A stretch of 64,000 nt of DNA from an uncultured Candidatus Rokubacteria bacterium (GTDB taxonomy: Bacteria > Methylomirabilota > Methylomirabilia > Rokubacteriales > DASRDR01): positions 921,912-985,911 of the forward strand of contig CAWDVE010000017.1 in the NCBI GenBank assembly GCA_963805625.1. Reading direction: 5' to 3'. A program made the translations under genes and the position numbers. The notes under the pieces were generated by a model. That model made no database searches and was not told the origin of the DNA. It saw only the letters and a program-made list of their open reading frames with translations. Shown here piece after piece: positions 1 through 64,000 of this stretch; within the stretch, counting starts at the first letter, position 1; the number at the start of each line of letters is the position of its first letter.

Positions 1-837
1 ATGGCGGCGCGCACGCCAGCCATGACCGCGATGACGGCGATGACGCTCGATGGGCTGTCGGGCGGGCGAGTGCTCCTCGGCCTCGGCGTGTCCGGCCCCC
101 AGGTGGTCGAGGGCTGGCACGGGCAGCCGTTCGGGAAGCCCCTGGGCCGGACGCGCGAGTACGTGTCCATCGTGCGAGCCATCCTCGCGCGCCAGCGGCC
201 GCTCGAGCACATGGGGCAGTATTACCAGATCCCGTATCGCGGGTCCGACGCGACCGGCCTCGGGAAACCGCTCCGGAGCATCGTGCATGCGCGCGCCGAC
301 CTCCCGATCTACCTCGCCGCGATCGGGCCGAAGAACGTCGCGCTCGCCGCGGAGATCGCCGACGGCTGGCTGCCCGTGTTCTTCTCGCCGGGGCGCGCCG
401 GCCTCTTTCACCAGGCGCTCGCCGAGGGCTTCGCCCGGGCGGGCGTGTCGGGCAAGCGCGAGCGCTTCGACGTCGCCCCCATGGTGCCGGTGGTGGTGGG
501 TCGCGATGTGGACGCCTGCCGCGCCCAGGTGAAGCCCCGCCTGGCGCTGTACGTGGGGGGCATGGGGGCGCGGGGACGGAACTTCTACTTCGACCTCGCC
601 TGCCGCTACGGCTACGAGGAGGCGGCCACTCGCGTCCAGGGGCTATACCTGGCTGGCCGCCGGCCAGAGGCGGAGGCCGCGGTGCCGGACGCGCTCGTCG
701 ACGAGGTCGCGCTCTGCGGCCCGCCGGAGCGAATCCGGGAGCGCCTCACGGCGTGGCGCGAGGCCGGGGTGACCACGCTCGTCTGTTCGACAACCCAACC
801 TGAGGCGATCCGCCTGATGGCGGAGCTGGTTCTCTGA
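1..837 (+). CDS. LLM-class (probably F420-dependent) oxidoreductase, 5'-truncated by the window edge
   Basis: [37 protein letters not shown] and [16 protein letters not shown] motifs typical of luciferase-like monooxygenases. Confidence 0.85.
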
Positions 838-868
838 CCGACCGGCCCGTCACGTCGGCGACGGGTTA

Positions 869-913
869 GCTCCGCGGGCACCGAGCCGGGGCGAGACCCG
901 GCTCGGGCGGAGC
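869..913. terminator. GC-rich hairpin between convergent genes
   Basis: CCGAGCCGGG (881-890), loop GCGAGA, CCCGGCTCGG (897-906); outer GCTCCGC/GCGGAGC pair; no U-tract. Confidence 0.5.
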
Positions 914-926
914 GCCCTCGGCTCGC

Positions 927-1355
927 TCAGAAGAGGCGGCGGGCCTCCTGGAAGTCCCGGTCCCCCTGCAGCTCCGCCGCCAGGGCCTCGAGTGATCCAC
1001 GAGCTGACACCGTGTCGCCGCGGGCCGTGATCAGCTCGACCAGGACCTGCGCGCGCTCTCCCCACCCGCGGGCCTTCGCGGTGTAGCGCCAGGGATCCGG
1101 ATGGGTGAGCTTGCTCCGCTGGATCTCGTCACGCAGGCGCTCGGCTTGCTCGCCGAGGGTGGGTCCGGCCGCGGGGGGCGCGGGCCGCGCCGTCGCGGCG
1201 GCCCGCTTCGGGGGCGCGGCCGCCGGGGCCTTGGCGGCGGTCTTCGTCGCGGCCTTCGCCGTCTTCGTGGGCCTGGCCGCGGGGCTCGAAGCCGCCTTGG
1301 CCGGTTTGCTCGCTGCCTTCTTCGTCACGGAGCGCTTCCCTGTCTTCTTCGCCAC
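927..1355 (-). CDS. Hypothetical protein with histone H1-like Lys/Ala/Pro-rich N-terminus and a helical C-terminal domain
   Basis: GTG start after GAGGAGG SD; MAKKTGKRSVTKKAASKPAKAA... low-complexity basic tail. Confidence 0.75.
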   Translation of the reverse strand: MAKKTGKRSVTKKAASKPAKAASSPAARPTKTAKAATKTAAKAPAAAPPKRAAATARPAPPAAGPTLGEQAERLRDEIQRSKLTHPDPWRYTAKARGWGERAQVLVELITARGDTVSARGSLEALAAELQGDRDFQEARRLF

Positions 1356-1376
1356 GGTCTTGTCGTCCTCCTCGCG

Positions 1377-2240
1377 TCACTTCGGTGGGGGATCGAGTCG
1401 GTCGCCGGATTTCCTCTCAGGGTCGGACAGCCCGACCAGAGGGCGCACCAGATGATACAGCGCAAACACCTCGAGAGCGAACGGCGGGAACCCGAGATAT
1501 CCGGCCAGAGGCATCTCGAAGAGCCGCAGCGAGGGGAAGACGGGGACGCCCACGTACCGCCACTTGGCCAGGGCCCAGTAGTTCCAGAATTCCCAGAGAA
1601 CGCCGCACACGATCCCGGCGACGAGCCACCGTCGGATGAACCGCCGGTCACCGGCACGCCAGGCGGCCAGGAAGGACGGCCGCCCCGCGTGCGCGTTCAG
1701 AGGGTCCAGGAGCAGTACGAAGCCGAGCCACACGAAGCCGAAGGTCCACGGCCGCACGGCAGCCGGGAGGAATAGCGGAACGGTGACGAAGGCGACGCCG
1801 ACGGTCATTGCCAGGCGGAGTCCGACCGACAGGGGCACCGGCTCACGCGCCGTGGGCGGTGTGGGTAAAGACCCCGCCCCCAGCAGCGCGGCCGTCTCGA
1901 AGAGCGCGGGCCAGATCGTGGCGAAGGCCCAGGCGTACGCGACGGCGGCGACCCAGGGGGACTCGGGCACACCGAAATACGCCCAGTTCCGGAGGCGCGC
2001 GTTATAGCCTTCGAAGAGGAGCCAGAGCGGGATCGAGACGGTCGCCATGAGGGCGGCCTCCCGGGGCCTGTCGCGGAGTAGCGAGTGGCCGTCCCGCCGG
2101 AGGACCCAGGCATCCGCCAGCAGGATGTACGCCGTCCACATAATCGGTGTGTACCAGCGGGCCAGGGGGCCGATCTGCCACGGGAGCAGAGCCTGGTTCA
2201 CGAGGAGGACGAACGCCCCGAGCCATCCGTGCCACGCCAT
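1377..2240 (-). CDS. Polytopic membrane protein of unknown function
   Basis: Multiple hydrophobic segments; internally repeated W-LFE-YN / LWEFWNYW and W-Y-GVP motifs; AAGGAG SD. Confidence 0.75.
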   Translation of the reverse strand: MAWHGWLGAFVLLVNQALLPWQIGPLARWYTPIMWTAYILLADAWVLRRDGHSLLRDRPREAALMATVSIPLWLLFEGYNARLRNWAYFGVPESPWVAAVAYAWAFATIWPALFETAALLGAGSLPTPPTAREPVPLSVGLRLAMTVGVAFVTVPLFLPAAVRPWTFGFVWLGFVLLLDPLNAHAGRPSFLAAWRAGDRRFIRRWLVAGIVCGVLWEFWNYWALAKWRYVGVPVFPSLRLFEMPLAGYLGFPPFALEVFALYHLVRPLVGLSDPERKSGDRLDPPPK

Positions 2241-2263
2241 CTCCTTCTCTATATACTCGGAAC

Positions 2264-2461
2264 GTGTCGATCCTGACGCGTCTCCTCCGCCGCCTGAACC
2301 TGCGCTTCCCTACCCTCTTCGCGCTCTTCGCGCTGCTGACCCTGCTCGATCTCGTCCTGCCGGATCCGCTCCCGCTGGTCGACGAGCTCGGGCTCGCGCT
2401 CCTCACGCTCCTGCTCGGTCTCTGGCGCGATCGGCGACCCCCGCCGGCACTGGGACGCTAG
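2264..2461 (+). CDS. Small membrane protein (DUF6116-like)
   Basis: LRFPTLF..LLDLVLPDPLPLVDEL motif; GTG 6 nt after a TATACT -10 box. Confidence 0.7.
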   Translation: MSILTRLLRRLNLRFPTLFALFALLTLLDLVLPDPLPLVDELGLALLTLLLGLWRDRRPPPALGR

Positions 2462-2585
2462 CCCACGTGCGTCCGGCCCCGCGGAAGCGTGCCCAGGGCA
2501 CCGGTGCCGGGTGCGTGAGGTTGACCCGCGGGGGCGCCCGGGTGGAAAATGGCGACCAGATTTCCCGGTTCGAAAGGGGGCGTGC

Positions 2586-3680
2586 GTGCCGCGGACGAGA
2601 CTAGACGTCCCGTCGGTCGAGCATCTGTCGATCGTTGACGAGGAGGGTCGCGTCGACGAGTCGCTCGAGCCCCCAATTCCTCACGAGGACCTCCGCCGCC
2701 TTTACCGTACTTTTCTCCTCGGCCGGCGCTTCGACGAGCGGATGCTGCGCCTCCAGCGCCAGGGACGCATCGGCACCTTCGGGCCCATTCGCGGCCACGA
2801 GGCCGCCGTGCTGGGGAGCGTCTACGCGCTCCGCGCGACGGACTGGATGGTGCCCTACTATCGCGAGTGGCCCGCGTACATGTGGCGCGGCTGGCCGCTC
2901 GACAACCTCATCCTCTACTACGCGGGGTACGCCGAGGGGATGCGCGTTCCCGACGGTGTGCGGGATCTGCCGCTCTGCATCCCGATCGCGAGCCAGATTC
3001 CGCACGCGGTCGGCCTCGCCTGCGCGAGCCGGTACAAGGGCGAGGACAGCGTGACGATGGTCTACTTCGGCGACGGCGCCTCGTCCCACGGCGACTGCCA
3101 GGAGGCGATGAACTTCGCCGGCGTCTTCCAGGCTCCGCTGGTCTTCTTCTGCCTGAACAACCAGTGGGCCATCTCGCTGCCACGGGCGAAGCAGACCCAC
3201 GCGCGGACGCTCGCGCAGAAGGCGATCGCGTACGGCTTTCCCGGGATCCAGGTGGACGGCAACGACCTGCTCGCCTGCTACGTGGCGACGCGCGAGGCCG
3301 TCGATCGCGCGCGGCGCGGCGAGGGGCCAACGCTGATCGAGGCCCTGACATACCGGCTGTCGCTCCACACCACGGCGGACGACCCGACGAAATATCGCGA
3401 CGAAGCCGAGGTCAAGGAGTGGGAGGCCCGGGAGCCCTTCCCCCGGTTCCGGCGGTACCTCGAGGGGAAGGGCATCCTCGCCGCCGCCGGGGAAGCGGCG
3501 CTCGAGGCCGAGATCGACACGGAAATCCGGAACGCGGTCGAGCGCGCCGAGGCTCGGATGCAGGCGAACCTCGTCGACGGCTTCGAGCACGTCTACGCGG
3601 AGCCGACGCAGGAGCTGCGGGCCCAGCGCGAGGAGCTCTTGCGCGAGCTCGCCGTGGCCGGCGAGGCGGCACACGGGTAA
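2586..3680 (+). CDS. pdhA: Pyruvate/2-oxoacid dehydrogenase E1 alpha
   Basis: LQRQGRIG, TPP motif GDGASS...NNQWAIS, HTTADDP; GTG after GAAAGGGGG. Confidence 0.92.
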   Translation: MPRTRLDVPSVEHLSIVDEEGRVDESLEPPIPHEDLRRLYRTFLLGRRFDERMLRLQRQGRIGTFGPIRGHEAAVLGSVYALRATDWMVPYYREWPAYMWRGWPLDNLILYYAGYAEGMRVPDGVRDLPLCIPIASQIPHAVGLACASRYKGEDSVTMVYFGDGASSHGDCQEAMNFAGVFQAPLVFFCLNNQWAISLPRAKQTHARTLAQKAIAYGFPGIQVDGNDLLACYVATREAVDRARRGEGPTLIEALTYRLSLHTTADDPTKYRDEAEVKEWEAREPFPRFRRYLEGKGILAAAGEAALEAEIDTEIRNAVERAEARMQANLVDGFEHVYAEPTQELRAQREELLRELAVAGEAAHG

Positions 3681-3719
3681 TGCACCGGACGGCACCCGAG
3701 GACCGACGAGGAGCCGGCG

Positions 3720-4709
3720 ATGACTGAGCCCCGGAAGCTGACGATGGTCCAGGCCATCAACCTCGCCCTCATGCAGGAGATGGAGCGGGACGACGACGTC
3801 CTGGTGCTCGGCGAGGACATCGGCGTCGACGGGGGCGTGTTCCGCGTGACGGACGGCCTCCTCGCGAAGTTCGGGGAGCAGCGCGTCATCGACACGCCGC
3901 TGGCCGAGGGCGCCATCGTGGGCATGGCCATCGGCATGGCGATCTACGGGCTGAAGCCCGTGCCGGAGATCCAGTTCTCCGGCTTCTCCTTCCAGGCCTT
4001 CCACCAGATCGAGAATCACGCGGCGCGATACCGGGCCCGAACGCGGGGGCGCTATCACATCCAAATGGTCGTGCGGATGCCATACGGCGGTGGCGTGCGC
4101 GCCCTCGAGCACCACTCCGAGAGCGAAGAGGCGTACTACGCGCACACGCCGGGCCTGAAGATCGTGATCCCGTCCAGCCCCCGGTCCGCGCGCGCCCTCC
4201 TGGTCAGTGCGATCCGCGATCCGGACACGGTGATCTTCTTCGAGCCGAAGGCCCTCTACCACGCCGTCAAGGAGGAGGTCCCGGTGGCCGAGGAGGCCTG
4301 GCCCATCGGGAAGGCGCGCGTCGCCCGGGAGGGCAAGGACCTGACGCTGATCGCCTACGGGGCCATGCTCCACCGCTGCCTCGAGGTCGCCGAGCGGGTC
4401 CACGCTGAGGACGGGGCCGAGGTCGAGGTGGTCGACCTCCTGTCGATCTCGCCCATGGACACGGAGACGATCGCCGCGTCCGCCCGCAAGACGGGGCGCG
4501 TGGTCGTCGCCCATGAGGCCCAGCGCAGCTTTGGCGTCGGCGCCGAGGTCGTGGCGCGGGTCGTGGAGACCGCCTTCCTCCAGCTCGAAGCGCCCGTGCG
4601 GCGCGTCACCGCGTTCGACATCGTCTACCCGGGCTTCGCGCGCGAGCGCGGCTGGCTGCCGGGGCCGGACCGCGTGCTGCGCGCCGTCCGGGAAACGCTC
4701 GCCTTCTAG
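3720..4709 (+). CDS. pdhB: Pyruvate/2-oxoacid dehydrogenase E1 beta
   Basis: GEDIGVDGGVFRVT, DTPLAE, EIQF, HSES motifs. Confidence 0.92.
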   Translation: MTEPRKLTMVQAINLALMQEMERDDDVLVLGEDIGVDGGVFRVTDGLLAKFGEQRVIDTPLAEGAIVGMAIGMAIYGLKPVPEIQFSGFSFQAFHQIENHAARYRARTRGRYHIQMVVRMPYGGGVRALEHHSESEEAYYAHTPGLKIVIPSSPRSARALLVSAIRDPDTVIFFEPKALYHAVKEEVPVAEEAWPIGKARVAREGKDLTLIAYGAMLHRCLEVAERVHAEDGAEVEVVDLLSISPMDTETIAASARKTGRVVVAHEAQRSFGVGAEVVARVVETAFLQLEAPVRRVTAFDIVYPGFARERGWLPGPDRVLRAVRETLAF

Positions 4710-4743
4710 CCGGCGCCAGGGTCGCGCCGCGCCTCCGCGTCCG

Positions 4744-6066
4744 ATGGCGAGAGACTTCAAGCTGCCCGACCTCGGAGAAGGTCTCACCGAGGCCGAGATC
4801 GTCCGCGTTCTCGTCGCCCAGGGCGACGAGATCAAGGAGGATCAGGCCGTCCTCCTCGTGGAGACCGAGAAGGCCCAGGTGGAGCTGCCCTCGCCCTTCG
4901 GCGGACGCGTGGCCGCCGTGCACGTCCAGGCCGGCCAGCGCGTGAAGGTCGGTGCGGTGCTACTGAGCTTCGCCGACGGGGGAGGCGCTGTCCGGACCGC
5001 GCCGCTGGCGGCCGCGCCGCCGGTACGTGCCGCCGCTCCCGCGCCAAGCGCCTCGGCGCCGCCCGCGCCGCCCGTGACCGGCCTTCCGCCCGCAGCCACG
5101 CCCTCCACCCGCCGGCTCGCGCGCGAGCTCGGCGTGGACCTCGGGCACGTCCGCGGAACGGGCCCCGGCGGCCGAGTCTCGGACGAGGACGTTCGAGCCG
5201 CTGCGGGCGCGCGCGGCGTGGCCCCGGCGCCGGCCGCGCCGAGCCCGCCGGCGCCGCCGTCCTCGAGCGCCGCGAGGCCCCCGGCCCCGGCCGGGCCGGC
5301 CGAGGCCGCCCGGCCTCTGGCTGGCCCCATCGCTCTGTCCCCGCTCCCGCGGTTCGAGCAGTGGGGGCCGGTCGAGCGGGAGCCGCTCCGCGGGATCCGG
5401 CGGCGCAGCGCCGAGCACCTGTCGCTCGCCTGGGCGGTGATCCCGCACGTCACCCAGCACGACGAGGCCGACGTCACCGAGCTCGAGACGATGCGGCGCC
5501 GCCACCAGAAGCGGGGAGGCGAGGGAAGCGCAGACCTGACCCTGACGGCTTTCCTGATCAAGGCGGTGGCGACCGCCCTCCGGACGCACCCGCGCTTCAA
5601 CGCGAGCCTGGACCAGGCGACGGGTGAGCTTGTCCTCAAGCGTTACTACAACATCGGCGTCGCGGTGGACACGGGCCAGGGGCTCGTGGTCCCGGTGGTG
5701 CGGGGCGTCGACGGCAAGGGGATTCGAGACCTGGCGGCCGAGCTCGCGCGGCTCGTCACGCGAACGCGCGAGGGAAAGGCGACCCTCGAGGATCTCCGGA
5801 GCGGGACGTTCACCGTGACCAACACCGGAGCCCTCGGAGGCACCGGCGCCACGCCGATCATCAACTATCCCGAGGTCGCGATCCTCGGCGTCGGTCGCGC
5901 TCGTCCGACGCCGGTCGTCCGGGACGGCCAGATCGTGCCGCGGCTCGTCCTGCCGCTATCGCTTGCCTTCGACCACCGGGTCATCGACGGCATGGAGGCG
6001 GCGCGCTTCTCCACCGAACTCGTCGGCCTCCTCGAAGCTCCCGAGCGCCTCTTCCTCGAGGGGTAG
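4744..6066 (+). CDS. pdhC: Dihydrolipoamide acyltransferase E2
   Basis: Lipoyl domain LPDLGEGL..VETEKA, binding domain ATPSTRRLARELG..GTGPGGRV, catalytic DHRVIDG. Confidence 0.92.
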   Translation: MARDFKLPDLGEGLTEAEIVRVLVAQGDEIKEDQAVLLVETEKAQVELPSPFGGRVAAVHVQAGQRVKVGAVLLSFADGGGAVRTAPLAAAPPVRAAAPAPSASAPPAPPVTGLPPAATPSTRRLARELGVDLGHVRGTGPGGRVSDEDVRAAAGARGVAPAPAAPSPPAPPSSSAARPPAPAGPAEAARPLAGPIALSPLPRFEQWGPVEREPLRGIRRRSAEHLSLAWAVIPHVTQHDEADVTELETMRRRHQKRGGEGSADLTLTAFLIKAVATALRTHPRFNASLDQATGELVLKRYYNIGVAVDTGQGLVVPVVRGVDGKGIRDLAAELARLVTRTREGKATLEDLRSGTFTVTNTGALGGTGATPIINYPEVAILGVGRARPTPVVRDGQIVPRLVLPLSLAFDHRVIDGMEAARFSTELVGLLEAPERLFLEG

Positions 6067-6080
6067 GGAGGCCGGCGTCC

Positions 6081-7505
6081 GTGGTCATGGGCGAGCTACC
6101 CCGCGAGGCCGACGTCGTCGTCCTGGGGGGCGGCCCGGGCGGGTATGCGGCCGCCTTCCGCGCCGCCGATCTCGGGCTCGACACCGTCCTCGTCGAGGCG
6201 CGCGGCGCGCTCGGCGGTGAGTGCCTCCACGTCGGCTGCATTCCTTCCAAGGCGCTCCTCGGCATCGCCGCGCTGATCCACGACGCAGCCGAGGCGGCGG
6301 ACGCGGGCGTCGCGTTCGGCCCGCCTCGCGTCGATGCCGCGAAGCTGCGCGCCTGGACCCAGCGGTCCATCGGTCGCCTCGCCCAGGGGCTGGCTGCCCT
6401 CGCCAAGGCGCGCGGCGTCGACGTGGTGGCGGGCCGCGGGCGCTTCGAGACCGACGGCTCGATCCGGGTGTCGCGCGACGACGCGCCGCCGGCGACGCTC
6501 AGGTTCAAGCACGTGATCATCGCCACGGGCTCGCGGCCCGCGGCGCTCCCCGGGCTCGAGCCCGGCCCTCGCGTGTGGGATTCGACCGCGGCGCTCGAGC
6601 TGTCCGCCGTGCCGGCGCGGCTCCTGGTGGTGGGCGGCGGCTACATCGGGCTCGAGCTCGGGAGCGTCTACGCGGCGCTCGGGACCGAGGTCACGGTGGT
6701 GGAGCTCCTCGACGGAATTCTGCCGGGGGTCGATCGGGACCTGGTGACACCGCTCGCCCGCCGGCTCGGAAAGCGGTTCAAGCAGATCCTGCTCGGGACC
6801 AAGCTCACGGGAATGCGCGACGAGGGGGGCGTTCTGACCGTGGAGCTGGCCAGCGAAGGGGCGCCGAAGCACCTCGAGGTCGACCAGCTCCTGGTGGCAG
6901 TGGGGCGACGTCCCCTCACGGACGATCTCGGGCTCGAGCACACCCGCGCGGCGCGGGACGCGCGCGGCTTCATCGTGGTGGACGCCCAGCGCCGCACGGC
7001 GGACACACGAGTGTTCGCCATCGGGGACGTGGCGGGCGAGCCGATGCTCGCCCACAAGGCGATGGCGGAGGGCCTGGTCGCGGCGGAGGCCGCCGCCGGG
7101 CGCCCGGCCGCGTTCGAGCCACTGGCGATCCCGGCGGTCGTGTTCACGGATCCGGAGGTCGCGTGGTGCGGCCTGATGGAGGCGGAGGCGCGCGCCCGTG
7201 GCATCGAGGCGCGAACGGCGAAGGTCCCGTGGAGCGCGTCGGGACGCGCCGTCGCCATGGGGCGGCTTGATGGGCTGACCAAGCTCGTGTTCGAGACCGC
7301 ATCCGGCCGGCTGCTTGGAGTGGGCCTGGTCGGGCCCCATGCCGGCGACCTGCTCGCCGAGGGCACGCTCGCCGTCGAGATGGGTGCGGTGGCCGAGGAC
7401 CTCGCCGGGACGATTCATATGCACCCCACGCTTTCCGAGACATTGGGCGAGGCGGCTGAGCTCTTCCTCGGACGCCCGATCCACCTTCCGCCGCCACGCT
7501 CCTGA
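6081..7505 (+). CDS. lpdA: Dihydrolipoyl dehydrogenase E3
   Basis: GGGPGGY, CLHVGCIPSK redox disulfide, HPTLSE. Confidence 0.95.
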   Translation: MVMGELPREADVVVLGGGPGGYAAAFRAADLGLDTVLVEARGALGGECLHVGCIPSKALLGIAALIHDAAEAADAGVAFGPPRVDAAKLRAWTQRSIGRLAQGLAALAKARGVDVVAGRGRFETDGSIRVSRDDAPPATLRFKHVIIATGSRPAALPGLEPGPRVWDSTAALELSAVPARLLVVGGGYIGLELGSVYAALGTEVTVVELLDGILPGVDRDLVTPLARRLGKRFKQILLGTKLTGMRDEGGVLTVELASEGAPKHLEVDQLLVAVGRRPLTDDLGLEHTRAARDARGFIVVDAQRRTADTRVFAIGDVAGEPMLAHKAMAEGLVAAEAAAGRPAAFEPLAIPAVVFTDPEVAWCGLMEAEARARGIEARTAKVPWSASGRAVAMGRLDGLTKLVFETASGRLLGVGLVGPHAGDLLAEGTLAVEMGAVAEDLAGTIHMHPTLSETLGEAAELFLGRPIHLPPPRS

Positions 7506-7596
7506 CGCGCGTCCTCGTCCCTCCGGGCTGAGCCCCGCGGCGCCGCGCGCCACCTCGCTACTGCCTCGCCGCCACGTTGCTGCCAGTAGCGGGTCG

Positions 7597-8865
7597 ATGA
7601 GTCGCCCGGTCCTCCTCGCCGCGCTGGGCGTCCTGACGGTCTCGCTGGACACCGCCGTCAACATCGCTTTCCCGGCAATCTCCGCCGCGTTCCAGGTAGC
7701 GGCCACCTCGATCCAATGGATCGTCCTCACCTACATGGTCACCTTCGCCATCGCCCTCATTCCCGCCGGCTGGCTTGCCGACCGGATCGGACATGCACGC
7801 GTCTTCCAGGGAGGTCTCGCCCTCACTGGCGTGGCGCACGTCCTGTGCGGGCTCGCGCCGGCGTGGACGTGGCTGCTCGGGGCGCGCGTCGTGCAGGGGC
7901 TGGGGGCGGCGCTCGTGATGGCGAGCGCACCCGCCCTCGTCACCCTGTCGATGGAAGCGGACCGGCGCGGACGGGCCCTCGGCCGGCTGGGACTGGCGGC
8001 GAGTCTCGGTGCTGTCGTGGGACCCCTCGGAGGCGGGGTCCTCATCGAGGCGCTGGGCTGGCGTGTCGCGTACCTGGGGCGGCTCCCCCTCGTGGCGGTC
8101 GCGCTCGGGCTATGCTGGGCGCTCCCCGAGAGGACGGTGTCGCCGAGATCGACCCATCCCGACATTGGCCCCCCGCCGCCGGCCGTCCTGGGGGACGCCC
8201 CGCCCGTGGGGAGCGTCGCCAGGGGCCTCATCGACCCCCGGACCTTCGCGCTCGCGAACGCGGCGCATCTTCTTGCGTTCGTGGCGCTCTTCGCCGTCTG
8301 GCTCCTCGTACCCTACTACTTGATCGACCGGCGAGGCTTCTCGGCGGGGTTGGGGGGCGTCCTTTTCACGACCGGGCCGCTCGCGCAGGCGTGCGCAGCC
8401 CCGCTGGGGGGGCGGCTGGCCGATCGGGGCGCCGGCCGCTGGCTCGCACCGCTGGCCCTTGCCATCGAGGGCGTCGGGCTCTGGCTCACGGGACGTCTCG
8501 ACGACGTTGCGACCCCGGCGCGCATTTCCTTGGCCCTCGGGCTCGGCGGCTTCGGCTCCGGGCTCTTCCTCGTCGCCAACATGCACTACGTCATGGCCGC
8601 GCTGTCACCGTCGCGCCAGGGCATGGCGGGGAGCTTGGTCGCGCTCATGCGGACGGCGGGGGTTGTCGTGGGGGCGAACGTGACGACCGCCGTCTACGCT
8701 GCGCGCCTGGCTGCCCACGCCCATCTCGGGGAGGGGGGAGCCGCCTCATCGGCCTTCACCGACGCCTTCGGCGTGGCGGCGGCGGTCGCGGGGGCCGCGG
8801 CGCTCCTGAGCCTGGTGCCACCACGCGCGCGCGATGCGGCCGGCGGCAGCACCTCCACGCCTTGA
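7597..8865 (+). CDS. MFS transporter (DHA2-like drug/H+ antiporter)
   Basis: LDTAVNIAFPAI, GWLADRIG motif A, many TM segments. Confidence 0.85.
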   Translation: MSRPVLLAALGVLTVSLDTAVNIAFPAISAAFQVAATSIQWIVLTYMVTFAIALIPAGWLADRIGHARVFQGGLALTGVAHVLCGLAPAWTWLLGARVVQGLGAALVMASAPALVTLSMEADRRGRALGRLGLAASLGAVVGPLGGGVLIEALGWRVAYLGRLPLVAVALGLCWALPERTVSPRSTHPDIGPPPPAVLGDAPPVGSVARGLIDPRTFALANAAHLLAFVALFAVWLLVPYYLIDRRGFSAGLGGVLFTTGPLAQACAAPLGGRLADRGAGRWLAPLALAIEGVGLWLTGRLDDVATPARISLALGLGGFGSGLFLVANMHYVMAALSPSRQGMAGSLVALMRTAGVVVGANVTTAVYAARLAAHAHLGEGGAASSAFTDAFGVAAAVAGAAALLSLVPPRARDAAGGSTSTP

Positions 8866-8891
8866 CACCCCTCGCGCGACCGGTGTATACC
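8862..8891 (+). promoter_or_regulatory. Putative sigma70 promoter for the CMD-family gene
   Basis: TTGACA (8862) and TATACC (8886), 18-nt spacer. Confidence 0.5.
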
Positions 8892-8932
8892 CCGTCGCGA
8901 CGGCGTCGCCGTTCGGACGCGAGGGCCCTTCC

Positions 8933-9514
8933 GTGACGCGTATCCCCGAGCCGAGCCGAGATCAGCTGGACCCCGAGGTGCGGGAGCTCTACGACCGCAT
9001 CGCCCGGACGCGCGGCGCCACGCGCGGACCGTACGTCGTCCTGCTTCATCACCCAGCCCTGTGCGAGCGCGTCGCCGCGCTCGGCGAGCTGCTGCGCTTC
9101 GGGTCGGGGTTGCCGGGCGCGGACCGCGAGCTCGCGATCCTCACCGCCGGCCGCGAGGCCGAGGCGCCTTACGAGTGGGCAGCCCACGAGCCCATCGCGC
9201 TCCGGGAGGGCACCCGGACCGAGGCGATCGCGGTCGTGCGCGAGGACCGACCGACGCACGGGCTCCGGCCGCGCGAGGCCGTCATCGTCGACACCGTGCG
9301 CGCGATCTATCGAGCCCGCCACCTCACGGCCGATCAGTTCGCGCGCGCCGACACGGAGCTCGGACGCCAAGGTTTGATCGAGCTCGTGACGCTCGCGGGC
9401 TACTACGGGATGATCGCCGCGATCCTCAACGCCTACGAGGTGGATCTACCTCCCGGCACGACCCCCGCCTTTGGCCGCCGAGCGGGTGGCGAGGCCTCCC
9501 CGGAGAGACGCTAG
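8933..9514 (+). CDS. Carboxymuconolactone decarboxylase/AhpD-like protein
   Basis: GPY-VLLHHP, RELAIL..AR..YEWAAH, LIELVTLAGYY. Confidence 0.85.
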   Translation: MTRIPEPSRDQLDPEVRELYDRIARTRGATRGPYVVLLHHPALCERVAALGELLRFGSGLPGADRELAILTAGREAEAPYEWAAHEPIALREGTRTEAIAVVREDRPTHGLRPREAVIVDTVRAIYRARHLTADQFARADTELGRQGLIELVTLAGYYGMIAAILNAYEVDLPPGTTPAFGRRAGGEASPERR

Positions 9515-9546
9515 ACGATCGCAGGGTCCGCCCGAGCCCGCGGCGC

Positions 9547-10065
9547 TCACCGCTGATCGGCCAGAGCGCGGATCCAGTTGTGATGGGCCTCGTAGTGCTC
9601 CCACGTGTTGCCGGCAATCCACGCCGCCGCCGCACCGCCATCGCTCTCCGCGCCGGGTGGAACGACGTCCGCGACCGTGCCGGCGACGGCGCGATCACCG
9701 AGGGCGGCGAGCCTGGCGCGCGCCGCCCGGTGGCTCGCCCGGGCAGCGTTCAGGACCTCGGTCAGCGGGCGGTGCCGGTGGCGGGTGAAGATCGCGGCGT
9801 TCACGGTGTCCTCGTCCTGGGCGAGCGTGGCCTCGTCGAGACCGAGCGCCTCGTGAGTCGGCCGCCCCGCCAGACGAGCCAGGAACGCATCCTCCCAGGC
9901 GGCCACGTGCATGACGTGGTCCTTCACTGCCCATCCCGCTGGATCGCGGATGTCGGTGAGCTGGGCCTGGGTGAGACGGCCCAGGGGGCTCTCGAGGGCC
10001 TCCCACGCCCGATCCAGCCGGGACAGGAGCTCCGCCGTCGTCTTCGGGGTCGAGTCGCTCATCAT
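9547..10065 (-). CDS. DinB / ClbS-DfsB-like four-helix bundle protein
   Basis: GWAVKDHVMHVAAWE and NTWEHYEAH metal-binding His pattern. Confidence 0.8.
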   Translation of the reverse strand: MMSDSTPKTTAELLSRLDRAWEALESPLGRLTQAQLTDIRDPAGWAVKDHVMHVAAWEDAFLARLAGRPTHEALGLDEATLAQDEDTVNAAIFTRHRHRPLTEVLNAARASHRAARARLAALGDRAVAGTVADVVPPGAESDGGAAAAWIAGNTWEHYEAHHNWIRALADQR

Positions 10066-10223
10066 CCACCTCCCGGGAAGGGGTCAGCGAGTGAACTGCC
10101 TCGATGGGCTCAGACCCCGGACCTGGCCGCGCGTGAAATCCATCCCGCCAGCGGGTCTGGCGCGGGCGGGAGTCCGGCCCGCGGTTCCCCGGCTCACCGT
10201 GGAGGGGTTATCCTGTCAGCGGG

Positions 10224-10881
10224 ATGGCAACCTTCGCGCTCGTTCACGGCGCGGGGCACGGCGCCTGGTGCTGGGAACGCCTGATTCCGATCCTCGAGGG
10301 GCTCGGGCACCGGACGTTCGCCATGGACCCCCCGTGCGAGGATCGCACCGCGGGCCCCGAGCGCTACGCTGAGGTCGTCGATCGGGCGCTGCCCCCCGCG
10401 AGCGACCTGGTGCTGATCGGCCACTCCCTCGGCGGGTTGACCGTTCCCCTGGTCGCGGTGCGCCGTCCGGTGCCGCGGTTCATCTTCCTGTGCGCGCTGA
10501 TTCCCGAGTTCAAGCGAAGCCTGGCGGACCCGGTTGCGGCCGACCCGAGCTGTACCATCCCGGTGTTGCGCTCGGACCCCGGCCGCGTGACGCGACGTCT
10601 TCTGCCAGGACTGCACTCCGGAGGACGTCAGCTGGCTATTTGCGCACCTGCGGCCCCAGGCGGCTGCTCCCCGGCGCGAGCCGTGCCCCCTGTCGGCCTC
10701 GCCCACGGGCGAGAAGGCGTACGTCCTCTGCCGGGAGGACCGGGCCATCTCACCCGCTTGGTCGCGCCGCGTCGCGCGCGAGCGCCTGGGTGTCGAGCCG
10801 ATCGAGCTCGACGGGAGCCACTCGCCCTTCATCTCCCGGCCCTCGATCCTCGCCGGCGTGCTCGACCGCCTTGCGCGCTGA
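10224..10881 (+). pseudogene. Alpha/beta hydrolase (Abhydrolase_6/methylesterase-like), frameshifted
   Basis: N-half LVHGAGHGAWCW and GHSLGG in one frame; C-half CREDRAISP..DGSHSPFISRP in another frame ending at TGA 10881, preceded by an in-frame TGA at 10588. Confidence 0.75.
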
Positions 10882-10974
10882 CCTCACGCGAGCCGGTAAG
10901 TCCGCGATGCTAAGATGCTCGCGCTCGACATGCGGCTGGCGCGATCCGAGATTTCTGACGCGGGAGGCACGCGT

Positions 10975-12384
10975 ATGACGTCCGACGAGCTCTGCTGGCT
11001 GTCCGCCACCGACCTGGCGGCTCTCATCCGCCGCCGCAAGGTCTCGCCCGTCGAGGTCATCGACGCGGTGTTGGAGCGAATCGGACGCCTGAACCCCCAG
11101 ATCAACGCGTACGTCACGGTCACCGCCGACGAGGCCCGGCGGGCGGCGCGTGCAGCCGAGCGGGCGCTCGGCGGTCGCCGGGCCGCGCTGGGGCCGCTCC
11201 ACGGGGTGCCGTTCTCGGTCAAGGATCTCGTCATCACCCGGGGGGTGCGGACGACGTTCGGCACCCCCCTCTTCGCCGACAACGTCCCGACCGAGGACGC
11301 TCCGATGGTCGCCCGTCTGAAGGCGGCCGGCGCCATCATGGTCGGCAAGACCAACACGCCGACCATGGGCTGGCTGGGCGCGACCCACAACCTGCTCTTC
11401 GGGGCGACCCGGAACCCGTGGCGCCTGGATCGCACCCCGGGCGGCTCGAGCGGCGGCGCGTCCGCGGCGGTCGCGGCCGGCCTCGCCCCGATCGCCATCG
11501 GGACGGACGGGGGCGGCTCGATCCGGATTCCGGCCTCGTTCGCGGGTATCTTCGGCCACAAGCCCTCCTACGGTCGGATCCCGACGTATCCCGCGAGCGC
11601 GGCGTGGAGCGTCTCCCACATCGGCCCGATGACGCGAACCGTGGCGGACGCCGCCCTGGCGATGCAGATCTGCGCGGGGCCCGACGAGCGCGACCAGTAC
11701 TCGCTCCCCCGGAGCGGGGTGAACTACGTCCGGGCGATCCGCGGTGGGGTCAAGGGGCTCCGGGTCGCCTATGCCGAGGACTTGGGCAACGTGACGGCGC
11801 TGGATCCTGAGGTGCGACAGGCCGTGGCCCGGGCGGCCCGCACGTTCCGCGAGCTCGGCTGTCGGGTGGAGACGGTGGCCCCGCGCTGGCCGTCGCCCGC
11901 CGAATGCTGGTACGAGATCTTCTGCGGGGGGGTCGCGACGCGGCTCCTCCCGTATCGAGACCGGCGCGACGACATCGAGCCGGGCCTCCAGGCGATCATC
12001 GAGGCGACCGCCGCGAACCCGCCGAGCCGTTACGTCCAGGCCTGGTTCGATCGGCTCGCGTGGTGGCAGCACCCGCGTGCGCTCTTCGAGCGCTATGACC
12101 TCCTGCTGACGCCGACGGTCGCGTGCCCGCCCTTCCGGCTCGGTCTTGACCATCCGGGCGAGGTCGCGGGCAAGACGGTCGTGCCCTACGGGTGGCTTCC
12201 CTACACCTATCCCTTCAACCTGACGGGGCAGCCTGCGGCGTCGGTCCCGTGCGGCTTCACCGGGGAGGGGCTGCCGATCGGGCTCCAGATCGTGGGCCGC
12301 CGGTTCGACGACCCGACGGTGCTCCGAGCGGCGGCGGCGTTCGAGCAGGCCCGGCCCTGGGCCAACGCGCGTCCCGGCCTGTAG
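10975..12384 (+). CDS. Amidase-signature family protein
   Basis: GVPFSVKD, GGSSGGAS, GTDGGGSIRIPAS (Ser-cisSer-Lys triad); GGAGG SD. Confidence 0.93.
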   Translation: MTSDELCWLSATDLAALIRRRKVSPVEVIDAVLERIGRLNPQINAYVTVTADEARRAARAAERALGGRRAALGPLHGVPFSVKDLVITRGVRTTFGTPLFADNVPTEDAPMVARLKAAGAIMVGKTNTPTMGWLGATHNLLFGATRNPWRLDRTPGGSSGGASAAVAAGLAPIAIGTDGGGSIRIPASFAGIFGHKPSYGRIPTYPASAAWSVSHIGPMTRTVADAALAMQICAGPDERDQYSLPRSGVNYVRAIRGGVKGLRVAYAEDLGNVTALDPEVRQAVARAARTFRELGCRVETVAPRWPSPAECWYEIFCGGVATRLLPYRDRRDDIEPGLQAIIEATAANPPSRYVQAWFDRLAWWQHPRALFERYDLLLTPTVACPPFRLGLDHPGEVAGKTVVPYGWLPYTYPFNLTGQPAASVPCGFTGEGLPIGLQIVGRRFDDPTVLRAAAAFEQARPWANARPGL

Positions 12385-12386
12385 CA

Positions 12387-13636
12387 GTGGCGGGCTGGCT
12401 CTTCGCGGCGGCCGTCGACATCCGGCTGGCGGCTCTCGTGATCCTGGGCCTTCATCCGGAGAGCTACGAGTACGAGCGTCAGGCGCGCAGTCTGCTCGCC
12501 GGGGAGGGGTACCGGTACGTCCATCTGGGCACGCCTCACCTGGTGCTCGGGCCGCCTCTGTTCCGTTCCTCTGCGCGGGCCTCTATCGCGCCTTCGGTGA
12601 CAGCCCGCTCTCGGTGATCCTGGCCCAGATCGGCGCCTCGTCGCTGATCCCGGTCGTGATCGCGCGCATCGCGCGCGAGGCCGACGTGGCCCGCCGGTGG
12701 GAGTGGGTGGCGGCGCTGCCCGCCATGGTGCACCCAGGCCTGGTCGTGTACGCGGTTCACAAGCTTCACCCGTTGCCGTTCGACGCCCTGCTGCTCAGCT
12801 TGACCGTGCTCTCCGTGATGCGCCTGGCTTCCGCGTCCAGTCTCGGCTCCCACGTCCGGGCGGGTCTCGTGCTGGGACTCGCGACCCTGTCGCGCGCCAC
12901 CGTCGCCATGTTCGCCCTGCCCACCGCCGTGTGGCTGGTAGCGGTCGCGCCCGACCGCGGGCGCCGGCGCGCCGCGCTCGGCATCGCGCTGTTCCTCGGA
13001 ACCGCCGTGCTCGTGGTCCTGCCGTGGACGGTGCGCAACTGCGTGGTGCTCAACCGATTCGTGTTCGTCACGACGGATACGGCCGAGCTCTTCTGGCGGG
13101 GCAACAACCCGGTCGCGACGGAATCCGCCGTCCTCCTGGACGGGCGCTCGATCTTCGCCCGAGCCCCCGAAGCGTTCCGTCGGGAGATCCTCACGCGGGA
13201 CGAGCTGGGCCAGGTTGACCTGTTCCGGCAGACGGCCCGCGCGTTCGTGCGGGAGCATCCGAGGGAGTTCACCGCGCTCGTGGTCCGGAAATGGGCGTCG
13301 TTCTGGTGGTTTCCAGCCAGCGCGGGCCTTCGCTACCCCGGCTGATGGCTGGTCCTCTACCGGGTGTTCTACGTGGCGCTCCTGACGGGAGCGGTCCTGG
13401 GCGTCGTCGCGGCCTGGAGCCGCGCCGACCGGGGCGGCCGCCAGCGGCTCGTCCTCCTGCTGCTGATGCTCGGGTGCATCTTGGCCGCACAGAGTCTCTT
13501 CTACGTGGACGTTCGCCACCGCTGGGGCGTCGAGCCGCTTCTCGGGATCTTCCTGGCGTTCGCCGCGGGATGGTGGCGGGAGCCGCCGCGAGAGCGGGAA
13601 GGACGTGCCCTTGACGGGCCCGCCGCCATTGCCTGA
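12387..13636 (+). pseudogene. ArnT/PMT (GT39/GT83-like) membrane glycosyltransferase, disrupted
   Basis: YE..ARSLLAGEGY..PPL, then a 1-nt frameshift near 12562; LPWTVRN..GNNP; in-frame TGA at 13343 followed by continued TM sequence to 13636. Confidence 0.7.
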
Positions 13637-13756
13637 GGATGTGCTGAAGCACTCCGGTCGCGTCGCTGGCCGTGGCCTCGTTGCTGCCGGATGGGCGGGT
13701 CGGGCATCTCACCTTGGTGAACCGTGGTCAGGTGAATGGCCACGCGGAGGTTGCAC

Positions 13757-15325
13757 ATGGGGGTCCTGCGCACGCTTCGCATGCTTGGTGTCGCCATCCT
13801 GCCGGTGCTGGCCCTCGGCATCGCCGCCGACGCCCAGACCCCCCGGAAGGGAGGCGTGCTCCGCGTCGCCAACCTCGGCGAGCCGCCAACCCTCGATGCC
13901 CACTGGACGACGGCGACCCTGACGGAGGTCCTGACCAACCACCTGTACGAGGGCCTGTACGCGCTCGACGAGGGGTACCGACCCATCCCCATGCTCGCCG
14001 AGGCCTTGCCGGCGGTGTCCCCGGACGGACTGACCTACGCGATCCGGCTCCGGCAGGGGATCAAGTTCCACAACGGCAAGGAGATGACCTCGGACGACGT
14101 CGTAGCCTCGCTCAAGCGGTGGATGCAGCAGGGCGTGTACGGAAAGGCGCTCGCCACCGTGCTGGCCGAGATTCGAGTCACCGGCCGCTATGCCATCGAG
14201 CTTCGGCTCAAGCAGAAGTATGCGGCGGTCGAGGTGAACCTCGCGGCGCCCAACAACTTCGGCGCAATCTACCCGAAGGAGATCGCGGAGAAGTTCCCGC
14301 CGGCTGAGAAGGTCACCGAGTTCGTCGGGACCGGGCCGTTCAAGCTCGCCGAGTGGAAGCCGGACCAGTACATCCGGATGGTCCGCTTCGACGACTACAA
14401 GTCACGGAGCGAGCCAACGAACGGGTACGGAGGGGCGAAGGCCGCCCACGTCGACGAGGTCCGCTGGATCCCCGTTCCCGACGTCGCCACTCGCGTGGCC
14501 CAGATGGAGACCGGCGAGCTCGAGTTCGCCGACGATCTCAACATCGACGCCTACGACCGCCTGCAGAAGAGCGCGAACGCCCGGCCGGTCGTGGCCAAGC
14601 CGTACTACTGGCTCGTCGCCGTCCTGAACAAGAAGGAAGGCCTGATGACGAACCAGAAACTCCGGCAGGCCTGGCAGGCCGCGCTGGACATCGAGCCCAT
14701 CATGAAGGCCGTCGCCGGGGGCCGGGCGGAATTCTACCGGATGGATGCCAGTCTTGCGTTCGTGGAGAACAAGCCCTGGTACGTGAAGCAGCAGCCGAGC
14801 TGGGGCTGGAACGAGCACAACAAGGACAAGGCGAAGCGGCTCCTGCAGGAGGCAGGCTACAAGGGCGAGCCGGTCCGCTTCGTGACGACCCAGGAGTACA
14901 AGTGGATGTACGACTTTGCCCTCCTATCCAAGCAGCAGCTCGAAGACGTGGGCTTCAACATCGACCTCCAGGTGGTGGATTGGGCGACGCTGGTCAAGCG
15001 CCGCAACAATCCCAAGGAGTACGAGGCGTTCACGACCGGCACCGGCAACATCTTCGAGCCGACGGCCTTCACGGTGCTCTCGTGCACGTGGCCGGGCTGG
15101 ACGTGCGACGCGGACATCCAGGGGCTGCTCCAGGAGATGGCGCGGGAGACGGACCAGCGGAAGCGGTTCGCCCTATGGGAGCAGATGCACCGGCTCTGGT
15201 ACGAGAAGGTGCCGTCGGTCCGCTACGGCGACCTCCACGGTCTCCGGGCGGTGTCCAAGAAGGTCCAGGGCTTCAACGAGAAGACCGAGCGGCCGCGGTT
15301 CTACAACGTCTGGCTCGAACGGTAG
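13757..15325 (+). CDS. ABC transporter substrate-binding protein, family 5 (Dpp/Opp), copy 1
   Basis: Signal peptide, GEPPTLD, LRQGIKFHNG, GTGPFKL; GGAGG SD. Confidence 0.93.
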   Translation: MGVLRTLRMLGVAILPVLALGIAADAQTPRKGGVLRVANLGEPPTLDAHWTTATLTEVLTNHLYEGLYALDEGYRPIPMLAEALPAVSPDGLTYAIRLRQGIKFHNGKEMTSDDVVASLKRWMQQGVYGKALATVLAEIRVTGRYAIELRLKQKYAAVEVNLAAPNNFGAIYPKEIAEKFPPAEKVTEFVGTGPFKLAEWKPDQYIRMVRFDDYKSRSEPTNGYGGAKAAHVDEVRWIPVPDVATRVAQMETGELEFADDLNIDAYDRLQKSANARPVVAKPYYWLVAVLNKKEGLMTNQKLRQAWQAALDIEPIMKAVAGGRAEFYRMDASLAFVENKPWYVKQQPSWGWNEHNKDKAKRLLQEAGYKGEPVRFVTTQEYKWMYDFALLSKQQLEDVGFNIDLQVVDWATLVKRRNNPKEYEAFTTGTGNIFEPTAFTVLSCTWPGWTCDADIQGLLQEMARETDQRKRFALWEQMHRLWYEKVPSVRYGDLHGLRAVSKKVQGFNEKTERPRFYNVWLER

Positions 15326-15411
15326 GCATGCGCATTCCTCCTCTTGACGAGGCTGCGTTCGCCGCTCGACGATTGAAATTGTCTCCCAACCCCACACGAA
15401 AGAGGTGGCGC

Positions 15412-16986
15412 ATGACACGAGGAAAGCTGTTCCGGACTGCCGTCTTTCTCGCGGCGGTCGTGGTCGTGGTCGCGGGCGGTCCCCCGGACGCCGCCGCCCA
15501 GAAGAAGGGCGGGACCATCCGCGTCGGGAACCTGGGTGAGCCACCAACGCTGGACGCGCACTGGACGACGGCCAGCATCACGGAGACCCTGACCAATCAC
15601 CTCTACGAGGGGCTCCTCACGCTGGACGACGAGAACAAGCCCATGCCGATGCTCGCGGAGGCGATGCCCACCGTGTCGTCGGACGGCCTCACCTACACGT
15701 TCAAGCTCCGGCGCGGCATCAAGTTCCACAACGGCAAGGAGATGACGTCGGACGATGTGGTCGCGTCGCTCATGCGATGGAGCAAGCAATCGATCTACGG
15801 CAAGGACCTCTTCAACTACGTCACCGAGGGCGGCCTCAGGGCCGTGGACAAGTATACCGTCGAGCTGAAACTCAAAGAGAAGGTGGCGATCGTCCAGATC
15901 AACCTGGCGGTGGCCAACAACTTCGCCGCCATCTACCCGAAGGAGATCGCCGAGAAGTTCCCGCCCCAGGAGAAGGTGACTGAGTACGTTGGGACGGGGC
16001 CCTTCAAGCTCGCCGAGTGGAAGCCGGACCAGTACATCCGGATGGTCCGGTTCGACGACTACAAGCCCCGGAGCGAGAAGCCCAATGGCTACGGCGGCGC
16101 CAAGACCGCCTGGGTTGACGAGATTCGCTGGATTCCGGTTCCGGACGTCGCGACGCGTGTCGCCCAGATGGAGACCGGAGAGCTCGAGCTGGCGGACGAC
16201 CTGAACGCCGATGCCTACGACCGGCTCAAGGCGAGCGCCAACGCCCGCCCGATCGTATCGAAGATGTACTACTGGCTCGTCGCGGTCCTCAACAAGAAAG
16301 AGGGCTTGATGACGAACCAGAAGCTCCGCCAGGCCTGGCAGGCAGCGCTCGACATCGAGCCCATCATGAAGACGGTCGCCGCGGGACGCGGCGAGTTCTA
16401 CCGGATGGACTACAATCTGATCCACCAGGAGCTGGCCGCCTGGCACGTGAAGATGCAGGGGCTCCCGTGGAACGAGCACAACAAGGACAAGGCGAAGAAG
16501 CTCCTCCAGGAGGCCGGCTACAAAGGCGAGCCGATCCGATTCATGACGACGCAGGAGTACAAGTGGATGTACGACTTCGCCCTCGTCTCGAAGCAGCAGC
16601 TCGAGGACGCGGGGTTCAACATCGACCTTCAGGTGGTTGACTGGGCGACCTTGGTGAAGCGGCGCAACAACTCCAAGGAGTACGACGCCTTCACCACGGG
16701 CATCGGGCCCCAGTACGACCCGACCAACTCCAACGTGCTGAGCTGCAGCTGGCCCGGCTGGACGTGTGACGAGCAGATCCAGAGCATCAAGACCGCCATG
16801 ATCCGCGAGACGGACTACAAGAAGCGGTTCGCGCTCTGGGAGCAGATGCATAAGGCGTTCTACGAGAAAGTCCCGGTCATCCGCTACGGCGACCTGTTCG
16901 GTCTGCGGGCGGCTTCGAAGAAGCTCAAGGATCTGAACGAAAAGACCGAGCGGGTACGGCTTTACAACGTCTGGTTGGACAAGTAG
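15412..16986 (+). CDS. ABC transporter substrate-binding protein, family 5, copy 2 (tandem paralog)
   Basis: Same motifs; long identical peptide blocks shared with copy 1. Confidence 0.93.
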   Translation: MTRGKLFRTAVFLAAVVVVVAGGPPDAAAQKKGGTIRVGNLGEPPTLDAHWTTASITETLTNHLYEGLLTLDDENKPMPMLAEAMPTVSSDGLTYTFKLRRGIKFHNGKEMTSDDVVASLMRWSKQSIYGKDLFNYVTEGGLRAVDKYTVELKLKEKVAIVQINLAVANNFAAIYPKEIAEKFPPQEKVTEYVGTGPFKLAEWKPDQYIRMVRFDDYKPRSEKPNGYGGAKTAWVDEIRWIPVPDVATRVAQMETGELELADDLNADAYDRLKASANARPIVSKMYYWLVAVLNKKEGLMTNQKLRQAWQAALDIEPIMKTVAAGRGEFYRMDYNLIHQELAAWHVKMQGLPWNEHNKDKAKKLLQEAGYKGEPIRFMTTQEYKWMYDFALVSKQQLEDAGFNIDLQVVDWATLVKRRNNSKEYDAFTTGIGPQYDPTNSNVLSCSWPGWTCDEQIQSIKTAMIRETDYKKRFALWEQMHKAFYEKVPVIRYGDLFGLRAASKKLKDLNEKTERVRLYNVWLDK

Positions 16987-17005
16987 CTCGCGGCTGATCG
17001 CGTGA

Positions 17006-17042
17006 CGCGGCGGGGGCTGGTCGTCCGGCGGCCCCCGCCGCG
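17006..17042 (+). promoter_or_regulatory. Stem-loop between binding-protein and permease genes
   Basis: CGCGGCGGGGGC (17006-17017) pairs with GCCCCCGCCGCG (17031-17042). Confidence 0.6.
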
Positions 17043-17048
17043 CTTGTC

Positions 17049-17993
17049 ATGACGGCTTATCTCATCCGCCGCCTCCTCGCCGTGATCCCGGTGATGGTCG
17101 TCGTCGTCACCGTGGTCTTCCTGCTGATCCACCTGATTCCCGGCGACCCCGTCGGCGTCATGCTCGGCCCCGACGCGACGCCGGCCCAGATCGACGGAGT
17201 TCGGCAGGCGCTCGGGCTCGACCGCCCGCTCCTCGAGCAACTCCTCCTCTTCTACAAGCGCATCCTGCGGGGCGACCTGGGCCGCTCCTATTTCCTCGAC
17301 CGGCCCGTGACGCAGGCGCTCTGGGAGCGCGCGGAGCCGACGCTCGTCCTGACGGCGACCTCGCTCTTCGTTGCGCTCCTGATCGGCGTGCCGTCGGGTA
17401 TCGTGGCCGGCGCCAACCAGGGCTCCTGGTGGGACCGTCTGCTCATGCTTGGGGCCCTCCTGGGCGTCTGCATTCCCAGCTTCTGGCTGAGCCTGAACTT
17501 CATCTACCTCTTCGCGGTCCGGCTCGGGTGGCTGCCGGCGGCGGGGTACGCCTCGATCTTCACCGATCCATGGGCGGCGCTCCGCTACATGGTCCTGCCC
17601 GCGGTCTCCCTGGGCTTCAACCAGTCCGCCCTGATCGCGCGCATCGCGCGCTCGTGCATGGTCGAGGTGCTCCAGCAGGACTACATCCGGACCGCCCGGG
17701 CGAAGGGGCTTTCCCAGCGAGTGGTGGCCTACGTGCACGGGTTCCGCAACGCCCTCGTACCGGTCGTGACGGTCATCGGCGTTACGATCGCGATTCTCGT
17801 CGGCGGCGCCGTCGTGACGGAGATCGTCTTCAACATTCCCGGGATGGGCCGCCTCATCATCTCGGCGATCTTGCGGCGCGACTATCCCGTGGTGCAGGGA
17901 GTTGTGCTCGTGACGGCCGCGTCCTACGTCCTCATCAACCTGGCCGTCGACATGGTCTACGCGTTCATCGATCCCCGCATCCGGTACGACTAG
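17049..17993 (+). CDS. ABC permease, DppB/OppB type
   Basis: YLIRRLL, PGDP, GDLGRS, DYIRTARAKG, RDYPVVQG. Confidence 0.93.
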   Translation: MTAYLIRRLLAVIPVMVVVVTVVFLLIHLIPGDPVGVMLGPDATPAQIDGVRQALGLDRPLLEQLLLFYKRILRGDLGRSYFLDRPVTQALWERAEPTLVLTATSLFVALLIGVPSGIVAGANQGSWWDRLLMLGALLGVCIPSFWLSLNFIYLFAVRLGWLPAAGYASIFTDPWAALRYMVLPAVSLGFNQSALIARIARSCMVEVLQQDYIRTARAKGLSQRVVAYVHGFRNALVPVVTVIGVTIAILVGGAVVTEIVFNIPGMGRLIISAILRRDYPVVQGVVLVTAASYVLINLAVDMVYAFIDPRIRYD

Positions 17994-17994
17994 C

Positions 17995-18942
17995 ATGACG
18001 CCGACGACGGACGCCGCGGTCGAGAAGGCAGTGGCCGGAGCTCCTGCCACGATCGTGGGGGTGGCAGAGCCGACCGCGCTCCGGATCCGATTGTTCCGCC
18101 GGCTGCTCCGCAACCGGAGCGTGGTCGTGGGCGCGGCGATCTTTCTCGTCTTCCTCCTGGCCGCGCTGCTCGCGGGCCAGATCTCGACCCACGTCCCAAC
18201 GCGCCTCAACCCGCCCCAGCGCCTGAAGCCCCCGAGCGCGATGAACTTCCTCGGGACCGACGAGTTCGGCCGGGACGTCTACAGCCTGGTCGTCCACGGA
18301 AGCCGGGTCTCGCTCCTCGTCGGCGGCGTCACCATGCTCATCACCTCGATCGGGGGGACGCTGATCGGACTCATCGCGGGCTACTATCGGCGCCTCGACC
18401 TGATCGTCATGCGCGTCATGGACGGGCTCATGGCCTTTCCGGCGATCATCCTGGCCATTGCCTTCATGGCCGCGCGGGGCCCCGGTGTCTGGAACGTCAT
18501 CCTGGCCCTGTCGCTCGTGTACCTGCCGCGGACGGCCCTCCTGGTACGGAGCACCGTGCTGAGCCTCCGGGAGCTCGACTACGTCGCGGCGGCCCGGGCG
18601 CTCGGCCGGCGCGATCTGGCAGTCGCCGTCCGGCACATCCTGCCGAACTGTCTAGCGCCGCTTCTCGTCCAGGGGACGTTCATCTTCGCGTACGCCGTGC
18701 TGGCGGAGGCGATCTTGGGGTTCCTAGGCGTGGGCGTGCCGCCGTACGTCCCCTCGTGGGGCAACGTCATCGCGAGCGGGAAGAACGTGATCCGCGAGGC
18801 GTTTTGGGTCAGCCTCTTTCCCGGCATCACCTTGACAGTGGCCGGTCTCAGCCTGAACCTCCTGGGCGACGGCCTTCGTGACACCCTCGACCCCCGCCTC
18901 CGCGGGTCGGTCGGCACCGGTACAGGGAGACAAGGCGCATGA
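17995..18942 (+). CDS. ABC permease, DppC/OppC type
   Basis: LGTDEFGRD, YVAAARALG, HILPN, GDGLRDTLDP. Confidence 0.93.
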   Translation: MTPTTDAAVEKAVAGAPATIVGVAEPTALRIRLFRRLLRNRSVVVGAAIFLVFLLAALLAGQISTHVPTRLNPPQRLKPPSAMNFLGTDEFGRDVYSLVVHGSRVSLLVGGVTMLITSIGGTLIGLIAGYYRRLDLIVMRVMDGLMAFPAIILAIAFMAARGPGVWNVILALSLVYLPRTALLVRSTVLSLRELDYVAAARALGRRDLAVAVRHILPNCLAPLLVQGTFIFAYAVLAEAILGFLGVGVPPYVPSWGNVIASGKNVIREAFWVSLFPGITLTVAGLSLNLLGDGLRDTLDPRLRGSVGTGTGRQGA

Positions 18943-19706
18943 AGCTCTTCGATCTGACGGGCAAGGTTGCGATCGTCACGGGCGGCAACGGTGGTATCGG
19001 GCTCGGGATGGCCCGAGGGCTCGCCCAGGCGGGCGCCGCCGTCGCCGTCGCCGGACGCCAGGCGGGCAAGAGCGCCACGGCCGTCAAGGAGCTCGAGGCG
19101 CTCGGTGCCCGCGCGATGGTCGTCGAGGTCGACGTCCGGAAGGAGGCCTCTTGCCGGGCGATGGTACAGGCCGTCGTCGACCGCTTCGGCCGGCTCGACA
19201 TCCTGGTGAACAACGCCGGGACCAACATTCGGAAGCGCCCGGAGGAGTACACGCTGGAGGAGTGGCACACCGTTCTCGACACCAACCTCACCAGCGCGTT
19301 CATGTGCTCCCACGCGGCCTACCCCCACATGGTCCGGGCCGGTGGCGGGAAGGTGATCAACATCGGCTCGATGATGTCGATCTTCGGCGCGCCATTCACG
19401 GCGCCCTACGCCGCCAGCAAGGGGGGCATCGTCCAGATGACCAAGGCGATGGCGACCGCCTGGGCACGGGAGAACATCCAGGTGAACTCGGTGCTCCCGG
19501 GCTGGATCGACACCGACCTCACGCGCAAGGCCAGAGAGCAGGTCCCAGGCCTCCACGACAAGGTGATCGCGCGGACGCCCGCCGGACGCTGGGGCTCGCC
19601 GGAGGACCACGCCGGGATCGCCGTGTTCCTCGCGAGCGCGGCGTCCGACTTCGTCACGGGCACCGCCATCCCCGTCGACGGCGGCTACTCCGTCCAGGGC
19701 GTGTGA
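18939..19706 (+). CDS. Short-chain dehydrogenase (KduD/gluconate 5-dehydrogenase-like)
   Basis: TGGNGGIG, NNAG, YAASK, VDGG. Confidence 0.9.
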   Translation: MKLFDLTGKVAIVTGGNGGIGLGMARGLAQAGAAVAVAGRQAGKSATAVKELEALGARAMVVEVDVRKEASCRAMVQAVVDRFGRLDILVNNAGTNIRKRPEEYTLEEWHTVLDTNLTSAFMCSHAAYPHMVRAGGGKVINIGSMMSIFGAPFTAPYAASKGGIVQMTKAMATAWARENIQVNSVLPGWIDTDLTRKAREQVPGLHDKVIARTPAGRWGSPEDHAGIAVFLASAASDFVTGTAIPVDGGYSVQGV

Positions 19707-20203
19707 GGCCGGCGTCTCTGGCGACGCCGGGCGCTCGGCTTCGCCGGGGCTTCGCCGGGAGCGCGCTCGGGCTCCTCTGCCTGGCCCTCGCGGCGACGGC
19801 CGCGGGGCAGGGAGGCGACCCGCAGGCGGAGATGACCCGGACCGTGCTCGGCCAGCTCGCTGCGTTCCGCCGGGGCGACTGGGCCACCGCGTACGCCTAC
19901 GCGTCCTCGACCATCCAGGCCCGCTTCGGGCTCGAGGCCTTCCGCCAGATGGTCACGAGCGGCTACGCCCCGATCGCGCGCTCGGCCAGGGCCGCCGTGT
20001 CCAAGGTCGACGTGGTCGGTGCCGGCCACGGGCTGGTGGAGGTGCGGGTCGAGGGCGAGAACGGCGAGACGGTTGACGCGCTCTACGAGCTGGTCGACGA
20101 GCAAGGCAGCTGGCGGATCAACGGGGTGCTGACGCGGCCCGTGGAGGGCGCCACCGCGGCGTTGCCCGGCGGCGTCCCCCCGCGGCGCGTCGCGACCGGG
20201 TGA
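19703..20203 (+). CDS. Exported DUF4864-like protein
   Basis: GTGA overlap with the SDR; signal-like segment then QLAAFRRGD..AYAYAS..F..FRQMV..GY..WRING. Confidence 0.7.
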   Translation: MRPASLATPGARLRRGFAGSALGLLCLALAATAAGQGGDPQAEMTRTVLGQLAAFRRGDWATAYAYASSTIQARFGLEAFRQMVTSGYAPIARSARAAVSKVDVVGAGHGLVEVRVEGENGETVDALYELVDEQGSWRINGVLTRPVEGATAALPGGVPPRRVATG

Positions 20204-21378
20204 ACCCCGGCGCCCCGGGAGCGACGAGAGGGCTCGCCCCGCTTTCCCTCCTCACGGCTCTCGCGTTCCTCGTCCAGGTCGACGTCCGCATGATGACGCC
20301 CCTCCTGCCGACGATCGCGCACTCGCTCGGGACGAGCGTGACCGCGATGGGTCTGGCGATGATGCTCTACATGCTGCCGTACGGTCTCTGCCAGTTCTTC
20401 TACGGCCCGCTGGGCGACCGGCTGGGGGCAATCCGGGTCGTCCGGGGTGCGGCGATCGGCTTCGGCGTGGGGACGCTCCTGACGGGCCAGGCCCACCACA
20501 TCGCCGTGCTCGACGCGGGGCGGTTCGTCACGGGAGTCTTCGCGGCGGCGGTGGTCCCTCTCACGTTCGCTTACATCGGCGCGACCGTGCCCTACGCGGA
20601 GCGCCAGGGAACGCTCGGGCGGTTCGCCGCCGTGACCTCGCTCGCCCAGAGTCTCTCAGCGGCGATCGGGGGAACGGTGGCCCACTTCGTGTCCTGGCGG
20701 GTCCTGTACGTCGGCGTGGGATGCCTGTCGCTCGTTCCGGCGGTCCTTCTCTTCCGCACGGACACTCGCCACGCGCCCCCGGGCGTCACCGGCGGCGGGC
20801 TCCACTACGGCCTCGTCCTCCGCCGGCGCGCGGCGCGGATCCTCTACGGGATCGTGGGCTTCGAGGGGGTGTTCCTGTGGGGCGGCTTCACGTACCTCGG
20901 GGCGGTCGCGGTGGCGCGGTTCGGGCTCAACGAGCTCGAGGTGGGTCTGCTGCTCGCGTGTTACGGCGTCGCGACGCTCGTCGGTGGAGTCTCGCTGGTG
21001 CGAATCCGGACCCGTCTGCCCGAGCGCTACCTGGCCGCGCTCGGCGGCGGGCTGAAGGGCGGCGCCTATCTGCTGATGAGCGCCAGCGGGTCCCTCGTGC
21101 TCTTCGCGGTCGCGATCGTGATGCTCGGATTCGGCTACATCGCGCTCCACACGACGCTCCAGACCCGCGCGACCGAGCTGGCGCCGGAGGCGCGCGGCAC
21201 GGCGGTGGCGCTGTTCGCGTTCTTCCTCTTCCTGGGCGGCGCGCTCGGGTCCGCGATCTTCGGCCCGCTCGTGGACCACGGGTGGCACCGGCTCTTCCTC
21301 ATGATCTGCGGACTGAGCTTGCTAGTGCTGGGAGCGCTCGCCGTCCGCCTGCTCGGGGCCTCGCCCGTCGACGTGTGA
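20200..21378 (+). CDS. MFS transporter
   Basis: YGPLGDRLG motif A, about 12 TM segments, ARGTAVALF. Confidence 0.88.
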   Translation: MNPGAPGATRGLAPLSLLTALAFLVQVDVRMMTPLLPTIAHSLGTSVTAMGLAMMLYMLPYGLCQFFYGPLGDRLGAIRVVRGAAIGFGVGTLLTGQAHHIAVLDAGRFVTGVFAAAVVPLTFAYIGATVPYAERQGTLGRFAAVTSLAQSLSAAIGGTVAHFVSWRVLYVGVGCLSLVPAVLLFRTDTRHAPPGVTGGGLHYGLVLRRRAARILYGIVGFEGVFLWGGFTYLGAVAVARFGLNELEVGLLLACYGVATLVGGVSLVRIRTRLPERYLAALGGGLKGGAYLLMSASGSLVLFAVAIVMLGFGYIALHTTLQTRATELAPEARGTAVALFAFFLFLGGALGSAIFGPLVDHGWHRLFLMICGLSLLVLGALAVRLLGASPVDV

Positions 21379-21418
21379 CCCGCCCCGGCGGCGGTATGCG
21401 GTCCTCCGCTGACGGGGC

Positions 21419-23161
21419 TCAGGGGCCCGGGCGCCGGGCGCTCGCCGCGCGCGTCACCAAGAAGTCGAAGTCGCAGCCCTCGGGCGCCTGGAGGACGCGC
21501 TCGCCGAACAGCCGCCGGTAGCCCCGGGCCGGCAGGGAGGTCGGCGCCCGCCACGCCGCGCGGCGACGCGCGAGCTCGGCGTCGGTCACGAGGAGATCGA
21601 GGCGGCGGGCCTCCGTGTCGAGCAGGATCTCGTCCCCGTCTCGCACGTGCGCCAGCGGGCCGCCCACCGCCGCTTCGGGCGCTACGTGGAGCACCACGGT
21701 CCCACCGGCGGTCCCGCTCATCCGTGCGTCCGAGACGCGCACCATGTCCCGAACTCCGGCCGCGAGTAGCTTCTTCGGGATCGGAAGCGAGCCCGCCTCG
21801 GGCATCCCGGGTCCGCCCACGGGGCCGGCGTTCTGGAGCACGAGGACGCTCGCCGGCGTGACGGGAAGGGCCGGGTCGTCGACCCGGGTCGCGAGGTCGG
21901 CGAGGTCGCGGAAGACGCAGGCGGGGCCGCGGTGCCAGAGGAGAGCCGGGGTGGCGGCCGACACCTTGAGCACCGCGCCGTCGGGCGCGAGGCTCCCGCG
22001 GAGGATGGCGAGCCCGCCCTCTGCCTTGAACGGTCGGTCGAGCGTCGTGACCACGTCCTGCCAGCCGCCGGGGACCGGCACGTTCTCCAGCGTGGCGCCG
22101 AGCGATCGCCCCGTCACCGTCGGCGCGTCCAGGTGGAGGAGCGGGGCAAGCGCCTTCATCACCGCCGGGATGCCGCCCGCCTCGGCAAGGTCTTCCATGT
22201 GGAATTTCCCCGACGGCCGGATGCTCGCCACCATGGGCGTGGTGCGGGCGAACCGGTCGAAGTCGTCGAGCCCGAGGGGGACGCCGGCCCGTCCGGCGAT
22301 CGCCGGCAGGTGGACGACAGCGTTCGTCGAGCCGCCGATCGCCATGAGGACCCGCACGGCGTTCTCGAACGCCGCGCGGGTGAGGATCCGCGAGGGCCGG
22401 AGGTCCTCCCGCGCCATCTCGACGATCCGCCGGCCGACCGCTTCCGCCAGGCGCAGGCGGCGGGAGAGCGGAGCGGGAATGGCCGCCATGCCTGGAAGCG
22501 TCATTCCCAGGGCTTCTGTCATCGCCGCCATCGTGCTGGCGGTCCCCATGACCATGCACGTGCCAGTCGAGGGGAACAGCTCGCCCTGGATTGCCTCCAT
22601 GCGAAGCGCGTCGATCTCTCCCGCACGGTGTTCGGTCCAGAGCCGGCGGCAATCCGTGCACGCCCCGAGCCGCATCCCCTCGTAGCGGCCGGTGAGCATG
22701 GGGCCCGCCGTCACGACGATCGCCGGCCGATCCGCGCTCGCCGCGCCCATCAGCTGGGCCGGCAAGGTCTTGTCGCAGCCGCCCAGCAGCACCACCCCGT
22801 CCATCGGCTGGCCGAGGATCATCTCCTCCGTGTCCATCGCCATGAGGTTTCGGAACAGCATGCTCGTCGGCGACAGGAAGATCTCCCCCAGCGAGATCGT
22901 CGGAAACTCGAGGGGTAGGCCGCCCGCCTGCCACACGCCCCGCTTCACGGCCTCGGCAACCTCCCGCAGGTGACGGTGGCACGGATTGAACTCGCTCCAC
23001 GTCTGGGCAAGACCGATGACGGGGCGCGAGAGATCCTCCCCGGTGAGACCCATCCCGCGGGCGAAGGCGCCCCGGACGAACATGCTGAACTCGGGATCGC
23101 CGTAGTTCGTCAGGCCGCGGCGGACACCGGTCGGCGGGGCGGGCTCCTGGGCATCGGACAT
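21419..23161 (-). CDS. IlvD/Edd-family dehydratase (likely a sugar-acid dehydratase)
   Basis: FNPCH, RNLMAM, GGCDKT, CMVMGTASTM, GGSTN, SDARMSGT; AAGGAG SD. Confidence 0.9.
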   Translation of the reverse strand: MSDAQEPAPPTGVRRGLTNYGDPEFSMFVRGAFARGMGLTGEDLSRPVIGLAQTWSEFNPCHRHLREVAEAVKRGVWQAGGLPLEFPTISLGEIFLSPTSMLFRNLMAMDTEEMILGQPMDGVVLLGGCDKTLPAQLMGAASADRPAIVVTAGPMLTGRYEGMRLGACTDCRRLWTEHRAGEIDALRMEAIQGELFPSTGTCMVMGTASTMAAMTEALGMTLPGMAAIPAPLSRRLRLAEAVGRRIVEMAREDLRPSRILTRAAFENAVRVLMAIGGSTNAVVHLPAIAGRAGVPLGLDDFDRFARTTPMVASIRPSGKFHMEDLAEAGGIPAVMKALAPLLHLDAPTVTGRSLGATLENVPVPGGWQDVVTTLDRPFKAEGGLAILRGSLAPDGAVLKVSAATPALLWHRGPACVFRDLADLATRVDDPALPVTPASVLVLQNAGPVGGPGMPEAGSLPIPKKLLAAGVRDMVRVSDARMSGTAGGTVVLHVAPEAAVGGPLAHVRDGDEILLDTEARRLDLLVTDAELARRRAAWRAPTSLPARGYRRLFGERVLQAPEGCDFDFLVTRAASARRPGP

Positions 23162-23179
23162 GGGCGACGCTCCTTTTAC

Positions 23180-23306
23180 CCGGCCGGCGCCCCTCGCGCC
23201 TGTGGCGCTCGTGACGCGGCGGCCTCTGGTCATCCGGCCGGCGCGCCTCGCCCCTGGCTTGTGTCAACGGCCTTCGGCCTGTGGCGTGACGCGGCGACCT
23301 CTGGTC
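23180..23306. repeat. Imperfect A-B-A'-B' direct duplication in the divergent intergenic region
   Basis: CCGGCCGGCGC(C/G)CCTCGC at 23180 and 23234; GCCTGTGGCG..TGACGCGGCG(G/A)CCTCTGGTC at 23198 and 23277. Confidence 0.7.
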
Positions 23307-23360
23307 CGCCGGTCCGGCGGTGCGGCGATGATACCGCCGACCGGGGTAAGATAGCGGACG

Positions 23361-25772
23361 GTGGAGGCCCCCACGTTGCGTTCCCGGCTGACCGACGAGG
23401 AGCGCCGGCTCCTGCTGAGCATCCAGGACCGGCTGCTCTGGCTCACCACCAACACCATCCACCACGCGAACAGCCGGCGGGCGAACCCGTCGCCGGAGCG
23501 GGTGGGTGGCCACCAGTCGAGCTCGACGTCCTCGCTCACGCTCCTGACCGCCCTCTACTTCAAGCTCCTGCGCCCGGGCGACCGGATCGCGGTCAAGCCC
23601 ACGGCGGCGCCCGTGTTCTACGCGATCCAGGTCCTGCGGGGACTACTGCCGCCCGAGGGCCTCCGCGCGTACCGGTCACTGGGCGGCCTCCAAGCGTACC
23701 CGAGCCGCGTGAAGAACCCGGACTGGTTCGACTTCTCGACGGGATCCATGGGCCTGGGCGCGGTGGCGCCCGCGTTCGCGGCGCTCATGGACCGGTACCT
23801 GCGCGACCGCTTCGGCGGGTCCGGCGACGCGGAGCCGGGCCAGGTGCCCGCGGCCGGGCGCTCGCGGAACATCGCGCTCGTGGGCGACGCCGAGCTGGAC
23901 GAGGGGAGCGTCTGGGAGGCCTGGACCGAGGAGGCGATGGCCGACCTTGCCGGCCACGTGGTCGTGGTCGACCTGAACCGCCAGAGCCTCGACCGGGTCG
24001 TGGGCGACCATCGGAGCCGGCAACTCGAGCGCCTCTTCCGGGCGCTCGGCTGGCACGTCATTACGCTTCGCTTCGGCCGCCGTCTCGCGGCGCTCTTCGC
24101 CGAGCACGGCGGCGACTGGCTCCGCGGCCGGCTCGAGGCCATGGAGAACCTCGAGTACCACGCGCTTCTCCGGCTCCCGCCCGCCGCCGCGCGGAAGGCG
24201 CTCGGGGAGGGCGCTCCTGCGGACACAGTCGCGCGGCTCGAGGCGCTCGGCGACGCGGAGGTCGCCACGCTGCTCGCCGACCTGGGCGGTCACGACCTGG
24301 ACGCGATCGTCGACGCGTTCGCGGAAGCAGACGAGGTGGCCGATCGGCCGGCGGCGATCCTGGCGTGGACCCTCAAGGGGTGGCGCTTGCCCTTCGCCGG
24401 GGACCCGCTGAACCACGGGGCGCAGCTCACCGGCGAGCAGCTGGCCGCGCTGCGCCGCGAGCTCGGCGTCGCCGAGGACGACGAGTGGGCGCCGTTCCCG
24501 CCCGGCAGCCCCGAGGGCCGCTACGTGCGGCGCATTATGGGCGAGGGCATCGGCCTCCCGCGGCGCTATCGTCCTCCGCCGCCCGCGCTCATCCCCGATC
24601 GGCTCGACCTTCCGACTCGGCCGACGACGTCGACGCAGGAGTCCTTCGGCGACGTCCTGGCCGCCCTCGGCCGGCAGCCAGGCCTCGACTCCGCCCTGGT
24701 CACCGTGTCCGCCGACGTGACGACCACGACGCATCTGTCCGGGTGGGTCAACCGGCGCGGCGTCTACGCAACGCGCGAGCGGGACGACGCCTTCGAACGC
24801 CACGGGCTCCGACCCCTCATTCGCTGGAAGGAATCGCCTGCCGGCCAGCACCTCGAGCTGGGGATCGGAGAGGCGTCGTTCTTCGTCCTCCTGTCCGTCC
24901 TGGGTCTGGCCCCCGAGCTCTCCGGCCGCCGGCTCCTACCGATCGGCACGCTCTACGACTGCTTCCTGCCGCGCGGTCTCGATCCCCTCTTGCACGCCAC
25001 GTACTCGAAGGCGCGCTTCATCCTCGTCGCCAGCCCCTCCGGCATCAGCCTCGCCCCAGAGGGAGGCGCCCATCAGTCGCTGCTGACCCCGGCGTTGGGG
25101 ATCGAGGTTCCGAATCTCCTCGCCTACGAGCCCACGTTCGCTCGGGAGGTGGAGTGGCTCCTCCTGGAAGCCCTCCGGGTGATCCAGGACCCCGAGCGCG
25201 GCGAGGCGGTGTACCTCCGGCTCTCGACCAAGACCGTCGACCAGGCGCTCCTCCAGCCGGCCCTCGACCGTCTGGGCGAAGAGGCGCTGCGCGCCCAGAT
25301 TCTGAGGGGCGGATATCGCCTGGTCGACCGTTCGGCGGAGCCCGGATACGAGCCCGGCGCGAACGTCGTGACCCTGGTCGCGGCGGGCGTGATGGTGCCG
25401 GAGGCCGTCGAGGCCAGCCGGCAGCTGGCGGCCGACGGGATCCATGCCAACGTCGTGGCGCTGACGAGCCCGCGCGCCTGCTATGCCGAGTGGCGCCGCC
25501 AGGTGGACGCGCTGGTACAGGGGCGGGCGCCCGCCCGGATGTGGGTCCGGGAGCTGTTCCCGGCCGAGGACCTCGAGGGCGAGGTTCCGGTGGTGAGCGT
25601 CCTGGACGGCCACTCCCACGCGCTCGCGTGGCTGGGGACCGTGCTGGGCGTTCCCCACGTGCCGCTGGGCGTCGACGCCTTCGGTCAGTCCGGAGCCCGC
25701 GCCGATCTCTACCGTCACTACAGCATCGACCCCGACGCGATCGCACGAGCGGCCCGCGTCCTTTTGGTGTAG
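23361..25772 (+). CDS. Homodimeric AceE/transketolase-like TPP enzyme (pyruvate dehydrogenase E1-like)
   Basis: VGGHQ, LQAYPS, FSTGSMGLG, GDAELDEG..DLNRQSLD, ELGIGE, PEGGAHQS, FGQSG. Confidence 0.88.
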   Translation: MEAPTLRSRLTDEERRLLLSIQDRLLWLTTNTIHHANSRRANPSPERVGGHQSSSTSSLTLLTALYFKLLRPGDRIAVKPTAAPVFYAIQVLRGLLPPEGLRAYRSLGGLQAYPSRVKNPDWFDFSTGSMGLGAVAPAFAALMDRYLRDRFGGSGDAEPGQVPAAGRSRNIALVGDAELDEGSVWEAWTEEAMADLAGHVVVVDLNRQSLDRVVGDHRSRQLERLFRALGWHVITLRFGRRLAALFAEHGGDWLRGRLEAMENLEYHALLRLPPAAARKALGEGAPADTVARLEALGDAEVATLLADLGGHDLDAIVDAFAEADEVADRPAAILAWTLKGWRLPFAGDPLNHGAQLTGEQLAALRRELGVAEDDEWAPFPPGSPEGRYVRRIMGEGIGLPRRYRPPPPALIPDRLDLPTRPTTSTQESFGDVLAALGRQPGLDSALVTVSADVTTTTHLSGWVNRRGVYATRERDDAFERHGLRPLIRWKESPAGQHLELGIGEASFFVLLSVLGLAPELSGRRLLPIGTLYDCFLPRGLDPLLHATYSKARFILVASPSGISLAPEGGAHQSLLTPALGIEVPNLLAYEPTFAREVEWLLLEALRVIQDPERGEAVYLRLSTKTVDQALLQPALDRLGEEALRAQILRGGYRLVDRSAEPGYEPGANVVTLVAAGVMVPEAVEASRQLAADGIHANVVALTSPRACYAEWRRQVDALVQGRAPARMWVRELFPAEDLEGEVPVVSVLDGHSHALAWLGTVLGVPHVPLGVDAFGQSGARADLYRHYSIDPDAIARAARVLLV

Positions 25773-25933
25773 TGGAGCGTTCCGCCCGTTCGTAAGGCTT
25801 GACAGCCTGCGAGCCTCGGGCTCTAGTAGGGAGAACCCTGCGACCGTCGCACCCACGGACCAGAAGCTCTCGTGTCGGCGTCGGCGCGCGGTGGTGGGGC
25901 AGCCCGGCGCCCAGCCCCAAGGAGGCGCGACAC

Positions 25934-26479
25934 ATGGCACTGTTCGGACAGCAGTCCCGCAAGGACGAACCGGTTTCGAAGTCCGAGCCCCTTCCGAAAC
26001 CCGAGCCCAGAGTCGAGCCGCCATCGGCGCCGGTCATCCCGCCGGCTCCTGTCGTGACGGCGACCACGCGACGCGTAGAGGAGGTGCCGATGTCGATGAC
26101 CACGCCCAAGGGTTCCGAGTCGATCCTCTCCGCGGGCCTCACGATCGAGGGGAAGATCGAGGGCAACGGCAACATCCGCGTCGCCGGACGCTTCAAGGGA
26201 AATGTCAACGTCAAGGGCGAGCTGACGATCGAGCCCGGCGCGTCCATCGACGGCGAGGTCAAGGCTGACACCGTGCTGGTCGGCGGCGAGGTCCGCGGTC
26301 ACCTCATCGCGAACTCGCGGGTCGAGTTCAAGGAGTCCGGCACGCTGATCGGCGACCTCAAGGCGGGGAGCCTCACGGTGGCGGCCGGATCGAAGATGCG
26401 CGGGAAGGTCGAGTTCGGCTGGAAGGAAGGGGAAGTCGAAGCCCTCCACCCTCCCGAGCCGAAGACGCCCTCGCACTAG
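25934..26479 (+). CDS. Bactofilin (polymer-forming cytoskeletal protein) with Pro-rich N-terminal tail
   Basis: SILSAGLTIEGKIEG..GRFKGNV..GEVKA..GDLKAGSLTVAAG beta-helix repeats; AAGGAGG SD. Confidence 0.88.
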   Translation: MALFGQQSRKDEPVSKSEPLPKPEPRVEPPSAPVIPPAPVVTATTRRVEEVPMSMTTPKGSESILSAGLTIEGKIEGNGNIRVAGRFKGNVNVKGELTIEPGASIDGEVKADTVLVGGEVRGHLIANSRVEFKESGTLIGDLKAGSLTVAAGSKMRGKVEFGWKEGEVEALHPPEPKTPSH

Positions 26480-26488
26480 GTCTCGCTG

Positions 26489-26833
26489 ATGACAGGCGAG
26501 GCATGGAACTGTCCGCACTGCGGGGAGCGCATCCTCCGGAGCGCGCCCACGTGCCCCGCCTGCCTGCGGCACCTGCGGTTCGATGCCGTCGCGGTCGCGC
26601 GGCCGGCGCGCGCTGCGGTTTGCCCGCTGACGGTGGACGGCACGATCCGGCATCCCGGTAGCGAGGCGCCCTGGGAATACTCGGTGCTGATCGAGGTCCA
26701 TGACGAGCGCGATGAGATGGTCGCGCGTCGAGTCGTGGGGGTGGGCGCCCTCCGGCCCGGCGAGGTCCGGAAGTTCACCCTGCGCGTCGAGGTGCTGGTC
26801 CCAGAATCCTCACGGCTGACCGCGGCGTCCTGA
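26489..26833 (+). CDS. Zinc-ribbon protein with a C-terminal beta-rich domain
   Basis: CPHC-x10-CPAC followed by an alternating beta-strand pattern. Confidence 0.75.
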   Translation: MTGEAWNCPHCGERILRSAPTCPACLRHLRFDAVAVARPARAAVCPLTVDGTIRHPGSEAPWEYSVLIEVHDERDEMVARRVVGVGALRPGEVRKFTLRVEVLVPESSRLTAAS

Positions 26834-26889
26834 GCGCCACAGGCCGTGCCCGCCGGCCCGGTCCGGCGCGAGCCGGCACGGGAGGATCG

Positions 26890-28503
26890 ATGATGATCCG
26901 TGTCCTGCGTCTCGCTGTGGTCGGTAGCGCCGCGCTGGTGCTCGCCGCCACCGTCGCCGCGCCTGTCCCGGCGCACGCGGCCAAGTCCGGCGGGGTCCTG
27001 ACCCTGACCCTGCGGGAGGACCTGCCTCAGGGCTTTGCCGTCCACGAGACGTCCACCATCTCCACGGTCTGGCCGGCGATGCCCTGTCTCAACAACTTGG
27101 TGCTCTTCGATCCCCTGAAGGCCACCGAAGGCGCGGACACCGTCATCGGGGAGTTGGCCGAGAAGTGGTCCTGGCAGGACGGCTACCGGAACCTCGTGTT
27201 TTTCCTCCGGAAGGACGTGAAGTGGCACGACGGCAAGCCGTTCACCTCGAAGGACGTGAAGTACACCTTCGACATCGTGCGTGAGGCGCCAGACTCGCCG
27301 GTGAAGCTCCGCATCAATCCGCGGAACGACTGGTACTCGAATGTGGAGGCCGTAGAGACTGCGGATCCCCACACGGTCATCTTCCGGCTGAAGCGACCCC
27401 AGCCGTCGCTCCTCCTGATGCTCGCCTCCGGCTACTCGCCCGTATACGCGGCGCACGTGCCGGCCGCCAGCTATCGCACCGGCTGCATCGGGACCGGACC
27501 GTTCAAGGTCAAGGAGTGGCGGAAGGGCGAGTTCCTGGAGTACGTCAGGAATCCCGACTACTTCGTGAAGGGCCGGCCCCATCTCAACGGGCTCAAGTAT
27601 GTGGTGATCAAGGAGCCGGGCACCCGGATCGCGGCGCTCCAGACGGGCCAGGTCGACGTGTCGTTCCCGAACGAGGTGTCCAAGACGAATGCCGAGCAGC
27701 TCAAGGCGGCCGTCCCCAAGCTGGTCGTTACCCCCTACAGCACGAACGTCAACGACAACATCATCATGAACATCAAGAAGCCTCCCTTCGACAACGTGAA
27801 GGTGCGGCGCGCCGTCAGCCATGGCATCGACCGGCGTGCGCTCATCCAGGCCGTGCATCAGGGCGGCGGGCTCGTCGGGGCGGCGATGGCGCCGAAGCCT
27901 TACGGCATCTGGGGGCTCCTCGAGAGTGACCTCAACGCGCAGCCCGGCTACGGCAAGCCCGCGGACGAGAAGGCCAAGGCCCGGAAGCTGCTCGGGGAGG
28001 CTGGGTACTCGCCGCAGAGCTCACTCAAGGTCGAGATGGTGACGCGCAACATCGCCATCTACGTCACCATGGCGTCGTTCGTGATCAGCGAGCTGAAGCA
28101 GATCGGGATCGAGACGACACTCAAGCAGATCGAGACGGCACAGTGGCACGCGACGGCGACGCGGGGAGACTATCAGCTCGGTGCGAATCTCACCGGCATC
28201 GGGCCAGACGATCCGGATGCTAACTTCTACGAGAACTTCGCCTGCGGCTCGCCACGGAACTACAGCTTCTACTGCAACGAGCAGGTGATGGCGCAGATCC
28301 ACCAGCAATCGCAGGAACTGGACCCGAAGAAGCGCCTGGCCCAGGTGCAGGGGATCCAGAAGAAACTCGAGGAGGAGGCGGCGCGGCCGCTCCTGGACTG
28401 GCGGCTCGACTATTTCACGGTCTGGCCGCACGTCAAGGACCTGATCCCGCACCAGTCGATCTACAACTTCGGGCGCATGCAGGAGGTGTGGATCGACAAG
28501 TAG
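26890..28503 (+). CDS. ABC transporter substrate-binding protein, family 5
   Basis: Signal peptide, ELAEKW, LRKDVKWHDG, GTGPFK, PPFDNVKVRRA. Confidence 0.92.
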   Translation: MMIRVLRLAVVGSAALVLAATVAAPVPAHAAKSGGVLTLTLREDLPQGFAVHETSTISTVWPAMPCLNNLVLFDPLKATEGADTVIGELAEKWSWQDGYRNLVFFLRKDVKWHDGKPFTSKDVKYTFDIVREAPDSPVKLRINPRNDWYSNVEAVETADPHTVIFRLKRPQPSLLLMLASGYSPVYAAHVPAASYRTGCIGTGPFKVKEWRKGEFLEYVRNPDYFVKGRPHLNGLKYVVIKEPGTRIAALQTGQVDVSFPNEVSKTNAEQLKAAVPKLVVTPYSTNVNDNIIMNIKKPPFDNVKVRRAVSHGIDRRALIQAVHQGGGLVGAAMAPKPYGIWGLLESDLNAQPGYGKPADEKAKARKLLGEAGYSPQSSLKVEMVTRNIAIYVTMASFVISELKQIGIETTLKQIETAQWHATATRGDYQLGANLTGIGPDDPDANFYENFACGSPRNYSFYCNEQVMAQIHQQSQELDPKKRLAQVQGIQKKLEEEAARPLLDWRLDYFTVWPHVKDLIPHQSIYNFGRMQEVWIDK

Positions 28504-28531
28504 GCGCGAAGGGAGCCGGATATGGCGACCG

Positions 28532-28563
28532 GACGCAGGGGAGGCGAGAGCCTCCTCTGCGTT
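28532..28563 (+). promoter_or_regulatory. Strong GAGA-tetraloop hairpin between binding-protein and permease genes
   Basis: GACGCAGGGGAGGC-GAGA-GCCTCCTCTGCGTT, 14-bp stem including G-U pairs. Confidence 0.65.
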
Positions 28564-28580
28564 GCGTTCCGGGGCCACCG

Positions 28581-29534
28581 GTGAAGACGTACTTTCTCCG
28601 ACGGATCGCTATCGCGCTCCTCACCCTCCTCGGCATGTCGGTCGTGATCTTTGGGCTCCTCCGGCTCGCGCCGGGGGATATCGTCGACATCCTCTTCGCC
28701 GCCGCCGGCTACGTCGACGACACGCAGAAGGAGGCGATCCTCAAGGAGCTGGGAATGGACCGGCCGTACTGGGTCCAGTACCTCGAGTGGCTTTGGCAGA
28801 TCGTGACCGGGGATCTCGGGAAGTCATACCGTTACGAGTTGCCTGCGTGGCAGCTCATCAAGCCGCTCCTGCCGGTCACGCTCGAGCTGGCGGTCCTGGC
28901 GATCGTGATCTCGGTGCTCCTCGGGATACCGACTGGGGTGATCAGCGCGGTCCGCCAGGATTCCGGTCTCGACTACGTGCTCCGGGTACTGAGCCTCGCC
29001 GGACTCTCGATGCCGTCCTTCTGGCTCGCGATGGTGATCATCCTGGGATGCGTGGCCTGGCTGGGCTGGATCCCGCCCATGATGTACGTCGGCCCCACGG
29101 AGAACTTACGGCTGCACACGCTCCAGTTCCTGCTGCCCGCGCTGGCGGTGGGGTACCGGTCGTCGGCCCTGATCATGCGCATCACCCGGTCCGCACTCCT
29201 CGAGGTACTCCGGGAGGACTACATCCGCACCGCCCGGGCGAAGGGCCAGACGACCCGGGTGGTGGTCTGGCGGCATGCGTTGAGGAACGCGATGTTGCCG
29301 GTGGTCACGGTGATCGGGATCGAATTCGCCTTCATGATCGGCGGCCTCGTGGTCACCGAAACGGTGTTCAACCTGCCGGGCGTGGCGCGCTTCCTGGTCG
29401 AGGCGATCCAGTGGCGGGACTACCCGATGGTGCAGAACCTGGTGATGTTCATCGCCATCGTCGTCATCCTGTCGAACCTGGCGGTGGACCTTCTCTACGG
29501 CGTCCTGGATCCGCGTGTGCGCTATGGGGACTAG
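28581..29534 (+). CDS. ABC permease, DppB type
   Basis: YFLRR, PGD, GDLGKS, EDYIRTARAKG, RDYPMVQ. Confidence 0.92.
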   Translation: MKTYFLRRIAIALLTLLGMSVVIFGLLRLAPGDIVDILFAAAGYVDDTQKEAILKELGMDRPYWVQYLEWLWQIVTGDLGKSYRYELPAWQLIKPLLPVTLELAVLAIVISVLLGIPTGVISAVRQDSGLDYVLRVLSLAGLSMPSFWLAMVIILGCVAWLGWIPPMMYVGPTENLRLHTLQFLLPALAVGYRSSALIMRITRSALLEVLREDYIRTARAKGQTTRVVVWRHALRNAMLPVVTVIGIEFAFMIGGLVVTETVFNLPGVARFLVEAIQWRDYPMVQNLVMFIAIVVILSNLAVDLLYGVLDPRVRYGD

Positions 29535-30429
29535 CCCGGTTGCGGTTGCGCGTGGGGAGCAGCCAATCGCTCGCCGGGCGCCCCAGGGGGTCGGCGAAAC
29601 GGTCTGGCGGTTCGCGCGCAAGAAGCCTCTGGGCGCTGCCGGGGCCCTCATCATGGGGGTCATTGTCGCGACCGCGCTCCTTGCGAATCTGTTCGCCACG
29701 CACGACCCCATCGCGACGGAGGCGGCAAGGACGCTGGCGAGGCCGAGCCCGGATCACTGGTTGGGCACTGACAACCTTGGCCGGGACATCTACTCGCGCA
29801 TCGTCCACGGGGCCCGGGTCTCGCTCATCGTGGGTGTGGCGTCGACCCTCCTCGGCTCCGCTCTGGGCGGGGTGATCGGGCTCCTTTCGGGCTACGCGGG
29901 CGGCAAGGTCGATCTGGCGACCCAGCGGTTCCTCGACATCCTCCAGGGGCTCCCACTCTTGGTCCTGGCGCTCGTGATGTCGGCCGCGCTCGGTCCCTCC
30001 CTCACCAACGTTGTGATCGCGATCTCAGTCCCGATCATCCCGCGGGCGGCACGGGTTATCCGCTCCAGCGTGCTCGCGATCCGCGAGATGCAGTACGTTG
30101 AGGCCGCGCGGGCATTGGGGCTCCGTCACCTCCGGATCGCGTTCCGTCACGTCCTGCCGAACACGATGGGCCCGTTCATCGTCCTCTGCACCGCGCAGCT
30201 CGGGAGCGCGATCCTGGTCGAGGCCGCACTCTCGTTCCTCGGCCTTGGCGTGCCCGAGCCATACCCCTCGTGGGGGCGGATGCTGTCGCTCTCGGCGGCG
30301 GAGTACGCGCAGAAGGCGCCGCACCTCGTGCTGTTCCCGGGCCTCGCGATCAGCCTCGCCGTCTTCGGGTCGAATCTCCTCGGGGACGCGCTCCGCGACA
30401 CACTCGACCCGCGGCTCCGGGGCGCCTGA
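29524..30429 (+). CDS. ABC permease, DppC type
   Basis: HWLGTDNLGRD, YVEAARALG, HVLPN, GDALRDTLDP. Confidence 0.92.
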   Translation: MGTSPVAVARGEQPIARRAPQGVGETVWRFARKKPLGAAGALIMGVIVATALLANLFATHDPIATEAARTLARPSPDHWLGTDNLGRDIYSRIVHGARVSLIVGVASTLLGSALGGVIGLLSGYAGGKVDLATQRFLDILQGLPLLVLALVMSAALGPSLTNVVIAISVPIIPRAARVIRSSVLAIREMQYVEAARALGLRHLRIAFRHVLPNTMGPFIVLCTAQLGSAILVEAALSFLGLGVPEPYPSWGRMLSLSAAEYAQKAPHLVLFPGLAISLAVFGSNLLGDALRDTLDPRLRGA

Positions 30430-30497
30430 GCGACCTGCCGGACGGGCAGGGAGCCACGGGTGCTAGAATCGCGCGTGGTGCTCCTCGCGTGCCGGTG

Positions 30498-30956
30498 ATG
30501 ACCGAGTCCGACGCCCTGCCGCCCTCTGGCTACGACACGGCCGACGATCCACGACGTGTCGTGTTGGCCGATCTGGTGGCCCGTCTCGCCGCGGCCGCGA
30601 CCGCGGGGGCCCGGGGCTACGAAGCGGCGGCAAGTCGCGCGGAGGGCGGCCTCCGGCACGCGCTCGAGGAGCTCGCCCGTGCCAAGCATGCCGAGGCTGC
30701 CGGGCTCGCCCCGCTGGCGCGGTCCCTGGGGGTATCGGCGCCGCTCCTGCCCCCTCCGCTGCCGTCCAGGGCGCCCGTTTCCTGGGGGGAGATCCTGGGG
30801 GAGGCGTTCCAGGCGGAGCGGGTCCTCGAGGGGGTTGGCCGGGAGCTGGCTGGTCTGACCTCGGAGCCGGCCGTCAGGGCCCTGGCGACCCGCCTGATCA
30901 CCAGGGTGAGCCGGGACCGGGAGGAGGTGCGTAGGCTCTACCTGCGGTACACCTAG
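30498..30956 (+). CDS. Ferritin-like four-helix protein (degenerate metal ligands)
   Basis: Helical pattern GYEAAA..LEELARAKHAE..EAFQAERVL; extended -10 TGCTAGAAT upstream. Confidence 0.6.
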   Translation: MTESDALPPSGYDTADDPRRVVLADLVARLAAAATAGARGYEAAASRAEGGLRHALEELARAKHAEAAGLAPLARSLGVSAPLLPPPLPSRAPVSWGEILGEAFQAERVLEGVGRELAGLTSEPAVRALATRLITRVSRDREEVRRLYLRYT

Positions 30957-31027
30957 ACCTGCAAGCCCCCAACCGGTCGTCCCTCTCAAAGCCACGTTTT
31001 TCTCTTTTTCGAACGGCATTTTTACCC

Positions 31028-31056
31028 TTGACAGCCCCCTTGCCCCCCGCTAGTAT
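31028..31056 (+). promoter_or_regulatory. Sigma70 promoter of the dcw cluster (Pmra)
   Basis: TTGACA (31028), 17-nt spacer, TAGTAT (31051); T-rich upstream tract. Confidence 0.85.
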
Positions 31057-31064
31057 CCCGCTTC

Positions 31065-31094
31065 AAGTGGGATGAAGTGGGATGAAAGTCCGTA
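31065..31094 (+). promoter_or_regulatory. MraZ-binding direct repeats
   Basis: AAGTGGGATG twice at a 10-nt period plus a degenerate third copy; matches known GTGG/TGGG MraZ boxes upstream of mraZ. Confidence 0.8.
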
Positions 31095-31179
31095 AACGAT
31101 CGGTTCAAGGTCCATTTCTGGGACAGGGGTGGACGTACGGACCAGGTCGTAACGCCTGAGAGAGGGCGGAGGCACCGGG

Positions 31180-31620
31180 GTGTTTCGCGGCAGGTACGAG
31201 CACACGATCGACCCGAAGGGCCGCCTGAGCATTCCCTCGCGCTATCGCGAGGAGCTCGCGGCGCGCGGGATCACCACCCTGGTCCTCAGCGAAGGGGACC
31301 ATTGCGTCTGGGCGTTTCCCCTCGACGCGTGGGAGCAGCTGGAAGAGCGGCTCCGGCTGCACCCGCAGCTCTCCCCCGAGCGCCGGAGCGTCGTCCGCGT
31401 CATGGTGGCCAGCGCGAAGGAGTGTCCCGTCGACCGCGCCGGCCGGACGCTGGTCCCGCCCGAGCTGCGCGAGTTCGCGGGGCTCAAGAAAGACGTCATG
31501 ATCACCGGTGCGCTCGAGTGGTTCGAGATCTGGAGCCGCGAGCGCTGGGCCGATCATCGCCAGACGCTGCGCGTCGGCTTCGACGAGATGACTCGCAAAC
31601 TGTCGGAGCACGGGGCATGA
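31180..31620 (+). CDS. mraZ: Division/cell-wall cluster repressor MraZ
   Basis: MFRGRYEHTIDPKGRL and DRAGR repeats. Confidence 0.96.
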   Translation: MFRGRYEHTIDPKGRLSIPSRYREELAARGITTLVLSEGDHCVWAFPLDAWEQLEERLRLHPQLSPERRSVVRVMVASAKECPVDRAGRTLVPPELREFAGLKKDVMITGALEWFEIWSRERWADHRQTLRVGFDEMTRKLSEHGA

Positions 31621-31721
31621 GCACGCCGGCCGCCACGGGTCGAGGACCGGCCGCCACAGGTCGAAGACCGTCGGATCAACGCCGTCCGATCATTTCCGGC
31701 GCAACCAGGGTAGCCCAGTGA
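31617..31721 (+). other. 34-aa bridging mini-ORF containing a 21-bp tandem repeat
   Basis: ATGA overlap with the mraZ stop, GTGA overlap with the rsmH start; repeat CCGGCCGCCAC(G/A)GGTCGA(G/A)GA at 31626 and 31647. Confidence 0.45.
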
Positions 31722-32653
31722 GTGCGGTGGTGGATCGACCCGAAGTGGCGCGCGCGGCCCACGGGGTCCACGTGCCGGTGCTGGTCGACGAGGTCCTCCG
31801 CTGGCTCACGCCTATCCCGCCCGGCACCTGGATCGTGGACGGGACCGTGGGACTCGGCGGCCACGCCGCGGCACTCCTGTCGCACGCCACGGAGAGCCGG
31901 CTCCTCGGCCTCGATCGGGACTCGGAGGCCCTCGCGCACGCGGCGCGCCGCCTCGCCCCGTTCGAGGGTCGCTGCGTCCTCCGGCACGCCGACTTCCGGT
32001 ACCTCGACGCCGAGGCTCGCGCGTGCGGCGCGGCCCCGGCGCACGCTGTCCTCCTGGATCTTGGGCTCTCGTCGTTCCAGCTCGAGCGGAGCGGCCGCGG
32101 CTTCTCCTTTCAGGGCGACGAGCCACTCGATATGCGCTTCGACACGCGCCAACCGCTCACCGCCGCCGAACTCGTCAGGCGGACGCCCGAGCCCGAGCTG
32201 GCCCGCATCATCCACGAGTACGGCGAGGAGCCGGCGTCGCGACGGATCGCCCGGCGGATCGCCCAGGTGCGGGCGCGGACTCCCATCGAGACGACGCGGC
32301 AGCTCGCCGACCTGGTGGCGTCCTCGATCCCGCCACACCGGCGGTCACATCGCATTCATCCCGCCACCCGAACGTTCCAGGCTCTCCGAATCGCCGTCAA
32401 TGACGAGCTGGGAAGCCTGGAGACCGCCCTCCCGCAGGGCGCCGAGCTCCTGGCGCCTGGTGGCCGGTTCGGCGTGATCGCGTTCCACTCTCTCGAGGAT
32501 CGCCTCGTCAAGAGCACTTTCCGCCGGCTTGCGCACGCCGGCTGGCGGGCGCTCACGCGGAAGCCCCTGCGCCCCAGCGACGACGAGGTCCACTCCAACC
32601 CCCGAGCCCGGAGCGCGCGGTTCCGGGTCCTGGAGCGAGGCGCTGCATCATGA
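31718..32653 (+). CDS. rsmH: 16S rRNA C1402 N4-methyltransferase
   Basis: HVPVL, DGTVGLGGH, DLGLSSFQL, PLDMR, FQALRIAVN, FHSLEDR, NPRARSA. Confidence 0.96.
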   Translation: MSAVVDRPEVARAAHGVHVPVLVDEVLRWLTPIPPGTWIVDGTVGLGGHAAALLSHATESRLLGLDRDSEALAHAARRLAPFEGRCVLRHADFRYLDAEARACGAAPAHAVLLDLGLSSFQLERSGRGFSFQGDEPLDMRFDTRQPLTAAELVRRTPEPELARIIHEYGEEPASRRIARRIAQVRARTPIETTRQLADLVASSIPPHRRSHRIHPATRTFQALRIAVNDELGSLETALPQGAELLAPGGRFGVIAFHSLEDRLVKSTFRRLAHAGWRALTRKPLRPSDDEVHSNPRARSARFRVLERGAAS

Positions 32654-33054
32654 CGCGGTTGATCCAGGACCAGTCCTCCACGGTCGTTCGCGAGCGCGAC
32701 CGGCGCCGCCTCCGGGCCATGGCCGGGGTGCTGTGCCTCGGCTGCGTGCTGGTCGGGGCCGTCCTCGGCTACGTGTGGCTGCAGGTGCAGCGGGTGCGCG
32801 TCTCCTACGGCATCGAGGCGCTCCGCGCCTCCCGCACCCGCCTCGAGGAGCAGAATCGGAAGCTCCAGCTGGAGCTGGCCTCTCTCCGCGCGTTCGCGCG
32901 GGTGGACTCAGCCGCGCGGCGCCTGGGCCTGACGCCGCCCGCACCTGACCAGATCCGGCTCGCGCGCGAGTACATCGCGCCCGACGGGAGCGGCCGCAGC
33001 ACGTCGCTCCGGGCGGCAGCGGAAAGCGACCTCCAGAAGACCGGGCGACCTTGA
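32650..33054 (+). CDS. ftsL: Cell division protein FtsL
   Basis: Single TM plus coiled coil, ARRLGL..P; position between rsmH and ftsI. Confidence 0.8.
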   Translation: MTRLIQDQSSTVVRERDRRRLRAMAGVLCLGCVLVGAVLGYVWLQVQRVRVSYGIEALRASRTRLEEQNRKLQLELASLRAFARVDSAARRLGLTPPAPDQIRLAREYIAPDGSGRSTSLRAAAESDLQKTGRP

Positions 33055-33227
33055 TCATTTCATGACGCGCGCCGGCCAGCCCGCCGCCGCGGTCGGTCCC
33101 CGGGGGACGACCGGCTTTCGACCGGCCACGGTGACACGGCGGTGACCGCCGGCGCGCGACCGGACGGGCGGGGTCCACGGCCGGGTCGGGCCTTCCCGGC
33201 GGCCGCCCCCGCCCTCGTCCGGAGACC

Positions 33228-35207
33228 ATGACGGAGCCTGCGTCCCGATACCGAAGCCGTGCACTCGTCCTGACCGGTTGCCTCATCCTCCTGCTCGGGG
33301 GCATCGTCCTCCGGCTGGGCTACCTCCAGATCGTCCGTCACGACGAGCTTGCCCGCCTCGCCGAACGGCAGTACTCCAAGACCATCCCACTCCGGCCCGA
33401 GCGGGGTCCGATCCTCGACCGCAACGGATACGCGCTGGCCGTGAGTGCCCCGGTCGAATCCGTCTACGCCTTGCCCGGACGGATCGCCGACCGGACCGTC
33501 GTGGCTGCCGCGCTGGCCCCGCACCTTGGCGAGCGGCCGCGGGACATCGAGCAGCGCCTAGCCAGCGACCGCCCGTTCGTCTGGGTGAAGGTGAAGATTC
33601 CGCCGGCCGCGGCCGAGGCCATCCGGGCACGCCGGCTGCCGGGGATCGGTACCGTGCCCGAGGCGCTCCGGTTCTATCCGAACCGTGAGTTGGCGGCCCA
33701 GATTCTCGGATTCGTCGGGAGGGACGACCGGGGTCTCGAGGGCATGGAGCTGGCCCACGACAAGTCCCTGGCGGGCGAGGCGGGGCTGGCGCTCGTCGAG
33801 CGGGACGCCCTCGGGCGCGAGATGACCGGGCAGCCGACGATCCTCAAGACGCCGACGCCGGGGACCGGCCTTGTCCTGACCATCGACGCGACCGTGCAGT
33901 ACCTCGCCGAGCGCGAGCTGGAGGCGGCGTGGCGCACCACCGGCGCCAAGGCCGGGATGGTCCTCGTCATGGACCCCCGGACGGGCGAGATCCTGGCGAT
34001 GGCGATGCGCCCGACCTTCAACCCCAACGCGTACCAGACCGCCACGGCCGACCAGTGGCGGAACCGCGCCGTGACGGACCCCTTTGAGCCTGGATCGACG
34101 TTCAAGGCCATCCTCGCCGCCTCGGCTCTTGAGGACGGGGTCGTGAAGCCAGGAGACCGATTCTACGGGGAGCAGGGTGTCATCACGATCGCCAACCGGA
34201 CGATTCACGACTGGAAGAAGTACGGCTGGCTGACATTCCAGCAGGTCCTCCAGTACTCCTCGAATGTGGGCGCCATCAAGGTGGGCCTCCAGCTCGGCCG
34301 GGAGCGATACTACCGGCACGTCACGGAGTTCGGCTTCGGGAGCCTCACGGGAGTCGGCCTTCCCGGCGAGAGCCGCGGGCAGCTCCGCCCGCCCGACCGG
34401 TGGTCGGGGCTGTCCTTGGCGAGCATCTCGATCGGTCAGGAGGTGTCGGTGACGGGGGTGCAGATGCTCGCCGCGTTCGGCGCCCTCGCCAATGGTGGCC
34501 GGCTGATGCAGCCTCACATCGTCCGCGCGGTGCTCGATCGGAGCGGCCGGGAAGTCCGGCGGACGGAGCCCCAAGCCGTGCGCCAGGTCATCTCGCCCGA
34601 GACGGCCGCGACCCTCAACGACATCCTGACGTCCGTGGTGGCCGAGGGAACCGGGCACAAGGCTGTCGTCCAGGGCTACGCCGTCGCCGGCAAGACGGGG
34701 ACGGCCCAGAAGCCAGACCCGGTCACGCACGTCTACTCCCGTAAGCCCGGCGTGCTCTCGTTCATCGGGTTCGTTCCCTCGAACGCCCCGCGGCTGGTGA
34801 TCCTGGCCTTGCTCGACGAACCCAAGACCGTGGTCTGGGGATCCGAGGCGGCGGCCCCGATCTTCGCGGCGGTGGCGGGGCCGGTCCTGCGGCACCTTGA
34901 CGTGGCGCCGACCGAGGCCGTGCCCGCGGTCCAGATCGTGCGAGCAGCCGGTCGGGACGCCGAACGGGAGCCGCCGGCGGAACCAGCTGCTGGAATGTCG
35001 CCGGACGCGGAGGCGCTGATGCCGGATCTCACCGGGAAGAGCCTACGCCAGGCGCTCGCTCTCCTGGGTGCGCTCGACATTGACGTGGCGGTGGCGGGGC
35101 GGGGGCTCGTCGTGCGTCAGACGCCGGCACCCGGGACGCCGCTTGGCCCCGGGGCATCCTGCCGCCTGGAGCTGGCACCGCCAACGGCCATCCGGATGGA
35201 GTCGTGA
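33228..35207 (+). CDS. ftsI: Penicillin-binding protein 3 with C-terminal PASTA domain
   Basis: RGPILDRNG, EPGSTFK (SxxK), SSN, AGKTGTAQ; MPDLTG..G.VVRQTP PASTA. Confidence 0.93.
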   Translation: MTEPASRYRSRALVLTGCLILLLGGIVLRLGYLQIVRHDELARLAERQYSKTIPLRPERGPILDRNGYALAVSAPVESVYALPGRIADRTVVAAALAPHLGERPRDIEQRLASDRPFVWVKVKIPPAAAEAIRARRLPGIGTVPEALRFYPNRELAAQILGFVGRDDRGLEGMELAHDKSLAGEAGLALVERDALGREMTGQPTILKTPTPGTGLVLTIDATVQYLAERELEAAWRTTGAKAGMVLVMDPRTGEILAMAMRPTFNPNAYQTATADQWRNRAVTDPFEPGSTFKAILAASALEDGVVKPGDRFYGEQGVITIANRTIHDWKKYGWLTFQQVLQYSSNVGAIKVGLQLGRERYYRHVTEFGFGSLTGVGLPGESRGQLRPPDRWSGLSLASISIGQEVSVTGVQMLAAFGALANGGRLMQPHIVRAVLDRSGREVRRTEPQAVRQVISPETAATLNDILTSVVAEGTGHKAVVQGYAVAGKTGTAQKPDPVTHVYSRKPGVLSFIGFVPSNAPRLVILALLDEPKTVVWGSEAAAPIFAAVAGPVLRHLDVAPTEAVPAVQIVRAAGRDAEREPPAEPAAGMSPDAEALMPDLTGKSLRQALALLGALDIDVAVAGRGLVVRQTPAPGTPLGPGASCRLELAPPTAIRMES

Positions 35208-36745
35208 TGAGCACGGACGCCGCCCGGCGTGAGGTTCTCCTGGGGACGCTTCTCGAGGCGATGCCCGAGCGGCAGATCCTGGGTTCTTTGCCCGCGACCG
35301 TGTGCGGCCTCACGGACGACTCCCGCCAGGTCATTGCCGGGGGCTGTTTCGTCGCGGTCCGCGGGCTTCGCGCCGACGGGCACCGTTTCATCCCCCAGGC
35401 GATCGAGCGGGGTGCCCGGGCCGTCGTGGCGGAGCCTCCTGACCCATGGCCCGGCGAGGCTGTGGGACGGATCCTGGTCCCGGACACCCGCCGGGCGCTT
35501 CCATGGCTGGCGGATGCTTACTACGGGCATCCCTCCCGGGCCCTTGTCGTCGTGGGTATCACAGGGACGAACGGGAAAACCACGACGTCCTATCTCTGCG
35601 AGGCTCTTCTCCGGGCTCGGGATCTCGCCACGGGCGTTATCGGGACGATCCAGTACGTCGTGCGCGGGCAGGCCCGCGACGCCGGCCAGACCACGCCCGA
35701 GGCGATCGAGCTCCAGGGGCTACTCGCCGAGATGGTGGCGGCAGGGGTCGGCGGCGTCGCCATGGAGGTGTCCTCGCACGCCATCGCGCTTCACCGCGTG
35801 GACGGCGTCGGGTTCGACGTGGCCGTGTTCACGAACCTCACCCAGGACCATCTCGACTTCCACGGGACGATGCAGGAGTATGCCGCCGCCAAGCGCCGCC
35901 TCTTCTTCGAACTCCTGTCAGCGGGAGGGAAGCCCGGGGCGACCGCGGTGCTCAACGCCGATGATCCGGTGGGGGCGGAGTGGGCGGCCGCGCTTCCCGG
36001 CCGGGTCCTCACGTTCGGACTGGGGCCCGGCCACGCGATCCGCCCCCTCCAGCACGAGTCGGGCCTCGAGGGCATCCGGCTCCTCGCGACGAGCCCGGGA
36101 GGGCCTGTCCGGATTGTCTCGCCGCTTATTGGCGAGCACAATGTGATGAACCTTCTCGGTGCGGTGGGGGTCGGCGTCGCCCTGGGTCTCGACTCTCCGG
36201 CCATCGCCTCGGCGCTCGGATCCGTGACCCGGGTGCCGGGTCGATTCGAGCGGGTGGAGGCGGGTCAGGACTTCCTGGTGGTGGTCGACTACGCCCACAC
36301 CCCCGACGCGCTCCAGCGAGTCCTGGAGACGGCCCGGCATCTTACGCCTCGGCGGCTCGGCGTCGTCTTCGGAGCGGGCGGCGACCGGGACCGCGGCAAG
36401 CGCCCAGTGATGGGACGGATCGCGGCGGCGCTCGCCGATCGCGTCTGGCTGACCTCGGACAACCCCCGCTCGGAGGATCCCAGCGCTATCATCGAGGAGA
36501 TCGCGGCCGGCCTGGTCCCGCCCCCACCGGGCGGCCACGTCCGAGATCCGGACCGCCGGGAAGCGATCCGCCGGGCGCTCGACTGGGCCCGGCCCGGCGA
36601 CACGGTGGTCATCGCGGGGAAGGGTCACGAGACGTACCAGATCATCGCCGGCCAGATCCTGCCGTTCGACGACCGGGTGGTGGCCCGGGAATTCCTGGCC
36701 GGCCGCGCGGGTGAGGCGGGTGGAGGGGCGCCGTGCCGCGCCTGA
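35204..36745 (+). CDS. murE: UDP-MurNAc-tripeptide synthetase (meso-DAP type)
   Basis: GTNGKTT, MEVSSH, DYAHTPD, DNPR specificity motif, GKGHE. Confidence 0.96.
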   Translation: MMSTDAARREVLLGTLLEAMPERQILGSLPATVCGLTDDSRQVIAGGCFVAVRGLRADGHRFIPQAIERGARAVVAEPPDPWPGEAVGRILVPDTRRALPWLADAYYGHPSRALVVVGITGTNGKTTTSYLCEALLRARDLATGVIGTIQYVVRGQARDAGQTTPEAIELQGLLAEMVAAGVGGVAMEVSSHAIALHRVDGVGFDVAVFTNLTQDHLDFHGTMQEYAAAKRRLFFELLSAGGKPGATAVLNADDPVGAEWAAALPGRVLTFGLGPGHAIRPLQHESGLEGIRLLATSPGGPVRIVSPLIGEHNVMNLLGAVGVGVALGLDSPAIASALGSVTRVPGRFERVEAGQDFLVVVDYAHTPDALQRVLETARHLTPRRLGVVFGAGGDRDRGKRPVMGRIAAALADRVWLTSDNPRSEDPSAIIEEIAAGLVPPPPGGHVRDPDRREAIRRALDWARPGDTVVIAGKGHETYQIIAGQILPFDDRVVAREFLAGRAGEAGGGAPCRA

Positions 36746-38139
36746 CGCTCGCCGAGCTGGTCCGCGGCACCCAGGGCGCGCTCATCGGCGGGCGCTTGGA
36801 GACGCTCGTCACCGGCGTGTCGATCGACAGCCGCACCTGCCGCCCGGGCGATGCGTTCTTCGCGATTCGCGGGGCGACTCAGGACGGCCACGCCTTCATC
36901 GCCCACGCCCGCATGCGGGGCGCCGCCTGCGCGGTGACGACGCGCATCCCGCCCGGGCTCGGTGCGGAGGCGGACTTCCCGGTCGTCCTGGTCGACGACA
37001 CGACGGCGGCGCTCCAACGGCTGGGCGCCGCCCATCGCCGCCGCTTCGCCATCCCAGTCGTCGGGATCACGGGCTCCAACGGGAAGACCACGACGAAGGA
37101 GCTGGTCGCGACGGTGCTGTCCGCCCGCCGGCGTGTGCTCAAGCCTGTGGGGAGCTACAACAACCAGTGGGGCGTGCCGCTGACGCTTCTCGCGCTTGAG
37201 CCTGAGCACGAGGCGGCGGTGCTCGAGATCGGCATGAACGCCTTCGGGGAGATTGCCGCGCTCGCCCAGCTCTGCCAACCGACCCTCGGGGTGGTGACGT
37301 CGATCGCGCCGGCCCACCTGGAGGGCGTAGGGACGATCGAGGGGGTCCAGAAGGCGAAGGGGGAGCTCGTCGAGGCGATTCCTCCTGACGGGGTCGTGGT
37401 GCTGAACGCGGACGACCCCCTGGTGCTCGCGCTCGCGGCCCGGGCCCGCGGCCCGGTGATGACGTATGGCCAGGCCGACCAGGCCGATGTCCGGCTCGGC
37501 GACGTCGCCCTGGTCGAGGGGGGACTCGGGTTCCGGCTGGTCGCCGGCCCCGCGACGGCCGATGTTCGGCTTCCGCTGGCCGGTCGGCACAACGCGTGGC
37601 ACGCGGCGGCCGCGGCGGCGGTCGGGCTGGCGCTGGGCGTGCCGCTCGACGAGGCCGCGGCGGCCCTCGCCCTGGCGGTACCCGTCAAAGGGCGGCTCGT
37701 CTGGCGCGAGGCCGGCGGGATCCGGATCCTCGACGACACCTACAACGCGAACCCCGTCTCCGTTCGCGCCGCCCTCGACGCGTTTCGGGAGGCCCCGGGC
37801 GGGGGCCGTCGCTGGGTGATCCTCGGCGACATGCTGGAGCTCGGGGCGCACACCGAGGCGACCCACCGCGAGGTCGGGGCGTGGGTGGCCGGGCTGCCCG
37901 TGGCCGGGCTGGCGACCGTGGGCTCCGCGATGCGCCTGACGGCGGAGGTCGCGCGGGCGGGCGGCTGCCCCGACGTCGCCACCTTCGCCAGTCCCGAGGG
38001 TGCGGCGGCGCACGTGATCACCCGCGTCGCGCGCGGGGACCGCGTCCTGGTCAAGGGATCGCGGGGCATGCGGATGGAGCGGGCGGTCGACGCGCTCCTG
38101 GCGGGGCTCGGCGCTCGCGCGGAGGTGTCGCGGTGCTGA
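36733..38139 (+). CDS. murF: UDP-MurNAc-pentapeptide synthetase
   Basis: GSNGKTTTKE, NNQWGVP, DTYNANP, GDMLELG, KGSR. Confidence 0.96.
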   Translation: MPRLTLAELVRGTQGALIGGRLETLVTGVSIDSRTCRPGDAFFAIRGATQDGHAFIAHARMRGAACAVTTRIPPGLGAEADFPVVLVDDTTAALQRLGAAHRRRFAIPVVGITGSNGKTTTKELVATVLSARRRVLKPVGSYNNQWGVPLTLLALEPEHEAAVLEIGMNAFGEIAALAQLCQPTLGVVTSIAPAHLEGVGTIEGVQKAKGELVEAIPPDGVVVLNADDPLVLALAARARGPVMTYGQADQADVRLGDVALVEGGLGFRLVAGPATADVRLPLAGRHNAWHAAAAAAVGLALGVPLDEAAAALALAVPVKGRLVWREAGGIRILDDTYNANPVSVRAALDAFREAPGGGRRWVILGDMLELGAHTEATHREVGAWVAGLPVAGLATVGSAMRLTAEVARAGGCPDVATFASPEGAAAHVITRVARGDRVLVKGSRGMRMERAVDALLAGLGARAEVSRC

Positions 38140-39206
38140 CGGCCCTCGCGGCTTTCGCCAAGTATCACATCATGTTCAACGTCTTTCGGTACATCACGTT
38201 CCGGACCGCGATGGCCCTCGTGACGGCGCTCCTCCTGTCCCTCTGCCTCGGACCGTGGATGATCCGGAAGCTCCGGGAACGCCAGATCGGCGAGACCATC
38301 CGCACCGACGGGCCGGAGCGTCACCGGGCCAAGGCGGGGACGCCCACGATGGGTGGGCTCCTGATCCTGGGATCGCTCGTCGTCTCCGTGCTGCTCTGGG
38401 GCAACCTCCAGAACCGCTATGTATGGGTCCTGCTCCTCGTGACGGTCGCCCTGGGGGCGGTCGGCTTCTACGACGACTGGCTCAAGCTCAGGACGCGGCG
38501 CCCACTCAAGATCCGCGAGAAGTTCCTGGCCCAGCTCGCGGTTGGCCTCGCGGTCGGCCTGTACCTCTACCGGTTCCCTTCCGACGGCGTCACGACCCAG
38601 CTGTCGGTACCCTTCGTCAAGGAGTGGATCCCGGACCTTGGGCCCTGGTACATCCTCTTCGCCGCTCTGATCATCGTCGGCGCGTCCAACGCGGTGAACC
38701 TCACCGACGGGCTCGACGGGCTCGCCATGGGCCCCGTCATCGTCGCGGCGGTGGCCTTCGGGGCCATCGCCTACGTCACCGGCAACGCGCGACTGTCCGA
38801 GTACCTGTTCATCCTGAAGGTCCGGGGGGCGGGCGAGCTGACGGTGTTCTGCGGCGCCATGATGGGGGCCGGCGTCGGGTTCCTCTGGTTCAACAGCTAC
38901 CCCGCCGAGGTGTTCATGGGCGACGTGGGGTCGCTGGCCCTGGGCGGGGCCATCGGCACGCTCGCCATCCTGTCGAAGGCGGAGCTGCTCCTGCCGTTCA
39001 TCTGCGGCCTCTTCGTCGTGGAGGCCGTGTCGGTGATCCTCCAGGTGGCCTCGTTCCGACTGACGGGTCGACGCATCTTCCGGATGGCACCGCTCCACCA
39101 CCATTTCGAGCTGGCCGGATGGCCCGAGGCCAAGGTCGTGATCCGCTTCTGGATCCTGGCGCTGCTGATGGCGCTCCTGGCGCTCACGACGCTCAAGCTC
39201 CGATGA
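38133..39206 (+). CDS. mraY: Phospho-MurNAc-pentapeptide transferase
   Basis: GTPTMGG, YDD, NAVNLTDGLDGL, FMGDVG, MAPLHHHFE. Confidence 0.96.
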   Translation: MLTALAAFAKYHIMFNVFRYITFRTAMALVTALLLSLCLGPWMIRKLRERQIGETIRTDGPERHRAKAGTPTMGGLLILGSLVVSVLLWGNLQNRYVWVLLLVTVALGAVGFYDDWLKLRTRRPLKIREKFLAQLAVGLAVGLYLYRFPSDGVTTQLSVPFVKEWIPDLGPWYILFAALIIVGASNAVNLTDGLDGLAMGPVIVAAVAFGAIAYVTGNARLSEYLFILKVRGAGELTVFCGAMMGAGVGFLWFNSYPAEVFMGDVGSLALGGAIGTLAILSKAELLLPFICGLFVVEAVSVILQVASFRLTGRRIFRMAPLHHHFELAGWPEAKVVIRFWILALLMALLALTTLKLR

Positions 39207-40627
39207 CCACCATGGCACTCGAGCACACGCGTCCGGCAATTCTCCTCGCTGCGCGCGGGCGGCCCTGGCGGGAGGCCCTTGCCGGCCGGTCCGTGACCGT
39301 GGTTGGCCTGGCGCGGAGCGGGATCGCGGCGTGCCGGCTCCTGCTGGAGCTCGGGGCCCGCGTGACCGGCACCGACGCGCGCGCGGCGGATGCCCTCCCC
39401 ACCGAGGCGCGGGCCCTCGGGCCCGATGGGGTGCGGCTCGTCGTCGGCGGTCATCCAGAAGCGGCCTTTGAGGGGGCGGAGCTGGTGGTGGTGAGCCCCG
39501 GGGTGCCCGCCGATCATCCGGCGCTCGCCGGCTGCCGGGCGCGGGGTGTACCGGTCCTGGGGGAGGTCGAGCTCGCGTACCGGACGATGACCGCCGAGTT
39601 CGTCGCGATCACGGGCACCAACGGGAAGACCACGACGACGGCGCTGACCGGCGCGCTCCTCCAGGAATCCGGTCGACCCGTCCTCGTCGGTGGGAACATC
39701 GGCCGCCCGCTCGCGGCCGAGGCGCTCCGCTTCCCGGCAGCCGGGTGGGTCGTCGCAGAGGTCTCGAGCTTCCAGCTGGAGACGACGGACGCCTTCCGGC
39801 CGCGCGTGGCGGCGGTCCTGAACGTCACGCCGGACCATCTGGATCGGCACGGAAGCCTGGCCGCCTACGCCGAGGCGAAGGCCCGGATCTTCCGCGCTCA
39901 GGGTCCCGAGGACTGGGCCGTGCTGAACGCCGACGATCCCGGCGCCGCATCTCTCGCACCGTGCGTGCGGGCGCGCCTGCTCTGGCTCAGCCGCCGGCAA
40001 CCGGTCACCCAGGGGGCGTGTGTCCGCGAGGGCTGGGTGACGCTCCGTCTCGGCAGTGGGGACCGGCCGGTCTGCCCCGTCGACGACATCTTCCTCCGCG
40101 GCGCCCACAACCTCGAGAACGTGCTCGCCGCGACGGCGTGCGCCGGCGCCCTTGGCGTGCAGCCCGATCGCCTCAGGGCGGCCATCCGCGCCTTCCGGGC
40201 CGTGCCGCACCGACTGGAATGGGTGCGCGACCGGGGTGGCGTCGCCTTCTACAACGATTCGAAGGGCACGAACGTCGACGCCACGCTGAAGGCCCTCGCG
40301 GCCTTCGCGGAGCCGATCGTGCTGATCGCCGGGGGGCGCGAGAAGGCGCAGCGCTTCGATGCACTGGCCGACGCCGCGCGGGGACGGGTCAAGGCCGCGA
40401 TCGTGATCGGCGAGGGTCGCGCCACGCTGGGACCGGCGCTCCGCGCCGTGACCCACGTCGAGGACGCGGCCTCCATGGCCGAGGCCGTGCGGCGCGCCGC
40501 TGCGCTCGCGGTGGCGGGCGACGTGGTCCTCCTCTCGCCCGCGTGCGCCTCGTTCGACATGTTCCGTGACTACGAGCACCGGGGCGCGGTGTTCGTGGCG
40601 GAGGTCCGGGCCCTCCCGGAGCCCTGA
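39203..40627 (+). CDS. murD: UDP-MurNAc-L-Ala:D-Glu ligase
   Basis: GLARSG, SPG, GTNGKTTT, GGNIG, EVSSFQLE, DHLDRH, NDSKGTN, SPACASFD. Confidence 0.96.
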   Translation: MTTMALEHTRPAILLAARGRPWREALAGRSVTVVGLARSGIAACRLLLELGARVTGTDARAADALPTEARALGPDGVRLVVGGHPEAAFEGAELVVVSPGVPADHPALAGCRARGVPVLGEVELAYRTMTAEFVAITGTNGKTTTTALTGALLQESGRPVLVGGNIGRPLAAEALRFPAAGWVVAEVSSFQLETTDAFRPRVAAVLNVTPDHLDRHGSLAAYAEAKARIFRAQGPEDWAVLNADDPGAASLAPCVRARLLWLSRRQPVTQGACVREGWVTLRLGSGDRPVCPVDDIFLRGAHNLENVLAATACAGALGVQPDRLRAAIRAFRAVPHRLEWVRDRGGVAFYNDSKGTNVDATLKALAAFAEPIVLIAGGREKAQRFDALADAARGRVKAAIVIGEGRATLGPALRAVTHVEDAASMAEAVRRAAALAVAGDVVLLSPACASFDMFRDYEHRGAVFVAEVRALPEP

Positions 40628-40630
40628 GCC

Positions 40631-41728
40631 ATGCCGCGCAAGATGAGCCCCGACTACTGGCTGTTCCTGGTGGTGCTGGCCCTCCTCGGGCTCGGCGTGG
40701 TGATGGTCTACTCGGCCAGCGCGATCCTCGCCACCGACCGCTTCCGGGACGCCCACTTCTTCCTCAAGAAGCAGCTCTTCTGGGCCGTGCTGGGGCTCGG
40801 CGTCATGTGGGGCGTGATGGCCGTCGACTATCGCCGGTGGCGCCCCCTGGTGAGCCCGCTCCTGGCGCTCGCCTTCGTGCTCCTCGTCCTCGTGCTGGTG
40901 CCGCCGTTCGGCCAGTCCATCAACGGGACGCGCCGGTGGCTCCGGTGGGGGCATTTCTCTGTGCAGCCGACCGAGCTCGCCAAGCTGGTCCTGGTCGTCT
41001 ACCTGGCGGACTTCCTGGCCCGCCGGCAGGCCGTCATCGGGAGCTTGTGGCGCGGCGTCGTCCCGCCCCTGGTCGTGACGGGCGGTGTGGCCGGGCTGGT
41101 CCTCCTCCAGCCAGACCTCGGTTCCGCGGTGGCGATCGTGGGCGTGGTCCTCTGCATGATCTTCGTTGCCGGCGCCCGGCTCGCTCACCTGGGACTGATC
41201 GGCGCCCTGGCCCTTCCCGTCGTGGTCGTGGCCGTCTTCACGGCGAGCTACCGGCTCCGGCGGGTACTCACGTTCCTCGACCCCTGGGCCGACCCGCGGG
41301 GAGCGGGGTTCCAGATCATCCAGTCCTATCTCGCGCTCGGCGGCGGCGGGCTCCTTGGGCGCGGCCTCGGGGAGTCGAAGCAAAAGCTCTTCTACCTCCC
41401 CGAGCCCCACACCGACTTCATTTTCGCGATCCTCGGTGAGGAGCTCGGATTCGTCGGCGCGGTCGCGACGGTCGTCCTCTTCGGGCTCCTCCTTTGGCGC
41501 GGCATCCGGATCGGGCTCCGAGTCTCCGACCCGTTCGGCGCGCTCCTGGCGTTCGGGGTCTCCGCGCTCCTCGTGAATCAGGCGGTGGTCAACCTGGGCG
41601 TGGTCGTCGGGCTCTTTCCGACGAAGGGGCTGCCGCTTCCGTTCGTGTCGTCAGGCGGTTCCTCGCTCCTGGTCGCGATGGCCGCGGTCGGCCTGCTTCT
41701 GAACGTCTCGCAGCGGGCCGAGGTATGA
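40631..41728 (+). CDS. ftsW: SEDS peptidoglycan polymerase FtsW
   Basis: [40 protein letters not shown]. Confidence 0.96.
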
Positions 41729-41732
41729 GGCG

Positions 41733-43166
41733 ATGACAGGGACCCGAGCCTTCAAGCGGTACCAGCAGATCCACTTCGTGGGTATCGGTGGCGTGGGCAT
41801 GAGCGGGCTCGCCGAGGTGATCCTGACACTCGGCTACCGGGTGACGGGCTCGGATGCCCGCCGTAGCGAGGCGGTCGAGCGCCTCGAGCGGCTCGGCGCG
41901 AAGATCCACGTGGGCCATGCGGCGGGCCAGATCGAGGGCGCCCACGTGGTCGTCTACTCCTCGGCGGTGGCCCGCGACAACCCTGAGCTCCAGGCGGCCC
42001 GCCAGCGCGGGGTCCCGGTGATCCCGCGTGCGGAGATGCTCGCCGAGCTCATGCGGGTCAAGCACGGGATCGCCATTGCCGGAACGCACGGAAAGACGAC
42101 GACGACCTCCATGGTCGGCGCCGTCCTGGCCGAGGCGGGATTCGACCCGACGCTCGTCGTGGGGGGACGCGTCACGGCGCTCGGCTCGAACGCGCGGCTC
42201 GGCCAGGGTGAGTTCCTGGTGGCGGAGGCCGACGAGTCCGATGGCTCGTTCCTCCGGCTCACCCCGACGATCGCCGTCGTCACGACGATCGATGCCGAGC
42301 ACCTCGACTACTATCGTGACCTCGCGGCCATCCGGGAGGCGTTCCTGTCGTTCGTGAACAAGGTGCCGTTCTATGGCGTGGCGGTTCTATGCGCCGACCA
42401 GCCGGAGATCCAGGCGATTCTTCCGCGCGTGGAGAAGCGCGTTATCACCTACGGGTTGACCGCGCCCGCCGACCTCGTTGCCGCCTCGGTGCGGCTCAGC
42501 GAGCTGACCGCGCGCTTCGAGGTGCTCCACAAGGGAGACTCGCTCGGTGAGCTCCGCCTCCAGGTTCCGGGCGTCCACAACGTGGCCAACGCCCTGGCGG
42601 CGGCGGCCGTCGGGCTCGACCTCGAGGTCCCGTTCGCGGCCGTGCAGCGGGCGCTCGCCGCCTTCACAGGCGTCCAGCGGCGCTTCCAGGTCAAGGGCGA
42701 GGTGGGGGGGATCCTGCTGGTCGACGACTACGGGCACCACCCGGCGGAGATCCGGGCGACCCTGGCCGCGGCCCGCCAGGGCTTCGCGCGCCGGCGCGTC
42801 GTGGTGTTCCAGCCCCACCGCTACACCCGGACGTTCCACCTGTACGACGAGTTTCTGGCGGCCTTCGACGATGCCGATGTGCTGATCGTGACCGACATCT
42901 ATCCGGCGGGCGAGCCGCCGATCCCCGGGGTCCACGCCCGGAGCTTGGCCGAGGGGATCGGGGCGCGCACCGGCCGCGATGTCCGATACGTGGGTGACCG
43001 GACCGAGGTGGTGGAGGCTCTCCTCCGCGCCCTCCGGCCCGGCGACTTGGTCCTGACCCTCGGGGCCGGCGACGTGGGTGCGATCGCGGACCAGTTGCGC
43101 GAGCGCCTGGCCACGCGCGACGCCTCGCCCGTCCCGGGCGGAGAAGGAGACCGGCATGCTAGGTGA
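41733..43166 (+). CDS. murC: UDP-MurNAc:L-Ala ligase
   Basis: [39 protein letters not shown]. Confidence 0.97.
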
Positions 43167-44031
43167 GATCCACGGCGAGGTGCGCTTCAAGGAGCCACTC
43201 GCGTTCCACACGTCGCTCCGCTGTGGCGGGCCGGCGGACATCTTCATCATTCCGCAGGACGTCGACGACGTCCGGAAGGCGCTGATGTTCGCCGACAAGG
43301 AGAAGCTGCCCGTCGCCATCCTGGGGAGCGGACACAACACGCTGGTGCGGGACCGCGGCTATCGAGGCATCGTGCTGAAGATCGAGGGCTGCCTCGGCCG
43401 CATGGAGTTCCACGGCGAAGAGGTCACCATCGGCTGCGGCGCGGGTTTGTCGACGATGATCCGCGAAGCCGCTGCAATCGGGCTGGGTGGGATCGAGTGC
43501 CTGGTGGGCATCCCCGCGACGGTCGGGGGGGCGCTCGCCATGAACGCCGGCACCCACGACGGCGCCATCTGGGACTTCGTGTCAGCGGTGTACTTCCTTC
43601 ACCCGGACGGGACGATTGGTGAGCTCAAGCCCGCGCCGGGGTTCACCTACCGCGCCTTCGCGTTACCGACCGGGGCGATCCTTCTGGGAGTCCGGATCCA
43701 ACTCCATCGGAAGCCGCAGAAGGAGATCATGGCCGAGATCCGGGCGCGTCTCAAGCAGAAGAAGTCGACACAGCCCCTCGCCCTGGCCGCCGTCGGCTGC
43801 GTCTGGAAAAATCCCGACTACGACCACGCCGCACGGTTGCTCGAGAAGGCAGGCCTTCGAGGCAAGCGCGTGGGCGGCGCCGAGATCTCCGCGAAGCACG
43901 CCAACTTCATCCTCAATCGCGGCGGAGCCAGCGCGCAAGACGTCCTCGGCCTCCTGGAGCTCGCGTTCGATCGCGTGCACAGCCAGACGGGCATTCGGCT
44001 GACGTCGGAGCTCAGGATCCTGGGCGAGTGA
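43156..44031 (+). CDS. murB: UDP-N-acetylenolpyruvoylglucosamine reductase (divergent)
   Basis: [38 protein letters not shown]; GAAGGAG SD. Confidence 0.9.
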
Positions 44032-44068
44032 TCTTTATGGCGCGCCTCCGTGGAGCGGTCGGGATCCC

Positions 44069-45103
44069 GTGAGCCCACAGGGCGCCACAGGCCGCCACCG
44101 GCCGAAGGCCGTCGGAGCAGCTCCGTCGGAAGGGGGCCGTCCGATCAGTTCCTCCAACTCCCGCGCCCTGTCGGGGCCGCGGACCCGCACGCTGCCCGCG
44201 GACCTGGCGTCCCGGTCGCGCCTCATCGGCAACCAGCGTCACCGTGCCCGGCTCGGGGGCCGGGCCCTCCGCGTGCTGCTGCGGGTGCTCGTTCTCGGCC
44301 TGACCCTGACGGGGCTGGCTGTGGCGGGCTTCGTGGCCTGGGATTGGGTGCGGCGGACGCCACTTCTGGCCACGCGCGCCGTCGAGATCGCCGGCGCCCG
44401 CCGGCTCGACGAGGGGACGGTGCGCGCGGCGGCGGCCATCGAGCCCGGGACGAACCTCTTCGTCGTCGATGTCGCAGCCACCGAGGCCCGGGTCTCCGGA
44501 CTTCCGGGGGTCCGCCGCGCTCACGTCGTGCGCCACCTGCCGGGCCGGGTGACCGTGCTCCTGGAGGAGCGCGAGCCCTACGCGCTCGTCAACGCCGGTG
44601 GACTCCACTGGATCGATGCGGAGGGCTACCTGGTCACCGCCGACGCTCGACCCGGGGCCACCGGCCTACCGATCCTGACGGGCATCGGCGCGCCCGCTTC
44701 CGGGGTGGCCACGCCGTCCGAGGGCCTCCGCGCGGGGCTGGCGCTGCTGCACGTGTTGCAGCGTACGTCCGGACGTCTCGCCGCACGTGTCTCCGAGGTC
44801 GATCTCGCCCGTGCCCACGGCCCGGTGCTCTACCTGGTCGACGGGATCGAGGTCCGGCTCGGGACCGACGCCTGGAGCGATCGGCTGGCGCGACTCGACG
44901 GGGTCCTCGGCGAGCTCGACGCCCGTGGGGAGCGCGTGGCCTCCATAGATCTCCGGTTCCGGGATCAGGTCGTGCTCACGCCTCACAGCCCGGCGCCTCC
45001 GGTCGGCCCGGCCCGGACGCCGGCCGCCGCGAGCCGGCGCCGGGCGGTCGGGGATCCCGCCACTCTCGCGATGCCGGCCGCGGCTGGCGTGGAGCGACGC
45101 TGA
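44069..45103 (+). CDS. ftsQ: Cell division protein FtsQ/DivIB (start codon uncertain)
   Basis: TM, POTRA domain, LPGRV..EEREP, IDLRFRDQVV. Confidence 0.85.
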   Translation: MSPQGATGRHRPKAVGAAPSEGGRPISSSNSRALSGPRTRTLPADLASRSRLIGNQRHRARLGGRALRVLLRVLVLGLTLTGLAVAGFVAWDWVRRTPLLATRAVEIAGARRLDEGTVRAAAAIEPGTNLFVVDVAATEARVSGLPGVRRAHVVRHLPGRVTVLLEEREPYALVNAGGLHWIDAEGYLVTADARPGATGLPILTGIGAPASGVATPSEGLRAGLALLHVLQRTSGRLAARVSEVDLARAHGPVLYLVDGIEVRLGTDAWSDRLARLDGVLGELDARGERVASIDLRFRDQVVLTPHSPAPPVGPARTPAAASRRRAVGDPATLAMPAAAGVERR

Positions 45104-45105
45104 CG

Positions 45106-46356
45106 GTGCGTAGGATACAGAGCATCATCACGGGACTCGACGTGGGGACGACCAAGATCTGTGCCGTCATTGGCGAGGTGACCCCGACCGGGGTCGACGT
45201 GATCGGCATCGGCCAGCACCCCTCGCGGGGGCTCCGAAAAGGCGTCGTCGCGAACGTTGAGTCGACAGTCGAGGCCATCAAGCGCGCGATCTCCGAGGCG
45301 GAGCAGACGGCCGGGGTAGAGGTGGACGCCGTCTACGTGTCGATCGGCGGAGGGCACATCCGGGGGATCAACAGTCAGGGTGTCGTGGCGATCCAGGGGC
45401 GCACCCGCGAGGTCACCGCCATCGACGTCGCGCGCGCGGTGGACGCCGCCCGGGCGGTGAGCCTGCCGCCCGACCGAGAGATCCTCCACGCGCTCACTCA
45501 GGGCTTCACCGTCGACGACCAGGACGGCATCCGGGAACCGATAGGGATGCTCGGGAGCCGGCTGGGCGTTTCGGTCCACCTCGTCGCCGGGGCCGCCACC
45601 GCGGTCCAGAACGTGGTGCGGAGCGTCAACCGGGCCGGCCTGAAGGTCGAGGACGTCGTGCTGCAGGCGCTCGCCTCGGGCGAGTCGGTGCTCACGCCCG
45701 ACGAGCGGGAGCTGGGCGTCCTCCTGATCGACGTGGGCGGCGGAACGACGGACGTCGCGTTGTTCCGCGACGGCGCCGTGTGGCACACGGCGGTGATTCC
45801 GCTCGGCGGCGACCACATCACCAACGACATCGCCGTGGGGCTGAGGACGCCGCCGCCGTCGGCCGAGGAGCTCAAGAAGCTCTTCGGGTGCGCCCAGGCG
45901 AGCCTCGTCCTCGAGGACGAGACGGTGGAGGTGCCGTCGATTGGCGGCCGCAAGCCGAGGGTCTTGTCGCGGCAGACCCTGGCCCGCATCGTCCAGGCGC
46001 GCGTGGAGGAGGTCCTGACGCTCGTGGCCCGGGGCGTGAGCCAGGCGGGGCTTGACGACGCAGCGACCGCGGGCGCGGTGGTCACCGGAGGCGCGACGAT
46101 CATGGAAGGCGTACCGGAGCTGGCGGAGACGATCCTCGACCTGCCGGTCCGCCGTGGGATTCCGAAGTGGGTCGGAGGACTCTACGAGCAGGTGGAGAGC
46201 CCCGGGTTCGCGACCGCGGTAGGTCTGGTCCTCACCGGCGCCCGCCGGGACCGCCCACCGACCGCGGCGGGCCGGCTACCCGGGCTGGGCGAAGGGTGGC
46301 CCGGGGTGGGCCGGACCGCGCGCCGTGTCCGCGAGTGGCTTCGGGAGATCTTCTGA
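45106..46356 (+). CDS. ftsA: Cell division protein FtsA
   Basis: [28 protein letters not shown]-terminal amphipathic EWLREIF. Confidence 0.96.
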
Positions 46357-46430
46357 TGGGACGAGGACGCCGTAAGCGAAAGCAAGATCCGGCCGTCGGG
46401 GAACGCCGGCCGAAAGGGGGGGAGGGAACG

Positions 46431-47621
46431 ATGCGGGAGGAGCTCATCTTCCGGCTCGAGGAAGAGGATCGGGAACTCGCGGCGAAGATCCGGGTCGTCG
46501 GGCTCGGAGGCGGCGGATCGAACGCCGTGAACCGGATGATCAGCTCGCACTTCACCGGCGTGACGTTCGCGGTGGCCAATACCGACGCCCAGGCCCTCCG
46601 CGCGTCCCCGGCCCAGATCAAGATCCAGCTCGGCACAAAGCTCACCGGCGGGCTCGGCGCCGGCTCCGACCCCGAGGTGGGTCGCCGCGCCGCGAGCGAG
46701 GACCGGGAGCTCCTCCAGCAAACCTTGACCGGTGCCGACATGGTCTTCATCACGGCCGGGATGGGCGGCGGCACCGGCACCGGCGCCGCGCCCGTGGTCG
46801 CCGCGATCGCCAAGGAGCTGGGCGCGCTCACGGTTGCCTGCGTCACGAAGCCGTTCCAGTTCGAGGGACCCCGGCGCATGCGCCAGGCGGACGCCGGCAT
46901 CCAGGAGCTTCGGGGGATCGTCGACACGCTGCTCACGATTCCCAACCAGCGGCTCCTCACGGTCGTCGAGAAGGGCACGTCGCTGCAGGAGGCGTTCAAG
47001 GTCGCCGACTCCGTTCTGCAGCAGGCGGTGCAGGGCATCTCGGACCTCATCCTTGTCCCGGGCCTCATCAACCTCGACTTCGCCGACGTGCGCACGATCA
47101 TGTCGGGAATGGGCATGGCGCTCATGGGCACCGGGATCGGGCGGGGTGAGCATCGCGCCGTCGACGCGGCCCAGAAGGCGATCGCGAGCCCGCTTCTCGA
47201 GGAGACGTCCATCCAGGGCGCGCGCGGGGTTCTGATCAACATCACAGGCGGCTCGGACCTCACGCTCCACGAGGTGAACGAGGCGGCCAGCACGGTGGCG
47301 GAAGCGGCCGAGGGCGACGCCAACATCATCGTCGGCGCCGTGGTGGACGAGGCCCTCGGAGACGAGATCCGCGTCACGGTCATCGCGACGGGATTCGACG
47401 ACGCAGGTGGGGCCATGCACCCGCTTGCGTCGGCCGCGAGTGCGGGAGCGGCCGCGGGTGCGGCTCCGGGCGCGCGGACCGTCGACCTGAAAGCGTACCG
47501 CGGGGGCGATCGACCGTCGCCGTGGCGGCGACCTCGCGCGGATGGCGTCCGCGCGGACGGGCTCGAGGGAATGGCCGACGACCTCGACATTCCCGCGTTC
47601 CTCCGGCGGCAGGCCGACTGA
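46431..47621 (+). CDS. ftsZ: Cell division protein FtsZ
   Basis: [24 protein letters not shown]-terminal DIPAFLR; alternative in-frame ATG at 46356. Confidence 0.97.
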
Positions 47622-47696
47622 CGGTCGGCGAACCGATCCTCTCGTGCCGCCGCGGGCTGCCTGACAGGCGACGGCGCGGACGGTCGGGATCGACCC

Positions 47697-48473
47697 ATGG
47701 TCAGCTGGTACGGGGAGCCGTCCACGCATGCGGTGCTGCCGGCGCTCGCGGAGGCGGGGGCGCGGCACGCCTTCACGACGCGCCACCAGGGAAGTTTCGA
47801 CGCCGTCTCGGCGCCGGCCGGCCCGTTCGGGAGTGAGCGGCGGTGGCCCGCTCTCGCCGCCCTCGGCCTCGAGTCGGGCAGCATCAGGTACGCACGGCAG
47901 GTCCACGGTCACGTCTGTCTCGACGCGGATGCGACGGACGTGGGCGGCCTGGTCGGCACCGGGGACGCCCTGTTCACCCGCCGGCGGGCGCGGCCGCTGG
48001 CGATCTTCACGGCCGACTGCGTGCCGCTGATCGTCGTCGACCCGGAGCGGCCAGCCCTCGGGATGGCGCACGCGGGATGGCGCGGCACTGTGCAGGGGAT
48101 CGCGGGGCGGCTCGTCGCGGCGCTCGTCGAGCGGGCTGGCGCGCGTGCGGACCGGATCCAGGCCGCGATCGGGCCGTCCATCGGCCCCTGCTGCTACGAG
48201 GTCGACGAGCCCGTGGTCGGCCCTTTACGTGCGGCGTTCCCATCGGCGTGGGACCGCTGGGTACGTCCGGCCGGTCCGGGCCGCCCGGATCGCCCAGATC
48301 GCTGGTGGCTGGACCTGTGGGCGGCCAATGCCGATCAGCTGGCGGCGGCCGGCGTGCCTCCTGGAGCGATCCTGAGCCCGCAGCTGTGCACCGGCTGCCG
48401 GCGGGACCTCTTCTTCTCGTACCGGAAGGAAGGCCTCGCGGGGCGCCTCGCGACGCTTGCCCTGCTCGACTAG
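47697..48473 (+). CDS. pgeF: PgeF/YfiH/YlmD purine nucleoside phosphorylase (peptidoglycan editing factor)
   Basis: QVHG, TADCVP, HAGWRG, GPSIGPCCYEV, FFSYR. Confidence 0.92.
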   Translation: MVSWYGEPSTHAVLPALAEAGARHAFTTRHQGSFDAVSAPAGPFGSERRWPALAALGLESGSIRYARQVHGHVCLDADATDVGGLVGTGDALFTRRRARPLAIFTADCVPLIVVDPERPALGMAHAGWRGTVQGIAGRLVAALVERAGARADRIQAAIGPSIGPCCYEVDEPVVGPLRAAFPSAWDRWVRPAGPGRPDRPDRWWLDLWAANADQLAAAGVPPGAILSPQLCTGCRRDLFFSYRKEGLAGRLATLALLD

Positions 48474-48533
48474 GCAGCGCCGCGTGAGGCGGCGTGGCGC
48501 CCGGCGGGCGAACCCGCTACAATACCGGCGCGC

Positions 48534-49229
48534 ATGACCGAGACCGACATTCGCGCGAACCTCGCCGCCGTGCAGGAGCGGATCGCCGACGCGGCCCGCC
48601 GGGCCGGACGTCGTGAGGACATCGTGCTCCTAGTGGCGGTGTCCAAGATGATCGACGTCGAGGGCGTCCGGGCCGCGATCGCGGCAGGAGCGCCCGCGCT
48701 TGGTGAGAACCGCGTGCAGGAGGCGCGCGAGAAGATCCGCGTGCTCGGCCGGTCGCGGCCGTGGCACCTGATCGGGCACCTCCAGACCAACAAGGTCAAG
48801 GACGCCCTCGAGTGCTTCGACCTGATTCAATCTGTCGATCGCCTGCCGCTGGCGGAGGCGATCTCGCGCCGGGCGGCCGAGGCCGGCCGCCGGGTCAATG
48901 TGCTGGTCCAGGTCAACGTCGGCGAGGAGCCGCAGAAGGGAGGCGTCCCCCCCGAGGAGCTCCGGCCCGCGCTGGAGGCCATGGCGGCGCTTCCCGGACT
49001 CCGGCTGCGGGGGCTCATGGCGATCCCGCCGCTGCCCCGTGACCCCGAGGATTCCCGGCCGCACTACCGGGCAATGCGGAAGCTGCTCGACGATGCGAGG
49101 GGCTGGGGGCTCGGTGTCGAGCTCGCCGAGCTGTCGATGGGAATGAGCGGCGACTTTGAGGCGGCCATCGAGGAGGGCGCAACGATCGTGCGGGTGGGGA
49201 CCGCGATCTTCGGGCCCCGGGGAGGCTGA
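48534..49229 (+). CDS. yggS: PLP homeostasis protein YggS
   Basis: LVAVSK, GENRVQE, WHLIGHLQTNK, LSMGMSGD, RVGTAIFG. Confidence 0.96.
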   Translation: MTETDIRANLAAVQERIADAARRAGRREDIVLLVAVSKMIDVEGVRAAIAAGAPALGENRVQEAREKIRVLGRSRPWHLIGHLQTNKVKDALECFDLIQSVDRLPLAEAISRRAAEAGRRVNVLVQVNVGEEPQKGGVPPEELRPALEAMAALPGLRLRGLMAIPPLPRDPEDSRPHYRAMRKLLDDARGWGLGVELAELSMGMSGDFEAAIEEGATIVRVGTAIFGPRGG

Positions 49230-49279
49230 ACCGTGAACGCCTGGCGCTCTGGCGTCGCGCTGGGTCGTGAGGACTGACC

Positions 49280-50098
49280 ATGTCGGTCCGGGACAAGCGG
49301 GTCGGGTTCGTGGGTGGAGGCAACATGGGCGAGGCCCTCGTCCGGGGTCTCACCAAGACGGGGCTCATGCCGATGGGGCACCTCCTCATGGCGGACGTTC
49401 GGGCCGACCGGCTCGAGGAGCTGAAGCGGCTCTACGGCATCGTGGTCATCCCGGACAACGTGACGCTCGTGCGGCGGGCCGACGTCGTCATCCTGGCCGT
49501 GAAACCGCAGATCCTCGGCGAGGTGCTGGACGAGATCGCTCCCGCCACGCCCGGGAAGCTCTTGATCTCGGTGGCGGCCGGTGTGTCCACCAGCGAGATC
49601 CGACGCCACTTGCCCCCGGGCACCCGGATGATCCGGGTCATGCCGAACACGCCGGCCCTGGTTCTGGAAGGCGCCACCGCCATCGCGCGCGCCGCCGGGC
49701 TCGAGGAGGGCGACCTGGACACGGCCCGCCAGATCTTCGAGGCCGTCGGCCGCGTCGTGATCCTGGACGAGGAGATGATGGACGCCGTGACGGGCCTTTC
49801 CGGCTCCGGTCCCGCCTACATCGCGCTGGTCGTCGAGGCGCTTGCGGACGGGGGCGTCAGGGTCGGCCTGGATCGCAAGACGGCGATGACGCTGGCCATG
49901 CAGACGGTGCTCGGCTCGGCGCGACTCCTGATCGACACCGGCATGCACCCCGGCCAGCTCAAGGACATGGTCAGCTCCCCCGGCGGGACCACGATCACCG
50001 GCATCCACACGCTGGAGGCCGGAGGGCTCCGGCGGACCCTGATCGACGCGGTGGAGCGGGCGACCCAGCGCTCGCGCGAGCTGGGCCAGGGGCGGTAG
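49280..50098 (+). CDS. proC: Pyrroline-5-carboxylate reductase
   Basis: GGGNMG, LAVKP, RVMPNTP, SGSGPAY, SPGGTT. Confidence 0.96.
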   Translation: MSVRDKRVGFVGGGNMGEALVRGLTKTGLMPMGHLLMADVRADRLEELKRLYGIVVIPDNVTLVRRADVVILAVKPQILGEVLDEIAPATPGKLLISVAAGVSTSEIRRHLPPGTRMIRVMPNTPALVLEGATAIARAAGLEEGDLDTARQIFEAVGRVVILDEEMMDAVTGLSGSGPAYIALVVEALADGGVRVGLDRKTAMTLAMQTVLGSARLLIDTGMHPGQLKDMVSSPGGTTITGIHTLEAGGLRRTLIDAVERATQRSRELGQGR

Positions 50099-50107
50099 GG
50101 GGACACC

Positions 50108-50401
50108 GTGTACGTGCTGGGTGATTTCCTGCTCGCGGTCGCGAAGCTTGTCGACTACGTCCTGTACGCGTACATGTGGATCATCGTCATCCGGGCCCTT
50201 CTGTCCTGGGTGAACCCGGATCCATGGAACCCGATCGTACGATTCCTGCACCAGGTCACCGAGCCCGTGCTTCGACCGATCCGGCGCCGCCTCCCGTACT
50301 CCTCGATCGACTTCTCACCACTCGTCGTCATCCTCGGCATCTACTTCCTCCAGTGGTTTCTCGTCCCAGTCCTCGTGAGGACGGCATACCGGCTCGGGTG
50401 A
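50108..50401 (+). CDS. yggT: YggT/YlmG membrane protein
   Basis: LLSWV..NPIV..TEPVLRPIRR..IDFSP. Confidence 0.93.
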   Translation: MYVLGDFLLAVAKLVDYVLYAYMWIIVIRALLSWVNPDPWNPIVRFLHQVTEPVLRPIRRRLPYSSIDFSPLVVILGIYFLQWFLVPVLVRTAYRLG

Positions 50402-50424
50402 GACGGAGGCTCAGGAGGGACTCG

Positions 50425-50892
50425 ATGCGCATGACCGCCACCGACATCCGCCAGCAGCAGTTCGCCGTGCGGTTCTTCCGGGGATTCGACCCCCAGGAGG
50501 TCGACGCGTTCCTGGAAGAGATGGCCGACGACGTCGAAGAGCTATCCCGGGAGAACGCGCTCCTCAAGGAGCAGCTGGTGCTCGTCGAGGAGAAGTCCCG
50601 GGGCGTCGAGGGGCGGGAAAAGACGCTCCAGGAGACGCTCGTCACGACGCAGAAGATCGCCGAGGAGTTCAAGGAGAACGCTCGGCGCGAGGCGGAGCTT
50701 GTCCTTCGCGAGGCGCACCTGCGGGCCGAGAAGTTCATGCAGGACGCCCGGGAGGAGCACGCGAAGCTCACGGCCGAGGTCACCGCGCTCCGGCGGCTCC
50801 GGCGACAGCTGGGCGAGGAGATCATGGGCACGCTCGCCGCGCACAAGCGTCTCGCCGAGCAGGCGCTGGCGGAGGGCAATGCCGCTTCCTGA
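50425..50892 (+). CDS. divIVA: DivIVA-domain coiled-coil protein
   Basis: DIRQQQF..FRGFDPQEVDAFL followed by coiled coil. Confidence 0.88.
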   Translation: MRMTATDIRQQQFAVRFFRGFDPQEVDAFLEEMADDVEELSRENALLKEQLVLVEEKSRGVEGREKTLQETLVTTQKIAEEFKENARREAELVLREAHLRAEKFMQDAREEHAKLTAEVTALRRLRRQLGEEIMGTLAAHKRLAEQALAEGNAAS

Positions 50893-51196
50893 GACCCGCC
50901 TGACCGTGGAGGTTCGGCCCCGCGCCAGCCGCGATGAGATCGTCGGATGGCTGGGCAGTCGGCTCCGCGTGCGGGTGACCGCTCCGCCGGCCGACGGGGC
51001 CGCCAACGAGGCCGTTCGCGCCCTTCTGGCCGAACGGCTCGGCTGTGCCCGGTCGCGGGTCGAGATCGTCCGTGGCCACACGGCCCGGACCAAGATCGTG
51101 CGGGTCGTGGGCCTCGCGCCCGCCGAGGCCGCCACCCGGCTCGCGCTGCCCGGCGGTGTTGCGGGCCCGACCCGCGCTGCTGCGCGCTCCGCCTAG
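50879..51196 (+). CDS. yggU: DUF167/YggU family protein
   Basis: VRPRASR..RVTAPPADGAAN..GHTARTK. Confidence 0.9.
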   Translation: MPLPETRLTVEVRPRASRDEIVGWLGSRLRVRVTAPPADGAANEAVRALLAERLGCARSRVEIVRGHTARTKIVRVVGLAPAEAATRLALPGGVAGPTRAAARSA

Positions 51197-52233
51197 TGGG
51201 CGCGCCGCCGCTCGCGTTCTTCCCCGTCAGCTGGCAGCGGGATCGGCTGGTGCTGCTGGACCAGCGACGCCTGCCCGGGGAAGAGGTGTACCTCGAGTGC
51301 CGGACGTGGCCAGAGGTGGCGGACGCGATCCGCACTCTGGCGGTCCGCGGCGCGCCGGCGATCGGTGTGGCGGCCGCGTTCGGGGTCGCCCTCGCGGGCC
51401 TCGGGAGCTCGGCCCGCGATGGCGACGCGCTTCTCGGGGATCTCGAGGCGGCCCTCGATGGGCTCGCCCAGACCCGTCCGACCGCGGTGAACCTCTTCTG
51501 GGCGCTGGACCGCATGCGGCGGTACGCGCAAAGCCGCCGGGCGCTGTCCCTCGCGGAGCTTCGTGCCGGCCTCGTCGACGAGGCGGAGCTCATCCTGGAG
51601 GAGGACGTGGCGGCGAACCGCCGGCTCGGGGCTCACGGGGCGGAGCTCGTCCCCGTGGGAGCGCGGATCCTCACCCACTGCAATGCCGGCGGCCTCGCGA
51701 CGGCCGGCTACGGGACGGCGCTCGGCATCGTGCGCGGCGCCGTCGAGGCGGGGCGGCGGCCCTTCGTCTGGGTCGACGAGACGCGACCGGTCCTGCAAGG
51801 CGCGCGGCTCACCGCGTGGGAGCTGGTCCGCGAGGGCATCCCCCATGCGGTCATCGCGGACGTCGCCGCGGCCTCGACCATGGCCCGCGGCGAGGTTGAC
51901 CTCGTTGTGGTGGGGGCCGACCGGATCGCCCGGAACGGGGACACCGCCAACAAGATCGGGACCTACGGCGTGGCGGTGCTGGCGCGGCATCACGGGATCC
52001 CGTTCTACGTTGCCGCGCCCTTCTCGACCATCGACGCCGGGATCCCTGACGGATCGGTCATTCCCATCGAGGAGCGGGACCCCCGCGAGGTCCAGGAGCT
52101 GGCCGGCCGGCGCATCACGCCGGCGGCCTCCCCGGCGCGGAACCCGGCCTTCGACGTCACTCCCGCCGCGCTCATCACGGCCATCGTGACCGAGCGCGGC
52201 ATTTTCAGGGGGCCCTACCACTTCACCAGGTAG
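51196..52233 (+). CDS. mtnA: Methylthioribose-1-phosphate isomerase
   Basis: LDQRRLP, VRGAPAIG, RPTAVNL, THCNAG, ETRP, GADRI..NKIGT, NPAFDVTP; TAGTG overlap with yggU. Confidence 0.94.
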   Translation: MGAPPLAFFPVSWQRDRLVLLDQRRLPGEEVYLECRTWPEVADAIRTLAVRGAPAIGVAAAFGVALAGLGSSARDGDALLGDLEAALDGLAQTRPTAVNLFWALDRMRRYAQSRRALSLAELRAGLVDEAELILEEDVAANRRLGAHGAELVPVGARILTHCNAGGLATAGYGTALGIVRGAVEAGRRPFVWVDETRPVLQGARLTAWELVREGIPHAVIADVAAASTMARGEVDLVVVGADRIARNGDTANKIGTYGVAVLARHHGIPFYVAAPFSTIDAGIPDGSVIPIEERDPREVQELAGRRITPAASPARNPAFDVTPAALITAIVTERGIFRGPYHFTR

Positions 52234-52420
52234 ACCACGGGGCCGGCTCTGGGATTCCTGATCGACCGGCTGCTAGAGCTTGTCTCGGGCATCGGGCGCG
52301 GCGAGCGAACGGGAAGGCTCGCTGCGGTGGAGCGTTCGAGGTAGCGCTGACGATTCTCACGATCCTCGCTATAGTGGGTTTCATCTGGTGGCGGAATCGC
52401 TAGGCTGAAGGAGCCAGACC

Positions 52421-53563
52421 ATGAAGAAGTACCACCTGCTCGCGCCGGGTCCGACCCCGATCCCCCCCGTGGTCCTCCAGGCGATTGCCCAGCCGATCCT
52501 CCACCACCGGACGCCCGAGTTCGAGGCGCTCTTCGGCCGGGTGCGGTCCGGTCTCGCCGAGCTGATCGGGACTCGGAGCGAGGTCATCATCCTGGCGGCC
52601 TCGGGTACCGGTGCGCTCGAGGCTGCCGTCGTCAACCTCTGCTCGCCCGGGGACGAGGTGCTCGTCGTACGGTGCGGCAAGTTCGGCGAGCGCTGGGCTG
52701 ACATCGCCCGGGCCTTCGGCCTCACCGTCCGCACCATTGATGCGCCATACGGCGAGACGGTGCCGCCGGAGCGAGTGGCGGCGGCCCTGGCCGCGCATCC
52801 CAAGGCGCGGGCCCTCTTCGTGACCCAGAGCGAGACGTCGACCGGCGTTCTCGAGGACGTCGAGGCGTACGCCGCCCTCACCCTGGGGACCGACACCCTG
52901 TGCGTGGTGGACACGGTCTCGTCGCTCGGGGTCGTGCCGTGCCCGATGGATCTCTGGGGGATCGACGTCGTGGTCGCGGGCTCGCAGAAGGGGCTCATGT
53001 GCCCCCCGGGGCTCGCGTTCGTGGCGCTGAACGACCGTGCGTGGCGAGCGGCCGAGCACGCCCGGTGCCCACGCTTCTACTGGGACCTTCCCACCGAGCG
53101 GCGCTGGCAAGCGAAGCACCAGGGCCAGTTCACGCCTGCCGTGTCGCTCCTCGCGGGACTCGATGTCGCGCTCGGGCTCCTCCGCGCCGAGGGATTCGCG
53201 GAGGTCTACCGTCGCCACGACCGGCTCGCGCGTGCGGCGCGGGCGGGGGCCGAGGCGCTCGGGCTCGCGCTCTTCGCCCGGGCGACGCCGAGCCCGGCTG
53301 TCACGGCCATCATCCCGCCGGCGGGGATCGACGGCGAGGCGGTCGTGCGGGCGTACGGCTCGGACGACAACATCACCATCGCGGGCGGGCAGGGTGAGAT
53401 GAAGGGGAAGCTCTTCCGGCTTGCCCACCTGGGCTGGGTCGACGAATCCGACCTGATCGTCGGCCTCGCGTCGCTCGAGCGCGTCCTCGTGCGGCTGGGG
53501 GTGCCGGTGGAGCTGGGCGCGGGGGTGGCCGCCGCGCAGCGGATCTTCGCCAAGGAGAGCTGA
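52421..53563 (+). CDS. Class V PLP aminotransferase (serine-pyruvate/alanine-glyoxylate family)
   Basis: PGPTP, HHR, SGTGALE, SETSTG, DTVSS, GSQKGL..PPG; upstream TATAGT and AAGGAG. Confidence 0.9.
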   Translation: MKKYHLLAPGPTPIPPVVLQAIAQPILHHRTPEFEALFGRVRSGLAELIGTRSEVIILAASGTGALEAAVVNLCSPGDEVLVVRCGKFGERWADIARAFGLTVRTIDAPYGETVPPERVAAALAAHPKARALFVTQSETSTGVLEDVEAYAALTLGTDTLCVVDTVSSLGVVPCPMDLWGIDVVVAGSQKGLMCPPGLAFVALNDRAWRAAEHARCPRFYWDLPTERRWQAKHQGQFTPAVSLLAGLDVALGLLRAEGFAEVYRRHDRLARAARAGAEALGLALFARATPSPAVTAIIPPAGIDGEAVVRAYGSDDNITIAGGQGEMKGKLFRLAHLGWVDESDLIVGLASLERVLVRLGVPVELGAGVAAAQRIFAKES

Positions 53564-53570
53564 CTCGGCG

Positions 53571-55166
53571 GTGAGCGCCCCGTTCGCCAAGCGAGTGCTC
53601 GTCACCGACTCCCTCCAGGAGATCGGAGTGGACACGCTTCGCGGCGAGAGCCTGCTGGTCGACGTGGTTCCGACCCTGCCGCCCGAGGAGCTCGCCCGGC
53701 GGATCGGCCCCTACCACGGCCTCGTGGTCCGGAGTGCGACCTGCGTCACGGCGGCGGTGATTGACGCCGCGCCCGCCCTCGAGGTGATCGGGCGCGCCGG
53801 GGTCGGCCTCGACAACGTCGACGTGGAAGCGGCCACGCGGCGCGGCATCGTCTGCATGAACACCCCCGGCGGCAACACGATCGCCGCGGCCGAGCACACG
53901 ATGGCGCTCCTCCTCGCTGTCGCGCGGAAGCTGCCCCAGGCCCACGCCCACCTCCGGGGCGGCAAGTGGGAGCGCGATCGCTTCCTCGGGGCGGAGGTCT
54001 ACGGCAAGACGCTCGGCATCGTCGGGCTCGGGCGCATCGGCACGGAGGTCGCGCGACGCGCGCAAGGTTTCCAGATGACGGTCGTCGCCTACGACCCGTA
54101 CCTCGGCACCGAGGTCGCGGAAAGGCTCGGGGTCGAGCTGGTCGACCTGGACGCGCTCCTCCGGCGGTCGGACTTCATCTCGGTCCACATTCCCTTGACG
54201 AAGGAGACGCGAGGCCTGATCGGCGCCGCGGAGCTCGGGCGGACGAAGCCCGGCGTGCGCATCGTCAACTGCGCCAGGGGCGGCATCGTCGACGAGGCCT
54301 CGCTGGCGGCAGCGATTCAGACTGGCCACGTCGCGGGCGCCGGGCTCGACGTCTTCGAGCAGGAGCCCCCCTGGGGCTCGCCGCTCCTGGACCTGGAGCC
54401 GGTCGTCGTGACGCCGCACCTCGGCGCCTCCACGGAGGAGGCGCAGACGCAGGTTGCGGTGGCCATCGCGCAGCAGGTGGCCGACCTCCTGCTCCGTGGC
54501 GTGGTCCGTCACGCCGTCAACGCGCCCAGCGTGGACCCCGAGCTTCTGCGGGAGCTGGCGCCCTATCTCGGGCTCGCCGTGAAGCTCGGGTCGTTCCTCG
54601 GCCAGCTCGCCGAGGGTCGGATGGCCGAGGCGCGGCTCACCTACGCGGGCGAGATCGCCGGGCACGCGACCCAGCCGCTCACCGTTACCTTCCTGCGGGG
54701 GCTCCTCGGCGTGATCCTCGAGGAGAACGTGACCGACGTGAACGCGCCGTACCTCGCGCGGCAGCGGGGCCTGCGCGTTGTCGAGTCGAAAACGCCCGTG
54801 AGCGAGGACTACGCCAGCCTGCTGACCGCCGAGCTCGTGACCGATCGGGGTCAGTGGCAGGTCGCCGGGACGCTCTTCCACCGCCGCGAGCCACGGATCG
54901 TCCAGGTGGATAGGTTCGACCTCGAGGCGCACGCGGTGGGCTGGATGGTCGTGCTCTCGAACGACGACGTGCCGGGCGTCATCGGACGGCTCGGCACCCT
55001 CCTTGGCGCGCACGGGATCAACATCGCAGGCATGCAGCTCGGGCGGCAGCAGCCCGGCGGTCGCGCCGTGTCCGTCCTGAGCCTGGACACGCCGATCTCG
55101 GACCTCGTGCTCGCCGAGCTCCGGGCGCTGCCGTCGATCCGCTCGGCCCGCCTCGTGCGGCTGTAG
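53571..55166 (+). CDS. serA: D-3-phosphoglycerate dehydrogenase with ASB and ACT domains
   Basis: RAGVGLDNVD, GLGRIG, NCARGG, TPHLGAST, DVPGVIG..INIAGM. Confidence 0.95.
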   Translation: MSAPFAKRVLVTDSLQEIGVDTLRGESLLVDVVPTLPPEELARRIGPYHGLVVRSATCVTAAVIDAAPALEVIGRAGVGLDNVDVEAATRRGIVCMNTPGGNTIAAAEHTMALLLAVARKLPQAHAHLRGGKWERDRFLGAEVYGKTLGIVGLGRIGTEVARRAQGFQMTVVAYDPYLGTEVAERLGVELVDLDALLRRSDFISVHIPLTKETRGLIGAAELGRTKPGVRIVNCARGGIVDEASLAAAIQTGHVAGAGLDVFEQEPPWGSPLLDLEPVVVTPHLGASTEEAQTQVAVAIAQQVADLLLRGVVRHAVNAPSVDPELLRELAPYLGLAVKLGSFLGQLAEGRMAEARLTYAGEIAGHATQPLTVTFLRGLLGVILEENVTDVNAPYLARQRGLRVVESKTPVSEDYASLLTAELVTDRGQWQVAGTLFHRREPRIVQVDRFDLEAHAVGWMVVLSNDDVPGVIGRLGTLLGAHGINIAGMQLGRQQPGGRAVSVLSLDTPISDLVLAELRALPSIRSARLVRL

Positions 55167-55262
55167 CGCTTTCGCTCCACCCGGCCGGCCGAGCCACACC
55201 TGCCGAGCGGGCCCCGTACAATGGGGGAGCGTGAATCCCCCGAGAGGAGCAGCCGCGCGTAG

Positions 55263-57062
55263 ATGGCTCGGTCACTGCTCCTGAGCTGCGAGGCGGTCGG
55301 CAAGACCTACGGGGCCCGGACGCTCTTCGACCAGCTGTCCTTCGGCCTCTTCGACGGAGACCAGGTGGGCCTCGTGGGGCCGAATGGCTCCGGCAAGTCC
55401 ACCCTCCTCAGGATTCTCGCCGGGCTGGAGCCCCCCGACCACGGCACCCGCGCCGTTCGCGGCGGCATCCGCATCGGCTACGTCCCCCAGGATCCGCTCT
55501 TCCAGGCCGGCGTCACCGTCGAGGACGTGCTCGCCGCCGCCCTGGCAACGGTGGAGGAGGACGAGCGCCCCGGGCGCGTCGCGCAGACGCTCGGCCGCGC
55601 CGGCTTCGCGGACGGGCGCGCGGCGGTCGAGGCGCTGTCCGGCGGCTGGAGAAAGCGCCTGGCGATCGCGCGCGAGCTGGCGGGCATGCCCGACGTCCTG
55701 CTGATGGACGAGCCCACCAACCACCTCGACGTGGATGGCATCCTCTGGCTGGAAGGCGTTCTCGCCGATCGGGCGCGCGCCGTCCTCGTCGTGAGCCACG
55801 ACCGCTACTTCCTCGAGCACGTGGCCACCCGCATGCTGGAGCTGAACCGGGCGTACCCGGACGGCCTGTTCCAGACCGATGGCGGGTACAGCGAGTTCCT
55901 CGCCCGACGCGACGAGTTCCTGCGGGGCCAGGCCGCCTACGAGGAGTCCCTGGCCAACACGGTGCGTCGCGAGATCGAGTGGCTGCGGCGCGGCGCGAAG
56001 GCGCGCTCCACCAAGGCGAAGGGGCGCATCCGGGAGGCCGGCCGCCTCATCGAGGAGCTGGGGGACGCCCGGGCGCGGACCGCCGGCGGCACCGCCGGCA
56101 TCGAGCTCCTCGCTTCGGGGCGCCGGAGGCGCAAGCTTCTCGTCGCGCGGGGGCTGTGGAAGGCGCGTGGAGGCCGCCCGCTCATCCGGGACCTCGACCT
56201 GGCGGTCGTGCGCGGCACCCACGTCGGCCTCATCGGTCCGAACGGCAGCGGCAAGACGACGCTGCTCGACCTGCTCGCCGGCACTCTCGTTCCCGACGCC
56301 GGCGAGATCGAGCGGGCCGAGGGACTCCGGCTGGTCCGCTTCGACCAACACCGTGCGACCCTGGACCCCGACCAGCCGCTTCGGCGCGCGCTCTCGCCGG
56401 AGGGCGACGCCGTCGTCTTCCAGGGCCGAAGCATCCACGTGGCCTCGTGGGCCAAGCGCTTCCTGTTCCGGCCCGAGCAGCTCGAGCTGCCCGTCGGCCG
56501 CCTGTCGGGCGGCGAGCAGGCCCGCATCCTCATCGCGCGCCTGATGCGGGAGCCGGCCGACCTCTTGATCCTGGACGAGCCGACGAACGACCTGGACATC
56601 CCGACGCTCGAGGTTCTCGAGGACAGCCTCGCGGAGTTCGAGGGAGGCTTGGTGCTCGTCACCCACGACCGCTTCATGCTCGAGCACGTGTCCAACGTCG
56701 TCCTGGCCCTCGACGGCGAGGGCGGGGCCGAGACGTTCGCGGACTACGCGCAGTGGGAAGCGACCCGGGCCGCCCGGGCGCCGGCGCCGCGCGAGGCGAC
56801 GCCAGCGGCGCCGGTGCGCGCGCGGCCGAGGACGAAGCGGCTCGGGTATCTCGATCAGCGCGAGTGGGACGGGATGGAGCGGGCGATCCTGGACGCCGAG
56901 AACGCCGCCGAAGCGTGCCGGCGCGCGGCGGAAGACCCCGGCATCGCATCGGACCCGGTGGCGCTCGAGACCCGCTACGCGGCGCTCCAGGCCGCGCGAG
57001 CCATGGTGGACCGGCTCTACGCCCGCTGGGCCGAGCTCGAGGCCAAGCAGCCTGACGGGTAG
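55263..57062 (+). CDS. uup: ABC-F ATPase, Uup-like
   Basis: Two NBDs (GPNGSGKS/T, LSGG, DEPTN), linker EWLRRG.KAR.TK, C-terminal LYARWAELE. Confidence 0.88.
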   Translation: MARSLLLSCEAVGKTYGARTLFDQLSFGLFDGDQVGLVGPNGSGKSTLLRILAGLEPPDHGTRAVRGGIRIGYVPQDPLFQAGVTVEDVLAAALATVEEDERPGRVAQTLGRAGFADGRAAVEALSGGWRKRLAIARELAGMPDVLLMDEPTNHLDVDGILWLEGVLADRARAVLVVSHDRYFLEHVATRMLELNRAYPDGLFQTDGGYSEFLARRDEFLRGQAAYEESLANTVRREIEWLRRGAKARSTKAKGRIREAGRLIEELGDARARTAGGTAGIELLASGRRRRKLLVARGLWKARGGRPLIRDLDLAVVRGTHVGLIGPNGSGKTTLLDLLAGTLVPDAGEIERAEGLRLVRFDQHRATLDPDQPLRRALSPEGDAVVFQGRSIHVASWAKRFLFRPEQLELPVGRLSGGEQARILIARLMREPADLLILDEPTNDLDIPTLEVLEDSLAEFEGGLVLVTHDRFMLEHVSNVVLALDGEGGAETFADYAQWEATRAARAPAPREATPAAPVRARPRTKRLGYLDQREWDGMERAILDAENAAEACRRAAEDPGIASDPVALETRYAALQAARAMVDRLYARWAELEAKQPDG

Positions 57063-57088
57063 CTAGCGCGCGGGATCGCCAGCCCCTC

Positions 57089-58093
57089 TCAGCGCCGCAG
57101 GCCCTCGAGGACCGGGGCGAGCATCTCGATCCCCTTCGGACCCGGCGGGTGCACGAGGCTCAGCGTGAGGTGCTGGACCCCCACGGTCTGGAAGGTCCGG
57201 ACGTGGGCCAGGAGCTCGTCGGTTGTCCCCACGCGCGCCATCTGGCGCATGCCGCCGAGCTCGAAGACCGAGACTCCCGGCGGCGCGGTGACGTCCGGCA
57301 CGCCCGGCCGCGGCTCGCCCGCCCGCGTGAGCGCCACCCGGGTCCCCGCCGCGCGCGTGATGGTCGCCGGGTCGCGCTTCGCGTCGGCGCAGGCGCGTTC
57401 GAGCGCCTCGAACCGGCTCCGGACGTCGCTCGCGACGAGATGGTAGTCCGCGTCGTACACGTCGGCGTAGCGCGCGGCCAGCGCCATCATGCGGGGGCGC
57501 TGGGCGCCGATCAGGATCGGCGGGCCGCCGGCGCGCGGGCCGCGCGGGGCGAGGACGCAGTCCTGTGCCTGGTAGTACTGCCCCTGGAAGTCCACCCGGC
57601 CCTCCCGGAGGAGCGGCACGATGATCGCGAGGGCTTCCTCGAAGCGGCCGACGCGGTGATCGTACGGGATGCCGAACGCGTGGTACTCCGGCTCGTGCCA
57701 GCCGGCGCCGAGGCCGAGGACGACGCGTCCGTCCGACACCTCGTCGAGCGTGTCGGCCATCTTGGCGAGGATCGCCGGGTTCCGGAACCCCGTGCACGCC
57801 ACCAGGGGCCCGAGGTGGATGCGGCTCGTCGCCTCGGCCAGGGCGGAGAGGATCGTCCACGATTCCCAGATCCCGCGGAGCTTGCCCTCCGGCATGTTGA
57901 CCTGCATGAGGTTGTCCGGCGGCGATTTCCGGAACAGGAGGTGGTCGGGCAGGAACAGCGTGTCGACACCGACCGATTCCGCCGTGCGGGCCATCTCCCG
58001 GAGATCCGCCCAGCGAACGGGGCGCCCCTCGCCGAGAGCTCCGGCGCCGATCGGAAGCATGAGCCCAAGCCGCATCCTGTCCGTACCTGTCAC
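57089..58093 (-). CDS. LLM-class flavin-dependent oxidoreductase
   Basis: PDHLL, WESWTILSALA, RNPAILAKMA.TLD, LGLGAGW; GAGAGGAG SD before GTG. Confidence 0.88.
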   Translation of the reverse strand: MTGTDRMRLGLMLPIGAGALGEGRPVRWADLREMARTAESVGVDTLFLPDHLLFRKSPPDNLMQVNMPEGKLRGIWESWTILSALAEATSRIHLGPLVACTGFRNPAILAKMADTLDEVSDGRVVLGLGAGWHEPEYHAFGIPYDHRVGRFEEALAIIVPLLREGRVDFQGQYYQAQDCVLAPRGPRAGGPPILIGAQRPRMMALAARYADVYDADYHLVASDVRSRFEALERACADAKRDPATITRAAGTRVALTRAGEPRPGVPDVTAPPGVSVFELGGMRQMARVGTTDELLAHVRTFQTVGVQHLTLSLVHPPGPKGIEMLAPVLEGLRR

Positions 58094-58164
58094 GCGCTGC
58101 TCCTCTCGGTCAAAGGGCGACGAAGCATCCCGAGGATCCTTGCTAGCAGACCGACCGTTGGCGA

Positions 58165-60099
58165 TCAGATTGTAGCCCGCGGGACCCAAACACGCATCGC
58201 GCCCGGGCTTCGATTCGCCCAGGCGAAGTACGGGATTGCCGAGAGCTCCACCCGTTGCCGTGTCGGCGGCGCCTCGGAGCGGAACGGGCGGTAGAGTCGA
58301 TCGCCCCACGACGAGGTGTCGACGCGGAACCCCGGTGCCCGGACGACCACGACGCCTTCGAGGAGCCCGGGGTCCCAGCGGGACGCCGGCACTCCGGTCG
58401 GGTCGATCTCGAGCTCGGCGATCGGCGCGTCGCCCTGATCAGCTTGCTCGAGGCAATAGACGAGGGGGCCGCGCTCGATCGCGACGGATCCGCGGGTCGA
58501 CTCGATCGCCGGGTGTGGCTCGATCAGCCTTACGTCCATCGGGAGGTCCAGCTCCACGGCGTCACCCGGGCGCCAGCTTCGCTCGAGACGGAGGTAACCC
58601 CGCGCGTCCGGTGCGGCCTCCATCGCTCCGCCGTTCACCTGCACGGTGGCGCGCGCGCACCATTCCGGGACCCGCAAGGCGAGCGGCCACGAGCTTCCGT
58701 CTCCCTCCTCGATCGTCAACCGGACCGACCCCTCCCACGGGTAGCAGGTCTCCATCCGCAGGGCCACGGGGCTCCCCGATGGCAGCGAGGTCGCGATCCG
58801 GGCCGGCGCGTACTGGTGCATCTGGAGCCCCGCGCGATCGCGCGTCGCGACGTAGTGCCCGAGCGACGCCAGGAGCCGCATGACGTTCGGTGGACAGCAG
58901 GCGACCAGGTGCCATTCCTTTCGCCGGCAGCCGCCGCGCCCGAGATGCTCCGCTCGCCCGTTGCTGGCCAGGGGGTTCACGTAGAAGTAGCGCTCGCCGT
59001 CGAGCGACACCCCGGCGAGCACGGCGTTGTGGAGCGTCCGGTCGATCAGGTCGGCGAAGCGCGCCTGGCCGGTGGCCAGTAGCATCCGCCAGCTCCAGAG
59101 GATGCTGGCGATGGCCGCGCACGTCTCGCAGTAGGCGAGATCGTTCGGCAGCTCGTACGGCTGACCGAACGCCTCTCCCAGATGGCGTGAGCCGACGCCC
59201 CCGGTCACGTACAGCTTGTGACTGGTGAGGTCCGCCCATTGACGGTCGAGGGCGGCCAGGAGCACCGCCTCCCTGGTCTCCAGGTACACGTCCGCGATCC
59301 CCGCGGTCAGGTACAGCGCGCGGACGGCATGACCCTCGACCTCGGCCGCCTCCCGCACGGGCACCCGGTCCTGATAGTAGGCCGCGCTGTTGTAACGTCC
59401 GGGGCCGAGCCAGGCGCGACCACGCTGGTCGAGGAAGAACCCTGCCAGATCGAGGTAGCGCCGCTCGCGGGTTTCCCGGTAGAGTTCGGTGAGCCCCATC
59501 TCGATCTCCGGGTGGCCGGGCGTCCCGGGCTCTCTGCCGGGCCCGAAGCGCGCGTCGAGATAGTCCGCGAAGCGCCGAGCGATCCGGAGCAGGCGGTCAT
59601 CGCCGGTGGCCCGATGGTGCGCGACCGCGGCCTGGAACAGGTGACCCGCACAGTAGAGCTCGTGCCCCTGGGCGAAGTCGGTCCAGCGCCGGCCCGGCTC
59701 CGCCACCTGATAGTGGGAGTTCAGGTAGCCGTCCTCACCCTGGGCGGCGCCGACGATCTCGATCACGGCCGTCATGTGTGATAGGAGCCAGTCGCTCGGA
59801 ATCCGGGCGTGCTCGTAGGCGGCAGCCTCGATCCACTTGTACACGTCCGAGTCCATGAAGACCGGGCCCTGGTAGCGACCGGTGGATCTGCCGGCGGCGA
59901 TGCGGAGATTCTCGAAGTTCCCCGCGGCCTCGAGCATCCGGTAGCCGTGGGGCAGAGCGGCGTCACGGTTGGTCGCCTGCCGCCGGGCCCACAGACCGCC
60001 CTCGATCGTCACGGCGCCTCCGGCGAGCGTCTGCCACATGGCTGCCGGACTGTGAGTGGTGTCGGTCGGGCTGGCGCCGCGGGTCGGGATCCCTGTCAT
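58165..60099 (-). CDS. GH127 beta-L-arabinofuranosidase-like glycoside hydrolase
   Basis: DSDVYKWIE, HELYCAGH, GHAVR, GEAF, YCETCA, ACCPPN (Zn/Cys catalytic motifs). Confidence 0.92.
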   Translation of the reverse strand: MTGIPTRGASPTDTTHSPAAMWQTLAGGAVTIEGGLWARRQATNRDAALPHGYRMLEAAGNFENLRIAAGRSTGRYQGPVFMDSDVYKWIEAAAYEHARIPSDWLLSHMTAVIEIVGAAQGEDGYLNSHYQVAEPGRRWTDFAQGHELYCAGHLFQAAVAHHRATGDDRLLRIARRFADYLDARFGPGREPGTPGHPEIEMGLTELYRETRERRYLDLAGFFLDQRGRAWLGPGRYNSAAYYQDRVPVREAAEVEGHAVRALYLTAGIADVYLETREAVLLAALDRQWADLTSHKLYVTGGVGSRHLGEAFGQPYELPNDLAYCETCAAIASILWSWRMLLATGQARFADLIDRTLHNAVLAGVSLDGERYFYVNPLASNGRAEHLGRGGCRRKEWHLVACCPPNVMRLLASLGHYVATRDRAGLQMHQYAPARIATSLPSGSPVALRMETCYPWEGSVRLTIEEGDGSSWPLALRVPEWCARATVQVNGGAMEAAPDARGYLRLERSWRPGDAVELDLPMDVRLIEPHPAIESTRGSVAIERGPLVYCLEQADQGDAPIAELEIDPTGVPASRWDPGLLEGVVVVRAPGFRVDTSSWGDRLYRPFRSEAPPTRQRVELSAIPYFAWANRSPGAMRVWVPRATI

Positions 60100-60148
60100 C
60101 TGGTCCTCCAGCTTGAGCGGGTTTGGCGGGTTCGGAAGAGGGCCGATC

Positions 60149-61021
60149 TCAGCCGGTGAAGCGCGCTTCGGGCAAGCCCCGCACGCCTGGATCGAGAGCC
60201 AGGAGGCCTCCGGCGCACGGCTGAGCGGCCAGCGCGTCCGACGAGAGCCCGATCGTTGCCGACGTCACGTACAGCACCGCGAGGTCCGGTCCACCGAAGG
60301 CCGGACAGGTGGGGCGCTGGACCGGCAAGCGCACGACGCGCTCCGTGCGGCCGGCGGGGTCGTGGCGGGTCAGCTGCCACCCGTCCCAGTGCGCGAGCCA
60401 CACGAATCCCTCGGCGTCGACGGTGGCGCCGTCCGGCGCGCCCTCGTCACCCGAGAGCTGCAGGAACACGCGGCGGTTCGCGATCTCACCGCGATCGGGG
60501 TCCGAGTCCCAGGCCCAGACGGTTCGGCGGACGGTGTCGGCGTGGTACATGGTCCGCCCGTCGGGGCTCCAGCAGAGCGAGTTCGAGCAGATGAGTCCGT
60601 CGATCATTCGGCGGCACGAGCCGTCGGGGTCGAGGCGGTAGAGGGAGCCCCCGGGAGCGGACTCTGGATCGTGCATGCTGCCGGCCCAGAACCGGCCGCG
60701 CCGGTCGGGCTTCCCGTCGTTGAAGCGGTTCTCTGGCCGGTCCAGTTCGGGCCTGGCGACGGGCTGGATCGCACCCGTGTCGAGGTCGAGGAAGTGGAAG
60801 CCGGAGCGCAAGGCCACCACCAGACCGCCGGCCGCGCGCCGGACGAGGGAGCCCACGGTCTCGGGCGTCGGCCATCGCGTGTCGTGGCCGGTGGCGGGAT
60901 CGAACCGGTGCACGCTACAGCCCTTGATGTCGACCCAGTAGAGGAGGCGGTCCTCCGGGTCCCAGAGTGGCCCCTCGCCGAGGAGGGCCCGCGCCGGCAG
61001 GACGCAGCGCACGCCGGTCAC
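60149..61021 (-). CDS. SMP-30/gluconolactonase family sugar lactonase
   Basis: LGEGPLW, NRFNDGK, SNSL, PDGATVD, PTCPAFGG. Confidence 0.92.
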   Translation of the reverse strand: MTGVRCVLPARALLGEGPLWDPEDRLLYWVDIKGCSVHRFDPATGHDTRWPTPETVGSLVRRAAGGLVVALRSGFHFLDLDTGAIQPVARPELDRPENRFNDGKPDRRGRFWAGSMHDPESAPGGSLYRLDPDGSCRRMIDGLICSNSLCWSPDGRTMYHADTVRRTVWAWDSDPDRGEIANRRVFLQLSGDEGAPDGATVDAEGFVWLAHWDGWQLTRHDPAGRTERVVRLPVQRPTCPAFGGPDLAVLYVTSATIGLSSDALAAQPCAGGLLALDPGVRGLPEARFTG

Positions 61022-61076
61022 GGTCCGAGGACCGTGGGGAGGCGGGGCTTCCCGGCCGAGCGTCTCTCGTGCCGCA

Positions 61077-61970
61077 TCACGTGGTCTCCGGGGTCAACGT
61101 GAGCGAGGCGCGCACGGACTCGCCGGGAGCGAGGGTCCGCATCCCCGTGTCCGCCCGGCCGGCGGCGGCGAGATTGAAGGCGTCGGTGATGTGGCTGACC
61201 GGCTCGGCGCAGAAGAACGACGCGCCGGGCGGCGTGTAGACCACCAGCGTCCCGAGCGGGCCTCGCGTGCTGAGCCGGAGCTGAACGCGGCGCTCGGGCC
61301 ACGCGACGACGGCCTGGCCGTCCCAGCCGACGAACGCGTTGTCGAGCGGTACCCGATCCACGAGAAGCCCCCGCCCTGGATCGCGGTCCGGCGGGGGCGC
61401 CACGCAGACGACGGGCAACACCTCGGCGTCGGTCTGCCAGAGCCCGGTGACGTGCGCGGTGAGGGTCGTCGCCGCGGTCCTCGGGAAGTAGGGGTGCCAG
61501 CCCAGCCCCGCGGGCATGGCCGCGTTGCTTTCGTTCGCGAGCGTCAGCTCGAGCTCGAGGCTCGCCGGCGTCACCGCGATCCGCTGCACGACCCGATAGG
61601 CCCACGGCCACGCGCCCGGCACGTGGAGATACTCGAGGACAGCCCCCGCCGGGTGGGCGCTCACGACGGTCCATGAGGTCTGGAAGCCGTGCCCGTGGAT
61701 CGGGTGGCGATCCTGCGGACGGTTGGGTGGCAGGCTGATCGTGCGCTGGCCGAAGGCGAAGCGTCCCGCGCGGATCCGGTTCGACCATGGGACCAGCGGG
61801 AAGCATGCCATCGCCCAGGGATCGCGCCTCGCGAGCGCCAGGTCGGGCGCGGGGCGGAGTAGCTCCACGTCCGGTCCTGTCTTCTCGGACCAGAAGCGCG
61901 CGATCGCACCTCCGACCAGGGGCGAGAGCACGACGCCGAGCGGGCCACTCCGCAGGGTGATCGGGTCCAT
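61077..61970 (-). CDS. Aldose 1-epimerase (mutarotase) family protein
   Basis: FPLVPWSNRI, HPIHG, GWHPYF, FFCAEP. Confidence 0.88.
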   Translation of the reverse strand: MDPITLRSGPLGVVLSPLVGGAIARFWSEKTGPDVELLRPAPDLALARRDPWAMACFPLVPWSNRIRAGRFAFGQRTISLPPNRPQDRHPIHGHGFQTSWTVVSAHPAGAVLEYLHVPGAWPWAYRVVQRIAVTPASLELELTLANESNAAMPAGLGWHPYFPRTAATTLTAHVTGLWQTDAEVLPVVCVAPPPDRDPGRGLLVDRVPLDNAFVGWDGQAVVAWPERRVQLRLSTRGPLGTLVVYTPPGASFFCAEPVSHITDAFNLAAAGRADTGMRTLAPGESVRASLTLTPETT

Positions 61971-62080
61971 GCCGGCCGAGGATACCGGGTCGCCCGCGGT
62001 TCCGGCAAGCCGACTCGCGTGTGCTAGCGTGGATGGCGGCTTGCCGTCGATCACGTCCGTCGCCCCCAAGGGAGGCCTTC

Positions 62081-62845
62081 ATGACGTACGCCACCTATCC
62101 GAGCTTGCGCGACCGCGTCGTCCTCGTGACCGGCGGTGCGAGTGGCATCGGCGCCTCGATCGTGGAGCACTTCTCTGCCCAGGGCTCGCGGGTGGCCTTC
62201 CTCGACATCGACCGCGCCGCCGCCGAGCGTCTCCTGGAGGCGATCGGTGCGACGGGCCGGGAGCGGCCCCTGTTCCTGCCGTGCGACCTCAAGGACATTG
62301 CGGCCCTCCGCGGCGCCGTCGCCGAGGTGCGCCGACGCCTCGGCCCGATCCGGATCCTGATCAACAACGCGGCCGACGACGAGCGCCACGCGCTCGACAG
62401 CGTCACTCCCGAGTACTGGGACGATCGGCTCGCCGTCAATCTGCGCCACCAGTTCTTCGCCGCCCAGGCGGTCTACCCCGACATGGCGGCCGCTGGCGGG
62501 GGCGCGATCGTCAACCTGGGCTCGACCTCGTGGATGGCCGGGCAGGGCGGGATGCCCGGCTACACGACGGCGAAGTCGGCGGTCGTCGGGCTCACGCGCG
62601 GGCTCGCTCGCGACCTCGGCCCGCACAACATCCGGGTGACCTGCGTCGTGCCCGGCTGGATCATGACCGAGCGCCAGCTGCGGCTCTGGCTCACCCCGGA
62701 GGCCGAGGTCGAGCTGCTCCGCCGGCAGTGCCTGAAGCGGAAGCTCGTGCCCGAGGACATCGCCCGGGCGATCCTCTTCTTCGCCGCGGACGACAGCGCG
62801 GCCTGCACGGCGCAGAGCTACGTCGTCGACGCCGGCTGGACCTGA
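62081..62845 (+). CDS. SDR resembling the Weimberg-pathway D-xylose dehydrogenase XylB
   Basis: YPSL..TGGASGIG, NNAADDERH, NLRHQFF, YTTAK, PGWIMTERQ, VDAGW; GGAGG SD. Confidence 0.85.
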   Translation: MTYATYPSLRDRVVLVTGGASGIGASIVEHFSAQGSRVAFLDIDRAAAERLLEAIGATGRERPLFLPCDLKDIAALRGAVAEVRRRLGPIRILINNAADDERHALDSVTPEYWDDRLAVNLRHQFFAAQAVYPDMAAAGGGAIVNLGSTSWMAGQGGMPGYTTAKSAVVGLTRGLARDLGPHNIRVTCVVPGWIMTERQLRLWLTPEAEVELLRRQCLKRKLVPEDIARAILFFAADDSAACTAQSYVVDAGWT

Positions 62846-62859
62846 TCGCCGGCGCGGTC

Positions 62860-63966
62860 CTAGGCGATCTCGATCCGGCGGGCCCGGGCCTTCACCACGA
62901 CCGTGCGGCCCTCTACCGTCCAGCCGCGGTCGGCGCGCTCCAGCGCGGCCCGGTCCAGGCGGGGCAGGGCGTGGCCGTCGGCGGCCACCTCGGCCGGCGC
63001 CTCGGCGTCGTGGAGGCGCAGCACGAGCGAGCCGGGCGATGCCGTGCCCGCTGCGTCGACGCGGAACGTCACCCGTCGGCCATCACGCCGGGCGTGGAGG
63101 ACGGCCGACCCGGTGTCGCCCCTGAGGGCGAAGGTCGCCTCCGTCGTGACGAAGGCCTCCACCGTCAGCGGACCGGCCGTCGCCTCGGCCACGTGATTCC
63201 GCACGGGGCCAAGCACGAGGAGACTGTTCTCGCGGAGGTAGAGCGGCAGCTCCCGGAGCGGCACCTCGCGGCGTAGCGTCAGCGGGCCCTGGTGGACCGT
63301 CCCGCTCCACCAGTCCATCCAGCGTCCTGGCGGCAGGTAGGTGGTGACGGCACCGCCCGGACTGGTGACCGGCGACACCAGCAGCTCACGCCCGAGGCAG
63401 TACTGGAGATCGAAGGCGTAGCCGGCGGGGTCGTCGGGGAACTCCATGGCCATCGGGCGCATGAGGGGCACGCCCGTCTTCGAGGCTTCCCAGCCGTGAC
63501 TCACCAGGTACGGCACCAGCTGGCTCCGGAGGCGCGCGTAGTCGCGGAAGATGGCGAGCGCCTCGTCCCCGAACAGCCAGGGATCCCGGGGCGTGGCGCC
63601 GTGGTACCGGCTGAGTGCCGAGAGGAATCCGAGCTGCGCCCAGCGGACATATAGCTCGGGGGAGGGATCGCTCCAGAACCCGCCGATGTCGTGGCTCCAG
63701 TAGGCGAGCCCGCTCATCGCGCTGGCGAGTCCGCCGCGCAGCGTGTTGGCCATGTCGAGGAACGTGCACTCAGAGTCGCCGGCCCAGTGACCGGGGTAGC
63801 GCTGCACGCCGGGGGAGGCGCTGCGCGACCAGGCGACGGCGCGCGGTCCCCGGGCGGCCTGGGTCGCCTCGAAGGACTCGCGCTGGAAGAGGAGCGGGTA
63901 GGGGTTGTGCATCTCCGCGCCGGTGAGACCGTTCGCGAAGCGGGCATCCTCCGGGATGTCTTCGGC
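62860..63966 (-). CDS. C-terminal part of a GH31 (YicI-like alpha-xylosidase); recognisable homology stops near 63966
   Basis: MHNPY, HWAGD, WSHDIGGF, ELYVRWAQLG, PLMRPM; the KTDF nucleophile motif is not seen upstream of AEDIP. Confidence 0.8.
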   Translation of the reverse strand, partial: AEDIPEDARFANGLTGAEMHNPYPLLFQRESFEATQAARGPRAVAWSRSASPGVQRYPGHWAGDSECTFLDMANTLRGGLASAMSGLAYWSHDIGGFWSDPSPELYVRWAQLGFLSALSRYHGATPRDPWLFGDEALAIFRDYARLRSQLVPYLVSHGWEASKTGVPLMRPMAMEFPDDPAGYAFDLQYCLGRELLVSPVTSPGGAVTTYLPPGRWMDWWSGTVHQGPLTLRREVPLRELPLYLRENSLLVLGPVRNHVAEATAGPLTVEAFVTTEATFALRGDTGSAVLHARRDGRRVTFRVDAAGTASPGSLVLRLHDAEAPAEVAADGHALPRLDRAALERADRGWTVEGRTVVVKARARRIEIA

Positions 63967-64000
63967 CGGCGGTTCCGCGACGGACGCGGCTCGTGGACGG

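Follow-up and report, generated by a model that had tools for sequence, protein, structure and literature searches.

REP/BIME elements carry a small GC hairpin with GTAG near one end and have RAYT (Y1) transposases, and mycobacterial interspersed repetitive units (MIRUs) reportedly have their source paper in Supply et al., 1997. In the portions of the literature on which we rely, MIRUs are described as repeats of 40-100 bp, present in some 50 copies, with direct repeats at their ends and an ORF of their own; the ends overlap the neighbouring genes, and insertion takes place at start codons that are coupled through a -4 overlap (PMC12548453, PMC3184786). REP is described there as a short intergenic repeat (PMC3184786). 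Mycobacterial small ORFs coupled through RTGA (ATGA or GTGA) end on the next start above chance, with the linkage kept and the peptide not, and ribosome delivery has been proposed as their role (PMC4633059). A survey of 530 genomes found no phase bias in co-directional spacers overall, without a split by stop context in the part of its text available to us (PMC2784483). The main-text literature, mostly outside subscription journals, reported neither a genome-wide class of stop-to-start bridges nor the repeat described below.

The window analysed here is a 64,000-nt stretch of an uncultured Candidatus Rokubacteria genome, for which the original prediction described gaps inside operons filled by mini-ORFs that start in the upstream stop and end in the downstream start. 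A sequence check found all nine listed intervals to be open frames (Table 1), and such frames exceed chance expectation across the genome, so the observation itself holds. Their joints are the same RTGA joints as in termination-reinitiation coupling, with stop/start overlaps of -4, -1 or -8 (PMC12548453, PMC10666635, as far as these sources were available); the difference is that here two or more consecutive joints are separated by a frame that is not a gene. The bridges begin on the upstream stop, unlike the small ORFs of Shell et al., 2015, which begin at leaderless 5' ends (PMC4633059, in the part available). The tally of the window kept its 8 bridges, on 11 gapped TGA-to-NTGA junctions in an automated list rather than the approximately 14 counted by hand, with TTG and CTG starts (TTG opens the MFS-CMD frame and the first ftsL-ftsI frame) and the triple frame counted in; junctions with an ATG or GTG start and a single bridge number four (mraZ-rsmH, ftsW-murC, murB-ftsQ and epimerase-lactonase). 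The listed coordinates stand, and one end differs: the pdhA-pdhB frame closes in a -8 overlap, ATGACTGA, instead of -4. The peptides are rich in Arg, Pro and Gly, as proposed, but this is not distinctive, since control frames are equally so.

Table 1. Inter-gene frames and repeat copies in the window (positions are those of the window).
Feature	Position	Strand	Remarks
pdhA-pdhB frame	3680..3727	+	TAATG start, -8 end
MFS-CMD frame	8862..8936	+	TTG start inside conserved TTGACA box
mraZ-rsmH bridge	31617..31721	+	34 codons, ATGA to GTGA; expanded 101-bp repeat copy
ftsL-ftsI frame 1	33051..33065	+	4 codons, TTG start (most relatives have CTG)
ftsL-ftsI frame 2	33062..33145	+	ATG start, 27 codons
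ftsL-ftsI frame 3	33142..33231	+	GTG start, 29 codons; ends on ftsI ATG
ftsW-murC bridge	41725..41736	+	3 codons; gap 4 nt
murB-ftsQ bridge	44028..44072	+	14 codons, GTGA to GTGA
Second repeat copy	44069..44152	+	Read in frame as ftsQ N-terminus
Aminotransferase-serA CTG frame	53560..53574	+	Inconsistent in relatives
Lactonase-hydrolase CTG frame	60096..60152	-	Inconsistent in relatives
Epimerase-lactonase bridge	61018..61080	-	20 codons, GTGA to GTGA

An analysis-specific gene caller, whose output is 80% coding and misses some genes, gave 4695 co-directional gene pairs in the genome, 594 of them in direct -4 overlap. Junctions were classed as RTGA when the upstream stop was ATGA or GTGA, with CTGA and TAA/TAG stops as controls. 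Nearly every spacer frame in this genome is open, as an earlier caveat had anticipated, so frame openness is uninformative as a test. The genome-wide count of gap phase that had been called for is independent of start calls, stop positions being sufficient, and it revealed an excess of phase 1, the one-bridge phase, after RTGA. Across stop-to-start gaps of 4-60 nt, phases 0/1/2 numbered 32/164/107 after RTGA (32/157/104 with repeat-bearing junctions removed), against 141/204/152 after CTGA and 165/160/139 after TAA/TAG (p = 2e-9 and 8e-16). An NTGA start was present in 59% of RTGA phase-1 gaps, compared with 25-31% after TAA/TAG. Frames restarted at RTGA seldom overlapped the next gene out of frame by more than 60 nt (25/189 versus 350/693 controls, p = 5e-22). 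Strict bridges numbered 123, against 70.5 ± 6.7 expected from 2000 composition-preserving shuffles (maximum 94). Single bridges are thus weak cases, and the claim of a window-wide relay was overstated, approximately 57% of strict bridges being attributable to chance.

The non-repeat phase signal fades past 60 nt, and in gaps of 61-150 nt with repeats removed the effect is absent after RTGA (70/63/62). This longer range is where a relay would be needed most. Also against a relay, 12 of 32 phase-0 RTGA junctions carry the restarted frame more than 20 nt past the downstream start. Shine-Dalgarno motifs precede 57% of 91 bridged starts and are no rarer than at 198 non-bridged controls (p = 0.13), so downstream genes need not depend on a relay; weaker Shine-Dalgarno sites as a feature of bridged starts were rejected on this comparison. 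The paired RTGA sites of 85 non-repeat bridges carry no tandem-duplication signature (2.06 versus 1.91 ± 0.11 of 6 bases), and the folds of six spacers share no structure. Neither the conserved peptide nor the coding-like codons of a functional small protein or leader peptide were found in the bridges.

Two retrained 800-kb samples of the same genome gave p values of 0.04 and 0.045 for phase and 0.086 and 0.0008 for run-in. In three relatives (1.6 Mb), whose shared descent makes the rows non-independent, restarted frames again seldom ran on into the next gene (9/58 after RTGA versus 93/171 controls, p = 1e-7); the phase contrast there (15/43/18 after RTGA versus 29/46/26 after TAA/TAG) was not significant (p = 0.14). 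Among 142 comparisons in which one genome has a direct RTGA overlap, the other is gapped with RTGA kept in 15, of which 11 are in phase 1, 2 in phase 0 and 2 in phase 2. At the same junction, phase 1 was seen in 11/14 cases in the RTGA genome versus 4/14 in the non-RTGA genome; where both genomes are gapped with RTGA, just 5/16 junctions are in phase 1 in both. As outgroups we used pSymB and E. coli (800 kb each, same pipeline retrained), where counts are too small to establish an absence: the phase test showed no significant signal in either (RTGA 5/9/8 versus 26/30/27, p = 0.56, in pSymB; 4/2/4 versus 41/31/42 in E. coli), run-in frequencies were 6/14 versus 33/56 and 1/6 versus 19/72, and pSymB frames landed on the start in 5/14 versus 6/56.

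At individual loci, the link between genes is kept in relatives at ftsL-ftsI, mraZ-rsmH, murB-ftsQ and epimerase-lactonase, with bridges that differ in number, length and peptide, in line with the expectation that the peptides are unconserved. The ftsL-ftsI junction is crossed by chained frames in all 12 genus rows, with 2-4 frames. At order level ftsL ends in RTGA in 13/19 rows; 12 of these 13 chain to ftsI with 0, 1, 2 or 3 bridges, and the thirteenth ends at -8. Variable columns by codon position were 9/6/8 and 9/9/14 in the two long ftsL-ftsI frames, and alignment of this spacer to the repeat gave no convincing match. A contig from an RNA library spans 32833-33297 across the spacer and gives neither strand nor translation; each RNA run holds at most 11% of the words. 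Bridges in murB-ftsQ number 0-2, chaining 15/15 genus rows, with ftsQ starts uncertain. The best non-repeat case is epimerase-lactonase, bridged once by an unrelated peptide in 4 of 5 relatives with the two genes and directly overlapping in the fifth. One bridge is found at ftsW-murC in 11/15 genus rows (7 CTG, 2 ATG, 2 GTG), so that geometry is kept and the start is mostly CTG. Bridges had also been proposed to span deleted genes; there is no sign of this, and at ftsW-murC such an origin is rejected because the pair is already adjacent across the order and a family search placed murG elsewhere on the contig.

Most strict bridges (107 of 123) lack any repeat, but some, including mraZ-rsmH, proved to be copies of a single repeat family that had been overlooked. 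This 56-bp repeat is oriented, has RTGA at its ends and numbers 53 copies after merging, the mraZ-rsmH bridge among them. The basic 56-bp unit accounts for 19 of 37 matches, all 19 having RTGAGC at both ends; the base before the repeat's TGA, unconstrained in the search pattern, is A or G in 36/37, and a reversed-genome control yielded 0 copies. Called upstream stops coincide with the start of 27/53 copies. By outcome, 19 copies bridge, 11 fuse in frame and 5 stop within 10 nt of the start (35/53 together), with 18 in a residual class of other or unassignable outcomes. Comparison among relatives indicates that the mraZ-rsmH copy entered what had been a direct ATGA overlap: the site is empty in relatives L007 and L009, holds a 10-codon bridge in L001 and L003, and in L004 the repeat is fused in frame. 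Further filled/empty site pairs exist in relatives. RNA-library contigs from relatives, among those listed, include none that bridges mraZ-rsmH.

This is a repeat in the 40-100 bp range with its own ORF overlapping the flanking stop and start, direct repeats at its ends and filled and empty sites. It thus resembles MIRUs, as far as our sources describe them, in size, copy number, end repeats, ORF, start-codon insertion and filled/empty sites. The likeness is one of architecture; the phylum is another, the 56-bp unit has internal module duplications, and there are three outcomes (bridge, in-frame fusion, or a TAG stop just before the start). An exact 23-mer of the repeat matched 36 records from Rokubacteria/Methylomirabilota, a single MAG of Actinomycetota and no mycobacterium. 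With REP/BIME elements the repeat shares its short intergenic form, a small GC hairpin and a GTAG close to one of its ends; unlike them, it is strictly sense-oriented, tied to start codons and weakly folding (z +1.1). The mraZ-rsmH bridge lacks the stable palindrome of REP/RAYT elements (folding z +1.14), a search of 30900-33400 against Rfam gave two matches, both far below gathering score, and a search for a mobilising enzyme found none, the single weak Y1 match in the genome being flanked by a different repeat.

Given the phase excess, the scarcity of long out-of-frame runs, the frames kept in relatives with changed peptides, and a repeat family with RTGA ends at filled and empty sites, we propose that short gaps after ATGA/GTGA stops are organised so that the restarted frame ends on or near the next start, probably because ribosomes reinitiate there and are relayed by a second termination-reinitiation. 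In partial source text, reinitiation is said to fall steeply with distance, which would be a reason for a relay (PMC10666635). A directly coupled RTGA overlap would gain either inserted sequence, from the 56-bp repeat or from another source, or a small indel on its downstream side. Variants would survive if the restarted ribosome reads on in frame into the next gene, lands on its start after one bridge, or is handed along two or three bridges; those that steer it across the next gene in another frame would be purged. The bridge peptides would be by-products, and a downstream gene might later lean on its own Shine-Dalgarno site while the bridge decays, as may have happened at ftsW-murC and pdhA-pdhB. 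We infer this history of inserts and indels at coupled overlaps. More tentatively, reinitiation at any ATGA/GTGA might be obligatory enough to impose a genome-wide frame rule on spacers, and a selfish repeat targeting start codons may exploit it with a frame-proof 3' end, which at any length modulo 3 would give a TGA overlap, an in-frame fusion or a TAG release four bases before the start.

The strongest statistic, the scarcity of long out-of-frame runs, also fits simple damage avoidance, in which a restarted junk frame merely stops before the next gene, that gene uses its own Shine-Dalgarno site, and the TGA of its start is the handiest stop. Such avoidance would account as well for the depletion of RTGA phase 0 against a convergent-gene baseline (18% versus 29%, p = 0.01), for the 13 of 32 surviving phase-0 cases that stop within 20 nt before the start, and for the retained Shine-Dalgarno sites. 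We consider it unlikely, since phase-1 stops within the spacer are not enriched after RTGA (7/207 versus 10/222 and 20/290 in controls), but stops that coincide with an RTGA start are enriched (101/207 versus 65/222 and 79/290), and since different lineages have rebuilt series of two or three such joints.

Less likely still is a neutral scar, in which a frameshift near the upstream 3' or downstream 5' end leaves an old coding tail open between NTGA sites and nothing is relayed. The upstream C-terminus is intact in all 15 polarised RTGA cases, bridges score like spacers rather than coding tails (-0.24 versus +0.09 per codon), there is no phase-2 excess of the kind that nonsense truncations should leave, and a downstream-side indel has no neutral bias to phase 1 over phase 0. 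Frameshifts simulated in 541 directly overlapping pairs did give phase 1:0 counts of 2638:834 (RTGA) and 1602:391 (CTGA), and one alignment has a shortened tail; the genome's mild CTGA phase-1 excess (p = 0.008), which would agree with this, is absent in relatives (41/47/41). High GC, the gene caller or assembly indels are a very improbable source of the signal as a whole, even with more than half of strict bridges due to chance, an analysis-specific caller and a few relatives with apparent frame breaks (L011). Phase uses only stops, other-stop controls of the same composition show no effect, the permutation keeps composition, and the signal recurs in three other assemblies and two retrained 800-kb samples; assembly errors would blur frame conservation rather than create it.

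That MIRUs serve in coupling has long been proposed, for one genus, and a review, in the part available, regards ribosome delivery by short ORFs as possibly widespread. To this the Rokubacteria genome adds a statistic independent of start calls, namely the avoidance of runs into the next gene by restarted frames. It also offers a junction with natural series of 0-3 bridges, and another repeat family, apparently of independent origin, whose alleles are filled or empty. If the relay is real, operon spacers in such genomes would hold hidden frame constraints, short overlaps apparently lost in comparative studies may keep their coupling, and translation of many tiny ORFs would yield no useful peptide.

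Other frames of the original prediction fared less well in relatives. The CTG-start bridges are inconsistent: at aminotransferase-serA, 8 genus relatives divide into 2 with a CTG bridge, 1 with two RTGA bridges, 2 in frame and 3 without, and at lactonase-hydrolase 2 of 3 adjacent relatives are bridged (TTG, CTG) and 1 is not. The pdhA-pdhB frame exists, but it is a weak case and poorly conserved, 3/11 genus relatives keeping the 39-nt gap without a restart codon. A strict promoter scan did not call the MFS-CMD spacer; TTGACA and TGTAT are present in 11/11 relatives with both genes, and we prefer to read this spacer as a likely internal promoter, predicted from these motifs, rather than a relay.

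We recorded the phase between each upstream stop and the downstream frame in the source assembly (7.27 Mb, 70% GC), using a gene caller built for this study whose start model is blind to sequence 3' of the start codon; it called 6186 genes and 4695 co-directional pairs, 594 of them at -4. Phase is independent of the start call, and one bridge, a mini-ORF starting in the upstream NTGA stop and ending in the downstream start, corresponds to phase 1. Where both genes scored at least 12 and the gap was 4-60 nt, phases 0/1/2 numbered 32/164/107 after ATGA or GTGA (RTGA) stops, versus 141/204/152 after CTGA (p 2e-9) and 165/160/139 after TAA or TAG (p 8e-16). Removing junctions with the 56-bp repeat described below left RTGA counts of 32/157/104, and RTGA gaps of 61-150 nt, with such junctions likewise removed, had no phase effect (70/63/62). 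Shuffling stops among 2129 length-matched junctions gave 70.5 +- 6.7 strict (ATG- or GTG-based) bridges versus 123 observed, and 62 versus 107 without repeats. In this comparison, proposed with the original prediction, bridge frequency is above chance; the excess is real, although chance accounts for over half of the cases.

Restart frames also differed in how far they extended, out of frame, over the next gene. Such run-in exceeded 60 nt at 25/189 RTGA junctions versus 350/693 others (p 5e-22), and within phase 0 at 8/32 versus 226/313. A 1.6-Mb sample from three relatives (G003, G004 and G009; 896 pairs) gave run-in at 9/58 RTGA junctions versus 93/171 others (p 1e-7), with phases of 15/43/18 after RTGA, 41/47/41 after CTGA (p 0.015 against RTGA) and 29/46/26 after TAA/TAG (p 0.14). 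Samples of 800 kb from E. coli and pSymB gave no significant signal in the phase and run-in tests, at a size too small for absence to be concluded.

Neutral frameshifts in upstream gene tails could also yield a phase-1 excess, and did so in a simulation. The orthologous junctions made up 451 rows, and in 142 comparisons one genome carried a direct RTGA overlap (-4, no bridge); the partner was direct or in frame in 109, gapped with RTGA kept in 15, gapped with another stop in 8, close in 7 and far in 3. Eleven of the 15 RTGA-kept gaps were in phase 1, two in phase 0 and two in phase 2, and all four exceptions carried the repeat. The upstream protein end was unaltered in 15/15, which places the new sequence on the downstream side of the original overlap. 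This polarity speaks against a neutral frameshift origin, as do the missing phase-2 excess and codon scores that put bridges with spacers (-0.24 vs +0.09).

Geometry, excess, polarity and repeat are established. In the portions available of PMC10666635 and PMC12548453, termination-reinitiation coupling is efficient at -4 and drops steeply with distance. Ribosomes would restart at RTGA stops, and inserts would be filtered by the restarted ribosome's end point. The benefit is probably delivery of ribosomes to the next start and less likely just avoidance of out-of-frame traffic. Stops fall on the start itself and not anywhere in the spacer (101/207 vs 65/222 and 79/290), but Shine-Dalgarno motifs are retained at bridged starts (p 0.13) and the non-repeat signal is limited to short gaps. 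If they deliver ribosomes, bridges would act like mycobacterial interspersed repetitive units (MIRUs) as summarised in the available parts of PMC12548453 and PMC3184786, and they resemble the RTGA-coupled small ORFs in the accessible text of PMC4633059. A 2026 preprint on how overlaps are gained and lost (10.64898/2026.09.10.750558) handles them, in the part available, as two states. Our literature search found no genome-wide account of stop-to-start bridges or of the repeat.

Several bridges share a sequence, an oriented repeat with the architecture of a MIRU-like element; the likeness is one of architecture, to published MIRU descriptions as far as available. Measured from RTGA to RTGA, its basic unit has 56 bp; it forms a frame of 19 codons with RTGAGC on both sides and is found in 19 of 37 GTDB stretches matching an exact 23-mer (36 Rokubacteria or Methylomirabilota, 1 Actinomycetota MAG). 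The base preceding the first TGA was A or G in 36/37, though left free in the search pattern. A profile search found 53 merged copies in the source genome and 0 in the reversed genome. Of these, 27 start at the stop of a called upstream gene. By outcome, 19 form bridges, 11 fuse in frame and 5 end in TAG within 10 nt of a start; of the rest, 10 lack an NTGA in the 45 nt upstream, 4 lack a called gene downstream, and 4 are other. The window holds two, at mraZ-rsmH and the ftsQ N-terminus. A TAG-frame stop was present in 8/12 phase-0 copies versus 11/60 others (p 0.0016), an association we treat only as a lead because ends were picked heuristically and tandem pairs make up some of the phase-0 rows. 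The 17-mer core occurs in 13/14 other genus genomes, 1/6 other family genomes and 0/40 further order genomes searched. The repeat matched no Rfam family, folding gave no strong structure, and no transposase linked to it was found in the source genome.

One genome of another genus (G019) has 144 exact core matches, with none in five sister genera, a patchiness that possibly reflects a recent burst or transfer. A locus on a contig titled Actinomycetota (L030) has the repeat at a junction near-identical to a Rokubacteria record (L051); mis-binning or transfer is possible.

All mini-ORFs originally named in the window exist as open frames. The pdhA-pdhB frame terminates at a -8 overlap, and TTG starts both the MFS-CMD and first ftsL-ftsI frames. 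The window list has 11 gapped TGA-to-NTGA junctions, of which eight are bridged under the loose definition first used and four are single ATG/GTG bridges. NCBIfam supports pdhA, mraZ, rsmH, ftsW, murC, murB and serA, whereas pdhB, the PBP and the MFS protein matched below cut-off. No match at 1e-10 was obtained for ftsL, ftsQ, CMD, epimerase or lactonase, which keep the names first proposed.

Positions of features
Feature	Location	Strand	Remark
TTGACA and TGTAT, MFS-CMD	window 8862-8891		TTGACA overlaps MFS stop codon; TGTAT 16 nt further on
Sigma-70-like promoter match	window 31028-31056		5' of mraZ
Repeat 3' end	window 31708-31721		TAG, start GTG and TGA each in a separate frame
ftsW-murC	window 40631-43166		adjoin throughout order
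ftsQ-ftsA junction	window 45100-45142		ftsQ ends in CTGA; its CTG in frame with ftsA in 13/15 genus rows
murG	G000 (source genome):C17:141223-142317		outside dcw cluster, far off on same contig
Truncated Y1 transposase gene	G000:C4:136622-136789	-	flanked by second repeat family

The dcw region was compared in 40 of 59 relatives with a MurC match. At ftsL-ftsI, 12/12 genus rows chain onto the ftsI ATG via 2 to 4 frames, the first starting with CTG or TTG; family rows have one bridge (2/4) or end in TAG (2/4). Across 19 order rows ftsL ends in RTGA in 13, TTGA in 1 (direct) and TAG in 5, the RTGA rows being 5 direct, 5 with one bridge, and one each with two, with three and at -8. All 15 genus rows chain at murB-ftsQ, where ftsQ starts are uncertain and CTG-permitting chains connect easily. 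mraZ-rsmH is direct or in frame in 8 of 12 genus rows, bridged once in 3 and broken in 1, and ftsW-murC has one bridge in 11/15 rows (7 of them CTG), with mostly a -8 overlap across the order. Both epimerase and lactonase occur in 5/9 relative loci, 4 with one bridge and 1 direct. Links were kept at ftsL-ftsI, mraZ-rsmH, murB-ftsQ and epimerase-lactonase. At pdhA-pdhB the gap persists without a restart codon in 3/11 relatives, and the serA bridge is absent in 3/8. The peptides are unconserved, as predicted: unrelated at epimerase-lactonase, and at ftsL-ftsI changes in eight equal-length spacers scatter over codon positions (9/6/8 and 9/9/14). The proposed window-wide relay therefore describes a real pattern but holds only in part, given the chance cases and the poor retention at pdhA-pdhB, serA and MFS-CMD. 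At the last, the bridge chain is lost while TTGACA and TGTAT are kept in 11/11 relatives, and the spacer is better read as a candidate internal promoter built on the stop codon, despite no call there in a strict promoter scan.

In other lineages the same junctions are bridged by inserts unlike the repeat. Other repeat-like inserts of 150-380 nt, spanned by stop-free bridges, occur at mraY-murD and ftsL-ftsI in five relatives' loci (L140, L151, L152, L156 and L018). The ftsQ-ftsA junction has direct RTGA overlaps elsewhere in the order, and CTG reinitiation may be possible there. A second repeat family, core AAGTCAAAGTCTGACCCC, is intergenic genome-wide in both orientations (about 15 + 11 gap copies); with the Y1 gene it likely forms a REP/RAYT-type pair.
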